Positions 1 to 64,000 of a stretch of DNA of 64,000 nucleotides are shown here, one piece after another. The stretch lies in assembly GCA_965644295.1 (NCBI GenBank), contig CBFFRP010000066.1, forward strand, positions 248,001 through 312,000, in the 5' to 3' direction. The notes under the pieces were generated by a model. The model was not told the origin of the DNA. It worked only from the letters and a program-made list of their open reading frames with translations, and did no database searches. The stretch is from Paraphysomonas bandaiensis. Lineage: Eukaryota; Protista; Chrysophyceae. The position numbers and the translations under genes were made by a program. Every line of letters begins with the position of its first letter. Positions within the stretch are counted from its first letter, which is position 1.

Positions 1-79
1 GAACTACCATCCGCTACCATGACAGAATTAGACATTACACTGAAGTTAACTTTAATCTACACGTAAATCTTAATCATGC

Positions 80-690
80 TGTTGAACACAATGCACTTTC
101 AAGTAAGAAGCATGATTATTAATCTATACACTTCACACTATTCACTATATTCATGTAGCATCTGCTGAACATCTGCTCACAGCAACATCTGTGCATCACA
201 TGATCATCAGTCACTCCCATGTATCTTATATAGTCACACATCAGTAACTGAATTTAATACCTTTGGAACTATAATCATACAATCATACGTTACTGTTAAG
301 TTTTGCTGTTGGAGCAATTAAAAGCTGTAATTCTAAGGTATTGGAATTATGACCGTTAGTGTATTATGAGAACTAACAACATGATAGCTATTGTAGTAAT
401 GAAACTGAATATAATATGTTGATCATACAAGATAGTGACGATGAAAGATCGTACAAGAAATGATTGGTCGTAGAGAGTAGAGATAATAACATGAAATTGA
501 TAAATGAGAAGAGATATTGATTACTATTTATAATAAGATTAATGAGTGAATACACGTCCAGTTAACTTAGTAAATCATCCGATTGTGTCATAACTTGACA
601 GTTACACCAATGAGATGACTTCACTTATTGCACACTATTAACTCACTTCAATTGCACAATATATATCACAACATACTGCAGAACTCAACA
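80..690 (-). mobile_element. Degenerate LTR-like element bounded by TGTTGA...TCAACA, interrupted by the solo LTR at 294-600
   Basis: Inverted termini TGTTGAA (80) and CTCAACA (690); the minus strand starts TGTTGAGTTCTGC like the LTRs at 47702 and 49173; uninterrupted counterpart at 16054-16340. No TSD recognisable. Confidence 0.5.
294..600 (+). mobile_element. Solo LTR (307 bp, Ty1/copia-like) with 5-bp TSD GTTAC
   Basis: TGTTAAG...CTTGACA termini; GTTAC at 289-293 and 601-605; absent from the duplicated copy (single GCTAC at ~16251); closely related copy at 47702-48018. Confidence 0.88.
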
Positions 691-1550
691 TGTGTTGCGC
701 TTGAGTGAAAAACAACTTCCAACCTGCCAAGATCACCTCGTCTAAGGGGCAATTGTTTGGTATAACATACAGACTGCGTATATACTTTCCCAGATCAGTT
801 GGTAGGTACTTCTCAACATAGCCTCATCTAATTACGGAACTTTGTAAACCCTTTTACCGTTCGCGTTTGTAGTGAACCTTCCAACGCATCGTAAGTTATT
901 TTGTACATAGCACAATATATAGCCTCTTACACTTCCTTATTTACACTTCATCATACAATCGACCTGTCAATGATACTCGCAAGAAAACTTCGTAAACGCT
1001 GTAGGTTATACAACCGATGCTTAGATTGTACAACATGGCAATAAATGACACCGATAAAAATGTTTTACAAATATGGTTTGATGTTCTAAAGTAAAGAGAA
1101 ACTCCAACAACTTAAGGTCGCAAAATTTCTATAAAGATATATATACTCCAACCACATAGAGAACAACAAAAGAATCATCGAACTCTACTCATATAACCAC
1201 TACATATATTTACCGTTACAGATATGTACTTACAGCTATCGTTGTATATACGAAATAAAAAAGTAACAACATAGTTTGCTGAACTTCACTATAGTTGACA
1301 TACCACAACAATTGCGTCTCTAACACGCATAATTCCATACCATTACGTACACAACACAACCACAAAAAACATATCCTCCTGTACCGCACTACACTCATTT
1401 CCTTGCATAGAACAAACACTGAAAGCGCGGGAACTGTAACAAGAATCTCCCGATGCGTTCGTTTGACTGCATCGACGACTGGCATTGTTTTAACCTATAA
1501 ACTGGTTAGTTCCCTTTACTCTCACAATGAGATTCAGATGCGACAAAATG

Positions 1551-4500
1551 CTAAAGTGCACGGCATAAAAAGTCATCATCTTCCCACTGTATTTCCTCCA
1601 CAACATCGCCAAAACCCTCCAGCCCTGGCTCATTTTCAGTTGCCACAGCATTCTCTGCACTTAGTGAACAGCTATCAATCGTCGTGATTGCATCTTTACC
1701 GAGTACCCACGCATCAGAAACAGATCTGTGGTTCATTAATCCACCCAACGAATTATTCGATTCCTCTAATTCAGTTTTCTCTTCATTGTGATAAAACTCT
1801 CCAGATCTTGTCCCTCCCACGCAGCGTGTTAAAATATCATCCTGCTTTTGGCTTTCCTGGCATTTTCCCAAACTTCCAATATCAACATGTAGTATCTTTT
1901 CCAACCACTCCGACACGACCCGGTCATCGAAGTCTGATTCATCTCCTATCAGGACAGGCCACCGCAACTCATTCTGCATCATATACATCGAATCAGGACC
2001 ATATTCATCACTATCCTCCCACGACACATGTCCATCATGCACCGTTCCAATATCTGATGGAGCGGACGAACACACACTTGAGTGTGCATGTGCAGAACCG
2101 TCACCTAGAACTACCCCTATAGATCCCGTGCGCTTATCTTCACATGTTGAAGGAGACGAACATCTCCGAATCCGTGAGGTAAACACGTTTGGCGGAGGAT
2201 GGGATTCTCTTTGCACCGTATCGGCATTACTCTTCCTCGGCTCGTTGTCGAAATCGTTCTCAGTGTCAGCAGGATGCACACTACGAGGTGATACAGACGG
2301 AGGGACAACTGAAACACTCTCGATGGATGGAAGAGTGTCTGCAAAATCTAATCGAGTTGATCCTCTACCTGAAATCGTCATAAAATGAAGTATGATAGCA
2401 ACTGTCACACATGGAACAAAGGCTAACACTGGATTCAGCCTGAAGAGTCGTACGTGTAAGACAACTATATAACCCAATCCAAATGTACTGACAATCTCCA
2501 GGACCATGTCTTGAATCGGTTCAGGCAGCTCAATCATACTCGTAACCGCAAATAACAGCACTCTACTGAAGGCTTGGGTCAAAATCTCAAACCTCGTATC
2601 GTAATTACGCTGCATTGATCGTGTCTTGGTCTTCACTGATTTCTTCGGCCACGGTGTGGAATATTGCTCTATTAGTCTACTCTCTGGAAGATTTGGATAC
2701 AATGACGCCAATCTGACGGAGGGGTAAAGATACCTTGCAGCGTTGAATCCGTCATCAGAAGCACTCAAAAGAGATCGGTAATTTTTCGAATTTTGTTTGA
2801 ATGAAACTATATCATGAGTCACTTTTCTTTTAATCTTCATGGCATCTTTCATTGTCATAAATGGAATGGCAATATGTTGAATAATTACCATACCAGTACA
2901 TACAAGTGTTATATTAAATATAAGCCACACAACAAAACTGTAAAACCAAGCCTTCTGCCGAGTTTCTGTTTGTCGCATTGCAAATAGGTATATATACAGC
3001 AACATCGCAGCCATCACCACAGAGAGAAAAATCCACGTGCAAACTTTCGCAAATAACGTAGCCTTTCTCTTGGGGGCATTATCACGGCGATCTTTAGCAT
3101 CCAATATCTGACCATTTGCACTGTCCATAAGATCCTTGATGAATAGATAAACTAACCTCTTGTTCTTATTTTCTCTGGTTATACTTGGATTACCAAAATA
3201 TAAAGCTTCGCGCTGTACAAGCTTACGAACATTACTTAACTCTGAGAGGATCACTGCTTGCCCAGTGTTTTCGGAATGCTCAGTAAAACAGGCGAATAAT
3301 TTCGTTAGTTTCAAAATCATGCTGTCTTTGACATCAGCAGTAAGTTCTTCCCCCCAAACACCTACAAAACAAAAAGCACTATCAGCACAATATATACCGT
3401 ATCTCAATAATACTTACAATCAAACTCCTCCCGCTCAGAATCCGTTAGTACACTTCGAAATCGTTTGATATCGTTCAAAAGACGGGCAAAATCTTCATGA
3501 AGAGTAGATTCATATACAGTACTCGAAATTTCAACCATTGGAACACTGTTATTATACGATGTGAAATTCTCAATATGTGCTGCGTCACGACTGTCCCCAC
3601 GCTCCAGCGTGCTAATTCTCGACAATTGTCTTCTCCGCTGTACTTTGCCCTCCTGTCTTGTCTCAGCCGATAAAACGAACATAATTAGACTTTGCAATGA
3701 TACCGCTATCGGTGTACTAATAGCTGCTGCAAATAGTGCTACCATGAGCACACGCTCGAAATCGTTACTTATCGGTCGAATATAGCAACTTTCTTCCGCA
3801 GCATCCCAGTAACACTTACTCTCACTTCTAGACAACGATGACTTCTCTTTCATGCACCTTTCCCTGCTAGTGTAGGTTTCACACGAACCATCATCAGGGT
3901 CAGCGATGTCATATGTGATGGCCTCAATGAAGAGCATCGTCAGAATGTTCATAAGAAGGGACATGATACGGATGGGACGTGAATATGTCGGTGAATAATG
4001 ACATACCACACCGATCCAGCGGTGATATATCTGTACTTCATTCGACACTTTCTTCCAGAGTGGAACTCGTCTCAATACCATCGGTAGCGCATCTTCGATC
4101 ATCTGCACATCTTTATTACTAACAGAGTTTTGAACCTTTGCTTGTGCCAACTTTGCCCTGCCAAATTGCGGCTGTACGGTTACATTACTGCTGGACCGAA
4201 ACACGCGTGCATTTATCGCATCCATTAAGGAAGATGATTTTGTTATTAACTGTCGACCGCTTCTACTGCTAGTGGGAGTAACTCTATTACGTCGTGATAA
4301 AAGTGATGATATCTTGTGAATGCCTTCTCTTTCTATACTCTTCAAAGAATCCCTTTCGGAGGCTTTATCACGATTGTCCAAATGATAGGCACCTATAACA
4401 GAGAGCATTCCAAAAAGTCCTATAAACCCAACCGTGAGTAGAACGCGAATACTTCCCACAACATCACGACCACTTAAATCATCTGCACTTGTCCATGTAT

Positions 4501-7500
4501 CCACAAACTCAATCAATATAGAGCGGCTCACTGAAGTAAAGTCAACAGACACCGCACTGCCGTCAGATGATTCTGACTCCTGCATTCGTCGCCGCTGCCT
4601 CTCCAAAGGAAGCGTGCATTCACATGTTATATTGGAGCCAGTGTATTCTATCATCGTACACGATATATTGTCGTCCCCAATAGCATCACACGTAACTGAG
4701 AAATCATGAACAGGGCATGAACGGGATACAGTTCCTGATGAAGACCCGTTACATGATAGAGTGATAACATCTCCTGCCGGACATTTGTACTCTTGCGATA
4801 TCGGTTCTCCTTTCTCACAATCTAAATAGAGAGTGTCGATATCACTGCCATTAGACACATGACTCTCGGGGATACTCTTCACATTCTGTAAGACAACAGT
4901 CACGTTACAGACATTAGATGAAGAAGAATTGCAGGGGGAGTTGTCAAAGCGAAGACCAAAAGGAACACTTAAAGCATACGCATCATTACTGAAGTGAGAC
5001 ACTAAGGATTCAACAACAGCAACTTTAAACGCAGTTTGATACGCACTCTGAGGTATCACTGCAGTCTGAGAGCTCGAGCCTACCAAATCTTCAAGAATAG
5101 TTCGAGGTGAGGTGACAGTAGAATTGTCCCGACCATCAAGAGATAAACACGTGAAGCGAAACAAATTACTCACTACATCAATTGAGTTCTGCCCTTCAAC
5201 CATATCCAGCAATATGAAGTCGTAGTAGGCTTGATATAATACAAAGGATGTTCTCCCGGCAGATGGGTCGGCATCAAGAACTAAGTCTAGAACAGTGCTC
5301 ACCGCAGTGATGTCTTCATAAGACAAGCCAAGATCAATGGCATCTGCAATGAACTCCACTGCCAAGGATGCTATCAAATCTTTCGTTTTATCCTCTATAC
5401 CTCGTGGATCGCTGCATATAGAGGCCAAACCTTCTATCCATGAGACAAGAGTATCTGCTGAAGGGTCTTCCAAGAGCGAGACACTACGAATCGCTTCCGC
5501 AAGCTGATGTCGTGTTTGTAAAGTCTGATTAAATTCATCTACGGTGTACTCACACGACTGGCCAGTGAAGCCATCGTAACAAACGCAGATAGCTTTGCAG
5601 TGAACACTCAGCACACTGCAAGTAGTGTACGTGACATTGACATCGTATACAGATACGTATTGGCAATACCCAGAATACGAACAATCTCCAGGACAGGCCT
5701 TAGGCATGACAACACATACATTGGAATCGCACATTTCCCACTGCGTGACGTCACAGTCACTGTTTCGGGTGCATGATGTCGGAATCGACGAACCCATTGA
5801 AAGGCGTCTTCTCTTGTCATCGCTCAAGTGTAAACAGTATGTATTCGCATGTCCACTTTCGCCAGCATACCCTTCCAAACACTCTCCACATGTACTCGCA
5901 GTAGTCGTGCAGTCGAATCTATTCAGACTTGTACAGTTAGGGGCGGAAGAGCAATTCACACTGTTTAGAATTGAGGCAGTGGTTGCAATTGCCTTTTTCA
6001 TCTCATCAGCATAGCCATTCGAGTTCGCAAGAGCATCTGTGAGGTAGTTTTGTTTGTCCTCTGCAGAGAGCTCCTGCCTCTTTACCTCCACAGACCGATA
6101 GGAAGCAATCTTGGCACCAAGAATGTCAAAAACTTGCACTCTCGTTCTGAGCATGAAATCCGCAGAATCTTTCCCTGCCGGCAAGTCGGTAGACACATAA
6201 GAGAGCTCCAACCGTGACCGGTGAACAAGATATGCTCCAGATGAGCCTTGATAAGCGAATTCGTAAGATAACGGAATATCAGAATCTTCCCACTTTGAAG
6301 CCAAAAATGTAAATTCCGTGACAAGCATTGTGCCTGTAGGTGGCGAAACAGAGTAGCTACCCGGATATGGAGGAGAATTAGTCGATATCGTTATGGCAGC
6401 AGTCGCAGCGTACCCTGTATCTAGGCTGCATGCAAGTTGGAAGCTAAATTTCGACTCCTGGGGTAGAGTGTTAGGTGGTAACACCAGACTCAACGTATAC
6501 ACTTCCCGAGTAGACGCTGGAGGTGCTATCGCTTTTGTCACTTCGGACAGTGAAACCGATTTCAGGTGTATTGACGGATCATCAACAGACCAAGTTGCTG
6601 TACCACCTGCGGCAACTTCCACGGTGGCAAGTAATTTGAATTTCTGAGAGGGATTGATTCGAGTCCCGCTTGACGATGAAAGGGTCACTAATGGAGCCAG
6701 AGATGGAAGAACAGTGACTACAACTGTTGCAGTAGAAGATCGAAAATCTTTTGTGTGAACAACCTTCACAGTCAGCTGATGAACGCTATTGATCATCGAA
6801 TCGCTGTTATTCTTAGGAACAGATACTGACACCTGTGAAGGTGAAATAGCTGACATAACCAAGTCGCTGACAGCTTTGTATGACGGATAGGTTTGTGCAC
6901 AGGTAAAGGCAAACGACAATTCCGCACCAATGCCTGTGGCTTCGTTATTATCTTCATCGTAGCTTCCAGACGCATCAACATATGTTGAGCTATCCGTTCG
7001 AACACCTCTACTAGATGATCCAGACACCTTCGCAACAACCAACCCTTTGACTACTGTCACAGACACCGAAGCAGAGGAATACTTCAACGAAACTGTGTGC
7101 TGAGCTGTCAGGGTTACAGTATATACAGTCCCAACTTCCAGAGTGTAAGGCAACAACTTGAACGTCCGCGGGTCACTCGCTTGAGAAACTAAGCTGAGAG
7201 GGGCCCCTTGTGCAAATATTTTCCAAGAATATTGTATATTCGCAGTGCTGGTCGCCCCACCACATACGGAGGTGTAAGCTTGACCAGTGACTGATAGCGG
7301 AGAATATCTGTACTGCAACCTCAGCTTCTTAGAATTCAAAGATACTACAGGAACATTCTCAGATGAAGAAACAACAAAAGAATGCGTTGACCTCCCACAA
7401 CCACCGATAAAATTACACATAACTACAGAAATACTGTATGCAAATCCTGGATACAGTACGGCCCGTGGCACTATCAAGACGCCTGATGCTTCGTAATTGG

Positions 7501-10500
7501 CGTTTAAATAAGCACTAACCAAGGAAACGTTCTCATGAGTTCCATAAACATAAAATGATACATTCACAAAGGGGCGCCCCCCTGATCCCTTGGATCCAGA
7601 AATATCTATAGGTAGTGAGTCACATGGTCCAATCTGAGAAGGTGATATAATCGATAGAGCGGGAACAATAGGCGTTTGCGGAGCATGTACTCTTATAGAG
7701 GCCAACGAACTAAATTGCCAAGTACTGCAAGCAGGACCGTTGTTCAGGACTTTACATTTAGCTCGAATCTTATTCGCTCGCAGTGTAATTACATCAGACA
7801 CACCAACTACTCCACTCGCCCCAGGAAATATCGACACTCTGGAATCATCAACCCATAGACACCTCGTATCCTTCTGAATACCGGGAAACGAAAATACATC
7901 CATGCAGTTGAAATTATTGGTATATCCTGCACGATTGGTGGGTGCATCAAACAGCACTAGAATCTTAGTTCCATCTTTAAAAAAGGTCGCAGATTTCAAT
8001 ACTGGAACCGCAGGTTCCGCATCAACAGCAAGCACAGTGATAAAACTTGAGGGAATATAGGAAATGACATAATCACTTGCTGATAATCCTGACATTGTAA
8101 ATACCAAGGCGTACACACCAGCGTGCTGGCGAATATACGCCACATACTCAACAGTTGACGAAGTGAAAACCACAGACGATGGGACAAACGGATATACTGT
8201 TGAGTTTTGAATGGCAGCCAATGATACATTTAAGTCATGAGGTATTACATCACCAGCATCGAGCTTCAATGCAACAGCCGTGTCTTCTCCACTCGAGTAC
8301 GAGGTCGCAATCAATTCAACATTTAAGGTTCGACAGCATGCCGTTTTTGCCGCTGATTTGGTCCCACGCATTAGATCATAATCCATTGGAGTGTCTAATG
8401 CTGAGTATGTAGCGCAGTACACATCGTAATCTGAAGACGCAATTAAACCGTCAATCATAAATGATACAGTCGTTGATGTAATCGATATCAAGTCATTGTG
8501 AAGAAGAAGAGTACTAACAGTAGAAGGAACAAATGAATCCGACGTTAGATACGCTGCGCAAACGAGAGACCCTTCCGGTATATCAACAGTTACTGTGGCT
8601 GTAATCGAGGTAGTTGTGCTGGATACAGTTATACTCAATATATCCGATGCCACTGATAACTCGGTAAAAGCTATGTGCAATATGTTTAATATCGTAGGGT
8701 AAAGGGGTTTCTCAACCTCATCACATGGACTATCGTATATGATCGCAGATGGTTTAACAGTTGATGGCGTGCATGGAGAGCTGGTACAGTTCGCACACAG
8801 GAACGCCGAAGTCATGCTCCCACAACGGCCCACCATCCAACTCGTATCATGACATTTGAAAGACATGGAAGAAGAAACGGTTGCCTTGGATACTGACAGA
8901 AGTGTGGCCACAATATCAGCAGCAGTTGCGCTATCGTTACAAGTCACAGTCACTGATTTGAGGTCAGCTGAATAGTCTGTTGTCGATATCATACTGAGAG
9001 AAGAAGCTGCATAGGTAATCAATGCTGTCGCAATATTGTCATTGACGAAAACGTCCCATTCGTCACATGTACCGTACCCACGTTCACTCCTGACTACTAA
9101 GCTCGCAAAAGTACTTCTCGTTCCGAGGTCAATGCCATTGATATATGTATCATATTTCTCTTTCCACAGCGTCATGAATGATATGGACGGAGACAGAGAA
9201 GGTACAAACGTAGGACTCATGGAGAGTGTTGGTGGCAAAGTTGGATAGTGAGTAACTGTTGGAACTGGCGCGTATGTTGGTCGGTAAGTAGGAGATGACG
9301 TAGGTGCCCTAGTAGGAATACTAGTAGGTAAAAATGTGGGAAACCTTGTAGGTAATATTGTAGGTTTAGATGATGGCACTGAGGTGGGATAAGAGCTGGG
9401 ATCATTAGTGGGGATGTATGTGGGTTGTCCAGTCGGCTCCCCACTTGGCTGCCAACTCGGAACTGCGGTTGGCATAGCAGATGGTATACTAGAAGGTTGA
9501 CTACTAGGCGAGGCACTTGGGAACGATGAAGGCTGCCCAGATGGGTTCTCAGAAGGCTGGCCACTAGGCTGTCCAGAAGGTTGGCCAGTGGGTACTCCTG
9601 AGGGTTTCCCAGAAGGTCGGCTAGTAGGCCCATCAGTAGGTTGTCTAGAAGGTTCATCCGTGGGTTGTCCTGTAGGTTCCCCTGAAGGCTGACCAGACGG
9701 TTCGCCTGTAGGTTGGCCCGTGGGTTGCCATGTAGGTTCCCCTGACGGCTGACCAGACGGTTCACCTGTGGGTTCTCTGGAAGGCTGAGCGCTAGGCTCC
9801 CCTGACGGCTGACCAGACGGTTCACCAGTAGGTTGGCCAGATGGTTGTCCTGTAGGTTCACCAGATGGCTGTCCAGTAGGGATCCCAGATGGCAGTCCAG
9901 TAGGGATCTCAGATGGCTCACCTGTGGGTTGACATGACGGCTGTTCTGTAGGTTCCCCTGACGGCTGACCAGACGGTTCACCTGTGGGTTCTCTGGAAGG
10001 CTGAGCGCTAGGCTCCCCTGACGGCTGACCAGACGGTTCACCAGTAGGTTGGCCAGATGGTTGTCCTGTAGGTTCACCAGATGGCTGTCCAGTAGGGATC
10101 CCAGATGGCAGTCCAGTAGGGATCTCAGATGGCTCACCTGTGGGTTGACATGACGGCTGTTCTGTAGGTTCACCAGATGGCTGTCTGGTAGGGATCCCAG
10201 ATGGCCCACCTCTGGGTTGACATGACGGTTGCCCTGAAGGGAAAGGAGTCGGTGTAGGTGTGGGTACCAAGCATTCATGATAGGTGTTTTGTGTGAGGTA
10301 GAATGTAGTTAATTTAGTCATTGTGCATAGCTCGGAAGGGTAGACACCTGTGAACCTATTGTCCTCACCCCTTAAAATTTGTAATTTGGTTAGATTGGAA
10401 AAAGAGTCGGGGAGAAAACCCGCCAAGGAATTGTCATATAGATAGAGATAACGAATAGAAATCAGCTGACCCATTGACGAGGGCAGTGTACCCGTTAAGA

Positions 10501-13500
10501 AATTGTAATATAGATAGAGATCAACAAGAGAATTAAGCTGACCCAATGATGAGGGCAGAGTACCGCTGAGATAGTTGGAACCAACATTCAAATATGTCAA
10601 TGCAGTCATATCACCTATAGATGACGGGAGAGTACCCGTTAAGGAATTGTTATGTATATAGAGTTGAACAAGAGAAGTCATCTGACCCAATGATGAGGGA
10701 AGAGGACCCGTTAAGTAATTGGAATATAAATCGAGATAACGAAGAGAATTCAGCTGGCCCAATGATGAGGGAAGAGGACCCGTTAAGTAATTGGAATATA
10801 GACCGAGATAAATAAGAGTAGTCAGCTGACCCAATGACGAGGGAAGAGTACCGTCGAGAGAGTTCTCACCAATATCAAAAGATGTCAATGCAGTCATATC
10901 ATTGACAAAAGACGGGAAAGAACCAGTTAAGTAATTGGAATGTAGGCCGAGATAATTAAGAGAAGTCAGCTGACCCAATGATGGAGAGAGAGTACTGTCG
11001 AAAGTGTTCTCATCAATATCAAAAGGTGTCATTGCAGTCATATCATCGATAAAAGTCGGGAGAGGACCCGATAAGAAATTGTAATGTAGGCCGAGATAAA
11101 TAAGAGTAGTCAGCTGACCCAATGATGAGGGAAGAGTGCCCGTTAAGTAATTGGAATTGAGATAGAGATAACAAAGAGAATTCAGCTGACCCAATGATGG
11201 AGAGAGAGTACTGTCGAAAGTGTTCTCATCAATATCAAAAGGTGTCATTGCAGTCATATCATCGATAAAAGACGGGAGCGGACCCGACAAGAAATTGTAA
11301 TGTAGGCCGAGATAAATAAGAGTAGTCAGCTGACCCAATGATGAGGGAAGAGGACCCGTTAAGTAATTGGAATTTAGATCGAGTTCAACAAGAGAAGTCA
11401 GCTGACCCAATGATGAGGGAAGAGTGCCCGTTAAGTAATTGGAATTGAGATAGAGATAACTAAGTGAATTCAGCTGACCCAATGATGGAGAGAGAGTACT
11501 GTCGAAAGTGTTCTCATCAATATCAAAAGGTGTCATTGCAGTCATATCATCGATAAAAGACGGGAGAGGACCCGTTAAGTAATTGGAATTTAGATCGAGT
11601 TCAACAAGAGAAGTCAGCTGACCCAATGATGAGGGAAGAGTGCCCGTTAAGTAATTGGAATTGAGATAGAGATAACTAAGTGAATTCAGCTGACCCAATG
11701 ATGGAGAGAGAGTACTGTCGAAAGTGTTCTCATCAATATCAAAAGGTGTCATTGCAGTCATATCATCGATAAAAGACGGGAGAGGACCCGACAAGAAATT
11801 GTAATGTAGGCCGAGATAAATAAGAGTAGTCAGCTGACCCAATGATGAGGGAAGAGGACCCGTTAAGTAATTGGAATTTAGGTCGAGATCAACAAGAGAA
11901 GTCAGCTGACCCAATGATGAGGGAAGAGTGCCCGTTAAGTAATTGGAATTGAGATAGAGATAACAAAGAGAATTCAGCTGACCCAATGATGGAGAGAGAG
12001 TACTGTCGAAAGTGTTCTCATCAATATCAAAAGGTGTCATTGCAGTCATATCATCGATAAAAGACGGGAGAGGACCCGACAAGAAATTGTAATGTAGGCC
12101 GAGATAAATAAGAGTAGTCAGCTGACCCAATGATGAGGGAAGAGTACCCGTTAAGTAATTGGAATTTAGATCGAGATCAACAAGAGAAGTCAGCTGACCC
12201 AATGATGAGGGAAGAGTGCCCGTTAAGTAATTGGAATTGAGATAGAGATAACAAAGAGAATTCAGCTGACCCAATGATGGAGAGAGAGTACTGTCGAAAG
12301 TGTTCTCATCAATATCAAAAGATGTCATTGCAGTCATATCATCGATAAAAGACGGGAGAGGACCCGATAAGAAATTGTAATGTAGGCCGAGATAAATAAG
12401 AGTAGTCAGCTGACCCAATGATGAGGGAAGAGTACCCGTTAAGTAATTGGAATTTAGATCGAGTTCAACAAGAGAAGTCAGCTGACCCAATGATGAGGGA
12501 AGAGTGCCCGTTAAGTAATTGGAATTGAGATAGAGATAACTAAGTGAATTCAGCTGACCCAATGATGGAGAGAGAGTACTGTCGAAAGTGTTCTCATCAA
12601 TATCAAAAGGTGTCATTGCAGTCATATCATCGATAAAAGACGGGAGAGGACCCGTTAAGTAATTGGAATTTAGATCGAGTTCAACAAGAGAAGTCAGCTG
12701 ACCCAATGATGAGGGAAGAGTGCCCGTTAAGTAATTGGAATTGAGATAGAGATAACTAAGTGAATTCAGCTGGCCCAATGATGGAGAGAGAGTACTGTCG
12801 AAAGTGTTCTCATCAATATCAAAAGGTGTCATTGCAGTCATATCATCGATAAAAGACGGGAGAGGACCCGATAAGAAATTGTAATGTAGGCCGAGATAAA
12901 TAAGAGTAGTCAGCTGACCCAATGATGAGGGAAGAGTACCCGTTAAGTAATTGGAATTTAGATCGAGTTCAACAAGAGAAGTCAGCTGACCCAATGATGA
13001 GGGAAGAGTGCCCGTTAAGTAATTGGAATTGAGATAGAGATAACTAAGTGAATTCAGCTGACCCAATGATGGAGAGAGAGTACTGTCGAAAGTGTTCTCA
13101 TCAATATCAAAAGATGTCATTGCAGTCATATCATCGATAAAAGACGGGAGAGGACCCGTTAAGTAATTGGAATTTAGATCGAGTTCAACAAGAGAAGTCA
13201 GCTGACCCAATGATGAGGGAAGAGTGCCCGTTAAGTAATTGGAATTGAGATAGAGATAACTAAGTGAATTCAGCTGACCCAATGATGGAGAGAGAGTACT
13301 GTCGAAAGTGTTCTCATCAATATCAAAAGGTGTCATTGCAGTCATATCATCGATAAAAGACGGGAGAGGACCCGATAAGAAATTGTAATGTAGGCCGAGA
13401 TAAATAAGAGTAGTCATCTGACCCAATGATGAGGGAAGAGTACCTGTTAAGGAATTGTATTGTAGACCGAGGTCAACAAGAGAAGTCAGCTGGCCCAATG

Positions 13501-13978
13501 ATGAGGGCAATGTACCGATGAGTGAGTTGTAACCAATATCCAAATATGTCAATGCGGTCATATCACCGATAGACGAGGGGAGAGTACCTGTTAAGGAATT
13601 GTATTGTAGACCGAGGTCAACAAGAGAAGTCATCTGACCCAGTGATGAGGGCAGAGTACCACTGAGAGAGTTGTAACCAATATCCAAATATGTCAAAGCA
13701 GTCATATCGCCGATAGATGAGGGGAGAGATCCTGATATCCCTCCAAAAAATAAGCTCACTCCGGTTATGTTCGATCCTGAACAAGTGACTCCAGGGAAAC
13801 TGCACTTATTCCCCACATCCGCACAGGTCCACTCAGACCGTATGGAGGTAACATCAGTCGCCTGAATGAAGTCACACAGCGCTGCCTCTTGAGAGACAAC
13901 TGAGGCAACTGTGAGTGTTACGATACGAGAGTGAAATAAACTGATAAGCAGACATACACAGCGAATGGATGGATTCAT
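1551..13978 (-). CDS. Receptor gene 1 (body A): LRR / PT-repeat stalk / REJ-like / EGF / GPS-like / multi-TM polycystin-1-like protein, ~4123 aa; exons 13978-3418 and 3361-1551
   Basis: ORFs 3404..13978 and 1551..3407 join in frame through a 56-bp GTAAGT...TTGTAG intron (3362-3417). N-terminal hydrophobic leader, Cys cap, 47 LRRs, QPSGEPT repeats, DASGSYD and NSPPYPGSYSVSPPTG...FTFLASKWEDSDIPLSYEF (REJ-type motifs), EGF-like CPGDCSYSGYC...CVCYDGFTGQSC, several TM helices. Confidence 0.9.
9220..10270 (-). repeat. Coding PT-type (12-bp, 4-aa) mucin-like stalk repeats of gene 1
   Basis: P-S/T-G-Q/E tetrapeptides, including an internal ~180-bp duplication (…EQPSCQPTGEPSEIPTGLPSGIPTG… twice). Confidence 0.92.
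10355..13738 (-). repeat. LRR array of gene 1: 47 x 72 bp with 216/288-bp higher-order repeats
   Basis: Consensus LxGxLPSSLGQLTSLxxLxLxxN; the marker AGTACTGTCGAAAGTG recurs ten times at spacings of 216 or 288 bp. Confidence 0.95.
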
Positions 13979-14324
13979 ATGGATGTATATGTATATGAAA
14001 GCTGCTTACATGATAAGAGTGTGTGTGTATGTAGATCCAGTCACTCGATATGAATGCATACTACAGCAGTACAAGTCGCAACTATACCAGCCACTTGGAG
14101 AAAAGTTGACCAACACAATGAAGAAGTTTGATGGTCTACAGTGCAACTTGTACCAGTAGTAGGAATTTCCTACTGTATGTATTCTGTATTATGAGATATG
14201 ATGTCCTCAACCAGACGTACTCCGCTCATGCATATATACCTAGAAATTCCTCCTACCTACAGCAGATAGCCTACGTACTTACTATATACATGTACTTAAC
14301 AGCTAACCCCTCCACGTACTTAGA

Positions 14325-14560
14325 TACTTAGACATGTACTTATATACTACGATGTTGTACTTGTATACTTAGACATGTACTTATATACTACGATGTTGTA
14401 CTTGTATACTTGGACATGTACCTATATACTTCGACATGTGCTACGAACAGATAAACAGTTAGACATGTACTTACATAATACTTAGACATATACTTATATA
14501 GTTATATAGTTATATTATACAGGTACTTATATACTTCTTATACAGGTACTTATATAGTCT
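14325..14560. repeat. Minisatellite, 41-bp period built from ~20-bp TACTTAGACATGTACTTATA subunits
   Basis: Units start at 14325, 14366 and 14407, then decay. Confidence 0.8.
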
Positions 14561-14984
14561 ATCATATATACACAGTGTATACATACAAGACACACATATA
14601 GTCAGTCCACTTCAAGTATTATTACAGTACCTGATATCAGCCTATATCACTCATATCATAATTCTTATACTCTTCCACTTCATCTCTCTAACTCTTAATA
14701 ACTTTTCATTGAATTAATACTTTAAGTGTAACCTCTACAGAGATATTCAAGCAGGTAGAAGCAGTCATGACTATGTATAGTTTCACAACCAGCCTGCTAT
14801 AATTGCATTGAGTTGGCATTTCTGGCTGTGGGAAAGCAAAAAATCGACCTTTTCTTGTTTTTTGTGAAATATATTGGTCATCAAAAAACAGCATGCATCA
14901 AAAAAGCCTGGATTTGTTTACTGGATCGACATATACCCACTCTGACAGCAGTGTATGTACAGGGTGGTTGTGCATATCGATTTC

Positions 14985-15105
14985 ATCGATTTGTTCATCG
15001 TTTATTTCATGGAAAAGTCATCGTTTTTTCATTAAAAGTCATTTTTTTTCACTTTTCACTGAAAAACGATGCCTTTTCAATGAAATAAATGATGAACAAA
15101 TCGAT
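14985..15105. repeat. Foldback inverted repeat (45-bp arms, 41/45 matches), possible MITE
   Basis: ATCGATTTGTTCATCGTTTATTTCATGGAAAAGTCATCGTTTTTT (14985-15029) pairs with 15061-15105. Confidence 0.8.
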
Positions 15106-15722
15106 TTCCACCCCCAGAGTACTCCAGTGCTATAACGGTATGATGGTACTGTACTCTCCACTGTATAAAATCGGGAGGAGGATTAATGACCAATCATTTT
15201 CGTGTTATCAATTATGATTGGTTGCGTACTCATATTTTCCATTTGAACCGTTTACAAGACCATGAAAGGTACAAGTATGCATCACTTATGTAACATACGG
15301 AGCAAAAGAACTCTTCAGAATTTTTCATGGATAGCGTCACTCTTTCTATGGATTTTGTGATTGTATGGCTGTGAGCCGCACAAGCGCATCACCACTCTTC
15401 TTAGTTAGCTTGTTCTCCCCCTATGGTTGGTTGTTGTAGTCTGTCACTTTTATTTTACGTAGTGTTTACTGTTTAGTACTGAAGTGCATAGCTGGTGAGT
15501 TGTGCTTTCGTTTCTTGGGGTGCCGAGAGCCTTTAAGTGCTACAGAAGTCGTATAAGTTGATAAACAGCGTTCTCTCTATTAGAAGCAAGAGTTTGTCTC
15601 TCAGGTCACAACCTGATAGTTTCACTGCATCAGCCTGATGCTTGTCAAACTTTAACACCTTGCTGTCCTCCTTCGCCTCATCCGAACTACCATCCGCTAC
15701 TATGTTAGAATTGGACATTACA

Positions 15723-16005
15723 TGTTGAGATCTGAAGATTCTATATACTTGCAATTGAGTGCAGTATTATGTGAGATGCAAGGATCGAAAGATATATATG
15801 TAATTAGTACATTATATTGTGTAGTATGAAACTGAAGCAGAAGTGGGTGACTATACAGGATACGATCACTGAGTGTGTGGTTTGTAGACTATAGTAGTAA
15901 ATGAATGGTGTTGAACACAACTTAGGTTCTTTATCATGTAATGTTTATAATTTCATCTTATCACTTGAGAATAGTAAACCTTAGCAAATAATGCCAACTT
16001 CTGTT
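15723..16005 (+). mobile_element. 283-bp LTR-like insertion flanked by ATTACA direct repeats
   Basis: Copy 1 reads GACATTACACTGAAG (31-45); copy 2 has ATTACA (15717-22) + TGTTGAGATCTG... + ATTACA (16006-11) CTGAAG. Starts TGTTG but has no clean CA end. Confidence 0.6.
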
Positions 16006-16053
16006 ATTACACTGAAGTTAACTTTGATCTACACGTAAACCTTAATCATGCTT

Positions 16054-16340
16054 TGTTGAACACAATGCTCTTTCAAGTAAGAAATATGATTATTAATCTA
16101 TACACTTCACTATTCACTATATTCATGTAACATCTGGAGAATATCTGCTCTCAGCAACATCTGTTTACCATATGTTCATCAGTCACTCCTATATATTATA
16201 TAGTCACACATCAGTAACTGAATTTAATACCTTTGTACCTATAATCATACGCTACACTTACGAGTTGACTTCACTTATTGCACACTATTAACTCACTTCA
16301 ATTGCACAATATATATCACAACATACTGCAGAACTCAACA
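16054..16340 (-). mobile_element. Degenerate LTR-like element (uninterrupted paralog of 80-690)
   Basis: TGTTGAA...CTCAACA termini, 287 bp, aligns with 80-293 plus 606-690. Confidence 0.5.
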
Positions 16341-19300
16341 GGTGTTGCGCTTGAGTGAAAAACAACTTCCAACCTGCCAAGATCACCTCGTCTAAGCTAC
16401 AATTGTTTGGTATAACATACAGACTGCGTATATATTTTCCCAGATGCAGTTGATAGGTACTTCTCAACATAGCCTCATCTAATTACGGAACTTTGTAAAC
16501 CCTTTTACCGTTCACATTTGCAGTGAACCTTCCAATACCTCGTAAGTTATTTTGCACATAGCACAATATATAGCCTCTTACACTTCCTTATTTACACTAC
16601 ATCACACAATCGACCTGTCAATGATACTCGCAAGAAAACTTCGTAACGCTGTAGGTCACACAACCGATGCTTAGATTGTACAACATGGCAATAAATGACA
16701 CTGATAAAATATTATACAAATATGGTTCGATGTTCTAAAGTAAAGAGCAACTCCAACAACTTAAAGTCGCAAAATTTCTATAAAGATATATATACTCCAA
16801 CCACAGAGAGAACAACAAAAGAATCATCAAACTCTACTCATATAACCACGACATATATTTACCGTTACAGATATGTACTTTACAGCTATCGTTGTATATA
16901 CGCAATAAAAAAGTAACAACATAGCTTGCTGAACTCCACTATAGTTGACATACCACAACAATTGCGTCTCTAATACGCATAATTCCATACCATTACGTAC
17001 ACAACACAGCCACAAAAAACATATCCTCCTGTACCGCACTACACTCATTTCCTTGCATAGAACAAACACTGAAAGCGCGGGAACTGTAACAAGAATCTCC
17101 CGATGCGTTCGTTTGACTGCATCAACGACTGACATCGTTTTAACCTATAAACTGGTTAGTTCCCTTTACTCTCACAATGAGATTCAGATGCGACAAAATG
17201 CTAAAGTGCACGACATAAAAAGTCATCATCATCCCACTGTATTTCCTCCACAACATCGCCAAAACCCTCCAGCCCTGGCTCATTTTCAGTTGCCACAGCA
17301 TTCTCAGAACTTAGTGAACAGCTATCAATCGTCGTGATTGCATCTTTACCGAGTACCCACGCATCAGAAACAGATCTGTGGTTCATTAATCCACCCAACG
17401 AATTATTCGATTCCTCTAATTCAGTTTTCTCTTCATTGTGATAAAACTCTCCAGATCTTGTCCCTCCCACACAGCGTGTTAAAATATCATCCTGCTTTTG
17501 GCTTTCCTGGCATTTTCCCAAACTTCCAATATCAACATGTAGTATCTTTTCCAACCACTCCGACACGACCCGGTCATCGAAGTCTGATTCATCTCCTACC
17601 AGGACAGGCCACCGCAACTCATTTTGCATCATATACATCGAATCAGGATCATATTCATCACTATCCTCCCACGACACATGTCCATCATGCACCGTTCCAA
17701 TATCTGATGGAGCGGACAAACACACACTTGAGTGTGCATGTGCAGAACCGTCACCTAGAACTACCCCTATAGATCCCGTGCGCTTATCTTCACATGTTGA
17801 AGGAGACGAACATCTCCGCATCCGTGTAGTAAACACGTTTGACGGAGGATGGGATTCTCTTTGCACCGTATCGGCATTAGTCTTCCTCGGCTCGTTGTCG
17901 AAATCGTTCTCAGTGTCAGCAGGATGCACACTACGAGGTGATACAGACGGAGGGACAACTGAAACACTCTCGATGGATGGAAGAGTGTCTGCAAAATCTA
18001 ATCGAGTTGATCCTCTACCTGAAATCGTCATAAAATGAAGTATGATCGCGACTGTCACACATGGAACAAAGGCTAACACTGGATTCAGCCTGAAGAGTCG
18101 TACGTGTAAGACAACTATATAACCCAATCCAAATGTACTGACAATCTCCAGGACCATGTCTTGAATCGGTTCAGGCAGCTCAATCATACTCGTAACTGCA
18201 AATAACAGCACTCTACTGAAGGCTTGGGTCAAAAACTCAAACCTCGTATCGTAATTACGCTGCATCGATCGTGTCTTGGTCTTCACTGATTTCTTCGGCC
18301 ACGGTGTGGAATATTGCTCTATTAGTCTACTCTCTGGAAGATTTGGATACAATGACGCCAATCTGACGGAGGGGTAAAGATACCTGGCAGCGTTGAATCC
18401 GTCATCAGAAGCACTCAAAAGAGATCGGTAATTTTTCGAATTTTGTTTGAATGAAACTATATCATGAGTCACTTTTCTTTTAATCTTCATGGCATCTTTC
18501 ATTGTCATAAATGGAATGGCAATATGTTGAATAATTACCATACCAGTACATACAAGTGTTATGTTAAATATAAGCCATACAACAAAACTGTAAAACCAAG
18601 CCTTCTGCCGAGTTTCTGTTTGTCGCATTGCAAATAGGTATATATACAGCAACATCGCAGCCATCACCACAGAGAGAAAAATCCACGTGCAAACTTTCGC
18701 AAATAACGTAGCCTTTCTCTTGGGGGCATTATCACGGCGATCTTTAGCATCCAATATCTGACCATTTGCACTGTCCATAAGATCCTTGATAAATAGGTAA
18801 ACTAACCTCTTGTTCTTATTTTCTCTGGTTATACTTGGATTACCAAAATATAAAGCTTCGCGCTGTACAAGCTTACGAACATTACTTAACTCTGAGAGGA
18901 TCACTGCTTGCCCAGTGTTTTCGGAATGCTCAGTAAAACAGGCGAATAATTTCATTAGTTTCAAAATCATGCTGTCTTTGACATCAGCAGTAAGTTCTTC
19001 CCCCCAAACACCTACAAAACAAAAAGCACTATCAGCACAATATATATCATATCTCAAAAATACTTACAATCAAACTCCTCCCGCTCAGAATCCGTTAGTA
19101 CACTTCGAAATCGTTTGATATCGTTCAAAAGACGGGCAAAATCTTCATGAAGAGTAGATTCATATACATTACTCGAAATTTCAACCATTGGAACACTGTT
19201 ATTATATGATGTGAAATTCTCAATATGTGCTGCATCACGACTGTCCCCACGCTCCAGCGTGCTAATTCTCGACAATTGTCTTCTCCGCTGTACTCTGCCC

Positions 19301-22300
19301 TCCTGTCTTGTCTCAGCCGATAAAACGAACATAATTAGACTTTGCAGTGATATCGCTATCGGTGTACTAATAGCTGCTGCAAATAGTGCTACCATGAGCA
19401 CACGCTCGAAATCGTTACTTATCGGTCGAATATAGCAACTTTCTTCCGCAGCATCCCAGTAACACTTACTCTCACTTCTAGACAACGATGACTTCTCTTT
19501 CAAGCACCTTTCCCTGTAAGTGTAGGTTTCACACGAACCATCATCAGGGTCAGCGATGTCATATGTGATGGCCTCAATGAAGAGCATCGTCAGAATGTTC
19601 ATAAGAAGGGACATGATACGGATGGGACGTGAATATGTCGGTGAATAATGACATACCACACCGACCCAGCGGTGATATATCTGTACTTCATTCGACACTT
19701 TCTTCCAGAGTGGAACTCGTCTCAATACCATCGGTAGCGCATCTTCGATCATCTGAACATCTTTATTACTAACGGAGTCTTGAACCTTTGCTTGTGCCAA
19801 CTTTGCCCTGCCAAATTGCGGCTGTACGGTTACATTACTGCTGGACCGAAACACGCGTGCAATTATCGCACCCATTAAGGAAGATGACTTTGTTATTAAC
19901 TGTCGACCGCTTCTACTGCTACTGGGAGTAACTCTATTATGTCGTGATAAAAGTGATATCTTGTGAATGCCTTCTCTTTCTATACTCTTCAAAGAATCCC
20001 TTTCGGAGGCTTTATCACGATTGTCCAAATGATAGGCACCTATAACAGAGAGCATTCCAAATAGTCCTATAAACCCAACCGTGAGTAGAACGCGAATACT
20101 TCCCACAACATCACGACCACTTAAATCATCTGCACTTGTCCATGTATCCACAAACTCAATCAATATAGAGCGGCTCACTGAAGTAAAGTCAACAGACACC
20201 GCACTGCCGTCAGATGACTCTGACTCCTGCATTCGTCGCCGCTGCCTCTCCAAAGGAAGCGTGCATTCACATGTTATATTGGAGCCAGTGTATTCTATCA
20301 TCGTACATGTTACATTATCGTCCCCAATAGCATCACACGTAACTGAGAAATCATGAACAGGGCATGAACGGGATACAGTTCCTGATGACGACCCGTTACA
20401 TGATAGAGTGACAATATCTCCTGCCGGACATTTGTACTCTTGCGATATTGGTTCTCCTTTCTCACAATCTAAATAGAGAGTGTCGATATCACTGCCATTA
20501 GACACATGACTCACGGGAATACTCTTCACATTCTGTAGGACAACAGTCACGTTACAGACATAAGATGAAGAAGAATTGCAGGGGGAGTTGTCAAAGCGAA
20601 GACCAAAAGGAACACTTAAAGCATACGCATCATTACTGAAGTGAGACACTAAGGATTCAACAACAGCAACTTTAAACGCAGTTTGATACGCACTCTGAGG
20701 TATCACTGCAGTCTGAGAGCTTGAGCCTACCAAATCTTCAAGAATAGTTCGAGGTGAGGTGACAGTAGAATTGTCCCGACCATCAAGAGATAAACACGTA
20801 AAGCGAAACAAATTACTCACTACATCAATTGAGTTCTGCCCTTCAACCATATCCAGCAATATGAAGTCGTAATAGGCTTGATATAATACAAAGGATGTTC
20901 TCCCGGCAGATGGGTCGGCATCAAGAACTAAGTCTAGAACAGTGCTCACTGCAGTGATGTCTTCATAAGACAAGCCAAGATCAATGGCATCTGCAATGAA
21001 CTCCACTGCCAAGGATGCTATCAAATCTTTCGTTTTATCCTCTATACCTCGTGGATCGCTGCATATAGAGGCCAAACCTTCTATCCATGAGACAAGAGTA
21101 TCTGCTGAAGGGTCTTCCAAGAGCGAGACACTACGAATCGCTTCCACAAGCTGATGTCGAGTTTGTAAAGTCTGATTAAATTCATCTACGGTGTACTCAC
21201 ACGACTGGCCAGTAAAGCCATCGTAACAAGCGCAGATAGCTTTGCAGTGAACACTCAGCACACTGCAAGTAGTGTACGTGACATTGACATCGTATACAGA
21301 TACGTATTGGCAATACCCAGAATACGAACAATCTCCAGGACAGGCCTTAGGCATGACAACACATACATTGGAATCGCACATTTCCCACTGCGTGACATCA
21401 CAGTCACTGTTTCGGGTGCATGATGTCGGAATCGACGAACCCATTGAAAGGCGTCTTCTCTTGTCATCGCTCAAGTGTAAACAGTACGTATTCGCATGTC
21501 CACTTTCGCCAGCATACCCTTCCAAACACTCTCCACATGTACTCGCAGTAGTCGTGCAGTCGAATCTATTCAGACTTGTACAGTTAGGGGCGGAAGAGCA
21601 ATTCACACTGTTTAGAATTGAGGCAGTGGTTGCAATTGCCTTTTTCATCTCATCAGCATAGCCATTCGAGTTCGCAAGAGCATCTGTGAGGTAGTTTTGT
21701 TTGTCCTCTGCAGAGAGCTCCTGCCTCTTTACCTCCACAGACCGATAGGAAGCAATCTTGGCACCAAGTATGTCAAAAACTTGCACTCTCGTTCTGAGCA
21801 TGAAATCCGCAGAATCTTTCCCTGCCGGCAAGTCGGTAGACACATAAGAGAGCTCCAACCGTGACCGGTGAACAAGATATGCTCCAGATGAGCCTTGATA
21901 AGCGAATTCGTAAGATAACGGAATATCAGAATCTTCCCACTTTGAAGCCAAAAATGTAAATTCCGTGACAAGCATTGTGCCTGTAGGTGGCGAAACAGAG
22001 TAGCTACCCGGATATGGAGGAGAATTAGTCGATATCGTTATGGCAGCAGTCGCAGCGTACCCTGTATCTAGGCTGCATGCAAGTTGGAAGCTAAATTTCG
22101 ACTCCTGGGGTAGAGTGTTAGGTGGTAACACCAGACTCAACGTATACACTTCCCGAGACGACGCTGGAGGTGCTATCGCTTTTGTCACTTCGGACAGTGA
22201 AACTGATTGCAGGTGTATTGACGGATCATCAACAGACCAAGTTGCTGTACCACCTGCGGCAACTTCCACGGTGGCAAGTAATTTGAATTTCTGAGAGGGA

Positions 22301-24869
22301 TTGATTCGAGTCCCGCTTGACGATGAAAGGGTCACTAATGGAGCCAGAGATGGAAGAACAGTGACTACAACTGTTGCAGTAGAAGATCGAAAATCTTTTG
22401 TGTGAACAACCTTCACAGTCAGCTGATGAACGCTATTGATCATCGAATCGCTGTTATTCTGAGGAACAGATACTGACACCTGTGAAGGTGAAATAGCTGA
22501 CATAACCAAGTCACTGACAGCTTTGTATGACGGATAGGTTTGTGCACAGGTAAAGGCAAACGACAATTCCGCACCAATTCCTGTGGCTTCGTTATTATCT
22601 TCATCGTAGCTTCCAGACGCATCAACATATGTTGAGCTATCCGTTCGAACACCTCTACTAGATGATCCAGACACCTTCGCAACAACCAACCCTTTGACTA
22701 CTGTCACAGACACCGAAGCAGAGGAATACTTCAACGAATCTGTGTGCTGAGCTGTCAGGGTTACAGTATATACAGTCCCAACTTCCAGAGTGTAAGGCAA
22801 CAACTTGAACGTCCGCGGGTCACTCGCTTGAGAAACTAAGCTGAGAGGGGCCCCTTGTGCAAATATTTTCCAAGAATATTGTATATTCGCAGTGCTGGTC
22901 GCCCCACCACATACGGAGGTGTAAGCTTGACCAGTGACTGATAGCGGAGAATATCTGTACTGCAACCTCAGCTTCTTAGAATTCAATGATACTACAGGAA
23001 CATTCTCAGATAAAGAAACAACAAAAGAATGCGTTGACCTCCCACAACCACCGATAAAATTACACATAACTACAGAAATACTGTATGCAAATCCTGGATA
23101 CAGTACGGCCCGTGGCACTATCAAGACGCCTGATGCTTCGTAATTGGCGTTTAAATAAGCACTAACCAAGGAAACGTTCTCATGAGTTCCATACACATAA
23201 AATGATACATTCATAAAGGGGCGCCCCCCTGATCCCTTGGATCCAGAAATATCTATAGGTAGTGAGTCACATGGTCCAATCTGAGAAGGTGATATAATCG
23301 ATAGAGCGGGAACAATAGGCGTTTGCGGAGCATGTACTCTGATAGAGGCCAACGAACTAAATTGCCAAGTACTGCAAGTAGGACCGTTGTTCAGGACTTT
23401 ACATTTAGCTCGAATCTTATTAGCTCGTAGTGTAATTACATCAGACACACCAACTACTCCACTCGCCCCAGGAAATATCGACACTCTGGAATCATCGACC
23501 CATAGACACCTCGTATCCTTCTGAATACCGGGAAACGAAAACACATCCATGCAGTTGAAATTATTGGTATATCCTGCACGATTGGTGGGTGCATCAAACA
23601 GCACTAGAATCTTAGTTCCATCTTTAAGAAAGGTCGCAGATTTCAATACTGGAACCGCAGGTTCCGCATCAACAGCAAGCACAGTGATAAAACTTGAGGG
23701 AATATAGGATATGACATAATCACTTGCTGATAATCCTGACATTGTAAATACCAAGGCGTACACACCAGCGTGCTGGCGAATATACGCCACATACTCAACA
23801 GTTGACGAAGTGAAAACCACAGACGATGGGACAAACGGATATACTGTTGAGTTTTGAATGGCAGCCAATGATACATTTAAGTCATGAGGTATTACATCAC
23901 CAGCATCGAGCTTCAATGCAACAGCCGTGTCTTCTCCACTCGAGTACGAGGTCGCAATCAATTCAACATTTAAGGTTCGACAGCATGCCGTTTTTGCCGC
24001 TGATTTGGTCCCACGCATTAGATCATAATCCATTGGAGTGTCTAATGCTGAGTATGTAGCGCAGTACACATCATAATCTGAAGATGCAATTAAACCGTCA
24101 ATCATAAATGACACAGTCGTTGATGTAATCGATATCAAGTCATTGTGAAGAAGAAGAGTACTAACAGTAGAAGGAACAAATGAATCCGACGTTAGGTACG
24201 CTGCGCAAACGAGAGACCCTTCCGGTACATCAACAGCTACTGTGGCTGTAATCGAGCTAATTGTGCTGGATACAGTTATGCTCAATATATCCGATGCCAC
24301 TGATAACTCGGTAAAAGCTATGTGCAATATGTTTAATATCGTAGGATAAAGGGGTTTCTCAACCTCATCACATGGACTATCGTATATGATCGCAGATGGT
24401 TTAACAGTTGATGGCGTGCATGGAGAGCTGGTACAGTTCGCACACAGGAACGCCGAAGTCATGCTCCCACAACGGCCCACCATCCAACTCGTATCATGAC
24501 ATTTGAAAGACATGGAAGAAGAAACGGTTGCCTTGGATACTGACAGAAGTGTGGCCACAATATCAGCAGCAGTTGCGCTATCGTTACAAGTCACAGTCAC
24601 TAGTTTGAGGTCAGCTGAAAAGTCTGTTGTCGATATCATACTGAGAGAAGAAGCTGCATAGGTAATCAATGCTGTCGCAATATTGTCATTGACGAAAACA
24701 TCCCATTCGTCACATGTACCGTATCCACGTTCACTCCTGACTACTAAGCTCGCAAAAGTACTTCTCGTTCCGAGGTTAATGCCATTGATATATGTATCAT
24801 ATTTCTCTTTCCACAGTGTCATGAATGATGTGGACGGAGACAGAGAAGGTACAAACGTAGGACTCATGG

Positions 24870-27435
24870 AAAGTGTTGGTGGCAAAGTTGGATAGTGAGT
24901 AACTGTAGGAACTGGCGCGTATGTTGGTCGGTAAGTTGGAGATGACGTAGGTGCTTTAGTAGGAATACTAGTAGGTAAAAATGTGGGAAACCTTGTAGGT
25001 AATATTGTAGGTTTGGATGATGGCACTGAGGTGGGATAAGAGCTGGGATCACTAGTGGGGATGTATGTGGGTTGCCCAGTCGGCTCCCCACTTGGCTGCC
25101 AACTCGGAACTGCGGTTGGCATAGTAGATGGTATACTAGAAGGTTGACTACTAGGCGAGGCACTTGGGAACGATGAAGGCTGCCCAGATGGGTTCTCAGA
25201 AGGCTGGCCACTAGGCTGTCCAGAAGGTTGGCCAGTGGGTACTCTTGTGGGTTCTCCTGAGGGTTTCCCAGAAGGTCGGCTAGTAGGCCCATCAGTAGGT
25301 TCGCCTGTAGGTTGGCCCGTGGGTTGCCATGTAGGTTCCCCTGAAGGTTGGCCGGAAGGCTCACCCGTGGGTTGTCCTGTAGGTTCCCCTGACGGCTGAC
25401 CAGACGGTTCACCTGTGGGATGGCCAGTAGGTTCCCCGGAAGGCTGAGCACTAGGCTGGCCTGTAGGTTGGCTGGAAGGTTCAGCTGTTGGTTGGCCAGT
25501 GGGCTCTCGGGAAGGCTGAGCACTAGGCTCGCCTGTAGGTTGTCCTGTAGGTTCCCCTGAAGGTTGGCCGGAAGGTTCCCCGGAAGGCTGCGCACTAGGT
25601 TGACTTGTAGGTTGGCTAGAAGGTTCAGCTGTGGGTTGGCCAGTGGGCTCTCGGGAAGGCTGAGCACTAGGTTCGCCTGTAGGTTGGCCCGTGGGTTGCC
25701 ATGTAGGTTCCCCTGAAGGTTGGCCGGAAGGCTCACCCGTGGGTTGTCCTGTAGGTTCCCCTGACGGCTGACCAGACGGTTCACCTGTGGGATGGCCAGT
25801 AGGTTCCCCGGAAGGCTGAGCACTAGGCTGGCCTGTAGGTTGGCTGGAAGGTTCAGCTGTTGGTTGGCCAGTGGGCTCTCGGGAAGGCTGAGCACTAGGC
25901 TCGCCTGTAGGTTGTCCTGTAGGTTCCCCTGAAGGTTGGCCGGAAGGTTCCCCGGAAGGCTGCGCACTAGGTTGACTTGTAGGTTGGCTAGAAGGTTCAG
26001 CTGTGGGTTGGCCAGTGGGCTCTCGGGAAGGCTGAGCACTAGGTTCGCCTGTAGGTTGGCCCGTGGGTTGCCCTGTAGGTTCCCCTGACGGCTGACCAGA
26101 CGGTTCACCTGTAGGATGGCCAGTGGGTTCTCCGGAAGGCTGAGCACTAGGTTCGCCTGTAGGTTGGCCCGTGGGTTGTCCTGTAGGTTCCCCTGAAGGT
26201 TGACCGGAAGGTTCACCAGTGGGTTGTCCTGTAGGTTCCCCGGAAGGCTGACCAGACGGTTCACCTGTGGGATGGCCAGTAGGTTCCCCGGAAGGCTGAG
26301 CACTAGGTTGGCCTGTAGGTTGGCTGGAAGGTTCAGCTGTTGGTTGGCCAGTAGGTTCTCCGGAAGGCTGAGCGCTAGGTTCGCCAGTCGGTTGGCCCGT
26401 GGGATGGCCAGTAGGCTCCCCTGTGGGTTGGCCAGTAGGTTCCCCGGAAGGCTGAGCACTAGGTTCGCCTGTAGGTTGGCCCGTGGGTTGTCCTGTAGGT
26501 TCCCCTGAAGGTTGGCCAGTGGGTTCTCCGGACGGCTGGCCGGAAGGTTCACCCGTGGGTTGTCCTGTAGGTTCCCCGGAGGGCTGACCAGACGGTTCAC
26601 CTGTAGGATGGCCAGTGGGTTCTCCGGAAGGCTGAGCACTAGGTTCGCCTGTAGGTTGGCCCGTGGGTTGTCCTGTAGGTTCCCCTGAAGGTTGGCCAGT
26701 GGGTTCTCCGGACGGCTGGCCGGAAGGTTCACCCGTGGGTTGTCCTGTAGGTTCCCCTGACGGCTGACCAGACGGTTCACCTGTAGGATGGCCAGTGGGT
26801 TCTCCGGAAGGCTGAGCACTAGGTTCGCCTGTAGGTTGGCCCGTGGGTTGTCCTGTAGGTTCCCCTGAAGGTTGCCCAGTAGGTTCTCCGGAAGGCTCAC
26901 CCGTGGGTTGTCCTGTAGGTTCCCCTGAAGGTTGACCGGAAGGTTCACCCGTGGGTTGTCCTGTAGGTTCCCCGGAGGGCTGACCAGACGGTTCACCTGT
27001 AGGATGGCCAGTGGGTTCTCCGGAAGGCTGAGCACTAGGTTCGCCTGTAGGTTGGCCCGTGGGTTGTCCTGTAGGTTCCCCTGAAGGTCGGCCGGAAGGT
27101 TCACCTGTGGGTTCCCCTGACGGCTGGGCACTAGGTTGGCTAGAAGGTTGCCCTGTCGGTTTTCCAGATGGTACTGCTGAAGGCTCGTTAGAAGGTTCAC
27201 CTGTAGGTTGTCCTGTAGGTTCCCCTGAAGGCTGACCAGACGGTTCATTAGTAGGTTGGCCAGATGGTTGTCCTGTTGGTTCACCAGATGGCTGTCCAGT
27301 AGGGATTCCAGATGGCTCACCTGTGGGTTGACATGACGGCTGTTCTGTAGGACCAGATGGTTGCGCACTAGGTTGTCCTGTTGGTTGACATGACGGTTGT
27401 CCAGAAGGGAAAGAAGTCGGTGCAGATGTGGGTAT
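24870..27435 (-). repeat. Expanded PT-type stalk repeats of gene 2 (~2.6 kb)
   Basis: About 200 tetrapeptide P-S/T-x-Q/E units with larger internal duplications. Confidence 0.92.
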
Positions 27436-27520
27436 CAAGCATTCATGGTAAGCGGCTTGTGTGAGGTAGAAGGTTGATAATTGAGTCATTGTGCATAGCT
27501 CGGAAGGGTACACTTGTGAA

Positions 27521-29392
27521 CATATTGTCCTCACCCCTTAGAATTCGTAATTTGGTTAGATTGGAAAAAGAGTCGGGGAGAGGACCCGATAAGAAATTGG
27601 AATATAGATAGAGATAAATAAGAGAAGTCAGCTGACCCAATGATGAAGGAAGAGGACCCGTTAAGAAATTGGAATTTAGATCGAGATAACTAATAGAAGT
27701 CAGCTGACCCAATGATGAGGGAAGAGGACCCGTTAAGGAATTGGAATATAGATAGAGATAACGAAGAGAAGCCAGCTGACCCAATGATGAAGGAAGAGGA
27801 CCCGTTAAGGAATTGGAATTTAGATCGAGATAACTAATAGAAGTCAGCTGACCCAATGATGAGGGAAGAGGACCCGATAAGAAATTGGAATATAGATAGA
27901 GATAACTAATAGAAGTCATCTGACCCAATGATGAGGGGAGAGGACCCGTTAAGAAATTGGAATATAGATAGAGATAACGAAGAGAAGTCAGCTGACCCAA
28001 TGATGCGGGGAGAGGACCCGTTAAGGAATTGGAATATAGATAGAGATAACGAAGAGAAGTCAGCTGACCCAATGATGCGGGGAGAGGACCCGTTAAGGAA
28101 TTGGAATATAGATAGAGATAACGAAGAGAAGCCAGCTGACCCAATGATGAAGGAAGAGGACCCGTTAAGAAATTGGAATATAGATAGAGATAACTAATAG
28201 AAGTCAGCTGACCCAATGATGAGGGGAGAGGACCCGATAAGAAATTGGAATATAGATAGAGATTACGAAGAGAAGTTAGCTGACCCAATGATGCGGGGAG
28301 AGGACCCGTTAAGGAATTGGAATATAGATAGAGATAACGAAGAGAAGCCAGCTGACCCAATGATGAAGGAAGAGTACCAGCTAAGTAATTGGAATATAGA
28401 CCGAGATAACTAAGAGAAATCATCTGACCCAATGATGTGGGAAGAGTACCTGTTAAGGAATTCCCATATAGTTGGAGAGCACGAAGAGAAGTCATCTGAC
28501 CCAATGATGTGGGGAGAGTACCGTTGAGAGAGTTGGAACCAATATCAAAATATGTCAATGCAGTCATACCACCGATAGAGGACGGGAAATAACCCGTTAT
28601 GGAGTTGCCATAAAGATGGAGAGCACGAAGAGAAGTCATCTGACCCAATGATGAGGGCAGTGTACCAATGAAAGAGTTGTAACCAATATTTAAAGATGTC
28701 AGTGTAGTCATATTACTGATAAAAGACGGGAGATAACCCGTTAAGGAATTCCCATATAGATGGAGATAACTAATAGAAGTCATCTGACCCAATGATGAGG
28801 GGAGAGTACCGATGAGAGAGTTGGAACCAATATCAAAATATGTCAATGCAGTCATATCACTAATAAAAGACGGGAGATAACCCGTTAAGGAATTCCCATA
28901 TAGACGGAGATAACTAATAGAAGTCATCTGACCCAATGATGAGGGGAGAGTACCGATGAGAGAGTTGGAACCAATATCCAAATATGTCAATGCAGTCATA
29001 TCACTGATAAAAGACGGGAGATAACCCGTTAAGGAATTCCCATATAGACGGAGATAACTAATAGAAGTCATCTGACCCAATGATGAGGGGAGAGTACCGA
29101 TGAGAGAGTTGGAACCAATATCCAAATATGCCAATGCAGTCATAGTACTGATAAAAGACGGAAGAGAACCCGTTAAGGAATTCCCATATAGACGGAGATA
29201 ACTAATAGAAGTCATCTGACCCAATGATGAGGGAAGAGGACCCATTAAGGAATTGGAATTTAGATCGAGATAACTAAGAGAAGTCATTTGACCCAGTGAT
29301 GAGGGCAGAGTACCACTGAGAGAGTTGTAACCAATACTCAAATATGTCAATGCAGTCATATCGCCGATAGAGGACGGGAGAGATCCTGATAT
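27521..29392 (-). repeat. LRR array of gene 2: 26 x 72 bp
   Basis: Start-to-RGE distance is 21 x 72 bp shorter than in gene 1; runs of near-identical YLYLYSN units. Confidence 0.93.
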
Positions 29393-29889
29393 CCCTCCAA
29401 AAAATAAGCTCACTCCGGTTATGTTCGATCCTGTGCAGGTGACTCCAGTGAAAGTGCACTTATTCCCCACATCCGCACAGGTCCACTCAGACCGTATGGA
29501 GGTAACATCAGTCGCCTGAATGAAGTCACACAGCGCTGCCTCTTGAGAGACAACTGAGGCAACTGTGAGTGTTACGATACGAGAGTGAAATAAACTGATA
29601 AGCAGACATACACAGCGAATGGATGGATTCATATGGATGTATATGTATATGTATATGAAAGCATGGAATAAAATATACGAGAGTTTATGTTATGGTGTTA
29701 CGCTATTGCTGTAGCTGTATGGATAAAGCGCGTTGTTGAACATCCTGGAGTACCAAAGACAAGTCGAAGTATGTTCTGGGGGGTTATAATGTTATCAACC
29801 AGACATTTATATATAAATATCAGGTGTTTTAGTATATTTTTGCTTGGAATATTGGATTTTGGCTATAAGAAAATCCGTTATTTTTTTAA

Positions 29890-30306
29890 GGGCCCGTTCG
29901 GTTCATCCAATGGATTTTTGTGCTGGATTTGCATTCGCTGGATTTGCATTCGCTGGATTTGCATTCGCTGGATTTTTGAGAAATTCCACTGGTTGAAAAT
30001 GCACTGTATTTGGGTAATCCAGCAAATGGGCATAGCACTTACTACCGAACGATTGCCACATCCGGTATACGTGTATTTAACGCATATACTGTATGTATAA
30101 TCGTGATTCAAAAATCCAGCACTTCTCAAAAATCCAGTGAATCGTCTTTCGACTCAAAACACGAAACTAATTTCGCTGGATTTTTTCCAGCAAATGAGCA
30201 TATTTTGCTTTTTTGCGTTCGGTAAGATTTTCCAAATTCCAGTGGATGGACGAAATCCAGCGAATTTGAGCAAATCCAGCACTTTTTTGGTCTACCGAAC
30301 GCACCC
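29890..30306. mobile_element. PIF/Harbinger (Tourist-like) MITE, 417 bp, TAA target-site duplication
   Basis: TAA at 29887-89 and 30307-09; 13-bp TIRs GGGCCCGTTCGGT / ACCGAACGCACCC (11/13); subterminal GCTGGATTT motifs on the left (15-bp tandem x3) and AAATCCAG motifs on the right. Confidence 0.85.
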
Positions 30307-30319
30307 TAATATAATATAC

Positions 30320-30868
30320 TGTATGTATTGTATGTATGTATGTATGTATGTATGTATGTATGTATGTATGTATGTATGTATGTATGTATGTATGTATGTA
30401 TGTATGTATGTATGTATGTATGTATGTATGTATGTATGTATGTATGTATGTATGTATGTATGTATGTATGTATGTATGTATGTATGTATGTATGTATGTA
30501 TGTAGGTATGTATGTAGGTATGTATGTATGTATGTATGTATGTATGTATGTATGTATGTATGTATGTATGTATGTATGTATGTATGTATGTATGTATGTA
30601 TGTATGTATGTATGTATGTATGTATGTATGTATGTATGTATGTATGTATGTATGTATGTATGTATGTATGTATGTATGTATGTATGTATGTATGTATGTA
30701 TGTATGTATGTATGTATGTATGTATGTATGTATGTATGTATGTATGTATGTATGTATGTATGTATGTATGTATGTATGTATGTATGTATGTATGTATGTA
30801 TATCGGATATGGGTTTGTATGTATGTATGTAGGTAGGTAGGTAGGTATGTATGTATGTATGTATGTAT
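30320..30868. repeat. (TATG)n microsatellite, ~550 bp, with TAGG variants
   Basis: Directly visible; source of the spurious MYVC ORFs. Confidence 0.98.
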
Positions 30869-30979
30869 GGGTATATGGACAGCGGTGGTATGTATCTACA
30901 CCATTACTGTTAAGTGGTCTACCTCTCTAGGTCTCTTATCTCCTCTGCTCTCTCACCTCTCTCATATCTGATCATCTCG

Positions 30980-33555
30980 ATGAAGAAAGCCACTGAACGA
31001 GATAAACTTTTAGGTCCATATACCATATATATATATATATATCTGTATGTATATGTATGTATGTATCATCATATATTTATAGTACTGTATATATGTATAT
31101 AACACTGTGTATATATAACATATGTACATCTATAGGCCCTAGTAGTGGGGGACTAACCAAAAACCAACACTACATGTCTGCTTCCGCTTTCCTCACTGTA
31201 GCCGAAGAGATCAATCGACAAAGACAAACTACAGCCCATCTATCTCGTAGTGCATCTATAGGCATAGATATGACCCCCTCTGCACTCAACCCCATACGAG
31301 AGGTATCATACGTTATATATAGCTGTTATACATAGCTGTTATATATGGTTGTTATATGTATATGTTATATGTGTATATGTTATATAGCTGTTATATAATG
31401 CTGTTATATGTTATATATAGTTGTTGTATGTGTATATAGTGATATCCCCTCACGAACTGTCTCACTTGTTATACGTATGGTATATAGGTATTCATTTTGT
31501 TAAATGTATAATGTAGTTTTGAACCCCATACGGGAACCTCATACGTATAAAAACATCTTGCTATACCCTCATTTTTAATATAGGGACAAAGGAGGGCATT
31601 GTATGGGACATTGCCGTTTGTTTCTGCATTTGGAATGACCAAACGTGAGAATGAGATTCGGAAAGTCTTATCGTCAGTTAGTCACAAGTCACTCACTGAT
31701 CTTGCAAAGGAGTCTGAGGTATATACATATTATCACGTCATTTGGGGGGATTAGAACTTAATTTTGTATGTGTAGCATGCAGAAATGTTGGAGGAAGTTG
31801 ACGTCGATGAGGTATTACAATTATTTATTTTTGTCTTGAGTGTCTTCCTGTACGCCCGGTTGATTTATGTTTCTCATGGGATGCACTAGATTATTGTGAC
31901 CTTCCCACTGGTAATGGCAGTGTTAGTTGCTATTATTTCCCAGTTCCTTGTGGGATACAATACAGCGGTTATGAATTCACCGGAAGGGGTAGTTTTTCCG
32001 GGACACTCAACGGCAGAGTGGTCTTTTGCAGTCTCAGCTTTTGCCATAGGTGAGTACAATTGTATATCGTGGTGTATGGTAGTGACTATGAAAACCCTGG
32101 AATTTGTTACATCTGACTATAGGTGGTCCCCTGGGAGCAATTGCTGGGGGTCTTTTGGCCAACAAAAGAGGACGAAGGTGGTATTGTGTACTTTTAGCAA
32201 TTGTTTCTGAAGTTGTTGTAGAGGGGCTATGCTGGTAAACAGTTGGATATTCCTCTTCGGAGGCCTTATATTGACTCTGGCACCAAGTATTCTATGGATC
32301 ATACCCGCTAGACTTATTATCGGTTTCGCCTCCGGCTTGTCGTCTGTTGTGGTGCCCGTGTATTTAGGTACTTGTCGCGGAATTGTGTATTGTATAATAT
32401 GTTGCCATCATCTGTAATTTCCTGCCAGTAACCTGATTTTGATCGTGCGTGCAGGTGAAATTGCACCCCCTACGCTTCGTGGAACTCTTGGTACATGCAC
32501 TCAGTTCGCAATGGTGACAGGCATACTTGTCAGTGCTCTGATGGCTTTTCCTTTGGCAACTGCAACCCTATGGCGGTGGCTTTTCGCTGTGACGCCCATA
32601 TTAGCTGGCTCTCAGCTTTTGGTTTCTCCTTTCCTCTTGGAATCTCCTAGATGGCTCTTGAATCATGATGAAAATTCGAGTGTCGCTAGGTACTACTTAT
32701 TCTGTATAATTGTCAGATTAATGTATTTACTACAGGGTAGTGATAAAGGCTCTACGTGGATTCCGTTCTGACGAAGAAATTGAGAACGAAGTCCAAAATT
32801 TCATGTATGCATCGTCGAAACACAAAACTTCCCGTTCTAGTGCCCACTCCTCTGGGGCCATGTGGGACCTATTGCACGCTAAGGATGTGCGCATACTGGT
32901 TGTCTCTGTCATTGTGCTCCAAATGGCTCAACAACTATGCGGTATAAACGCTGTGTTTTACTATTCCTCGATGTTTTTTGATGGCGTTCTAAGCAACCCT
33001 CTACAAGGTACTGCCCTAGTATCGTTTATTAATGTTGTAGCTACATACGCTGCTCTTAAGTTAATGGACGACACCAATCGCCGCACTCTCCTTCTTTGGT
33101 CCGCTGGTGGGATGTTGATTTCAACAATATTTATTATAGCAGCCTTACTGCACGTAGTTCCAAATATTGTCGCCTTGGTCGCAGTGATGGCTTTTGTTTC
33201 ATTCTTCGAGATCGGCCTGGGTCCTATTCCTTGGTTAATTGTTGCAGAGATGTTTGATGCAAAGTATGTCGCCACTGCTATGTCAATGGCATGCATTGTG
33301 AACTGGGCCTGTAATTTTCTTGTCGGCTTGTTATTTCCTTTCATGCAGCAATCATTAGGGGCATATAGTTTTGGACCGTTTGGTGTGGTTCTTGTTGCAA
33401 CATATTTCTTTACCTATCTACAGTTGCCTGAAACCCACGGTAGATCGGTGGAGGAAATTCAACGACTGGTAGGTTCTGGAGATGAAGAAGTGAGACGAGC
33501 GATTGAGGTGATCGAAGGAATAGACGATTATGACTTTGGGGATGATGCCCTGTAA
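30980..33555 (+). CDS. MFS sugar porter (GLUT/SLC2-like hexose transporter), about 9 exons
   Basis: Motifs [72 protein letters not shown] introns link the pieces in frame (e.g. exons 30980-31013, 31136-31302, 31584-31718); the first donor (GTCCAT) is weak so the 5' end is less sure. Confidence 0.9.
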
Positions 33556-34141
33556 CGAGCAAGTATTTCAGTTGGATTGATCATTGCCACTTGTGTTTTG
33601 GTGTCTTGCGGGGATGTGTGTACTGGAGGGTTCTAGTTAATTTATAGCACTACCCAGATATAATATAACTAATGATATTATTTATGTTTTACGAAAGCCA
33701 ATACCTGTGACTGTAGAAACCAAAACCAGACAATTACAGACACATTTCATTGACATGATACATAGCAATAACAGGTTTTTAATATTGTCGTTAATTTAAA
33801 CTTGTCGCGATTGTCGATATATTGCGAAAATATTCCTGGTGCAATACTTTCGTGTTGAGAGTTCGACTGTATATCAAAATTTAAGTAGCGTACCCCTTAA
33901 ATGCAAGAGGCATTTCTTACAGTGTGTAGTATGCAGGTTGATCGTTTCTGTCATGAACACTAAAGATATTTTGAACATGTTATAATTTTCCTATCAATGC
34001 AATAATCGTGAGTTATATCAGCTTGCAATCCTTAAGTCTTATCAAAATCGAACATTACAAAATATGAGTACTTCAGTTTGGAATATTTCGTTGTGTAAGT
34101 TTCGGGATTTTATATTTATATATAGATTATATCACTACATA

Positions 34142-36253
34142 TTACACAGAGTTATGAGCAAGGATAGCAACATCTTGGTTCTGGCTTTCCTTCTTTCCGA
34201 AGCACGTAAATCTGTAAACTACAGTAGCAATCAGAATAACAAATACGACACATGCTATCACAATAGAGGCAATGGCTCCTCCAGACAGTTCATCATCATC
34301 ATTGCCATTTCCACCGCTGTAAGGTGTACTAGTAGCAGAGTTATTCAGCAGGACAAGGGCAACGCCATTAGACCAGCCGAACCCGACCTGAGGGGTATAT
34401 TCTCCCCCCCCGCCGCCAACGCCCACCTCAAAGGCATTGTACTTCTCATACATATACCCTGAAGTGTTGTAGGCTTCATAGTTCGTGGCAAGCCATTTAG
34501 AGGAGATGTCATTCTGTATACGCCATGACATGTGAAGTACAGAAGGTAACAGTCAAACTTACCGCCAACTGATCTGCTTCTGTCAACACCAGCCTCCTTA
34601 AGCCTTCTATTATGATCAGCACGAGAGGTGGCCATGCGTTGGGCGAGTCCCACTGTTGACCTGAATTAGTGGATGTAGTCAGTATACCGGCATCCTGTAT
34701 AAGACCGCTGGAAGAGAGAGATGCTAAAACGCATTCTCGAGATGACAATGATGTATCGGTAAGTCCACCCCACATGGGAATCCATGACGATATCGTGACA
34801 CCACCATCCCCATAGTTGGTTATAGATGATCCGGAAGTAATATTGAAATCATTCCACCTGTATTTTTAAGAACACCATATAGAAAACGTAATTAACGAGG
34901 CCAGCACAGGATAGTAGATGTCACACAATAACGAACATTGATAAAGGTCATAAGATTCCGGTAATTGAAGTATATTTCAAAGTAAATACCAACAAATCAT
35001 TCAGATATAAATTGCAATATATTCGCATTAATCCCGAAATACGAGACATGCTGTACAACGCTAACAGGGTGAACCTACACACATGCCACCTACCGGCATT
35101 GCTCTGCACTCCACAGAACTTCTTCTATGGCCAGCTTTCGTGCTTCAGCTGCGGCGCCATATACCTCCCCATCTTCACCAACAGCCAATGCAATTCGTTG
35201 CAAATTGAGCTCTAGTCGATACATATATGTGTTCAGGTCAGTGGGAATTATATGAGTGGTATCAATAGCTGACAAATTAAACGTGGGCGGGGAGGTAGGG
35301 TGAAGCCATCTGGAAGAGAAGTCCCAACCCGTTTCCGCTCCTGTGCGTATATTTTGGTAAAGCGCCTGCTGATATGGAGTTGATTCATTCCAAGATGAAG
35401 TTGCTGGGTCTACACCAGCAGTCTCAATATCCTCCAGGTAGGACTCCGGACGGGGTGCAGTACTATTACTGTGATATACATTTAACACATGATCTTTCCC
35501 ATTCATATTAACAACAACAGTGTGTCCCTTTAAAGGAGACATCCACCAACTATATTCTTTTTGAAGAAGTGGATAAGAATATGTTAATAAATCAGTTGTA
35601 TTACTTGAAGACCATCCCCAATAATCAGCTAATGAGATAATCATCTCTGATAATAGAGGAGGTTGACTACGATCAAGATAATATATACGTCCCCCATTAG
35701 GGACATATCCAAAATTATTAATATCATCTAGTAGGTTCCATATAACATACTGAGCAGTTTGTGGCATATCACAGACAAGAAGACCTTTAACAATCCATAA
35801 TGAATCCCAGTAATAACTTTCATGGAATCTTCCACCAGGGATAATCATGGGATACCTTCTAGGGACAAAACTAGATCGTTCAGGATATAATAATACAGAT
35901 TGATTAACTTGTTTTGATATAGTAGACCATAATTGATTTAAATCAGATGCCCATATACGATATGGTGGATATTGTATAGTGTCAATGAATTGTGGTGTAT
36001 TTGATAGATCGTTCGGGTAATATGAGAGTATATCACTACCTGATGCATAGAAATATGTGGATAGAAAGGTAGATAATTGATTAGGATCAGAAGTGTTAGG
36101 TATGGATCTATAAGCGGCATGGATTACAGAAGGATCGTATTTCATTGGCTGATCGACGAAGACTTTACTGTCATTGTAAATAAGTGATGTTTGAATGGAA
36201 TGAAGAATAGGACCGGTGCAGTATACACTGCATGCGAGAGTGATTGCTTCCAT
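34142..36253 (-). CDS. Alpha,alpha-trehalase (GH37) with C-terminal transmembrane anchor; exons ~36253-35094, 34857-34563, 34513-34142
   Basis: GH37 motifs DSKVFVD, PGGRFHESYYWDS, PNGGRIYYLDRSQPP, PRPESY, AETGWDFSSRW, QQWDSPNAWPP, MYEKY, GGGGGEYTPQVGFGWSNG; introns 34858-35093 and 34514-34562 keep frame; TM GAIASIVIACVVFVILIATVVY. True start uncertain (a hydrophobic in-frame stretch extends to a GTG at 36307). Confidence 0.9.
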
Positions 36254-36316
36254 GATGGTTAAGTATATGAATATATGGAGAAATGATACACTAACATATA
36301 CAAACACAGCTCACAA

Positions 36317-36402
36317 CCATATACCCATACATACATACATACATACATACATACATAACATGTACCTACCTACCTACCTACCTACCTACCTACATACATA
36401 CA
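36317..36402. repeat. (CATA)n/(CCTA)n microsatellite, inverted counterpart of 30830-30878
   Basis: CCATATACCCATACATACATAC...TACCTACCTACC. Confidence 0.9.
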
Positions 36403-36424
36403 TATAGCAGTATCCTCATTTGCA

Positions 36425-36711
36425 ATACTGAAATACGGTATATTTAATGGGTCATAAAAAAGGGCATTTAATAAAAAAACTCTGGATTTTTTTGTCTGAT
36501 CGACAAACAGAATTCTAGAATTGATCCTTGTAGACGACATTCAATTACAACCTGAAGATATTGTACAGTGTGTACCTCCACAAGTAATATCAGATATGTA
36601 AGTACCATATCCATATATAGGTATGTATGACTAGTAGAGTACATCATACCCCACAATGAAGTAACTCACTTCACTTCACTTCATTGTGTGATAACATGCA
36701 TTGAGAGGTCA
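36425..36711 (+). promoter_or_regulatory. Upstream block shared with gene 4 (50808-51119); putative promoter region
   Basis: ATACTGAAATACGGTATATTT.ATGGGTCATAAAAAAGGGCATTTAA, GTAGAGTACATCATACCCCACA and AACTCACTTCACTTCACTTC occur in the same order before both body-B genes. Function is inferred from position only. Confidence 0.5.
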
Positions 36712-36773
36712 TGTATGAGTTATGTATGTATATATGCATACAATAGAACACATTTTAGTGTCTATCAGTCGAA

Positions 36774-39700
36774 ATGAATCCATCCATTCGCTGTGTATGT
36801 CTGCTTATCAGTTTATTTCACTCTCGTATCGTAACGCTCACAGTTGCCTCAGTTGTCTCTCAAGAGGCAGCGCTGTGTGACTTCATTCAGGCGACTGATG
36901 TTACCTCCATACGGTCTGAGTGGACCTGTGCGGATGTGGGGAATAAGTGCACTTTCACTGGAGTCACTTGTTCAGGATCGCACATTACCTCAGTGGACTT
37001 ATATGATGATGGGATATCAGGATCTCTCCCGCCATCATTCGGTAATATGACCTCACTGACATATTTGGATATTGGTTACAACTCTCTCATCGGTACTCTG
37101 CCCTCATCACTGGGCCAGATGACTTATCTTAGTTATCTCTATCTACGTGACAATTCCATATCGGGTCCTCTCCCGTCATATATCGGTAATATGACTGCAT
37201 TGACATCTTTAAATATTGGTTTCAACTCTCTCATCGGTACCCTCCCCTCGTCATTGGGTCAACTGACTTCTCTTAGTTATCTCTATCTATATGACAATTC
37301 CTTGACGGGTCCTCTCCCGTCATCTATCGGTGATATGACTGCATTGACATATTTGCTTATTGGTTACAACTCCCTCAACGGTGCTCTGCCATCATCATTG
37401 GGTCAGCTGACTTCTCTGAGGTTTCTCTATCTCTCTGTCAATTCCATAACGGGTCCTCTCCCGTCATATATCGGTGACATGACTGCATTGACAGTTTTGG
37501 ATATTGGTGGCAACTCTCTCACCGGTACTCTGCCATCATCATTGGGTCAGCTGACTTCTCTTCGTGATCTCCGTTTACATTACAATTCCATAACGGGCCC
37601 TCTCCACTCATATATCGGTGATATGACTACATTGACACATTTGCATATTGGTGGCAACTCTCTCAGCGGTACTTTGCCATCATCATTGGGTCAGCTGACT
37701 TCTCTTTATTATCTCCATCTATATGGCAATTCCTTAACGGGTCCTCTCCTGTCATCTATCGGTGATATGACTGCATTGACGTATTTGCATATTGGTGGCA
37801 ACTCTCTCAATGGTACTTTGCCATCATCATTGGGTCAGCTTACTTCTCTTAGTTATCTCTATCTCTCTGACAATTCCATAACGGGTTCTCTTCCTTCATC
37901 AATTGGTGATATGACTGCAATGGCATATTTGCTTATTGGTGACAACTCTCTCAGTGGTACTCTGCCCTCATCATTGGGTCAGCTGTCTTCTCTTGTTGAG
38001 CTCTATTTCTATGACAATTCCTTGGCGGGTTTTCTCCCCGAATCTTTTTCCAGTCTAACCAAATTACAACTTCTAAGGGGTGAAGGTAATGTGTTCACAG
38101 GTGTCTACCCTTCCGATCTATGCACAATAACTACGTTAACAACCTTCTACCTTACACAAAACACTTACCACGAATGCTTGAGACCCACATCCGCACCGAC
38201 TCCTTTCCCTTCAGGGCAACCGACAATACAGCCATCTGTTCAACCTACAGGACAGCCTTCTGGGACCCCTACAGGACAACCATCTGGGACCCCTACAGGA
38301 CAACCATCTGGGATCCCTACTGGCCAACCATCTGGTAAACCTACAGGACAGCCTTCTGGTGAGCCAACAGGACAGCCATCATGTCCGCCATCTGGGACCC
38401 CTACAGGACAACCATCTGGGATCCCTACTGGCCAACCATCTGGTAAACCTACAGGACAGCCTTCTGGTGAGCCAACAGGACAGCCATCATGTCCGCCATC
38501 TGGGACCCCTACAGGACAACCATCTGGGATCCCTACTGGCCAACCATCTGGTAAACCTACAGGACAGCCTTCTGGTGGGCCAACAGGACAGCCATCATGT
38601 CCGCCATCTGGGACCCCTACAGGACAACCATCTGGGACCCCTACCAGACAGCCATCAGGTGAACCAACAGAACAACCATCTCGGATCCCCACTGGACAGC
38701 CATCATGTCAACCCACAGGTGAGCCATCTGGGATCCCTACTGGCCAACCATCTGGTAAACCTACAGGACAACCATCTGGGATCCCTACAGGACAACCATC
38801 AGGTCAACCCTCAGGACAGCCATCAGGTGAACCTACAGAACAACCCTCAGGTCAGCCATCTGGGACCCCTACAGGACAACCATCTGGGATCCCTACTGGC
38901 CAACCATCTGGTAAACCTACAGGACAGCCGTCTGGTGAGCCAACAGGACAGCCATCATGTCCGCCATCTGGTGAGCCCTCAGGACCACCATCTGGGATCC
39001 CTACTCGCCAGCCATCTGGTGAACCGACAGGACAACCATCTGGTGAACCTACGGGACAGCCATCTGTTCTACCTACAGGACAACCTTATCGGATCCCGAC
39101 AACACAGCCATCTGTTCAACCAAGAGGTCAGCCATCTGGTCAACCCTCAGGACAACCATCTGGGATCCCAACAGCACAGCCATCAAGTCAGCCATCTGTT
39201 CAACCTACAGGACAGCTATCTGTTCAACCTACAGGGCAACCATCTGGTCAACCCTCAGGACAACCATCTGGAATCCCAACAGCACCGCCGTCAAGTCAGC
39301 CATCTGTTCAGCCTACAGGACAGCCATCTGTACAACCAAAAGGGCATCCATCTGTTCAACCTACAGGACAGCTATCTGGGATCCCAACAGCACCACCATC
39401 AAGTCAGCCATCTGTTCAGCCTACAGGACAGCCATCTGGACAACCAAAAGGGCATCCATCTGTTCAACCTACAGGACAGCTATCTGGGATCCCAACAGGA
39501 CCGCCATCAAGTCAGTCATCTGTTCGACCTACAGGACAGCCGTCATATCCACCTACAGGACAACCATCTGGGATTCCAACAGGTCAGCCGTCATGTCAAC
39601 CTACAGTAGAGGCACCTGGGTTATCTACTGGGCAGCCAGCGTGTCAACCTACAGGACAGCCATCTGGGCAACAACATTCGACTTTTCCATCGACGCATGC

Positions 39701-42700
39701 TCCTTCAGTTGCACATTTACCTGAGATGTTACGTATGGTCTGGACCGCGTATCGAGATTACATTACACTTTCAATTCAGCTCTCAAATAGCGGTTATGTC
39801 TATTGCGCAAGCTTTGAATCTATGGTAATCGTCGACTCTGTAAGTTCTGTAATTTCTGCAAACAATTTTGACTATGTGAACGGCGTTTCTGTCAACGCCT
39901 CAATCTCGATTACATCTCTGACACCGTCCACGAATTACACACTTTATTGTGTCACGCAAAACAATGACTTGTTAGCTACCTCGTATGAAGAAATGCTCTC
40001 GAATGCAGTCGTTTGGAAAACTCTATGTTGTAAGAGCATATATGTGGATTTGAATATGCTTGTGCTGCAAGAATATAGTGTGGGCTGGAATATGGTTGCA
40101 GTTACCCTTTCGGCAGCTCCGTCATCTGACAGTGATGTGTGGATATCTGCTGAGGTGTCAAATAGCAGTGGTTCGTACACTGTATCCCCCTTTCTGGATG
40201 ACACTGTGACTGTTACGCATTCCTCATGGTCGAAGACACATTTCTTCACTGTCGCCAACTGTGCGCCGGGACTGTACACACTACAGGTGACGATGATGGA
40301 TTTTTCAGTGCAGCGGGAGTATGATGTGGTCTTCCGAAGTGGCCAGTCGTTCACTGTAGAGCCCTCTGCAGTAGAACCCAGCACCCCGCGTTTAACGTCA
40401 GCACAGTTCTCGAAGAGTGGTGAGTCCGCTGTCCTGAAATTTGATTCACCTACGGACAAGGCGCAATATTCCTCATATTTCAAGTGCTCTCGTCTCCTGA
40501 ATGTAGCTGGGGCCTCATCGTCAGACTGTCTTTGGACCTCGGCCACCACACTTACTGTGTATTTCAAAGGGCCTCTTCTTCCTGAAGTGGGTGATAGTGT
40601 GGTGCTGCTACCGGGTCAACTGCGAGCTCAATGCACCTCCACATCATCAGAGTGTACAGACTGGGCTACTGTGAACAGAACAGAGATGATTTTAGCTGCC
40701 CCCTACAACCCCATCTCACCAACGCTCGTTGTGACATACCCAAAGGTCTCCAGTCTCTGCGACAGACCTGTAATCGATATTACTGCCTCCTCTGGTTCTG
40801 GTGGTCGACCATGGAAGCACTTTAACATCACTGTGACCAGTGCTAGCAATACTGTTCATACAGTTCAGAAATGGCTTACAGAGAATTACGTGATTAGCCC
40901 ACCGCCTGCAATACCAGCCCAACTATTTCAAGGTGGTTATAGGTACATCTTTGAGCTATGGCTGTGCAATTTTCTCGGTGAATGCAGCTCTGCCATAGCT
41001 ATCATAAAAACAGTAAATGATATTCTGCCGTATGTTTCTATGGTGGGACAACTCTCTCGACAGATATTCACTTACACTCCTCTGGCACTGCAGTCGAATG
41101 CTTTTCTAAATGAATGCGATGGATCTGTATCGTATTCCAACTTAATATATGACTGGAAAATATTCGAGGGTGAAGTGGAGCACTCTGAGTTAGTGTCGTT
41201 GTCGAGTGACCCGAGAAAATTTAAGTTACCACCTTATTCTTTGAACGTAAGTTCTGTTTACGAAGTAAAGTTATCTGTGATAAGCTCTCTGTCGGGTCTG
41301 TCGTCGTCAGCAGTTGTATACGTGTCCGTAGTTCAGTCCAATATTGTGGCAATCATCGAGGGAGGATCACAGCAATCATTGCGAATCGGTGGGAGCGTGT
41401 TATTGGATGCATCTGGCAGTTATGATAAAAACATTCCACCCGAATTACGCCCTCCAGCTGAGAGCAGTGGGTTTGAATTCCGTTGGACTTGCATGCAGTT
41501 GTTTCCAGCTCTCCTTCTGCGGTGTGATGATTTGAATATACATTCGAATAGTATTACAACTCCACATTTACTACATATATTTACTACGAATAAGACAAAG
41601 GAGCACTCGGAGTATTCGATAAGTGTGGAAGTGCTTAGTGTTGCTGACGGCAGGCAAGCAGAGAGCTCAGTGGTTGTACGAGTGACTGAGGCATTGGCTC
41701 CGATTGTGACTATAAGGAGGAGCGAAGCAGCGAGTGGTGTCAACCCTTCGTCTTCCATGGTTTTGCTGGGAACTGTGCAATTAGATGTCGCCCAATCAGC
41801 ATTTTGGACCATCAACGAGCCTTCTGTTGCTCTCTCTTCTATCACATCTACGGCGACGTATGTATCACTAGCGAAAGGGCTACACTCCATCAATTTGGTG
41901 GTTAGTGCCGGCTCTATTCCTGGTCGGTCGGTTCCCTATGTGTTTTCACTTACCTGTGGCTCGTCCACAGCATCATTGACAGTGATTTTTAATACTCCTC
42001 CTCAGCCTGGTCTACTTGCAGTGTTCCCTCCCTCAGGTATAGCGTGGGATACAGTCTTTACACTCATTGCGGAGTCTTGGACTGATGAAGACTTGCCATT
42101 GTCCTATGCAATGGGTTATGTGGAGAATGACTACTATCCGATTGTGAGAAGTCGGTTGGAGACGTCTTATGTCAGCTCCACATTTCCACCTGGGGACAGT
42201 AAGAATGGATACACATTGTTGTGTTATGTTCGTGTGCTGGATAGTTTGGATGTAGGTTCTCTGTTGCAGGCGTCTGTTGTGGTTCGTTCCAATACATCCC
42301 TCTCGGCAACATTAGCAAGCGAGAAGTTTCGATTGGAACTAGAATCGAGTGGAAACAATATTGAGTTGACGAAGCAAATTCTCTCATTGTCTAGTTCTTA
42401 TCTGAACACCAAGAACTGCTCCTCAGCACCCAACTGTACCACTTTGAACCGTCACGAGTGTTTTAGTGTTGATCATACATGTGGATCATGCTTGACTGGG
42501 TATGTGGGAGAAGAGGGTGCATCTAATCATAGTTGTGTACCGGAAAGCGATTTGTTAACACCTTCTCCAGGTGTGGTTTGTGGTACTGACTATGACTGCA
42601 GTGTATGGGAGTACTGTAAGGATTCGGAGTCACCCTCCGTTTGTGATTATCGTCGGCAAACATGTACCGGCAACTGCTCGCATCGAGGCACCTGCATACT

Positions 42701-45700
42701 TCAGGACAGTGACAGCGGAGCTGCTGTGTCCGAGTGTATATTGATTGACTCTTCATGTGAGGCGAAGTGTCTGTGTGATAAAGGATTCAGTGGCTTGTTT
42801 TGTGAGTATACAGCTGAGGAGGCGAGAGTACGCACTAATATGAGAGAAGCCAATCTCAAGGAGTTAGATGGTGTCACTAGAGTGGATGATCCAACTGTGG
42901 AGTCGATTTTGGAGTGGCAACAAATTCTAGTTGCACTTACAACACAACCGAGTGAACTATCTGAAGTGGGGGCAGAGCATGGTCTCAATATTGCTGATGT
43001 GATTTTAAGTAATGCTACACTGCAAACGGTGGACACATATGAGGCGTACAGTGACACGCTGACAGCAGTAGATAGCATTGCCACTGTGTCAATGAATATT
43101 TTGTTATCCTCATTGACCTCGTCCAATATCACTCGTCACCGCAGTCTCCTTTTCAACGAGAGCTCATTCATCGCCTCCCGAGTTGCGTCCGCGCTGGACA
43201 CTTATGGGTCAGGTGTAAGACGATCTCTGATTGAGGGCCAACGCGGGAATCAGATTTTACGAAAGTCATTTCAACAAATTACAGAAGTTTTTTCCTTTTC
43301 AGTTAATAGTGAAGATATTTCAATGGCAGTACCACAGTCATTTGCAAAGACGTCGGCTGGATTACTGCCCTCGTCTTTCCAATTTCTTAGAAATAGTACT
43401 CGGCACCCCTCGCAGAGTTTGAAGGTTTCATTGAGTAGTATTCGGTCGAAGCTTTATGACAATGAGAATTACAATTCGGATGTGTTGCAAATGGCTATTG
43501 ATGGCTCGATGTACTCCAACGATTCTTTCAAGATAATTATACAAAATAATTATCCTATCTACTACGGCCGAGTACACGCCAACAATACCACATTTAACGT
43601 GACTTGTGATCGTGATGTGTACACCACTCACGTAGTACCCTGTCACCCGTCAGCTGTGAACGTCACTTGTAATGGCACTGCCGCAAATGTACGGCTACGT
43701 TGCCCGGATATTTTCTCTGCACCTCATTGCCGAGTCTTGTCTACCAGAGGGAACTTCAACTGCACAGTTGACTCCTATACTTCGTGGAACACCACATGCT
43801 TGTGTCAGCTCACTTCATCAGGATATCACTTCGGAGGTAATGACCTGTCATCGTATGATACAAACCCTTCTCCCTCTCAGCGACGCGTGGACGAGACAGG
43901 GCAAGAGCAGGCAATTCTGCGAGAGTCGGGGTATGTGGAGCTCGTGAGCACATCAGAGTACGTTGCTGGCGACTTTACTGCAACCGTTGTTCTGGCTCAG
44001 GAGTTCGATTCACCTGAGGACTTGCAAGCAGTACTTTTGGTTGTATCGTTGTTCGGAACAATTTGGGGCATGGGATTCCTTGCAATGTGTTATATGTTTG
44101 CAACGTCAGCGTATTTTTCCAAAAGTGAGAAATTAAAACAGTGTGCGACGACCCCGAGTCTTGACCTCAATAGTGCTTCCCAAAATGCAATTACCGCGGA
44201 TTCTATGAAAATGCGACTTCATTCATATGTAAAGGAGGTTTTTCCGGCAGTGTACAACGCAGAATCGCCGTGGAGTCGATTGTGGAGAGAGCTGAAGAGC
44301 CATCATCGTTACATAGCTTTAGTTCTCTCGAAAGACTACACGAATACAGTGAACCACAAAATTCGAGTGTTGTTACACCTGTTAACAACACTTTCCATGC
44401 TGATGTTTTTCCTGGCGTTGTTGTATGACTTTGAGGTAATTGCATTAATTATTATCATCCAACAATACCTATAATATATTATATTGTTTTTCGTCTTGCT
44501 AATGACGTTCATATAGTATCCAGAAGACAATGGAAAATGTGAGGCTCATACCACTGCCTCACAGTGCGCAACTGAGAAGTCGATGCTAGATTCATCCCAG
44601 AGAGTGTGTCAGTGGGTTGAAGATGACGACACGATTGGGGGGTACTCGTGTGTATTTGTTAGCCCTGAGGTTTCTCTGAAGGTACCTAAACTCCCTTTTC
44701 CATCTTTGCATTGGTCTTTACATCTCGTCTGTATGTGTTCATTAGGCTACCCTGATTGCCTCTGTTATATGTTCCATCTTCAGCATGTTCGGAAATGCAA
44801 TTGTCGACTTTATATTCGACATTCTAGCTGCTCCCACTGCATGTTGCTCTAGGGAAAATGCTGCTGAGCAAATAAATGGTCAGATCCAACGGCGTGTGTC
44901 TCAATTTGGCAAACGAGTGTCAGCCATAACTACAAATTTATCTGATCAATTTAGGAGTAGTGTGGGGAGGAAGAGAAAAACGTCGTCTTTTATAACGATT
45001 GAATCAACACGTCATCTGCCATATTCTTGTATTGCTGCCCAGCAGTTGGCGTTATCTTCGTTTGGCAGTATCGTGGCAGAAGTAAATCCATCGTTACAGT
45101 CCATTGAACGTCGTTCCAGTCGTAGTCAGCGCTTAAGCAGAAATACGGATGCATCCCACCCACATTCGAGTAGTTTCCAGTCCTATTACGGCATCTGTCC
45201 CGTAAGCCAACGGTCTGAGGGAGTGGATAATGTGGCAGCAATTCCGTCTACTATCCTGTCCATCTCAACGGATGATTTATATGCAGACCTATGTAGCGAT
45301 ATTGTGGAGCAAATGAGATACCTGAGAACCACTAGACAAAAGGATGCATTTATGATGGCCTGGTGGTATGTATAATGTTATGTTGTTCTATATTTTGTTG
45401 CTTTTAATGTGTTTCTTGCAGCTTGGGGAATAATGATCAATTCAAGCCAGAGTATGCGAGTATTATTGAGAAAAGACTGAAGGAACACCTTGCTTTTGTT
45501 CAGAAGGAAGTGGCTCTCAAGCGGAATAAATTGAATCAAATCGAAGACATATATATTGGTCTGGAGCTGCTCCACATGTTTGTGCTGGATGTCCTCGGTA
45601 GAGGTAAAAAGTGTTCATACGTTGCGCATTATGCGATATTGCAATCTTCACCACAATAAACGTACTTACCTACTTGGTGTATGTAGCTTCACCGGCAGCC

Positions 45701-46987
45701 AAAATATTTGAGACGAAATCAGAGGAAGAGTGAGTTGACTATAATACACTAATGAGCCATTGCTGATATCTCATATTTGCTGTGTTGTGTTTTTGCAGAT
45801 TTCGCCACACCTACGTTGTTTCAAAGTTTGTAAAAGGCATAATGTGGACTTTGGTTGTGCTGTTGAATCTCTGCTTTATTTTTTACTCCATGTTACGAGG
45901 TCTACAAAGAGGACTCGAGTGGCAGATGATGTTTCTTTTTGCATGCATTCTGCAATTTCTATTCGAGATTTTGCTGTATGAGTCGTCTGAAGTCGCCATA
46001 ATTCATTTTGTAATTCCAAGTTTAGTCCGATACGAAGTTATGACTGCTCAAACTGCACTCTACAACGCAATTGAAAGTATCAGCAATATGTCAGAAGAAA
46101 CGAACGATCTGATACTTGACACGCCTCAGTATTTGTTTGTATCCGTAAATGTTGCCAAATTTTTCCCTCATCAATTGGAGAGTGCAATTGTACGGTCCTA
46201 TCACAGCCTTTATCCGGGTGCAGTGGCTAAGAATTGGAAAGACAGAAGTGAATTTTACTGTAGAAGAGGTGCTGTGGTTCCTTCCGGTCGAACTTATACA
46301 AGACGTTTCTCTGTGATAGCTCTGTTATCTCTCTTGGTTCAGCAACTCGGCGCAGTGAGCAGCACTTGGCAGCGCATGATCATTCATCTTCTTCAGCCAC
46401 TCTTTGCTGTATCTCTGATCATGATGTGGCAATATATGTGGTACCATCCCATATATTTCATATTTCTGCTGGTACTTGCAGTGTATGTCGGATATCGCTA
46501 TCTCTCCTCGTGGAAAAATCAGGCTGAAGAGCGGATTTCAAATAAAGTCGGCCAGTGCCCAGCAATAGTGTCGCCCGATTCCTCTGCTTCTTGTGTTCCT
46601 GGAGAGGAGGGAGCGAATCATCTGAATACTGGCCCGGAAGAGGGACACATTCCCCATCACCTCTCCAGCAGTGACCCTACTATCCATCAGCAGCGACACA
46701 TGAACGATTTTCCCTCCATTGTAGAAGTAGGGCCCAACGCCACCATTGTCCCACTTCTACCAGCAACTGCACTTGATCCCATTGTTGACACAGATACGGA
46801 AGGTGCTGCTGCTGTTGCAAATACTTCATACGGCGATTCTAGTAATTTTCGGCCTGCTGAGAAAACCAGTGTCACACATAACACCGCACCCGATGCTTCC
46901 ATTGCTATGAGTAATGTTGCACCACTGCTAGTTACGGATTTCTCTTCTGATAGTGAGCTGGAATGTCTGGCATTCAAAGAAGTGTAA
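36774..46987 (+). CDS. Receptor gene 3 (body B): LRR / PT stalk / REJ-like / EGF / GPS-like / multi-TM protein, ~3286 aa; exons 36774-44435, 44517-44681, 44746-45365, 45422-45603, 45687-45729, 45799-46987
   Basis: Five GT-AG introns (81, 64, 56, 83, 69 bp) join the listed ORFs in frame (9861 nt). 15 LRRs; DASGSYD; NTPPQPGLLAVFPPSG...FTLIAESWTDEDLPLSY; exon 2 YPEDNGKCE...C..EKS...C.W aligns with DPDDGSCE...C..EKS...CYW of gene 1. Confidence 0.88.
37014..38093 (+). repeat. LRR array of gene 3: 15 x 72 bp, alternating IGDMTAL / LGQLTSL types
   Basis: Counted from the translation. Confidence 0.93.
38183..39710 (+). repeat. PT-type stalk repeats of gene 3
   Basis: PTGQPSG tetrapeptide repeats with 120-bp higher-order units. 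Confidence 0.9.
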
Positions 46988-47701
46988 GGACGAATATCTC
47001 AAATATATATTTTGTGATTTTAACAGTAATTACTTTTTATCAGATGTGATGACGAATACGATGATTCAACTGAATTTGAACTCTGATACGTTCTGTGGAG
47101 ACAAAATCGAAACCAACCGAAGTATGCACATATCGTGCGACAAGATTTGTGTGGTATCTAGCGTGTGCAAGATACAGAAAATGAGCTATTGATGAATGCT
47201 GTATTTGGTAATGCAAATTTTTGTAACATATATTTCTGTTTTACTTTAATTATGCTTTGTCCTATGCAGTATGTTGCATGTATGTTTCCAATAAATAGTA
47301 GCATCTTAAAGAAGTAATAATTCTGATTTTTACAAGTAATACCACGATTTTACATCATAAACTACCGCGGTATAAGCTCTCTCTCTATTTACACTCCACA
47401 CAAGCACTAAGGGTTTGGCTAAATCAATTGATCAGGTTTGGTCTGGCTATAGACTTGTTATAGTACAAGGTTAACTCTAGCACGAATATATCTGTCAATA
47501 CTATCGGAATATCTGATAATGTTTGCAGAAAAAGATGGAGATGTAGCCCTACGAATTAGATAATTAAATTTAAAGTAGTTATGAATTGTTCTTGACACAG
47601 CACCCATATATGTATTATGTAGCATACAACCTTGCTTACTGACTATGATAGTACTATGAGATAGGTCTCTAAGTACACACACACATCATTACCATTAACA
47701 T

Positions 47702-48018
47702 TGTTGAGTTCTGCTGTTGGAGCAATTAAAAGCTGTAATTCTAAGGTATTAGAATTGTGACCGTTAGTCGAAGAATACAGTAGTGGTTAACAGTATTATG
47801 AGAACTAACAACATGATGGCTACTGTAGTAATGAAACTGAATATAATATAGTGATCATACAAGATAGTGACGATGTACGATCATACAAGAAATGATTGGT
47901 CGTAGAGATAACATGAAATTGATGAATGAGAAGTGATATTGATTATGATTTTATAATAAGATTCATGAGTGAATACACGTCCAGTTAACTTAGTAAATCA
48001 TCCAATTGTGTCATGACA
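47702..48018 (+). mobile_element. LTR copy of the same family as 294-600
   Basis: TGTTGAGTTCTGCTGTTGGAGCAATTAAAAGCTGTAATTCTAAGGTATT...GTCCAGTTAACTTAGTAAATCATCC..TTGTGTCATGACA aligns end to end with 294-600; no TSD seen. Confidence 0.8.
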
Positions 48019-48429
48019 TCTATATTGTCCATCAGCTCCTGTACATTCTCCTTCGACATAGATATCCATATGATGTTATCGTGTGCAAGAGAAAACTGAG
48101 AAGCGAAGAATGCTTATTAGAAGCTGATCCACAAACACACATACAATAAACCAGTCCGGTTCTCTGTGGACTACAGCGCACTCACGATATAACGCCCTTC
48201 CTATATTGCAATCTCTCTAGTAATGATAACGGGAGTATGTGTATTGACAGTAGCATCAGCTGCTGCTTGGATTGATTATGAGCATATTCATCGCCTGTAG
48301 TTGTCACGATAATTGCCTGAGATAGCACATTGTTTCTAACTGTGACTATGTGGCAGTTCACTGGGTTCACTATGTGTATCTTAGCTTAGTATGTCCATGT
48401 ACTGTATATACAGAGTGTAATGATCACCC

Positions 48430-48643
48430 AAAAGTGGAGGTTTTCTGTAAAAAAGCCTACATTCGTCCACTGTAACGAGAGTATCCACCATATTAACGAC
48501 AAAAGAAACTATAGGTTTATATAAAAGTGGAGGTTTTCTGTAAAAAAGCCTACATTCGTCCACTGTAACGAGAGTATCCACCATATTAACCACAAAAGAA
48601 ACTATAGGTTTATATAAAAGTGGAGGTTTTCTGTAAAAAAGCC
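48430..48643. repeat. 93-bp tandem repeat, ~2.3 copies
   Basis: AAAAGTGGAGGTTTTCTGTAAAAAAGCC starts at 48430, 48523 and 48616 with near-identical intervening sequence. Confidence 0.92.
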
Positions 48644-48932
48644 CTCATATTTGTCTTTTTCCTCCTAAAATTCCTGCTTTTCATGTTCAGAAAGTCTATA
48701 TACTCACTCTCTAGTGGCCTAATAGGAATTCCTATTAAGGTTTAGTAGGCCGGTGTTGGAGATAGTCCAAGAGATTGTTCACTTCTGTCATCAAGAATAG
48801 TCGACACTGTGACTATATCTGACAATGCTTCACCCCGCTGGTAGCACATAACAAAGTTGTCCAACAGCTTTTCTTTTAGCAAGTTGCTACTGCTGTTTAC
48901 TGTTTGTATGCGACCAGTACAAAGAAAAGCTA

Positions 48933-49455
48933 TCTAATGATCAGATTGCAGATATATTGATGAAATCTTTGTGTGTGTGTGTGTGACTTATGAGAGATGA
49001 GATGTCTAGGCGAGGATCAGAAATCACCAGTGGTGGTTATTGGAGAGGCTAGCTGAAATGTCAGAGTCATACATCCACCTGTTTGTCTTATGTGGTTTTT
49101 GGTGGTTGCGTATCCGTCAGTTATGTCTCGAGATATCAAGATTCTATCTTCAGCTTTGAATTGAGAGGGGAGTGTTGAGTTCTGCTATTTGAGAGCAATT
49201 GAGAGCTGTAGTTCAAAGATATTTGACATGACTGTTAATAGAAGAATGCAGAAGTGGTAAACTGTATTATGAACTAATGTCATGTTAGCAATCATAGTAG
49301 TGAAACTGAATTATATTGACCGTATAAGATCGTGATATCTAAGATTGTATGGAAATGATTGGTAGTAAAGACAACATGAATTTGGCGATTGACAAGTGAT
49401 ATTGATCATAAGTTTATTAAATGATACTATATGTTTCTAACTTATAATATCAGCA
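48933..49455 (+). mobile_element. 3' relic of a Ty1/copia retrotransposon: RNase H end, polypurine tract, 3' LTR
   Basis: 48933-48971 translates SNDQIADILMKSL (copia ADxxTK motif); PPT GAGAGGGGAG at 49163-49172 abuts TGTTGAGTTCTGC at 49173; the LTR is a diverged relative of 47702-48018. Right end approximate. Confidence 0.78.
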
Positions 49456-49999
49456 TAGAGTGAAAGTATTTTTCAGTTATGTCGATTTCTATCAGTTGAC
49501 TACATACCATGTACAGTAGGTTCACGATGCAACTTGTATTTATATTATTCCTGCCTTGTATAATATAGGTTCTTGATTGATTGTGTAGCATTTCCGTGTC
49601 TCTTACAAACAATATCTAGTTAAGTTCATTTCATCCTGCCTTTTTCAGCATTTACAGATCAGATATCCACTTTTACACGAATTGAAGAAGAAACACATAA
49701 TATTGTACCAATGTTAATATTCGATTACTTGCTTCATCGTGCAACGCGTGTATTACATTACATACCAATGAGAGTATTACTGTTGAATATAGACAAAAAA
49801 CAAATGATCACTAAGTTAAACAATAAGTAATCAATATATCAATATATCAATATCGCAGGAAATTAATCAACAAAACGGTAATGAACGTGAAATATAAAAA
49901 GATATTTCAAATGTTATCATAAGCTACTTAGTAATTGTTAGACTTAAGAATACATTATGAGCATCATTCAGTTGCTTCATGCGAACTTCTTCCTTCTCT

Positions 50000-50730
50000 A
50001 CATTCAAAGATGAGATGTCTTGGCAGCCTGCTTTGCTTTCTTTTCAGCTGCCTTTTCTGCCGCGGATAATACAGCCAACCGTTGTTTCTCGCTCTCTTTA
50101 GCAATGATATTGGCCGCCTTCATACGTCTTCATTCTTCTTGTACTTTTATGGCTTTACCACAACGGTCCTCTTCTCGTCATAAGCGTGAGCTCTGCTGCA
50201 CGCCGTTTTCTCTCCGCAGGCAGACCAATGACGGATATGGGTCAGTTCGTCTCTGTTGATGCTCGAAAGTCCCGGTAAAATGCCCTGAAATATCATCTCA
50301 GGGTAAGAAACAGTTCCACGAAGTTTTACACGTCAGAATAGAACATTTCATTAATTCCAACGGCTCTTCTGAGATGTCGAGTAACACTGATACATCATTT
50401 TCTCAAAATCTACAGTGACACTTTTGTCATCAGGTGGGAAGGCAATCCTGACCACAGTGAGCATAGCCGGCAGCAACTCCATTTCGAGTCATGACATTAT
50501 CAAACGCATGACATAACAACAACAAGCTGCTGCACATGGTGGTCTCGAAGACCATGTCCAGAAAGAACAGACGGATATGTAGACATGAATCGATCAAACG
50601 CTGCTGGTCTACTTCTCTCCAGTTGTCTGTATAGGAGGGAATCTATCACCATTAATGGGGGGGTTTATGTATGGCATTGAACTCCTTGATTGTCGGTACA
50701 TTGCTTCGGTTCCACACCTTCTTGTCTTAC
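50000..50730 (-). pseudogene. Decayed coding relic, possibly transposase-derived
   Basis: Higher GC than flanks; fragments such as HAFDNVMTRNGVAAGYAHCGQ, VDFEKMYQC and a K/E/A-rich tail (AKESEKQRLAVLSAAEKAAEKKAKQAA) separated by stops and frameshifts. Family not established. Confidence 0.3.
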
Positions 50731-50807
50731 AGTGTATATGTGTGTGTGGGTTATACACAGTGCGTGTTATATATACATATATACACTATCCTCATAGCTC
50801 ATAGACG

Positions 50808-51207
50808 ATACTGAAATACGGTATATTTTATGGGTCATAAAAAAAGGGCATTTAACTAAAAACTCTGGATTTTTTTGTCTGATTCCACACACAAAATTCT
50901 AGAATTGGTTCTTGCAGATGAGATCAACATACAGTACAACCATACGGCATACGGCATACGTACCACATACCCAACCTGAAGATACTATGCAGTGTGCCAC
51001 TAGTAAATATGTATATGTATGTATGACTGGTAGAGTACATCATACCCCACAGAACACAGAAGGAGATGAAGCAACTCACTTCACTTCACTTCGTTGTGGT
51101 AACATGCATCGAGAGGTCAACTGGAGTGTTACCGCATGTAGCATGTGTTCATAACTCTCATATATTTTATTCCATGCTCTCGTGTGTACATATACATGTA
51201 CATCCAT
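50808..51207 (+). promoter_or_regulatory. Mosaic 5' flank of gene 4: distal part gene-3-like, proximal ~60 bp gene-2-like
   Basis: 50808-51119 matches 36425-36711; 51150-51207 (CATAACTCTCATATATTTTATTCCATGCT...CATCCAT) matches the reverse complement of 29633-29690. Confidence 0.55.
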
Positions 51208-51294
51208 ATGAATCCATCCATTCGCTGTGTATGTCTGCTTATCAGTTTATTTAACTCTCGTATCGTAACACTCACAGTTGCCTCAGTTGTCTCT

Positions 51295-54200
51295 CAAGAG
51301 GCAGCGCTGTGTGACTTCATTCAGGCGACTGATGTTACCTCCATATGGTCTGAGTGGACCTGTGCGGATGTGGGGAATAAGTGCAGTTTCACTGGAGTCA
51401 CTTGTTCAGGATCGAACATAACCAGAGTGGACTTATATGATGGTGGGATATCAGGATCTCTCCCGCCATCATTCGGTAATATGACCTCACTGACATATTT
51501 GAATATTGGTGGCAACTCTCTCACCGGTACTTTGCCCTCATCACTGGGTCAGCTGACTTCTCTTAGTTATCTCTATCTATATTCCAATTCCTTAACAGGT
51601 ACTCTCCCCTCATCATTGGGTCAGATGACTTATCTTGGTGTTCTCGCTCTATATTACAATTCCTTGACGGGTCCTCTCCCCTCATCATTGAGTCAGATAA
51701 CTTCTATTCGTTATCTCCATCTATATCGAAATTCCATAACGGGTCCTCTCCCCTCATCTATCGGTGATATGACTGCATTGACATATTTGAATATTGGTGA
51801 CAACTCTCTCATCGGTACTCTCCCCTCATCATTGGGTCAGATGACTTCTCTTGTTAGTCTCTATCTATATGGCAATGCCATTTCGGGTCCTGTCCCCGAC
51901 TCTTTTTCCAGTCTCACCAAATTACAACTTCTAAGGGGTGAGGACAATATGTTCACAGGTGTCTACCCCTACGAACTGTGCACAATGACTCAATTAACAA
52001 CATTCTACCTCACACAAACCAGTTACCATGAGTGCTTGAGACCCACATCTGCACCGACTTCATTCCCTTCAGTGCAACCGACAATTAACCTGGAAGAGTC
52101 AGCGCTGTGTGACTTTATTCAGGCGACTGATGTTACCTCCATACGGTCTGAGTGGACCTGTGCGGATGTGGGGAATAAGTGCAGTTTCAGTGGAGTCACT
52201 TGTTCAGGATCGCACATTACCTCAGTGGACTTATCTGATGATGGGATATCAGGATCTCTCCCCTCATCTATCGGTGATATGACTGCATTGACATCTTTGA
52301 GTATTGGTTCCAACTCTCTCAACGGTAGTCTGCCCTCATCATTGGGTCAGCTGACTTCTCTTAGAGTTCTCGCCCTACATTACAATTCCTTAACGGGTCA
52401 TCTCCCTTCATCTATCGTTGATATGACTGCATTGACATATTTGAGTATTGGTTACAACTCTCTCAGCGGTACACTGCCCTCGTCATTGGGTCAACTGACT
52501 TCTCTTCGTGCTCTCCATCTATATTACAATTCCTTAACGGGTCCTCTCCTGTCATCTATCGGTGATATGACTGCATTGACATATTTGCATATTGGATCCA
52601 ACTCTCTCAGCGGTACGCTGCCCTTATCATTGTGTCAGCTGACTTCTCTTCGTTATCTCGGTCTACATGTCAATTCCATAACGTATACTCTCCCAACCTC
52701 TATCGGTGATATGACCGCACTGACACATTTGGATATTCGCTCCAACTCTCTGACAGGTACTCTTCCCTCATCATTGGGTCAGCTGACCTCTCTTGTTCAT
52801 CTCAGTCTACATGACAATTCCTTAACGGGCCCTCTCCACTCATCCATTGGTGATATGACAGCATTGACAAATTTGCATATTAGTTCCAACTCTCTCTACG
52901 GTACTCTTCCCTCATCATTGGGTCAGCTGACTTCTCTTCGTTATCTCCATCTATATGGCAATTCCTTAGCGGGTCCTCTCCCGTCGTCAATCGGTGATAT
53001 GACTGCATTGACATATTTGAATATTGGTTCCAACTTTTTCAACGGCACTCTCCCGTCATCATTGGGTCAGCTGACTTCTCTTAGTTATATCTATCTATAT
53101 TACAATTTCATAACAGGTCCCCTCCCCTCATCATTGGGTCAGATGACTTCTCTTGTTGAGCTCTATCTACATGACAATTCCTTAACGGGTTTTCTCCCTG
53201 ACTCTTTTTCCAGTCTAACCAAATTACAACTTCTGAGTGGTGAGGGCAATATGTTTACCCGTGTCTACCCTTCCGATCTATGCACAATGACTCAATTAAC
53301 AACATTCTTTCTTACACAAAACACTTACCATGAATGCTTGAGGCCCACATCCGCACCGACTTCTTTCCCTTCAGGGCAACCGACAATTAACCTGGAAGAG
53401 TCAGCGCTGTGTGACTTTATTCAGGCGACTGATGTTACCTCCAAGCGGACTGAATGGACTTGTGGGAATGTGGGTAATAAATGCAATTTCAGTGGAGTCA
53501 CCTGTTCAGGGTCGCACATTACCTCAGTGGACTTATATGATGATGGGATATCAGGATCTCTCCCCTCATCTATCGGTGATATGACTTCACTTGTTGATCT
53601 CCGTCTACATTCCAATTCCTTAACAGGATCTATCCCGCCCTCTATCGGTGATATGACTGCATTGACACTTTTGAGTATTCGCTCCAACTCTTTCATCGGT
53701 ACTCTGCCCTCATCATTGGGTCGGCTGACTTCTCTTAGTTTTCTCGGCCTACATTACAATTCCTTGACGGGTCCTCTCCCCCAATCATTGGGTCAGATGA
53801 CTTCTCTTACTTATCTCGGCTTACATTTCAATTCCATAACGGGTCCTCTCCTGTCATCTATCGGTGATATGACTGCACTGGTATATTTGGTTTTTGAATC
53901 CAACTCTCTCAACGGTACTCTGCCATCATCATTAGGTCAATTGACTTCCCTTCGTCATCTCCATCTATTTGGTAATTCCATAGCGGGTCATCTCCCCTCA
54001 TCTATCGGTGATATGACTGCATTGACACAATTGAATATTGGTGGCAACTCTTTCATCGGTACTCTGCCCTCATCATTGGGTCGGCTGACTTCTCTTAGTT
54101 ATCTCCATGTACATTACAATTCCTTGACGGGCCCTCTGCCCCCATCATTGGGTCAGATGACTTCTCTTACTTATCTCGGTCTACATTTCAATTCCATAAC

Positions 54201-57200
54201 GGGTCCTCTTCCCTCATCTATCGGTGATATGACTGCATTGGCATATTTGATTTTTGAATCCAACTCTCTCAACGGTACCTTGCCCTCATCACTAGGTCAG
54301 CTGACTTCTCTTAGTTCTCTCTATCTAAATTCCAATTCCATAACGGGCCCTCTCCCGTCATCTTACGGTGATATGACTGCATTGACATATTTGGATATTG
54401 GTGGCAACTCTCTCAACGGTACTCTCCCCTCATCATTGGGTCAGCTGATTTCTCTTCGTGAACTCTATCTACATGACAATTCCTTAATGGGTCCTCTCCC
54501 AGACTCTTTTTCCAGTCTCACCAAATTACGACTTCTAAGGGGTGAGAGCAATATGTTCACAGGTGCCTACCCTTACGAGCTGTGCACAATGACTCAATTA
54601 ACAACGTTCTACCTCACACAAAACAGTCATCATGAATGCTTGAGACCCACATCTGCACCGATTCCCTTCCCTTCAGTGCAACCGACAATTTACCTGGAAG
54701 AGTCAGCGCTGTGTGATTTCATTCAGGCGACTGATGTTACCTCCGTGCGTTCTGAATGGACCTGTGCGGATGTGGGTAATAAATGCAGTTTCAGTGGAGT
54801 CACTTGTTCAGGATCGCACATAACCAGAGTGGACTTATCTGATGATGGCATATCAGGATCTCTGTCGTCATCTATCGGTGATATGACTGCATTGACATAT
54901 TTGAATATTCACTCCAACTTTCTCATCGGTAGTCTGCCCTCATCATTGGGTCAGCTGACTTCTCTTGTTGATCTCAGGCTAGCTGTCAATTCCATAACGG
55001 GTCCTCTCCCCTCATCTATTGGTGATATGACAGCATTGACATATTTGAATATTGGTTCCAACTCTCTCAACGGTGCTCTGCCATCATCATTGGGTCAACT
55101 GTCTTCTCTTAATTATCTCTATCTACGTGTCAATTCCATAACGGGTCCTCTTCCGTCATCTATCGTTGATATGACTGCATTGACATATTTGAATATTGGT
55201 GACAACTCTCTCAGTGGTACTCTGTCCTCATCATTGGGTCAACTGTCTTCTCTTAATTATCTCTATCTATATGGCAATTCCTTAATGGGGACTTTCCCCT
55301 CATCATTGGGTCAGCTGACTTCTCTTCGTGAACTCTATCTACATTCCAATTCCATAACGGGTCCTCTCCCCTCATCTATCGGTGATATGACTGCATTGAC
55401 ATATTTGAATATTCGCTCCAACTCTCTCAACGGTACTCTCCCCTCATCATTGGGTCAGCTGACTTCTCTTCGTTTTATCAATGTACATGACAATTTCTTG
55501 AGGGGCCCTCTCCCTGACTCTATTTCCAGTCTCACCAAATTACAACTTTTAAGGGTTGATGGCAATATGTTCACACGTGTTTACCCTTACGAGCTGTGCA
55601 CAATGACTCAATTAACAACATTCTACCTCACACAAACCAGTTACAATGAATGCTTGAGACCCACATCTGCACCGACTCCTTTCCCTTCAGGACAACCGAC
55701 AATTAACCTGGAAGAGTCAGCGCTGTGTGACTTCATTCAGGCGACTGATGTTACCTCCGTACGTTCTGAATGGACCTGTGCGGATGTGGGTAATAAATGC
55801 AGTTTCAGTGGAGTCACCTGTTCAGGATCAGACATAACCAGAGTGAGCTTATATGATGATGGGATATCAGGATCTCTGTCGTCATCTATCGGTGATATGA
55901 CTGCATTGACATATTTGAGTATTGGTTCCAACTCTCTCAACGGTGCTCTGCCATCATCATTGGGTCAGATGACCGCATTGACATATCTCCATATTGCTGA
56001 CAACTCTCTCGCCGGTACTCTGCCGTTATCATTGGGTCAGATGACTTCACTTGTTGAGCTCCGTCTATATGGCAATTTCTTGACGGGTCCTCTCCCGTCA
56101 TCTATCGGTGATATGACTGCATTGACATATCTGCATATTGCTGACAACTCTCTCAACGGTACTCTGCCCTCATCATTGGGTCAGCTGACTTCACTTGTTC
56201 ATCTCAGTCTATATGGCAATTCCTTAATTGGTACTCTCCCTTCATCTATCGGTGATATGACCGCATTGACATATTTGAATATTGGTTCCAACTCTCTCAC
56301 CGGTACTCTGCCTTCATCATTGGCTCAGCTGACTTCTCTTCGAGCTCTCCGTCTATATGGCAATTCCTTAACGGGTCCTCTCCTGTCATCTATCGGTAGT
56401 GAATGTCTGATTATTTAGCAATAGGCGTTGAGACCTTGCATCAATTAGTGGCTAGAAGAATGCTAGTCATACTAGTTAGACCACTACCCGTAATCATCTA
56501 TCGGTAATATGACTGCATTGACATATTTAAATATTGATGGCAACTCCTTCATCGGTACTCTCCCCTCATCATTGGGTCAGATGACTTCTCTTGGTCATCT
56601 CTATCTCACTGGCAATTCCATATCAGGATCTCTACCCTCATCCATAGGTGATATGACTACATTGACATATTTGCATATTGGTTCCAACTCTCTCAACGGT
56701 GCTCTGCCATCATCTTTGGGTCAGCTGACTTCTATTCGTTATCTCCATCTATATGGAAATTCCATAACGGGTCCTCTCCCCTCATCTATCGGTGATATGA
56801 CTGCATTGACATATTTGAATATTGGTGGCAACTCTCTCATCGGTACTATTCCCTCATCATTGGGTCAGATGACTTCTCTTGTTAGTCTCTATCTATATGG
56901 CAATGCCATTTCGGGTCCTGTCCCCGACTCTTTTTCCAGTCTCACCAAATTACAACTTTTAAGGGGTGAGGGCAATATGTTTACAGGTGTCTACCCCTAC
57001 GAGCTGTGCACAATGACTCAATTAACAACATTCTACCTCACACAAACCAGTTACAATGAATGCTTGAGACCCACATCTGCACCGACTTCATTCCCTTCAG
57101 TGCAACCGACAATTAACCTGGAAGAGTCAGCGCTGTGTGACTTTATTCAGGCGACTGATGTTACCTCCATACGGTCTGAGTGGACCTGTGCGGATGTGGG

Positions 57201-60200
57201 GAATAAGTGCAGTTTCACTGGAGTCACTTGTTCAGGATCCAACATAACCAGAGTGGACTTATATGGTGATGGGATATCAGGATCTCTCCCCTCATCTATC
57301 GGTGACATGACCGCATTGACATATTTGAGTGTTGGTTCCAACTCACTCATCGGTACTCTGCCCTCATCACTGGGCCAGATGACTTCTCTTAGTGTTCTCG
57401 CTCTATATTACAATTCCTTGACGGGTCCTCTCCCCTCATCATTGAGTCAGATAACTTCTATTCGTTATCTCCATCTATATGGAAATTCCATAACGGGTCC
57501 TCTCCCCTCATCTATCGGTGGTATGACTGCATTGACATATTTGGATATTGGTGGCAACTCTCTCATCGGTACTATTCCCTCATCATTGGGTCAGATGACT
57601 TCTCTTGTTAGTCTCTATCTATATGGCAATGCCATTTCGGGTCCTGTCCCCGGCTCTTTTTCCAGTCTCACCAAATTACAACTTCTAAGGGGTGAGGGCA
57701 ATATGTTCACAGGTGTCTACCCTTACGAGCTGTGCACAATGACTCAATTAACAACATTCTACCTCACACAAAACACTTACCATGAATGCTTGAGGCCCAC
57801 ATCTGCACCGACTTCATTCCCTTCAGGGCAACCGACAATTAACCTGGAAGAGTCAGCGCTATGCGACTTCATTGCGGCGACGAATATTTCCTCCAAACGG
57901 ACAGAGTGGACCTGCGGGAATGTGGGGAATAAATGCATCTTCAGTGGAGTCACCTGTTCAGTATCGAACATTATCAGGATGGACTTATATAATTTTGATT
58001 TTGCAGGATCACTCCCGTCCTCTGTTGGTGATATGACGGGATTGACATATTTAGAAATTGGACGCAACTCTCTCATCGGTACTCTCCCCTCATCATTGGG
58101 TCAGCTGCTTTCTCTTAGTTATCTCTATATATATGACAATTCCATAACGGGTTCTCTCCCGTCCTCTATTGGTGAAATGACTACATTGATAACTTTGAGT
58201 ATTGGCTACAACTCTCTCATCGGTACTCTGCCATTATCATTGTGTCAACTGACTTCTCTTAGTAAACTCCGTCTAAATGACAATTCCATAACGGGTCCTC
58301 TCCCGTCGTCAATCGGTGATATGACTGCATTGACATATTTGGATATTAGTTCCAACTCTCTCTACGGTACTCTTCCCTCATCATTGGGTCAGATGACTTC
58401 TCTTGGTTATCTCCATCTATATGGCAATTCCGTGACGGGTCCTCTCCCGTCATCTATCGGTAATATGACTGCATTGACATATTTGGATATTGGTTCCAAC
58501 TCTCTCATCGGTACCCTCCCCTCGTCATTGGGTCAACTGACTTCTCTTAGTTATCTCTATCTATATGACAATTCCTTGACGGGTCCTCTCCCGTCCTCAA
58601 TCGGTGATATGACTGCATTGACATATTTGGATATTAGTTCCAACTCTCTCTACGGTACTCTTCCCTCATCATTGGGTCAGATGACTTCTCTTGGTTATCT
58701 CCATCTATATGGCAATTCCGTGACGGGTCCTCTCCCGTCATCTATCGGTAATATGACTGCATTGACATATTTGGATATTGGTTCCAACTCTCTCATCGGT
58801 ACCCTCCCCTCGTCATTGGGTCAACTGACTTCTCTTAGTTATCTCTATCTATATGACAATTCCTTGACGGGTCCTCTCCCGTCCTCAATCGGTGATATGA
58901 CTGCATTGACATATTTGGATATTAGTTCCAACTCTCTCAACGGTGCTCTGCCCTCATCATTGGGTCAGCTGACTTCTCTTGTTGAGCTCTATCTCTCTGG
59001 CAATTCCATAACAGGCTCTCTCCCTGACTATTTTTCCAGTCTAAGCAAATTACAAGTTCTAAGGGTTGATGGCAATATGTTCACACGTGTCTACCCTTAC
59101 GAGCTGTGCACAATGACTCAGTTAACAACATTCTACCTCACACAAAACAGTCATCATGAATGCTTGAGACCCACATCTGCACCGACTCCTTTCCCTTCAG
59201 GGCAACCGACAATTAACCTGGAAGAGTCAGCGCTGTGTGACTTCATTCAGGCGACTGATGTTACCTCCGTACGTTCTGAATGGACCTGTGCGGATGTGGG
59301 TAATAAATGCAGTTTCAGTGGAGTCACCTGTTCAGGATCAGACATAACCAGAGTGAGCTTATATGATGATGGGATATCAGGATCTCTGTCGTCATCTATC
59401 GGTGATATGACCGCATTGACATATTTGAGTGTTGGGTCCAACTCTCTAATCGGTAGTCTGCCCTCATCATTGGGTCAGATGACCGCATTGACATATCTCC
59501 ATATTGCTGACAACTCTCTCGCCGGTACTCTGCCGTTATCATTGGGTCAGCTGACTTCACTTGTTGAGCTCCGTCTATATGGCAATTTCTTGACGGGTCC
59601 TCTCCCGTCATCTATCGGTGATATGACTGCATTGACATATCTGCATATTGCTGACAACTCTCTCAACGGTACTCTGCCCTCATCATTGGGTCAGCTGACT
59701 TCACTTGTTCATCTCAGTCTATATGGCAATTCCTTAATTGGTACTCTCCCTTCATCTATCGGTGATATGACCGCATTGACATATTTGAATATTGGTTCCA
59801 ACTCTCTCACCGGTACTCTGCCTTCATCATTGGCTCAGCTGACTTCTCTTCGAGCTCTCCGTCTATATGGCAATTCCTTAACGGGTCCTCTCCTGTCATC
59901 TATCGGTAATATGACTGCATTGACATATTTAAATATTGATGGCAACTCCTTCATCGGTACTCTCCCCTCATCATTGGGTCAGATGACTTCTCTTGGTCAT
60001 CTCTATCTCACTGGCAATTCCATATCAGGATCTCTACCCTCATCCATAGGTGATATGACTACATTGACATATTTGCATATTGGTTCCAACTCTCTCAACG
60101 GTGCTCTGCCATCATCTTTGGGTCAGCTGACTTCTATTCGTTATCTCCATCTATATGGAAATTCCATAACGGGTCCTCTCCCCTCATCTATCGGTGATAT

Positions 60201-61320
60201 GACTGCATTGACATATTTGAATATTGGTGGCAACTCTCTCATCGGTACTATTCCCTCATCATTGGGTCAGATGACTTCTCTTGTTAGTCTCTATCTATAT
60301 GGCAATGCCATTTCGGGTCCTGTCCCCGACTCTTTTTCCAGTCTCACCAAATTACAACTTTTAAGGGGTGAGGGCAATATGTTTACAGGTGTCTACCCCT
60401 ACGAGCTGTGCACAATGACTCAATTAACAACATTCTACCTCACACAAACCAGTTACAATGAATGCTTGAGACCCACATCTGCACCGACTTCATTCCCTTC
60501 AGTGCAACCGACAATTAACCTGGAAGAGTCAGCGCTGTGTGACTTTATTCAGGCGACTGATGTTACCTCCGTACGGTCTGAGTGGACCTGTGCGGATGTG
60601 GGGAATAAATGCAGTTTCAGTGGAGTCACTTGTTCAGGATCGCACATAACCAGAGTGAGCTTACCTAATGATGGGATATCAGGATCTCTGTCGTCATCTA
60701 TTGGTGATATGACTGCATTGACATCTTTGAGTATTCGCTCCAACTCTCTCAACGGAACTCTCCCCTCATCATTGGGTCAGCTGACTTCTCTTCGTTATCT
60801 CCATGTATATGACAATTCCATAACGGGCCCTCTCCCAACCTCTATCGGTGATATGACAGCATTGACATATTTGGATATTCGCTCCAACTCTCTCATCGGC
60901 ACTCTTCCCTCATCATTGGGTCAGCTGACTTCTCTTGTTGAGCTCTATCTACGTGACAATTCTATAACCGGCCTTCTTCCGTCATCTATCGGTAATATGA
61001 CTGCATTGAGGTATTTGAGTATTATTTCCAACTCTCTCATCGGTACTATTCCCTCATCATTTGGCCACCTGACTTCTCTTGTCGGTCTCTATCTGTCACA
61101 CAATTCCATAACAGGCCCTCTCCCCGACTCTTTTTCCAGTCTAACTAATTTACAACTTCTGAGTGGTGAGAGCAATATGTTTACAGGTGTCTACCCCTAC
61201 GAGCTGTGCACAATGACTCAATTAACAACATTCTACCTCACACAAACCAGTTACCATGAGTGCTTGAGACCCACATCTGCACCGACTTCATTCCCTTCAG
61301 TACAGCCATCAGGTGAACCT
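51295..61320 (+). repeat. Nine tandem cap-LRRn-cap modules starting at 51295, 52093, 53395, 54697, 55711, 57121, 57847, 59221, 60523
   Basis: Each begins (Q/E)E(A/S)ALCDFI and ends LCTMTQLTTF.LTQ...ECLRPTSAP; lengths 798, 1302, 1302, 1014, 1410, 726, 1374, 1302, ~798 bp. Confidence 0.93.
56399..56493. mobile_element. 95-bp insertion with 13-bp TSD TCATCTATCGGTA (probable truncated non-LTR/SINE-like insert)
   Basis: TSD at 56386-56398 and 56494-56506; the sister module has the empty site CTGTCATCTATCGGTAATATG at ~59893-59913; module 5 is exactly 108 bp longer than module 8. Confidence 0.88.
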
Positions 61321-63000
61321 ACAGGACAGCCATCAGTTAAACCCACTGGGCAACCGTCTGACCAACCTAGCCGACAGCCTTCAGGTCAGCCATCTGGTAA
61401 ACCAACAGGACAACCATCATATCAACCCACAGGTGAGCCATCTGGGATTCCTACAGGACAGCCATCTCGTGAACCAACAGCACAACCATCTGGGCAACCT
61501 ACAGGACAGCCATCAGGTCATCCGTCATGTCAACCCACTGGACAGCCGTCTGGCCAACCTAGCAGACAGCCATCTGGGATCCCTACTGGACAGCCATCTC
61601 GTGAACCAACAGGACAACCATCTGGGCAACCTACAGGACAGCCATCAGGTCAGCCGTCATATCAACCCACTGGACAACCTTCTGGCCAACCTAGCAGACA
61701 GCCTTCAGGTCAGCCATCTGGTAAACCAACAGGACAACCATCAGGTCAGCCATCTAGTGAACCAACAGGACAGCCATCATATCAACCCACAGGTGAGCCA
61801 TCTGGGATTCCTACAGGACAGCCATCTCGTGAACCAACAGGTGGGCCATCTGGGACCCCTACTGGACAGCCATCTGGTGAACCTACAGGACAGCCGTCAT
61901 GTCAACCTACAGGACAGCCATCTGGTCTACCCACAGGTGGGCCATCTGGGACCCCTACAGGACAGCCATCTGGTGAACCTACAGGACAACCATCTGGGCA
62001 ACCTACAGGACAGCCATCAGGTCAGCCGTCATATCAACCCACTGGACAACCTTCTGGCCAACCTAGCAGACAGCCTTCAGGTCAGCCATCTGGTAAACCA
62101 ACAGGACAACCATCAGGTCAGCCATCTAGTGAACCAACTGGACAGCCATCATATCAACCCACAGGTGAGCCATCTGGGATTCCTACAGGACAGCCATCTC
62201 GTGAACCAACAGCACAACCATCTGGGCAACCTACAGGACAGCCATCAGGTCATCCGTCATGTCAACCCACTGGACAGCCGTCTGGCCAACCTAGCAGACA
62301 GCCATCTGGGATCCCTACTGGACAGCCAACAGGGGAGCCATCTCGGATCCCTACAGGACAGCCATCTGGGATCCCAACAGGACAGCCATCTGGCCAATCT
62401 AGTGAACGACCAACAGGACAACCATTAGGTCAGCCATCTAGTGAACCAACAGGACAGCCATCTGGGAGCCCCACAGGTGAGCTATCTGGTATCCCTACAG
62501 GACAGCCTTCTGGTGAACCAACAGCACAACCATCTGGGCAACCTACAGGACAGCCATCAGGTCAGCCGTCATGTCAACCCACTGGACAGCCGTCTGGCCA
62601 ACCTAGCAGACAGCCATCTGGGATCCCTACTGGACAGCCATCTGGTGAACCAACAGGACAGCCATCAGGGGAGCCATCTGGTGAACCTACAGGAAAACTA
62701 TTAGGTCAGCCATCTGGTGAACCTACAGGACAACCATTAGGTCAGCCATCTAGTGAACCAACAGGACAGCCATCAGGTGAACCTGCAGGACATCCATTAG
62801 GTGAGCCATCTGGGATCTCTACAGAACAGCCATCAGGTCAACCCACAGGTGAGCCATCTGGGATCCCCACTGGACAGCCATCTGGGAGCCCCACAGGTGA
62901 GCCATCTGGTATCCCAACAGGTCAGCCATCATGTCAACCTACAGGACAGACACCAGGGCTATCTACTGGACAGCCGTCTGGGCAACAACATTCGACTTTT
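61300..63000 (+). repeat. PT-type stalk repeats of gene 4
   Basis: PTGQPSG tetrapeptide repeats with larger internal duplications. Confidence 0.9.
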
Positions 63001-64000
63001 CCATCGCAGCATGCTCCTTTAGTTGCACATTTACCTGAGATATTACGTATGGACTGGACTGCGTATCGAGATCGCGTTACACTTTCAATTCAGCTCTCAA
63101 ACAGAGGCTATGTCTATTGTGCAAGCGTTGAATCTATGGTAATCGTCGTTACTGTTAATTCTGTAATTTCTGCAAACAATTTTGACTATGTGGACGACGC
63201 TTCTGTTAACGCCTCAATCTCGATTACATCTCTGACACCGTCCACGAATTACACACTTTATTGCGTCACGCAAAACAATGACTTGTTAGCTACCTCGTAT
63301 GAAGAAATGCTCTCGAATGCAGTCGTTTGGAAAACTCTATGTTGTAAGAGCATATATGTGGATTTGAATATGTTTGTGCTGCAAGCGTATAGTGTGGGAT
63401 GGAATATGGTTGCAGTTACCCTTTCGGCAGCTCCATCATCCGGCAGTGATGTGTGGATATCTGCTGAGGTGTCAAATAGCAGTGGTTCGTACACTGTATC
63501 CCCCTTTCTGGATGACACTGTGACTGTTGCGCATTCCTCATGGTCGAAAACTCATTTCTTCACTGTCGCCAACTGTGCGCCGGGACTGTACACACTACAG
63601 GTGACGATGATGGATTTTTCAGTGCAGCAGGAGTATGATGTGGTCTTCCGAAGTGGGCAGTCGTTCACTGTAGAGCCCTCTGCAGTAGAACCCAGCACCC
63701 CGCGTTTAACGTCAGCACAGTTCTCGAAGAGTGGTGAGTCCGCTGTCCTGAAATTTGATTCACCTACGGACAAGGCGCGATATTCCTCATATTTCAAGTG
63801 CTCTCGTCTCCTGAATGTAGCTGGGGCCTCATCGTCAGACTGTCTTTGGACCTCGGCCACCACACTTACTGTGTATTTCAAAGGGCCTCTTCTTCCTGAA
63901 GTGGGTGATAGTGTGGTGCTACTACCGGGTCAACTGCGAGCGCAATGCACCTCCACATCATCAGAGTGTACAGGCTGGGCTACTGTGAACAGAACAGAGA

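What the first reader, a model, noticed from the sequence alone, without database searches (positions are those of the whole stretch)
1551..64000. Cluster of variable-LRR, polycystin-1-like receptors with interchangeable heads: candidate diversified recognition system in a protist
Seen: four genes share the layout leader-cap-LRRn-cap-PT stalk-REJ-like-EGF-GPS-like-multiTM; within each pair the bodies are nearly identical while LRR number (47, 26, 15, ~101) and LRR surface residues differ completely. Established: 24-aa LxxLxLxxNxLxGxxPxxLGxL repeats are the plant-type class used in RLK/RLP ectodomains, and cap-LRR-cap-Thr/Pro stalk is also the layout of agnathan VLRs; REJ/GPS/TM belongs to the polycystin-1 family, whose animal members carry only a small LRR region. 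Inference: a constant-body / variable-head receptor family diversified by recombination, possibly for prey, pathogen or self recognition. I do not recognise this combination as a described system, but cannot search.
Basis: partly seen in the sequence, partly recalled or inferred. Interest (0 to 1): 0.9.

Follow-up and report, generated by a model that had tools for sequence, protein, structure and literature searches.

The report
Fast-evolving LRR-tipped protist surface receptors
A marine single-celled eukaryote, probably a golden alga relative, carries a cluster of giant surface-protein genes whose leucine-rich-repeat tips change fast at their predicted binding face while the membrane base stays constant, so they are likely a repertoire for recognising other cells such as prey or parasites.

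Summary
Real. Four genes (A–D) share the layout leader, capped plant-type LRR head (47, 26, 15, 101 repeats), Pro/Thr stalk, then a REJ body; A and C continue to a Cys-rich region and about 6–7 membrane helices, and A has a GAIN fold (Foldseek top 8 all GAIN). A/B bodies are 98% identical. The first 150 nt of all four differ at 0–3 sites, though A and C bodies share only 27% identity. Concave LRR positions show pN/pS 2.3–2.6 against 0.2–0.4 at framework positions, above all 300 matched neutral simulations. A-type transcripts are spliced in three studies. Corrections: B has a frameshift, D a 108-nt insertion and nine separately capped modules; the GPS lacks the self-cleavage motif (0 of 100 homologues; 64 carry RRxL); no polycystin channel or PLAT domain was found. 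The body belongs to a large family (1,418 clusters) with other heads. Best reading: a germline recognition repertoire diversified by repeat shuffling and selection, like Podospora HNWD and Ectocarpus ROCO genes, on a GAIN chassis; ligand unknown, no sign of programmed rearrangement. The scan noted one LRR-stalk-GAIN receptor in another genome. New variant of a known kind.

The parts
1551..13978 (-). Gene A, intact, 4,123 aa after removal of one 56-nt GT-AG intron (3362-3417)
   Evidence: spliced joint in contigs of X3, X15 and X16
13697..13978 (-). A leader (probable signal peptide, inferred from hydrophobicity), Cys-rich N-cap and first partial LRR
   Evidence: first 150 nt differ by 0-3 nt among the four genes
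10385..13696 (-). A head: 46 full 24-aa plant-type LRRs built from tandem triplets and quadruplets; 17 distinct concave strings
9181..10270 (-). A Pro/Ser/Thr/Gly stalk, 363 aa
5984..7252 (-). A REJ domain (PF02010)
   Evidence: E 6.8e-43
4514..5542 (-). A GAIN domain (approximate limits from the model); a basic RRRM loop follows the CxC strand where HL|T would stand
2301..4470 (-). A membrane region, about 6-7 predicted helices with long loops; no known family
17201..29632 (-). Gene B, tandem duplicate of A (15.65-kb period); 26 LRRs, 870-aa stalk
27510..27514 (-). 2-nt loss in B's C-cap; the head frame ends after 729 aa (young pseudogene, secreted head, or assembly error; not tested)
36774..46987 (+). 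Gene C, second body type (27% aa to A); 15 LRRs; about 3,285 aa if five GT-AG introns in 44436-45798 are removed (exact sites inferred; 16 combinations give an open frame)
37056..38063 (+). C head: 14 full LRRs, all with different concave strings
51208..64000 (+). Gene D (runs off the window): nine tandem N-cap/LRR/C-cap modules, 575-aa stalk (61264-62989), start of a C-type body
56386..56506 (+). 108-nt insertion in D module 5 with a 13-nt target-site duplication and in-frame stops; the duplicate module 8 lacks it; unspliced product 1,736 aa

Best explanation
These genes encode large predicted cell-surface receptors whose LRR heads are likely a ligand-recognition repertoire, diversified in the germline by repeat duplication, loss and recombination, with excess amino-acid change at the predicted binding face. 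Shown: the anatomy, the head-body contrast, selection on concave sites, recombination among repeats, near-identical leaders on two old body types, and splicing of A-type transcripts. Inferred: a signal peptide puts the head outside; the glycosylated Pro/Thr stalk lifts it above the surface; the concave Tyr/Ser/Gly/Asp/His/Arg face binds foreign cell-surface ligands (prey bacteria, parasites or viruses); REJ-GAIN couples binding or pulling force to an unclassified multi-helix membrane domain; a protease cuts at the RRxL loop in place of GAIN self-cleavage. The arms-race partner is most likely another organism.
For: Concave positions pN/pS 2.43 (all spanning-tree edges) and 2.55 (close edges) against 0.22-0.40 for core and convex positions, Fisher p 2e-8 and 8e-4. 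Codon-model omega about 2 (59 T-type units, 2dL 5.8) and about 3 (75 C-type units, 2dL 15.2) against 0.3-0.5 on the convex side. Observed 2.28 (own sites) and 1.56 (all sites) exceed the maxima 1.77 and 1.20 of 300 matched neutral simulations; each gene alone gives more than 1. Positions 5, 7 and 8 are 21% Y, 19% G, 17% S, 13% D, 9% H. A/B body pN 0.0085 and pS 0.033, whereas their C-caps differ at 7 of 41 synonymous sites, as far apart as caps of the other genes. Leaders differ by 0-3 of 150 nt across bodies with 27% identity. Association decays with distance in C-type units (p 0.0005) and doublets (p 0.001). The spliced joint appears in 3 of 4 runs laid, with the flank 968-1134 uncovered. 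Two of four copies are broken, as in birth-and-death families.
Against: No ligand or phenotype is known. Association decay was not significant for all units together (p 0.13) or T-type units (p 0.088). The D5/D8 duplicate pair shows 0 concave amino-acid changes against 4 elsewhere. No unit is identical between genes, so exchange between loci is not very recent or comes from unseen paralogues. Single-locus-depth contigs of other labelled samples (X1, X3) differ from the C head by only 0-3 letters per 103-156 nt in four pieces, and the three changes checked in one piece were two silent and one framework change; one piece differs at 13 of 142. Recombination can inflate omega in tree-based models. 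Head transcription rests on a run only guessed to be RNA.
Confidence: 0.6

Rival explanations
1. The heads serve self, kin or gamete recognition; selection comes from mate choice or allorecognition rather than prey or parasites.
For: REJ-GPS proteins are linked to gametes: Ectocarpus Esi0130_0068 is male-gamete specific with positively selected sites (PMC4700764); sea-urchin SpREJ (PMC1934368); REJ-like Cryptosporidium GGC proteins (10.64898/2026.10.13.757955). Podospora HNWD genes, the closest mechanistic match, act in allorecognition.
Against: A-type transcripts occur in field metatranscriptomes of three studies and in one run guessed to be RNA, which suggests ordinary vegetative expression. 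Diversity lies among paralogues and repeats of one genome.
Confidence: 0.2
2. The LRR head is a structural spacer or generic adhesin; its variation is repeat instability under relaxed constraint, with no specific ligand.
For: Lengths vary from 15 to 101 repeats; A's head is largely three or four units recopied (17 strings in 46 units); two of four genes are broken; stalk length varies as freely (363-870 aa).
Against: Relaxed constraint gives omega of at most about 1; the observed values exceed all 300 matched simulations and the excess is confined to the concave face.
Confidence: 0.1
3. A programmed, VLR-like system rewrites heads within cell lineages, using tandem modules such as those in D as donors.
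For: Cap-LRR-cap-stalk layout; identical leaders on different bodies; nine capped modules in D; contigs of sequencing runs show joints that skip whole numbers of repeats (288, 360, 432 nt).
Against: Each gene carries a complete germline head; no empty locus, free cassette array or recombinase or deaminase gene was seen in the window; no unit is identical between genes; the joints are expected from paralogues and have sides of only 21-37 letters.
Confidence: 0.06
4. Repeat counts and breaks are partly assembly artefacts (collapsed or expanded repeats, two haplotypes placed in tandem).
For: A's head holds a 339-nt and D a 675-nt exact repeat; the B frameshift is a two-letter loss of the kind long reads make; A/B differ by only 2%.
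Against: 104 distinct concave strings in frame; run X5 contigs match C-head pieces with 0 differences over 167-293 nt (possibly the source sample); A and B differ in stalk, caps and upstream DNA; the D insertion has a target-site duplication.
Confidence: 0.04

Closest known systems
Podospora HNWD/het-D, het-E WD40 receptors (PMC1805685, abstract read)
   Same: Near-identical repeat units shuffled within and between family members; variable repeat number; a few surface codons per repeat under positive selection; pseudogenes.
   Different: Intracellular NACHT-HET proteins with WD40 propellers; here extracellular LRRs on a REJ-GAIN membrane body, function not shown.
Brown-algal ROCO LRR GTPases (PMC3341825 abstract and sections 11, 19; PMC11378527 abstract)
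   Same: Stramenopile; 24-aa, 72-nt LRR units; shuffling, birth and death, positive selection on 3-4 concave sites; proposed immune role.
   Different: One LRR per exon with exon shuffling and alternative splicing, ROC-COR GTPase; here intron-free arrays on a membrane receptor of a probable unicell.
Ectocarpus Esi0130_0068 REJ-GPS-6/7TM protein (PMC4700764, passages)
   Same: Stramenopile REJ plus GPS plus 6-7 TM; positive selection in the ectodomain.
   Different: 1,427 aa, single gamete-specific gene; the passages read mention no LRR head or stalk. Homology of its TM part to ours was not tested.
Polycystin-1 / SpREJ family (PMC1934368, passages)
   Same: REJ then GPS/GAIN before the first TM; varied N-terminal binding domains.
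   Different: No PLAT, no TRP-like channel, no PKD or C-type lectin domains; GPS without the cleavage motif.
Adhesion GPCRs (PMC12716839, passages)
   Same: GAIN fold with shuffled N-terminal adhesion domains.
   Different: The membrane part shows no match to GPCR structures; the paper restricts the GAIN plus aGPCR-7TM module to holozoans.
Plant LRR-RLK/RLP ectodomains and agnathan VLRs (VLR features recalled, not from a call)
   Same: Plant-type 24-aa consensus (best named hits are plant RLKs); cap-LRR-cap-Thr/Pro stalk layout.
   Different: No kinase; no sign of somatic assembly; none of 104 head-search hits carries REJ.

Membership tests
Polycystin-1/PKD1-REJ family | REJ domain | tested here: met
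   Pfam PF02010 147 and 146 bits on A and C
Polycystin-1/PKD1-REJ family | GAIN/GPS before TM1 | tested here: met
   Foldseek top 8 hits all contain GAIN, E 2.5e-7 to 3.3e-4, though TM-scores are low (target-normalised 0.15-0.51); Pfam GPS not hit
Polycystin-1/PKD1-REJ family | PLAT/LH2 domain after TM1 | tested here: not met
   No Pfam hit; models show helices and disorder after TM1. The paper notes five of ten SpREJs also lack it
Polycystin-1/PKD1-REJ family | 11 TM with a TRP-like last six | tested here: not met
   5-7 hydrophobic segments; no Foldseek match with E below 0.58; only a weak CatSper2 row, E 0.007. The VIA-align search could not be run
Adhesion GPCR | HL|T/S autoproteolysis motif and TxFAVLM tethered agonist | tested here: not met
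   0 of 100 homologues with a GPS-region hit (of 159 searched) have HL[T/S/C]; 64 of 100 have RRxL/RRL against 143 of 4,800 background windows
Adhesion GPCR | Class B2 seven-helix bundle | tested here: not met
   Model of homologue P0003's membrane region (pTM 0.74) has no GPCR match
HNWD/ROCO-type diversifying repeat receptors | Positive selection on binding-face codons | tested here: met
HNWD/ROCO-type diversifying repeat receptors | Repeat exchange within genes and variable repeat number | tested here: met
   Chimeric half-units in A, association decay in 2 of 4 tests; 15-101 repeats
HNWD/ROCO-type diversifying repeat receptors | Exchange between family members | tested here: inconclusive
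   Leaders and caps point to it; no identical unit between genes
HNWD/ROCO-type diversifying repeat receptors | Allelic head polymorphism among strains | tested here: inconclusive
   Short contigs cannot separate alleles from paralogues
Ectocarpus ROCO LRR genes | One LRR per exon; ROC-COR domain | tested here: not met
   LRR arrays lie in uninterrupted reading frames; no GTPase hit
Agnathan VLR | Incomplete germline gene assembled somatically from flanking cassettes (recalled) | not testable with these tools
   Needs clone-level long reads; the window shows complete germline heads

The most novel reading that the evidence does not exclude
A single-celled marine protist keeps an adaptive-like receptor repertoire: LRR heads are rewritten by targeted exchange within cell lineages, drawing on tandem capped modules, and are displayed on a new class of protease-activated GAIN receptors with an unknown membrane fold.
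Probability: 0.08. Interest if true: 0.95.

Novelty: new variant of a known kind. Interest (0 to 1): 0.63.

Why it matters
How phagotrophic protists tell prey, parasites and kin apart is poorly known. This cluster gives concrete candidate receptors with a measurable arms-race signal and simple, expressible binding heads. It also exposes a very large, mostly unnamed REJ-GAIN family (1,418 clusters at 50% identity) with exchangeable heads, an RRxL loop where GAIN self-cleavage normally sits, and a membrane domain with no solved-structure match. This parallels adhesion GPCRs and polycystins outside animals.

Tried and rejected
No whole genome is held, so no genome-wide count was possible. Two scans of metagenome contigs found nothing: 37 pattern matches, none confirmed, and 0 leader matches. 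Rfam gave 0 hits. The Atlas gave unnamed clusters at 0.90-0.94 and a GPS cluster at 0.82 for the GAIN/TM part, and nothing useful for exon 2. VIA-align searches were never accepted, machine busy. A Pfam scan of alignment A3 exceeded the size limit and was not repeated. Module parsing mis-read one D module and was corrected. Splice sites for C were wrong and were corrected. The first neutral simulations (150 runs) had too high a synonymous divergence and were redone. A DGR-like mutator was considered because concave codons keep their third letter; changes go in all directions and no reverse transcriptase or template was seen in the window, so selection explains it better. The 99-nt exact C/D tract is not unusual at about 4% body divergence and was not counted as conversion. 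Leader contig depth of 792 against 92-107 for single-locus contigs in X1 hints at more copies, but depth is not a copy number. Runs X19-X24 (share 0.11 or less) were not used. The B frameshift and D insertion were not checked against reads. Thirteen in-frame splice routes around the insertion exist on paper; none was tested.

Full report
What is there. Six-frame translation and repeat parsing show four genes with the same start, MNPSIRC: A (13978 to 1551, minus), B (29632 to 17201, minus), C (36774 to 46987, plus) and D (51208 onward, plus, leaving the window). Each has a probable signal peptide (inferred, no predictor run), a Cys-rich N-cap, 24-aa LxxLxLxxNxLxGxLPxxLGxLT repeats, a C-cap and a Pro/Ser/Thr/Gly stalk. 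D differs in kind: nine complete N-cap/LRR/C-cap modules joined by short linkers. A splices to 4,123 aa through one 56-nt intron. C gives about 3,285 aa with five inferred GT-AG introns. B has a 2-nt loss in its C-cap, and D has a 108-nt insertion with a 13-nt target duplication; neither was checked against reads.

Organism. No genome is held. Twenty of 24 listed runs hold the A body, including marine metagenomes and metatranscriptomes. The best hit of the neighbouring trehalase that I could tie to a named organism is the chrysophyte Pedospumella encystans, 45% identical. A marine chrysophyte-like stramenopile is therefore likely, not shown.

The body. Pfam finds only REJ. An AlphaFold model of A's last 894 exon-1 residues (pLDDT 74.9) matches GAIN-containing structures in its top 8 Foldseek rows. 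The GPS strand is followed by a basic loop instead of HL|T: of 159 homologues searched, 100 gave a GPS-region hit; none has the motif and 64 have RRxL/RRL, against 3% of background windows. A has RRRM there and C has QRRV. Removal of RXL segments by an unknown protease is reported for diatom proteins (PMC5525289, passages), so protease cleavage is a reasonable inference. The membrane region, modelled on homologue P0003 (pTM 0.74), has no Foldseek match better than E 0.58. The body is neither a polycystin channel nor an adhesion GPCR by these tests.

The wider family. A 1,200-aa body query hits 1,418 clusters at E 1e-30 or better. None of the 159 body homologues retrieved has a plant-type LRR, but many are N-terminally incomplete. 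Those with heads carry tandem FG-GAP propellers on PT linkers (9 of 159), NHL repeats, a sortilin-like propeller or a glycosyltransferase (17 were scanned with Pfam). So head swapping is a family trait, and D's tandem layout mirrors the tandem propellers. None of 104 hits to the cap-linker-cap query carries REJ (proteins up to 2,000 aa only).

Head versus body. A and B bodies differ at 38 of 4,481 non-synonymous and 47 of 1,408 synonymous sites. Their C-caps differ at 11 of 133 and 7 of 41, as much as caps from C and D. The first 150 coding nt differ by 0-3 letters among all four genes, although A and C bodies are 27% identical. One head family was therefore copied onto two old bodies recently, or is kept alike by exchange. 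Against very recent exchange, no 72-nt unit is identical between genes.

Selection. On 134 distinct core units, concave positions 2, 3, 5, 7, 8, 10 give pN/pS 2.43 (2.28-2.56 with other tie-breaking), core 0.40 and convex 0.35. A codon model gives omega near 2 and 3 for the two unit types. In 300 simulations with neutral concave sites, with and without recombination, the ratio never exceeded 1.77 (own sites) or 1.20 (all sites) against 2.28 and 1.56 observed; each gene alone exceeds 1. One duplicate pair (D5/D8) shows no concave amino-acid change; another (D1/D6) shows 4 concave and 3 other changes and no silent ones. The twelve terminal cap-adjacent units were left out of these counts.

Recombination. 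Association between sites decays with distance in C-type units (p 0.0005) and in doublets (p 0.001), but not significantly in T-type units or all units. A contains the same first half-unit joined to two different second halves. Unequal crossing-over in a 72/144-nt tandem array explains the lengths.

Expression and variation. Contigs of X3, X15 and X16 (three studies) skip exactly the 56-nt intron, X18 shows no such joint, and the flank 968-1134 is uncovered in all four. Contigs about 90% identical to A lie beside near-identical ones in the same runs, pointing to more paralogues or related strains. On the C head, X5 pieces match the window exactly; X1 and X3 share small differences. Alleles and paralogues cannot be separated with these short contigs.

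Comparison with print. The mechanism resembles Podospora HNWD genes (PMC1805685, abstract) and brown-algal ROCO LRRs (PMC3341825, abstract and sections 11 and 19; PMC11378527, abstract). The chassis resembles Ectocarpus Esi0130_0068 (PMC4700764, passages) and SpREJ/PKD1 (PMC1934368, passages). PMC12716839 (passages) notes GAIN domains outside holozoans in other genes. A chrysophyte genomics preprint (10.64898/2026.10.27.762293, term search) has no REJ or LRR in its main text; its supplements were not seen and may list such domains. A search for REJ domain plus leucine-rich repeat plus stramenopile gave 0 papers; the listings showed no description of this combination. The library lacks most subscription papers. 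VLR features are recalled. The scan's own notes include a single LRR-stalk-GAIN-7TM gene in Plasmodiophora (e1-7152159, unchecked here), so the architecture alone has been noted on other DNA.

Verdict. A real, at least partly expressed family of LRR-stalk-REJ-GAIN multi-TM receptors with heads under diversifying selection. It most likely works as a germline recognition repertoire for foreign cells (0.6), with mating or self recognition the main rival (0.2). It is a new variant of a known kind; interest 0.63.

Noticed in passing
window 31800-33552 (+): Multi-exon sugar transporter gene (Pfam Sugar_tr, E 1e-55) between the two receptor pairs.
   Followed up: no
window 35093-36310 (-): Trehalase exon (Pfam E 2e-84), divergent from gene C; used for the lineage guess.
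   Followed up: partly
window 30321-30801: About 480 nt of (TACA)n microsatellite upstream of gene B.
   Followed up: no
window 294-594, 47702-48017, 49173-49425: Dispersed non-coding repeat of about 300 nt, 71-84% alike; very high contig depth and many loose ends in RNA runs, probably a small mobile element.
   Followed up: no
window 56399-56493: 95-nt insert with a 13-nt target duplication and no other copy in the window; possibly a truncated retro-element.
   Followed up: partly
window 36425-36773 and about 50808-51207: C and D share upstream sequence; A and B do not share theirs beyond a few dozen letters, and B's last 50 nt upstream resemble D's.
   Followed up: partly
P0075, P0102, P0120, P0126, P0140: Relatives of 4,000-7,400 aa with tandem FG-GAP propellers on PT linkers ahead of the same REJ body; whether these heads also diversify was not tested.
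   Followed up: no
P0231: Planoprotostelium protein with LRR, GPS and kinase domains: another LRR-GPS pairing outside animals.
   Followed up: no
window 14985-15105 and 48430-48643: A 121-nt inverted repeat between A and B, and a near-perfect 93-nt-period tandem repeat between C and D.
   Followed up: no

Follow-up and report, generated by a model that had tools for sequence, protein, structure and literature searches.

Organization of the locus

The window, i.e., the whole 64,000-nt stretch of Paraphysomonas bandaiensis DNA that was analysed (contig CBFFRP010000066.1, positions 248,001 to 312,000), contains four related genes, of which genes 1 and 2 carry one type of C-terminal body (body A) and genes 3 and 4, in inverted orientation, a second type (body B). 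The features are as follows:

1551..13978, minus strand: gene 1 (body A), 4123 aa, intron at 3362-3417
13785..13978, minus strand: head block of gene 1, with 2, 3 and 3 differences from genes 2, 3 and 4
17201..29632, minus strand: gene 2 (body A), 25 LRR units, intron at 19012-19067
29439..29632, minus strand: head block of gene 2 (signal peptide and most of the LRR N-cap), 194 nt, with 1 difference from gene 3, 2 from gene 1 and 3 from gene 4
29633..36773, no strand: central segment between the inverted heads, with both promoters, a MITE-like element, (TATG)n, a sugar transporter (plus) and a trehalase (minus)
29771..29820, minus strand: gene 2 copy of an upstream motif of ~20-50 nt that each of the four genes has 100-270 nt ahead of its ATG
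36774..46987, plus strand: gene 3 (body B), 3286 aa, 5 introns, frame open
36774..36967, plus strand: head block of gene 3, 194 nt, with its distinguishing synonymous base at 36836
51208..64000, plus strand: gene 4, extending past the window end, body B from ~62983
51208..51401, plus strand: head block of gene 4, with 3, 3 and 4 differences from genes 1, 2 and 3

Gene 1 consists of a signal peptide, a cap, 45 LRR units, a C-cap, a PT stalk, a REJ domain and several predicted TM segments, while gene 3 exhibits 13 LRR units followed by PT stalk, REJ and predicted TM segments (LRR units of both genes as defined by the pattern used in this analysis). In gene 4, 86 LRR units are arranged in nine tandem cap-LRR-C-cap modules. 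Genes 1 and 3 have complete, open reading frames, whereas those of genes 2 and 4 are disrupted in the assembly used, the former by a 2-nt deletion near 27510 that shifts the frame in the C-cap and the latter by a stop-containing 87-nt insertion at ~56386-56485. The intron counts given in the preliminary description, one for A genes and five for B genes, were confirmed, and every intron is of the GT-AG type. The upstream motif was recovered as the best local alignment in all six gene pairs (p 0.002-0.032 each, against 500 shuffles).

Bodies A and B and their relatives

The two bodies had been described as aligning only at scattered motifs. Instead, they are colinear homologues with 27% identity over 1775 aligned aa (E 1e-163) and lie ~1.9 substitutions per site apart. 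The REJ domain (PF02010) was detected in both (E 6e-43 and 5e-42) and in 12 of 12 aligned members. Hydropathy analysis of the body indicates four to five strong TM segments, the first of which is preceded by a cysteine motif; the atlas gives a GPS cluster a score of 0.81, to be read as a lead only, with no Pfam GPS match. The C-terminal exons gave no Pfam match to PLAT or the polycystin channel, and a PDB search returned no match.

Relatives of the body carry other heads, namely FG-GAP, BNR/YCF48 or ice-binding domains, or almost none. The plant-LRR motif was found in none of 32 metagenome loci with the body, most of which end in the PT stalk or nearer, with the heads beyond the contig. A quick body tree covered 23 rows (three short rows dropped, ten near-duplicate or partial cluster members excluded), and a sister relationship of A and B was not rejected when the AU test was applied to 11 rows (p 0.21). 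Consequently, a recent graft of the head fits no better than an ancient LRR head subject to prolonged concerted evolution. Head residues 1-85 had no relative among 133 candidates (proteins of 1404-4470 aa), and a search of metagenome contigs for the C-cap/cap junction gave 258 pattern matches, none of them a relative. A search with the whole LRR module identified only generic plant-type LRR proteins, at identities of at most 51% among the best 120 of 1487 matches.

A near-identical block at the 5' end of the head

As first reported, genes 2 and 3 indeed differ at a single synonymous position (nt 63) within their initial 194 coding nt, and the next 106 nt contain 25 differences. This step at nt 194 is pronounced at synonymous sites (1 of 48 changed before it vs 12 of 42 after it, p 0.0005). 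The previously noted sharing of CTFTG by genes 2 and 3 and of SNITGVSLFFGG by genes 1 and 2 was also reproduced. The identity is, however, not peculiar to genes 2 and 3, as all six pairs of the four genes show 1-4 differences per 194 nt, with a head pS of 0-0.021. Between A and B, pS rises to 0.21-0.27 in codons 65-115, which cover the first LRRs; together with a body protein identity of 27%, this gradient fits concerted evolution. The LRR module (pS ~0.25 between A and B) is thus judged from sequence divergence to be younger than the bodies, and the 194-nt block (pS 0-0.02) younger still. Of the five variable sites in codons 1-64, four alter the amino acid, unlike what constraint on the protein would produce.

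Within the A pair and the B pair, the heads do not resemble each other significantly more than the bodies do (p 0.23 and 0.18); body pS amounts to 0.031 for genes 1 and 2 and 0.066 for genes 3 and 4. Genes 1 and 2 show six synonymous changes in codons 65-115 where 1.3 would be expected from their bodies (p 0.002) and differ by 12% around the C-cap, an excess that points to outside donors for these segments.

The common unit exceeds the 194 nt and comprises promoter motif, signal peptide, LRR cap, LRR array, C-cap and the start of the PT stalk; DNA common to A and B genes thus begins at the promoter and ends within the PT stalk. Exact A-B matches are 49-52 nt in the LRRs and 38-39 nt in the PT stalks. 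Upstream, genes 2 and 4 are 87% alike over 55 nt of 5' flank and genes 3 and 4 are homologous over 357 nt (74%), while genes 1 and 2 have no common DNA beyond ~27 nt except the upstream motif. From nt 223, 15 sites follow the bodies and one gives a third grouping. The partner appears to change with the segment (2+4 in the 5' flank, 2+3 at nt 179, 1+2 vs 3+4 at nt 223-318), in a comparison of only four loci where the 2+3 grouping consists of one site. That heads were recently transferred or converted between bodies, as had been proposed, is supported by the head pS of 0-0.021, set against ~1.9 substitutions per site between the bodies; for a conversion specific to genes 2 and 3, nt 179 is the sole informative site.

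Head blocks in other sequencing runs

The head block was uniform in four strains. In run X5, one 106-nt signal-peptide contig without differences had a depth of 896, compared with 104-126 for single-copy flanks; with depths read as contig means and not as true copy numbers, this related strain carries roughly 7-9 identical signal-peptide copies. In three runs, the same cap is also joined by another type of signal peptide and by several variants of the first strand. Contigs of X13 join the region upstream of gene 2 to the head, and those of X1, X3 and X5 run from the region upstream of gene 3 up to the start codon. The pairing of upstream regions with LRR arrays across the 131-nt identical core is that of this assembly alone, the run contigs being short-read and breaking at the heads. 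The gene-3-specific base at nt 63 is present in runs X3 and X8 and absent from the contigs of X5, X13 and X1, the last being the possible source run. In the RNA-like run X9, gene 3 was not seen among the contigs, which represent only other family members. Neither the missing gene 3 signal peptide in X9 nor the missing gene 2 upstream region in X8 carries weight, given low depth and the use of contigs.

LRR arrays and their variable positions

The LRR units form a patchwork of duplication and exchange, and the arrays on either side of the central gap are 72-89% complementary. At positions 5, 6, 8, 10 and 11, which we take from the textbook LRR motif to lie on the concave face, pN/pS was 3.5 vs 0.51 elsewhere, counted along the 134 edges of a minimum spanning tree that connects 135 distinct units; this is a count on recombining repeats rather than a codon model or formal site test, with the positions fixed after the units had been seen. 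The large excess of amino-acid change at these predicted concave-face positions indicates diversifying selection.

Origin and maintenance of the shared head

We consider it probable (roughly 0.72) that one lineage-specific LRR head sits on two diverged PT-REJ-TM bodies, having been spread by ectopic recombination, and that its 5' end is homogenised by ongoing conversion among many copies. In this model, ectopic recombination likely carried the head from body to body, with the join presumably made in the repetitive PT stalk, and conversion among the many copies likely keeps the 5' end uniform. The signal-peptide/cap block would be homogenised as the sole long stretch of in-register homology, while conversion in the arrays would go out of register and thereby shuffle LRRs. 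The tempo would be that of slow germ-line evolution rather than of a programmed switch.

Alternatively, a mobile cassette of promoter, signal peptide and cap might have been copied onto many genes in a single recent burst of duplication and transposition, with no continuing conversion. The motif common to the four upstream regions, the lack of excess head likeness within pairs and the otherwise unshared upstream DNA of genes 1 and 2 would fit such a burst, but the segments differ in age and partner, the promoter motif is only ~70-75% alike and neither terminal repeats nor target duplications were noted at the block ends, which makes it unlikely.

Quite improbable is a switch in which the inverted heads flip the 7.1-kb centre so that genes 2 and 3 trade promoters (phase variation), or in which LRR units are reassembled within a cell lineage. 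The inverted 194-nt arms with their 131-nt exact core, 7.1 kb apart, the differing promoters and the resemblance of gene 4 to a store of nine modules speak for it; against it, the arms are like any other members of a family with many copies, gene 2 carries a frameshift in this assembly and the window yielded no recombinase, either among its 28 ORFs of at least 150 aa (nine domain-scanned, the rest being gene 2 body or other frames over genes and repeats) or among nine shorter spacer ORFs scanned in the same 64 kb. In addition, the upstream homology of genes 3 and 4 means that no net flip is apparent since their duplication. An equally improbable variable-receptor system of this free-living marine protist would combine both processes: multi-module genes, gene 4 among them, would supply LRR modules that conversion reshuffles in clonal lineages, and inverted heads would flip promoters to give surface phase variation.

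That purifying selection on a protein, RNA or DNA element preserves the 194 nt is very doubtful. Signal peptide and cap are structural parts and the block is uniform in four strains, but synonymous sites are equally uniform, most variants alter the protein, the RNA fold is not unusual (z -0.19), Rfam has no match in the window and, as stated above, none of the 133 long-protein candidates is related to the head. Still less credible is an assembly or polishing collapse that made the heads look identical: although no long reads stand behind the comparison and X1 contigs carry the majority nt-63 base only, the four heads retain five variable sites, the nt-63 base recurs in X3 and X8, and other strains agree in both the junctions and the uniform, multi-copy head.

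The shufflon-like exchange of LRR arrays between bodies by a crossover within the heads, suggested by the inverted A and B pairs and their complementary arrays, is refuted by crossover geometry and has next to no chance of being correct: genes 2 and 3 diverge, so that only promoters, sugar transporter and trehalase lie between the heads, a simulated crossover swaps the upstream regions alone and leaves each array on its own body and both proteins unchanged, and arrays could be swapped only by crossing over within the C-cap or the PT stalk, the stalks of genes 2 and 3 matching exactly over 29 nt at most.

Comparison with known systems

The R64 shufflon and the Hin and Fim switches depend on a dedicated recombinase and on short specific sites; in the shufflon, coding ends are exchanged. 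They likewise involve a segment flanked by inverted homologous sequences, but a crossover here would exchange nothing but promoters, and the window yielded no recombinase. Lamprey VLRs also vary on the concave face and have a similar layout of N-cap, variable LRRs, C-cap and threonine/proline-rich stalk. In them, however, an empty gene is filled from cassettes in somatic cells, whereas genes 1 and 3 are complete here. In the stramenopile Ectocarpus, LRR genes similarly show fast LRR shuffling, gene birth and death, diversifying selection on repeats and a proposed recognition role; there, however, each repeat is one exon, while here a single very long exon, uninterrupted by introns, encodes the entire head. 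LRR ROCO GTPases and kinases differ in the body, which here is PT-REJ-TM.

Human polycystin-1 also starts with LRRs. REJ/polycystin-1-like proteins, including Ectocarpus Esi0130_0068 (PMC4700764), share REJ, a cysteine motif before the first TM segment and several TM segments, in contrast to which the genes described here have a long PT stalk, plant-type 24-aa LRRs, up to nine modules and no Pfam match to GPS or the polycystin channel. In zebrafish NLR-B30.2 genes, a positively selected recognition domain is exchanged by gene conversion across anciently diverged core groups (PMC4852459). A recognition domain shared over diverged cores and clustered multi-copy genes are common to both systems; the fish genes encode intracellular NACHT proteins with a C-terminal B30.2 domain, whereas predicted protist surface proteins with an N-terminal LRR module are found here (PMC4852459). 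We conclude that the locus probably represents domain shuffling and concerted evolution in an apparently undescribed, NLR-B30.2-like family of candidate variable receptors.

Implications for recognition in flagellates

The proteins are predicted cell-surface receptors and may recognise variable outside ligands such as prey, viruses, parasites or mates. Conversion combined with diversifying selection is a mechanism already well known in animals, plants and brown algae. Recognition of prey, viruses or mates by free-living bacterivorous or mixotrophic flagellates is little understood, and the locus provides a concrete candidate family for it, in which REJ-type membrane bodies have a swappable head slot, filled here by LRRs, and the predicted LRR binding face diversifies between copies. 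Domain shuffling is caught at two time depths, on bodies that are 27% alike, and as several strains are already sequenced, the family is open to direct study.

Gene Content and Organization

The window DNA is eukaryotic and its introns are of the GT-AG type. Four large genes share a single common design: each encodes a signal peptide, an LRR N-cap, plant-type LRRs of 24 residues, a C-cap, a stalk of PT repeats, a REJ domain and several predicted membrane segments, in this order. Two of them on the minus strand, genes 1 and 2, have body A and form a tandem pair with 96% identity across 9.6 kb; the second pair, genes 3 and 4 on the plus strand, has body B. The intron numbers given in the preliminary description, 1 for body A and 5 for body B, were confirmed. 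A sugar transporter gene and a trehalase gene lie tail to tail and separate both receptor pairs. These genes and the repeats of the window are:

31590-33555, plus strand: sugar transporter, between genes 2 and 3
about 34140-36250, minus strand: trehalase with a C-terminal hydrophobic segment, between genes 2 and 3
29890-30306: MITE-like element of 417 bp, bounded by terminal inverted repeats of 13 nt (11/13 match) and a TAA target duplication, situated some 260 nt upstream of gene 2
30325-30860: nearly pure (TATG)n of about 530 bp, following the MITE-like element and preceding the sugar transporter
294-594, 47702-48017 and 49173-49425: dispersed repeat, three copies of about 300 bp each, 75-84% alike
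48430-48643: 93-bp tandem repeat, about 2.3 copies at 99%

The MITE-like element, which we take to resemble a Tourist/PIF-Harbinger MITE, occurs in all four sequencing runs compared, at a depth mostly above single-copy in X3 and X5. The trehalase transcript is spliced in the RNA-like run X9, which also contains low-depth contigs of other receptor family members; among those listed, none is identical to gene 3.

A Head Block Shared by All Four Genes

A near-identical head on genes 2 and 3 had been described, and indeed their first 194 coding nt, encoding the signal peptide and most of the N-cap, differ at one synonymous position, followed by 25 differences in the next 106 nt. This identity is family-wide rather than peculiar to genes 2 and 3: the block differs by 1-4 nt in all six gene pairs, and eight further copies of its cap part are located inside gene 4, the nearest of which differs from the four heads at 2-3 of 99 nt. 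Recent common ancestry accounts for the identity better than constraint, because four of the five variable sites are amino-acid changes, the RNA fold of the head is ordinary (z -0.19) and an Rfam search returned no match in the window.

As far as contigs show, the identity is no assembly artefact. Collapse is made unlikely by the recurrence of the gene 3 marker base and of upstream-head joints in contigs of several runs: the base was seen in X3 and also in X8, where its contig has another upstream region (contigs of X1, X5 and X13 do not show it), an X13 contig leads from the gene 2 upstream region into the head with no differences, and contigs of X1, X3 and X5 carry the gene 3 upstream region as far as the start codon. 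In X5, 106 nt of the head are spanned without differences by a single contig at a depth of 896, compared to 104-126 in the flanks. This suggests some 7-9 identical copies, although depth is only a rough guide. At loose contig ends, a second signal-peptide type is joined to the same cap in three of four runs, and several distinct first LRR strands follow this cap. Because the contigs of every run derive from short reads and end at heads, it is the assembly as given that pairs each upstream region with its LRR array.

Layers of Different Age

Comparison of the four genes indicates that the shared unit exceeds the 194-nt head and that its layers differ in age. Synonymous difference (pS) is 0-0.021 for codons 1-64 in every gene pair and, when A genes are compared with B genes, 0.21-0.27 for codons 65-115; for the bodies (stalk, REJ and transmembrane part) it is 0.031 within the A pair and 0.066 within the B pair. 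The bodies had been described as deeply diverged and alignable only at scattered motifs; the divergence stands (27% identity), but A and B are colinear over 1775 aa. The longest exact A-B matches measure 52 nt for the LRRs and 39 nt for the PT stalks, downstream of which likeness is found at the protein level only. In the C-cap region, the nine modules of gene 4 are 15-19% different from genes 1 and 2, which differ from each other by 12%; the pattern used here did not pick up gene 3. A short upstream motif is common to all four genes (6/6 pairs, p 0.002-0.032); furthermore, 357 nt upstream of genes 3 and 4 are alike at 74%, and the final 55 nt upstream of genes 2 and 4 at 87%.

Movement or conversion of heads between bodies, as initially proposed, agrees with this family-wide sharing. 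For genes 2 and 3 specifically, 15 of the informative sites up to nt 345 follow the grouping of the bodies, one unites 2+3 and one separates 1+3 from 2+4; given the single 2+3 site, a direct exchange is possible.

It had also been suggested that a crossover within heads would swap LRR arrays between bodies in a shufflon-like manner. Genes 2 and 3 are divergent, hence just upstream regions lie between their heads. A simulated crossover at head nt 100 placed the gene 3 protein behind the gene 2 upstream region and vice versa and, since codons 1-64 encode an identical peptide, altered neither protein. An array swap requires a crossover past the arrays, and the PT stalks of the two genes share at most 29 exact nt. 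With only upstream regions exchanged and no recombinase-like ORF found among the window's 28 ORFs of 150 aa or more and 9 shorter spacer ORFs, the head-sharing system is not a shufflon. Occasional promoter inversion through ordinary homologous recombination is possible.

Diversification and Possible Decay of the LRR Modules

By pattern count, genes 1, 2, 3 and 4 contain 45, 25, 13 and 86 LRR units, which appear to diversify. Changes were counted over 134 minimum-spanning-tree edges joining 135 distinct 72-nt units. Five positions, presumed from the standard LRR motif to form the concave face, show 281 non-synonymous vs 29 synonymous changes (pN/pS 3.5) and the remaining positions 285 vs 220 (0.51; Fisher p 2e-27), pN/pS on recombining repeats being a count rather than a formal test. 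The concave positions are low in synonymous change; relative to all-position pS, their ratio is still 2.05.

In the gene 1 array (13100-10900), an atypical unit off the LRR consensus, MTAMTPFDIDENTFDSTLSPSLGQ, is amplified about ten times within a longer block. Gene 4 comprises nine complete tandem cap-LRR-C-cap modules (51208-61300), partly recent duplicates (56494-57434 vs 59896-60836, 96%), and its predicted protein would be longer than 6000 aa.

The assembled gene 2 carries a 2-nt deletion in the C-cap (about 27510). As assembled, the frame ends 20 codons later, predicting a secreted LRR-only protein, and the body frame of 2800 codons is still open. Gene 4 carries, inside an LRR (56386-56485), an 87-nt insertion with in-frame stops and an accompanying 13-nt direct duplication; no GT-AG intron reading was found by eye, and a near-identical later module lacks the insertion. 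Both lesions, seen in the assembly alone, would be as expected for a birth-and-death family.

An Interchangeable Head Slot

The body possesses a swappable head slot. None of 24 relatives found with body B shows an LRR Pfam mark, but many relatives are truncated within the stalk and LRR heads may therefore occur elsewhere; in some relatives (13 of the 24 scanned, and further members), FG-GAP or BNR/YCF48 heads precede the PT stalk. At a metagenome locus (L028:5717-7600), an ice-binding domain (PF11999, E 4.5e-47) is fused, with a PT stalk in between, to this REJ body and represents a further head type of the REJ-body family. Among eight body homologues looked up, the only one with a named source is a protein of the chrysophyte Epipyxis (27% identity), and marine metatranscriptomes contain part of the window DNA; a marine chrysophyte is thus the likely origin. 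Two trees place body B with its relative P0001 (support 96 and 97), apart from A; an AU test did not reject the A+B grouping (p 0.21). The LRR head may be either a recent graft onto the bodies or an old one under long concerted evolution.

Discussion

The body is reminiscent of REJ proteins, among them Ectocarpus Esi0130_0068 (PMC4700764), but gave no Pfam match to a PLAT domain or polycystin channel. Literature searches on LRRs in chrysophytes or Paraphysomonas, on REJ with LRRs in protists and on polycystins in stramenopiles returned no paper describing the family by title, most subscription papers lying outside their scope. LRR shuffling in Ectocarpus (PMC3341825) and Tetrahymena (PMC6564038) is similar, although here it operates without one exon per repeat. 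In its way of working, the pattern is like that of the zebrafish NLR-B30.2 family, where conversion moves a recognition domain under positive selection between groups of old divergence (PMC4852459). With a probability of about 0.7, these genes are a real case of heads shared across a whole candidate variable-receptor family, through domain shuffling and probably gene conversion.

Follow-up and report, generated by a model that had tools for sequence, protein, structure and literature searches.

The described systems closest to the locus reported here are the HNWD genes of Podospora and related fungal NLR genes. In the accounts of their repeats given in PMC1805685 and PMC4986451, near-identical repeats are swapped both within and between paralogues, a few codons of the binding face are under diversifying selection, repeat number is variable and pseudogenes occur. 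A second system is formed by the type I LRR exons of the ROCO genes of Ectocarpus, a stramenopile with plant-type LRRs of 24 amino acids and 72 nucleotides, in which the genes are clustered and undergo birth and death, as far as the treatment of this family in PMC3341825 goes. REJ/polycystin-1-like receptors, in which REJ is followed by ~6-7 membrane segments, include Esi0130_0068 of Ectocarpus, described in the relevant part of PMC4700764 as a candidate recognition receptor under positive selection. The concave strand of LRRs is established as their ligand face (also discussed in PMC3341825). DGRs, as outlined in PMC7826257, alter the adenines of a template, giving NNY from AAY codons.

Here we describe the LRR heads of a predicted surface-receptor family encoded in a 64-kb window (by which we mean the whole stretch of 64,000 nucleotides that was analysed). 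We propose that the framework of these heads owes its uniformity to unequal crossing-over and gene conversion, and that diversifying selection retains ordinary nonsynonymous point mutations at the codons of the predicted ligand-facing strand. We put the probability of this reading at roughly 0.8.

Four receptor genes in the window

The window is eukaryotic and holds four paralogous giant genes. Each encodes a signal-like peptide, a Cys-containing cap, plant-type 24-residue LRRs, a PT stalk, REJ and ~6-7 hydrophobic segments, except that gene 4 leaves the window upstream of its REJ domain. The genes flank a sugar transporter and a trehalase: at 31900-36310, between the two receptor gene pairs, the transporter (MFS, plus strand) lies tail to tail with the trehalase, which is on the minus strand and has a hydrophobic segment at its C-terminus. 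The features are listed below.

1551-13978, minus strand: gene 1, one module with 46 LRR units and many exact higher-order duplications, PT stalk, REJ and ~7 hydrophobic segments (translation, regex, Pfam)
17201-29632, minus strand: gene 2, paralogue of gene 1 with 25 LRR units; the reading frame shifts where the LRR module ends, near 27500
36774-44435, plus strand: gene 3, first exon, encoding a signal-like N-terminus, a single capped LRR module, the PT stalk, the REJ body and the first membrane segments (open frame, translation, Pfam LRR/PT/REJ, hydrophobic segments)
36870-37028, plus strand: gene 3, N-cap with Cys and first irregular repeat of the LRR module (each of the 12 modules in the window has this cap at its head)
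37029-38036, plus strand: gene 3, 14 alternating type A and type B 72-bp LRR units (regex units, pN/pS, site model, AlphaFold strand)
38190-39690, plus strand, limits approximate: gene 3, Pro/Thr/Gly/Gln/Ser (PT) stalk (PF04886, E 4e-86; tandem repeats)
41136-42308, plus strand: gene 3, REJ domain (PF02010, E 5e-42, residues 1455-1845)
44436-44516, plus strand: gene 3, GT...AG intron (boundaries in the sequence; two contigs of run X6 join 44435 to the exon at 44517)
44517-46987, plus strand, exact splicing approximate: gene 3, later exons with more membrane segments (open frames, translation, hydrophobic segments)
51208-64000, plus strand: gene 4, nine LRR modules, each with a cap (91 units found in all), and PT stalk, leaving the window
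56386-56506, plus strand: gene 4, insertion of 95 bp flanked by direct repeats of 13 bp (56386-56398, 56494-56506), whose in-frame stops interrupt the gene

Pfam gives two REJ matches (PF02010, E 5e-42 and 6e-43) and an LRRNT_2 match in gene 4 (E 1.6e-4). No Pfam match was found for NACHT/NB-ARC in genes 1, 3 and the first part of 4, nor for Roc-COR GTPase, and no kinase was found. PLAT and the polycystin channel domain gave no Pfam match either, and the ~6-7 hydrophobic segments stand against 11 helices in polycystin-1-like receptors. GPS had no Pfam match; the first helix follows a CxC motif at a distance of 55-80 residues, and two distant relatives carry PF01825.

The bodies are closely related (gene 2 to gene 1, 97.3% identity; gene 4 to gene 3, 96.2%). 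The frameshift of gene 2 (~27500, minus strand) is a 2-base loss relative to gene 1 and may reflect either a pseudogene or an assembly error. The 95-bp insertion in gene 4 is single copy in the window and missing in the duplicate module at 59884, and is therefore recent. No frame-restoring GT...AG pair that would make it an intron was seen in its sequence. It resembles a small mobile-element insertion. An assembly artefact is unlikely, as two stretches of the gene 3 array equal contigs of run X1 with 0 differences (X1 may be the source sample).

Repetition is also found at other scales. The nine tandem capped modules of gene 4 (51208-61270) include whole-module duplications, and the same junction from module end to cap occurs in contigs of other runs. 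In gene 1 (10900-13400, minus strand) blocks of 3-4 units are duplicated with an aberrant type A unit, which is present in ~10 near-unchanged copies and has Gly replaced by Asp or Ser at conserved turn positions. Gene 2 is preceded by a TGTA microsatellite of 136 copies (30320-30869), and gene 4 by a near-perfect tandem repeat of 93 bp (48430-48643).

The REJ body has 64 homologues at 23-35% identity. The named ones are from Epipyxis and, via a cluster member, Paraphysomonas, both Chrysophyceae, and the runs with this DNA include marine metagenomes, from which we infer that the host is a marine chrysophyte-like protist. Related PT-REJ bodies in other organisms carry NHL, FG-GAP or Gly-rich heads (L010:21-3647, L034:2-2518, P0008, P0010). 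At least three LRR units were found in 0 of the 64 body homologues (searched at lengths of 1411-4491, many of them 5'-truncated). When metagenomes were scanned with the REJ body, 40 loci came up, 11 of them with at least 2 kb upstream, and 0/40 had LRR units; a scan with the LRR module gave 24 pattern matches and 0 relatives. A literature search, judged mainly from listings, yielded no description of LRR-PT-REJ receptors in chrysophytes, and LRR and REJ are mentioned 0 times in the main text of a preprint on chrysophytes (10.64898/2026.10.27.762293), whose supplements may list them.

Variation within the 72-bp unit

A regex search finds 176 in-frame 72-bp LRR units in the window, 46, 25, 14 and 91 in genes 1 to 4, respectively. 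An earlier note on this DNA had estimated ~190, a figure reached only if irregular cap repeats are counted; the span 37014-38093, to which it referred, does hold the 14 units of gene 3. The units belong to two types that mostly alternate (69 type A, 107 type B), and 140 of them have distinct DNA sequences (57 of type A and 83 of type B). They show the consensus LxxLxLxxNxLxGxLP with a 24-residue period and match Pfam LRR_1/LRR_8. Numbering codons from the Pro codon, the x of xxLxLxxN are codons 11, 12, 14, 16 and 17 (for example A14 or B14, by type). An AlphaFold model (mean pLDDT 88.6) has a beta-strand at unit positions 12-16, and the predicted LRR fold matches plant receptor ectodomains by sequence and structure (TDR, TMq 0.85; FLS2). 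According to the model, the x positions sit on the repeating beta-strand of the concave face.

Variation is concentrated at these codons. The mean entropy of bases 1-2 of x codons is 1.08 (A) and 1.33 (B) bits compared with 0.35 and 0.33 bits in the framework, a three- to fourfold difference (Mann-Whitney p 1.4e-5 and 3.5e-6). The earlier claim that variation is limited to these bases goes too far, since they account for 24% of the total entropy in type A and 36% in type B, and further variable codons lie on the second strand (21 in type A, 23 in type B; omega about 2.5 at both). Codon 11 is almost constantly Thr in type A. Nor is the framework nearly fixed, as had been stated: its pN is 0.11-0.12 and its pS 0.18-0.27, and of two framework sequences quoted as typical, the 30-mer has 0 exact copies within 37014-38093 (16 in the window) and the 24-mer has 1 (17 in the window). 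Among units, nearest-neighbour framework identity is 0.94 with a pS of 0.17-0.23.

The NNT/NNC look of the x codons is real. A pyrimidine ends 217/228 of them in type A and 387/415 in type B, compared with 67% and 58% of framework codons, and the third base is set per column, T at 11-16 and C at 17. Third-base variability is not lower at x codons than in the framework (p 0.61 and 0.50). A stop occurs in 0/176 units. The residues are dominated by Tyr, Ser, Gly, Asp, His and Arg, in keeping with the richness in Tyr, His, Ser, Asp and Arg reported before; 107/228 (A) and 224/415 (B) are encodable only by NNY codons. Lys, Glu, Gln, Met and Trp together make up 3%, compared with ~20% at the same positions in 120 other LRR proteins.

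Some giant LRR proteins elsewhere (P0120, P0091, P0097, P0074; at least one labelled bacterial) also have a nearest-neighbour framework identity of ~0.9 and diverse x residues. This regime may be widespread.

Probable selection on the variable codons

Among distinct units the pairwise pN/pS at x codons is 1.51 (1.26-1.78) in type A and 3.07 (2.67-3.54) in type B, where the bootstrap intervals treat related units as independent, the estimate itself is tree-independent and the five-codon set of type A includes the constant A11. The framework has values of 0.49 and 0.68, respectively. Gene 3 alone gives 1.57 (A) and 2.52 (B) at x codons; for type A in genes 1 and 2 the intervals span 1. A codon likelihood model gives site omegas of 2.5-3.4 with p < 0.002 at A14, A17, A21, B11, B12, B14, B16, B17 and B23; it uses a FastTree tree of units that are paralogous and recombining, by which p-values can be inflated. 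B7 and B21 are marginal in this model. Selection on silent sites would reduce pS and raise omega.

These values have to be weighed against relaxed constraint, by which exposed x residues would drift neutrally and the framework would be purified and homogenised. The fairly high framework omega of 0.5-0.7 fits such a reading, as do A12 (p 0.059) and A16 (p 0.73), where an omega above 1 fails to reach significance when the silent rate is shared, and the fact that two of the four genes are broken. Neutral drift should, however, lead to an omega of ~1, far from the type B value of 3.07, and the helix-side positions 2, 3, 5 and 6, which are equally exposed, have an omega of 1 or less. Moreover, the x-codon differences of type B plateau (~6/15 bases) already between units just 3 framework bases apart. 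We regard relaxed constraint as the sole cause as unlikely. Diversifying selection on the beta-strand face, which had been suggested before, is supported by the pN/pS values and site omegas together with the position of the strand.

Exchange between repeats and change of repeat number

Exchange takes place at a scale smaller than the repeat. Four-gamete failures affect 63% of 349 and 76% of 253 site pairs, and linkage falls with distance inside the 72-bp unit (p 0.01 and 0.001). Three units are A/B hybrids:

53563-53634, plus strand: hybrid unit whose first half is of type A and whose strand half is of type B
55951-56022 and 59461-59532: reverse hybrid units

A fourth hybrid call (29090-29161) was dropped as a misclassification. 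The evidence for exchange between genes is a single 72-bp unit that is identical in genes 3 and 4. Repeat and module number change fast: the heads differ despite 96-97% identical bodies, with 46 and 25 units in genes 1 and 2, 14 and 91 units in genes 3 and 4, and one to nine modules.

The family seems to extend beyond the window. Per run, 598-4596 contigs align to gene 3, and in run X1 the summed depth over the gene body is ~900-2400 compared with 23-34 for single matching contigs; although this ratio is not a copy number, it hints at tens of paralogues. Contig joints in other runs skip 72 bases, step back 360 bases or lead from a module end to a new cap, and such joints may come from alleles or from paralogues. 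In run X6, guessed to be RNA, the two contigs joined across the intron at 44436-44516 suggest that at least one family member is transcribed.

In lampreys, VLRs are assembled somatically from LRRs, with an incomplete germline gene and flanking LRR cassettes that are assembled in each cell. For Ectocarpus, somatic reshuffling of LRR units has reportedly been proposed. A programmed or unusually frequent mitotic reshuffling of units among family members, acting on top of selection, would yield clone-specific receptors here as well. The hybrid units, the decay of linkage within 72 bp, the contig joints and the large number of contigs on gene 3 would be expected under such a process. Against it, neither free cassettes nor an incomplete germline gene were found in the window, single X1 contigs of 167 and 212 bases equal the gene 3 array (X1 is possibly the source sample, and contigs lose rare variants), and the joints are explicable simply by paralogues. 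We therefore consider reshuffling of this kind improbable. It is hardly less speculative that a chrysophyte might possess an antibody-like repertoire, in which the LRR heads of tens of polycystin-like surface receptors would be reshuffled between members during clonal growth, so that lineages would carry distinct Tyr/Ser/Asp/His-rich surfaces for the recognition of prey or viruses.

Origin of the codon pattern

The diversifying selection on homogenised repeats that we favour would draw on ordinary point mutations, and the allele networks of the x codons agree with this. All of their 89 links (89/89) are single-base; nonsynonymous changes number 33, 33 and 11 at positions 1, 2 and 3, and 12 links are silent. 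Single-step networks discriminate weakly, as they are expected when many alleles fill a small codon space. Position 3 offers only 5-10% of nonsynonymous opportunities and takes 11/77 of the amino-acid changes; it is hence not under-represented and not protected.

A point-mutation model was set up that starts at the commonest codon of each column, takes its silent depth from framework four-fold sites and has no residue preference, with a star tree and omega fitted per column. It gives a pyrimidine-ending fraction of 0.925-0.957 (observed 0.952 in A, 0.933 in B), a Lys/Glu/Gln/Met/Trp fraction of 0.017-0.030 (observed 0.035 and 0.039) and a third-base retention of 0.85-0.92 (observed 0.92 and 0.90). 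By this model, the NNT/NNC pattern is a by-product of the ancestral third base and the genetic code, and a special mutator is unneeded: the ancestral codons have T or C as their third base, silent change at this base is limited to a low background rate, and third-base changes yield few new residues or a stop. The scarcity of Lys, Glu, Gln, Met and Trp, which the model reproduces, likewise follows from the short mutational distance from Tyr, Ser, Gly and Asp ancestors.

A targeted mutational process, which the earlier note had considered as well, would write the NNT/NNC codons directly, either by DGR-like adenine mutagenesis of AAY codons or by a deaminase. Stop-free NNY codons are a DGR signature in the description of these elements in PMC7826257, A is frequent as second base of codons 12, 14 and 16, and the shortage of five residues relative to other LRRs could be read in the same way. 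Yet silent bases among the variable codons are almost invariant: A is kept in 81/83 (B3), 49/50 (A9) and, within the variable strand, 65/74 units (B15, a Leu codon flanked by two variable codons), C in 81/81 (B13) and 54/55 (B19), and T in 71/72 (B10). Among first bases A does not dominate, being present in just 1-14 of 83 units at B12, B14, B16 and B17, and the AAY Asn codon of the unit is invariant in its amino acid. C>T accounts for 2/77 changes at x codons, without the C:G to T:A bias of deaminase or RIP type. Across the family, the differences seen in four runs are symmetric and rich in transitions (in X1 A>G 89, G>A 82, C>T 75, T>C 67), and recent duplicates are mostly the same at x codons (37/45 B and 27/41 A pairs with identical frameworks). 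In the 64-kb window, which the search for template, reverse transcriptase and mutator covered, nhmmer found no non-coding copy of the unit that could serve as template, no YxDD motif occurs in 216 frames, and a Pfam scan of 63 frames found no RT. The likeness to a DGR is thus superficial, consisting of the stop-free NNY output (PMC7826257). With silent A and C kept, no adenine specificity, neither template nor RT in the window and a point-mutation model that fits, a DGR, a deaminase or regional hypermutation is so improbable that we reject it.

Discussion

Our preferred reading, diversifying selection on LRR heads that are homogenised by crossing-over and conversion, builds on the receptor architecture, the omega above 1 at x codons, the recombination within units and the fast change of repeat and module number. 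The many repeat copies would raise the mutation supply, and conversion would homogenise the framework and at the same time spread and recombine variant codons. Selection might then keep new residues on the predicted binding face, and reshuffling could combine variant codons into new binding surfaces. The PT stalk would present the head away from the cell, and binding might be signalled via the REJ-membrane body. Candidate ligands are fast-changing foreign surfaces, and our preferred guess is bacterial prey, viruses or parasites. Mates seem less likely, although mate recognition might be possible given the REJ precedents presented in PMC4700764. The selection profile of the unit is that of this one window, in which genes 2 and 4 are interrupted.

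To our knowledge, the molecular recognition of prey, viruses or mates by phagotrophic protists is largely an open question. The locus provides candidate recognition receptors, with a chrysophyte-type PT-REJ-membrane body and exchangeable heads (NHL, FG-GAP, Gly-rich and LRR), and at particular residues the LRR version shows the kind of selection signature known from non-self receptors. For genome scans it holds a caution, as NNT/NNC columns can mimic a DGR without a mutator; in contrast to a DGR, this locus has no adenine specificity, and no template or reverse transcriptase in the window.

Compared with known systems, the regime is one of concerted evolution plus diversifying selection of HNWD type. 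The genes are not members of the HNWD family, as they have no NACHT/NB-ARC. HNWD and other fungal NLRs are intracellular NACHT/NB-ARC proteins with WD, ANK or TPR repeats, and no LRR was found in fungi in that work (PMC1805685, PMC4986451). The present repeats are LRRs and belong to a predicted extracellular protein of stalk, REJ and membrane segments, without any sign of a RIP-like C-to-T bias. The receptor genes are also outside the Ectocarpus ROCO family, having no Roc-COR and no exon per repeat. In the ROCO genes, as presented in PMC3341825, each LRR has one exon, shuffled via introns, and is attached to a cytoplasmic Roc-COR GTPase, whereas the arrays here are intron-free in continuous frames, with alternating A and B units, up to nine capped modules and recombination inside the unit. 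The positively selected sites 15, 17, 19 and 20 of Ectocarpus (numbering of PMC3341825) nevertheless correspond to positions 12, 14, 16 and 17 here. Plant LRR receptors (FLS2, TDR, MIK2, ERL1) share the repeat class and, by the structure model, the fold, but framework identity is 0.94 here and ~0.55-0.6 in those with a single ectodomain (P0138, P0182). In Esi0130_0068 the selected sites lie in the REJ region, according to the part of PMC4700764 on this gene, while the present genes have theirs in a large LRR head carried by a PT stalk. The strategy of concerted evolution plus selection is thereby extended from intracellular receptors of fungi and brown algae to a predicted extracellular receptor of a unicellular organism.

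What the first reader, a model, noticed from the sequence alone, without database searches (positions are those of the whole stretch)
51295..61320. Beads-on-a-string ectodomain: nine independently capped LRR domains (~101 LRRs) in one gene
Seen: the whole cap-LRRn-cap unit plus a short PTSAPTSFPSVQPT linker is repeated nine times with 7, 14, 14, 10, 14, 6, 15, 14 and 7 LRRs; every module length is 6 modulo 72 except the one carrying the insertion. Genes 1-3 have a single module. Inference: either a multivalent, multispecific receptor or a reservoir of donor cassettes for conversion into the intact paralogs.
Basis: partly seen in the sequence, partly recalled or inferred. Interest (0 to 1): 0.75.

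Follow-up and report, generated by a model that had tools for sequence, protein, structure and literature searches.

The report
Nine-bead LRR receptor, recently interrupted
One gene of a marine protist (likely a golden alga or a relative) strings nine leucine-rich-repeat domains, each predicted to fold with its own caps, in front of a long stalk, likely as a many-handed surface receptor; this copy is cut in the fifth domain by a short high-copy repeat, and strings of capped domains also occur in other proteins.

Summary
Observation confirmed: nine cap-LRR-cap modules (7, 14, 14, 10, 14, 6, 15, 14, 7 repeats; 101) lie in one frame behind a predicted signal peptide and before a 558-residue Pro/Thr stalk. 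The '6 modulo 72' rule is only 294 fixed bases plus 72 per repeat. The gene belongs to a four-member local family of LRR-stalk-REJ multi-pass membrane proteins; the best named relative of the REJ region is chrysophyte. Modules are diverged mosaics (85 of 101 repeats distinct), with purifying selection on caps and scaffold and excess amino-acid change on the concave face. Public contigs support the modules and roughly their copy numbers but do not span the array. Module 5 carries a 108-base insertion with six stops: a fragment of a very high-copy dispersed repeat with a 10-13-base target duplication. So this copy does not encode the whole protein unless cryptic splicing rescues it. The donor-cassette idea found no support: shared tracts (99 bases at most) are what ancestry alone gives. 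Tandem capped LRR domains are precedented (Slit; metagenomic proteins with 2 to over 20 modules). Verdict: real, a new variant of a known kind, moderate interest.

The parts
51208..51303 (+). Start codon and predicted signal peptide (MNPSIRCVCLLISLF...), shared by all four family genes
   Evidence: similarity among the four genes begins just before the ATG; hydrophobic segment
51304..52101 (+). Module 1: N-cap, 7 LRRs, C-cap, linker
52102..53403 (+). Module 2: 14 LRRs
53404..54705 (+). Module 3: 14 LRRs
54706..55719 (+). Module 4: 10 LRRs
55720..57129 (+). Module 5: 14 LRRs plus the 108-base insertion; otherwise 9 differences in 1302 bases from module 8
56386..56395 (.). Left copy of the target-site duplication (10 bases; 13 if the element's first three bases are counted)
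56396..56493 (.). Fragment of a very high-copy dispersed repeat; its left edge is the element's end, other copies run on beyond its right edge; six in-frame stops
56494..56503 (.). Right copy of the target-site duplication
57130..57855 (+). Module 6: 6 LRRs; folded alone as a capped solenoid with a disordered linker
57856..59229 (+). Module 7: 15 LRRs, most diverged N-cap, exact internal 288-base duplication
59230..60531 (+). Module 8: 14 LRRs, uninterrupted near-twin of module 5
60532..61263 (+). Module 9: 7 LRRs and C-cap
61264..62932 (+). Pro/Thr/Ser/Gly/Gln stalk (Pfam PT), about 558 residues
62980..64000 (+). Post-stalk ectodomain, 40 differences in 1020 bases from gene 3; runs off the window before the REJ domain

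Best explanation
This is a surface-protein gene whose single capped LRR domain was multiplied to nine, likely by unequal crossing-over, giving a predicted multivalent receptor that would present nine variable binding faces on a long stalk; in this copy a repeat insertion in module 5 puts stops in the frame. Shown: nine modules in one frame, signal-peptide-like start, stalk, membership of the local LRR-stalk-REJ family, mosaic modules, selection pattern, the insertion and its stops. Inferred: one founding recombination joined the start of the stalk to a second N-cap (all eight junctions share the INLEES-type linker that single-module genes lack); misaligned crossing-over and conversion in 72-base register then changed bead number and repeat number and shuffled repeats between beads; each bead folds alone, binds through its concave face, and several beads raise avidity or widen the range of ligands (prey, pathogen or partner surfaces); the REJ and membrane part anchors it and may signal. 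The insertion is recent and would give a truncated secreted fragment or a degraded message.
For: Module map. One module folds as a fully capped solenoid, pLDDT 90, linker disordered, closest to plant receptor ectodomains FLS2 and PEPR1 (TM 0.81-0.82); the N-cap aligns with that of GSO1. Caps: pN 0.065 and 0.061 against pS 0.23 and 0.18; scaffold positions pN 0.085; concave-face positions pN 0.32 and 0.50 against pS 0.18 and 0.20 in the two repeat types (32 and 26 distinct units); by minimal-change counts 22 N:3 S against 22:26 (p 0.0004) and 30:6 against 27:22 (p 0.01). No stop or frameshift in 10.1 kb except in the insertion. Mosaic signs: the last repeats of modules 1, 5, 6, 8 differ by 0-3 bases per repeat; exact 288-base duplication in module 7; about 1.6 kb near-identical at 3510-base spacing. 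Reads: in run X1 pieces unique in the array have depth 30-37, a piece shared by modules 5 and 8 has 68, one shared by modules 1, 5, 8 has 99; run X3, another sample, has exact pieces of modules 2, 3, 6, 7 and an in-frame C-cap-to-N-cap joint with a linker four residues longer at depth 393. Insertion recent: modules 5 and 8 are identical for 357 bases before and 675 after it.
Against: No ligand, expression or localisation data; the REJ and membrane part of this gene lies beyond the window and is inferred from gene 3. No contig spans the array, and contig depth is a rough guide only. No listed contig bridges the insertion's left junction, while the empty site is seen in X1 (module 8 alone would give that), so the insertion is not confirmed by reads. 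The excess on the concave face is modest by minimal-change counts (1.95 and 2.36 replacement changes per site against 1.42 and 1.51 silent), and a codon model gave omega 3.98 for one repeat type but 1.000, probably unoptimised, for the other; recombination can distort all these figures. Gene 2 is also broken (2-base deletion), so the family loses members readily.
Confidence: 0.6

Rival explanations
1. Runaway repeat expansion in a dispensable gene: the beads multiplied by drift, the selection signal is inherited from single-module ancestors, and the gene is now a young pseudogene with no special multivalent role.
For: The copy is interrupted; gene 2 is broken too; tandem duplication keeps the frame by itself; N-caps of modules 1, 2, 6 differ from those of genes 1-3 by only 2-7 of 114 bases, so much constraint may predate the array.
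Against: Modules 3 and 7 have N-caps 12-25 bases away from all others with both cysteines and the tryptophan kept; a junction with another linker length exists at high depth in a second sample; two-module proteins with the same cap type occur in other organisms (P0036, P0038).
Confidence: 0.15
2. The interrupted copy still works because the insertion is spliced out: the element's first bases supply a GT donor at 56396 and an AG at 56647 removes 252 bases, the insertion plus exactly two repeats in register (an AG at 56626 would also keep the frame).
For: The donor and both acceptors are in frame; donors of introns read by eye in neighbouring genes are loose after GT(A/G); the acceptor at 56647 has a pyrimidine-rich run.
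Against: Neighbouring introns are mostly 50-85 bases and AT-rich; nearer AGs inside the insertion leave a stop or shift the frame; the same acceptor lies unused in module 8; in-frame GT-AG pairs are common in a 72-base repeat (26 listed).
Confidence: 0.1
3. A silent reservoir of donor cassettes copied into the single-module paralogs by gene conversion, as in variable lymphocyte receptors or antigenic variation (recalled).
For: Many diverged repeats in one place (85 distinct of 101); 26% of gene 3's LRR domain is covered by exact tracts of 50 bases or more from the array, against 6-7% from genes 1 or 2; the copy is interrupted.
Against: Gene 3 is the array's closest paralog (96%), and its non-repeated region shows identical runs of 141, 121 and 108 bases, longer than the 99-base best LRR tract; none of the 101 repeats is identical to a repeat of genes 1-3 (nearest differ by 2 bases or more); the gene keeps signal peptide, stalk and downstream ectodomain.
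Confidence: 0.08
4. Assembly artefact: some modules were duplicated or joined from different loci or haplotypes.
For: Modules 5 and 8 are near-identical; no laid contig spans the array; the insertion junction is not bridged by a listed contig.
Against: Seven modules are clearly distinct, which expansion of one unit cannot give; depth steps of about 1:2:3 fit the assembled copy numbers; the flanks of modules 5 and 8 (modules 4/7 and 6/9) differ in length and sequence; junction-type sequence is in the contigs of X1 and X3.
Confidence: 0.07

Closest known systems
REJ-domain / polycystin-1-like (PKD1, SpREJ) membrane proteins; Ectocarpus Esi0130_0068
   Same: Large modular ectodomain, REJ domain (Pfam PF02010 in genes 1 and 3), several membrane segments; a brown-algal REJ protein under positive selection is described (PMC4700764, passages read).
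   Different: No Pfam GPS, PLAT or channel match; about seven membrane segments, not eleven; plant-type LRR beads and a PT stalk at the front.
Slit proteins
   Same: Consecutive LRR domains, each with its own cysteine caps (four in Slit; PMC2693880, passages read).
   Different: Nine beads of 6-15 repeats, plant-type 24-residue repeats and caps, recent and mosaic, on a membrane-anchored REJ body; Slit is secreted, has four conserved domains and other cap chemistry.
Plant LRR receptor kinase ectodomains (FLS2, PEPR1, GSO1, MIK2)
   Same: Repeat consensus, N-cap and fold of each bead.
   Different: Those matched have one capped solenoid and a kinase; here nine solenoids and no kinase.
Metagenomic proteins with tandem capped plant-type LRR modules (P0036, P0038, P0046, P0115, P0070, P0037)
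   Same: P0036 and P0038 carry two modules with the same cap type joined by PT linkers; P0046, P0113, P0115, P0070 have 4-5 capped blocks; P0037 has 20 C-cap-to-N-cap junctions.
   Different: None of the 7 scanned has a REJ domain; P0037 has other caps and no PT linker; all are unstudied predictions.
Shuffled LRR repertoires of Ectocarpus ROCO genes and Tetrahymena 90-bp-exon genes
   Same: Fast birth and death, repeat shuffling by recombination, diversifying selection (PMC3341825 abstract and one section; PMC6564038 abstract).
   Different: There each repeat is an exon; here the array has no introns, whole capped domains are multiplied, and the protein is extracellular.

Membership tests
Polycystin-1 / REJ family | REJ domain | tested here: met
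   PF02010 at E 5e-42 in gene 3 and 6e-43 in gene 1; for this gene it lies beyond the window and is inferred from 96% identity of the post-stalk region to gene 3
Polycystin-1 / REJ family | GPS cleavage motif before the first membrane segment | tested here: not met
   No Pfam GPS match up to E 5 in the corresponding regions of genes 1 and 3; a Cys-rich stretch is there by eye, so a diverged form is not excluded
Polycystin-1 / REJ family | PLAT/LH2 domain after the first membrane segment | tested here: not met
   No match in genes 1 and 3
Polycystin-1 / REJ family | Eleven membrane segments with cation-channel homology | tested here: not met
   About seven hydrophobic segments in gene 1, no channel family matched; exons were scanned separately
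Plant-specific LRR ectodomain | 24-residue consensus LxxLxLxxNxLxGxLPxxLGxLxx | tested here: met
   Column counts over 69 distinct internal repeats
Plant-specific LRR ectodomain | Helix plus Cys-pair N-cap on each domain, and a C-cap | tested here: met
   All nine carry both caps; module 6 folds with caps at pLDDT about 90-98; alignment to the GSO1 cap; Pfam LRRNT_2 is weak for a single cap (E 0.11 for module 1, none for module 7)
Slit family | Several consecutive separately capped LRR domains | tested here: met
   Nine modules; four in Slit
Slit family | Slit-type caps with two disulphides each, and EGF/laminin-G/cystine-knot tail (tail recalled) | tested here: not met
   C-cap has two cysteines only; no such Pfam domains. 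It works like Slit's layout at most, it is not a Slit
Donor-cassette systems (VLR, antigenic variation; features recalled) | Tracts in expressed paralogs identical to donor cassettes beyond shared ancestry | tested here: not met
   Best tract 99 bases, equal to the ancestry expectation; 3 of an unknown number of paralogs tested
Donor-cassette systems (VLR, antigenic variation; features recalled) | Donors are silent and lack start, signal and anchor | tested here: inconclusive
   Start, signal peptide and stalk are present; expression could not be tested
Donor-cassette systems (VLR, antigenic variation; features recalled) | Directional or somatic rearrangement within a clone | not testable with these tools
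   Needs raw long reads from a clone; only contigs were served

The most novel reading that the evidence does not exclude
A phagotrophic-type protist keeps an intron-free, recombination-driven repertoire of LRR-REJ receptors in which bead number, repeat number and binding-face residues differ between genes and strains, a protist counterpart of an innate immune or prey-recognition repertoire; the interrupted allele is rescued because the inserted repeat brings its own splice donor and is removed together with exactly two repeats.
Probability: 0.12. Interest if true: 0.72.

Novelty: new variant of a known kind. Interest (0 to 1): 0.42.

Why it matters
How free-living protists recognise prey, parasites or mates at the cell surface is largely open. 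A young, fast-changing family that joins plant-type LRR binding domains to a REJ membrane body, and varies both the length of one solenoid (15-47 repeats) and the number of solenoids (1-9), gives concrete candidates whose single beads can be expressed and tested. The searches found no description of such a family in chrysophytes. The layout itself is not new, and this copy is interrupted.

Tried and rejected
No whole genome is held, so the family could not be surveyed. Word-index protein search with the cap-linker-cap junction among proteins of 954-3037 residues: 0 of 38 candidates passed. Exact junction pattern and the element's end in JGI metagenome contigs: 0 each; element's end and junction alignment in viral contigs: 0, and 0 of 28 stretches confirmed. 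Rfam on 56300-56600: 3 matches, all far below gathering score. The insertion does not fold better than shuffles (z 0.55) and has no second copy in the window. A precise intron (Introner-like) reading of the insertion was rejected: no register within the duplication gives GT-AG. No RNA holder listed; run X10 could not be read; this says nothing on expression. The tool for contigs encoding a given protein was closed, so the gene context of P0036, P0038 and the REJ hits is unseen. Mantel tests of cap distances were flat within modules (rho 0.09, p 0.36) and across junctions (rho 0.12, p 0.32): compatible with mosaicism, but low in power. A two-module fold without alignment gave two solenoids with low-confidence caps and linker (pLDDT 64). 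The atlas gave only generic LRR clusters. '6 modulo 72' as a special constraint was rejected as arithmetic. Earlier findings: none by place or sequence, one unrelated stalk protein by words. Paper searches gave nothing on this architecture; supplements were not read, and those of the chrysophyte preprint (domain tables) may bear on the claim that the family is undescribed.
Full report
What is there. The window is eukaryotic, with short GT-AG introns. It holds four related giant genes: two on the minus strand (starts 13978, 29632) and two on the plus strand (36774, 51208). Genes 1 and 3 show the plan: predicted signal peptide, capped LRR domain, Pro/Thr stalk (Pfam PT), REJ domain, about seven membrane segments. 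The best of 18 hits to gene 3's post-stalk region is a protein of the chrysophyte Pedospumella encystans at 31% identity, and the runs that hold the DNA include seawater metagenomes (X7 was laid). A marine chrysophyte-like host is therefore likely, not shown.

The observation. Gene 4 has nine N-caps and nine C-caps in one frame with 7, 14, 14, 10, 14, 6, 15, 14, 7 complete repeats, 101 in all. Spacings are 294 + 72n bases, hence '6 mod 72'. The eight linkers are 23 residues and share an ending (INLEES type) absent from the single-module genes, which points to one founding fusion of the stalk's first residues to a second N-cap, then amplification (inference). Module 6 with an alignment of 23 sequences folds as a capped solenoid at pLDDT 90 with a disordered linker; its closest solved folds are plant receptor ectodomains. 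So 'independently capped beads' is a fair prediction.

Is it real? 85 of 101 repeats are distinct in DNA; N-caps differ by 0-25 of 114 bases. Only modules 5 and 8 are near-twins (9 differences in 1302 bases). In the contigs of run X1 (a quarter read; it may be the window's source) three pieces unique in the array have depth 30-37, a piece shared by modules 5 and 8 has 68, a piece shared by modules 1, 5 and 8 has 99; one module-5 piece has 50 and one gapped piece 4.7. Run X3, a second sample, has exact pieces of modules 2, 3, 6, 7, a module 5/8 piece at depth 81 against 33-64 for the others, and an in-frame C-cap-to-N-cap joint with four more linker residues at depth 393, so multi-module junctions exist in more than one form. 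In X5 (another organism label) pieces of modules 4 and 5 match with 0-3 differences, and a loose end after a C-cap runs straight into a stalk, as single-module paralogs would give. Contig depth is a rough measure, and no piece spans the array, so number and order await long reads.

How it was built. Repeats alternate between two types and are shared across modules: the last three to four repeats of modules 1, 5, 6 and 8 differ by 0-3 bases each, module 7 has an exact 288-base duplication, and the end of module 4 through the start of module 6 matches the end of module 7 through the start of module 9 over about 1.6 kb. This is the mark of unequal crossing-over and conversion in 72-base register (inference).

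Selection. I took the 83 internal repeats (first and last of each module left out), 69 distinct, and sorted 32 to type A and 26 to type B; 11 mixed ones were kept apart. At the five concave-face positions of LxxLxLxxN, chosen from the consensus, pN is 0.32 and 0.50 against overall pS 0.18 and 0.20; elsewhere pN is 0.085; caps have pN/pS near 0.3. Counting minimal changes per column, exposed against other columns gives 22:3 against 22:26 (p 0.0004) and 30:6 against 27:22 (p 0.01), but the excess over silent change per site is only about 1.4-1.6-fold. A codon model gave omega 0.46 and 0.37 for scaffold columns, 3.98 for type B exposed and 1.000 for type A exposed, the last probably not optimised. 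Purifying selection on the scaffold is firm; diversifying selection on the binding face is likely.

The break. Module 5 has 108 extra bases: 56396-56493 plus a 10-base target duplication (13 with microhomology), with six in-frame stops. The insert is a piece of a very high-copy dispersed repeat: summed depth peaks at 218,000 in X1, 117,000 in X3 and about 2,200 in X8 and X7; many contigs end at 56396-56400 with unrelated, AT-rich flanks; copies run on with one shared sequence beyond 56493; its first 33 bases are shared with other variants. A ragged end, a truncated other end and a long duplication fit a truncated non-LTR retroposon inserted antisense (recalled features; class not established). 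No listed contig bridges its left junction here; the empty site is present in X1, as module 8 would give, and X3 has no cover at 56385-56388, so the insertion is neither confirmed nor shown to be polymorphic. Read as it stands, the frame stops after four and a half beads. A cryptic intron from the element's own GT at 56396 to an AG at 56647 would remove it with exactly two repeats; this is a possibility only.

Donor idea. Longest exact tracts between the modules and genes 1, 2, 3 are 72, 67 and 99 bases; among genes 1-3 they are 82-98. Gene 3 and gene 4 have runs of 141, 121 and 108 identical bases in their non-repeated region, and shuffling those 40 differences gives a median longest run of 99. 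No repeat of the array is identical to one in genes 1-3. Within the window there is thus no sign of copying beyond ancestry. Paralogs elsewhere could not be examined.

Comparison. A search of 1.84 billion representatives with the 103-residue junction gave 105 hits. By a strict cap pattern 14 of 105 have two or more capped LRR blocks and 4 have four or five. P0036 and P0038 have two modules with the same cap type and PT linkers, next to NHL or FG-GAP repeats, so this bead is a mobile unit in relatives. P0037 has 20 cap-to-cap junctions of another type. None of the 18 REJ hits has LRRs by my pattern, though several are N-terminally incomplete. In print, Slit has four separately capped LRR domains (PMC2693880, passages); REJ, GPS and PLAT define the PKD1/SpREJ family (PMC1934368, passages); a brown-algal REJ protein is under positive selection (PMC4700764, passages); shuffled LRR repertoires are known in Ectocarpus and Tetrahymena but rest on one exon per repeat (PMC3341825, abstract and section 11; PMC6564038, abstract); a Slit2-type LRR receptor promotes bacterial binding and phagocytosis in amphioxus (PMC10199209, abstract). 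A chrysophyte genomics preprint has no occurrence of LRR, leucine or REJ in its main text (10.64898/2026.10.27.762293, term search; supplements unseen); searches found no paper on an LRR-REJ family in this group.

Verdict. A real feature, correctly described. It is best read as a multivalent LRR ectodomain of a REJ-type surface receptor, grown by unequal recombination and lately interrupted in this copy (0.6). It is REJ-bearing but fails the GPS, PLAT and channel tests, so it is not filed as a polycystin-1. The layout is precedented; nine plant-type beads on a REJ body in a protist family with a fast-changing binding face was not found described. New variant of a known kind; interest 0.42.

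Noticed in passing
window 56396-56493: Unclassified dispersed repeat at very high depth in 4 of 4 runs laid (three labels); its terminal 33 bases are shared by several variants with different continuations, and one contig suggests a tandem copy of the end. No Rfam, viral or metagenome match.
   Followed up: partly
window about 27510, minus strand (gene 2): Two-base deletion in the C-cap shifts the frame, so gene 2 is also broken or misassembled.
   Followed up: partly
window 13882-10270, minus strand (gene 1): One solenoid of 47 repeats with a 216/288-base higher-order repeat that includes unusually acidic repeats (FDIDENTFDS type); the family lengthens single beads as well as multiplying them.
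   Followed up: no
window 603-10183 and 16253-25818: Genes 1 and 2 are a tandem duplication, 96% identical over 9.6 kb, with different LRR domains and stalks of 282 and 789 residues.
   Followed up: partly
window 36253-34145 (minus) and about 31580-33552 (plus): A trehalase with a C-terminal hydrophobic segment lies tail to tail with a sugar transporter between the two receptor pairs (Pfam PF01204, PF00083).
   Followed up: partly
window 30320-30869 and 48430-48643: A (TGTA)n microsatellite of about 136 copies, and a 93-base unit in 2.3 copies at 99% identity.
   Followed up: no
protein P0037 (ENA metagenome, 2901 aa): Twenty cap-to-cap junctions between short plant-type LRR modules with no linker: a longer bead string of separate origin, unnamed.
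   Followed up: partly
window 51266, runs X1 and X3: Contigs carry other sequence ending in a pyrimidine-rich stretch just before 51266, inside the predicted signal peptide, where the window has a possible acceptor; other family members may enter the first cap from another start or exon.
   Followed up: no
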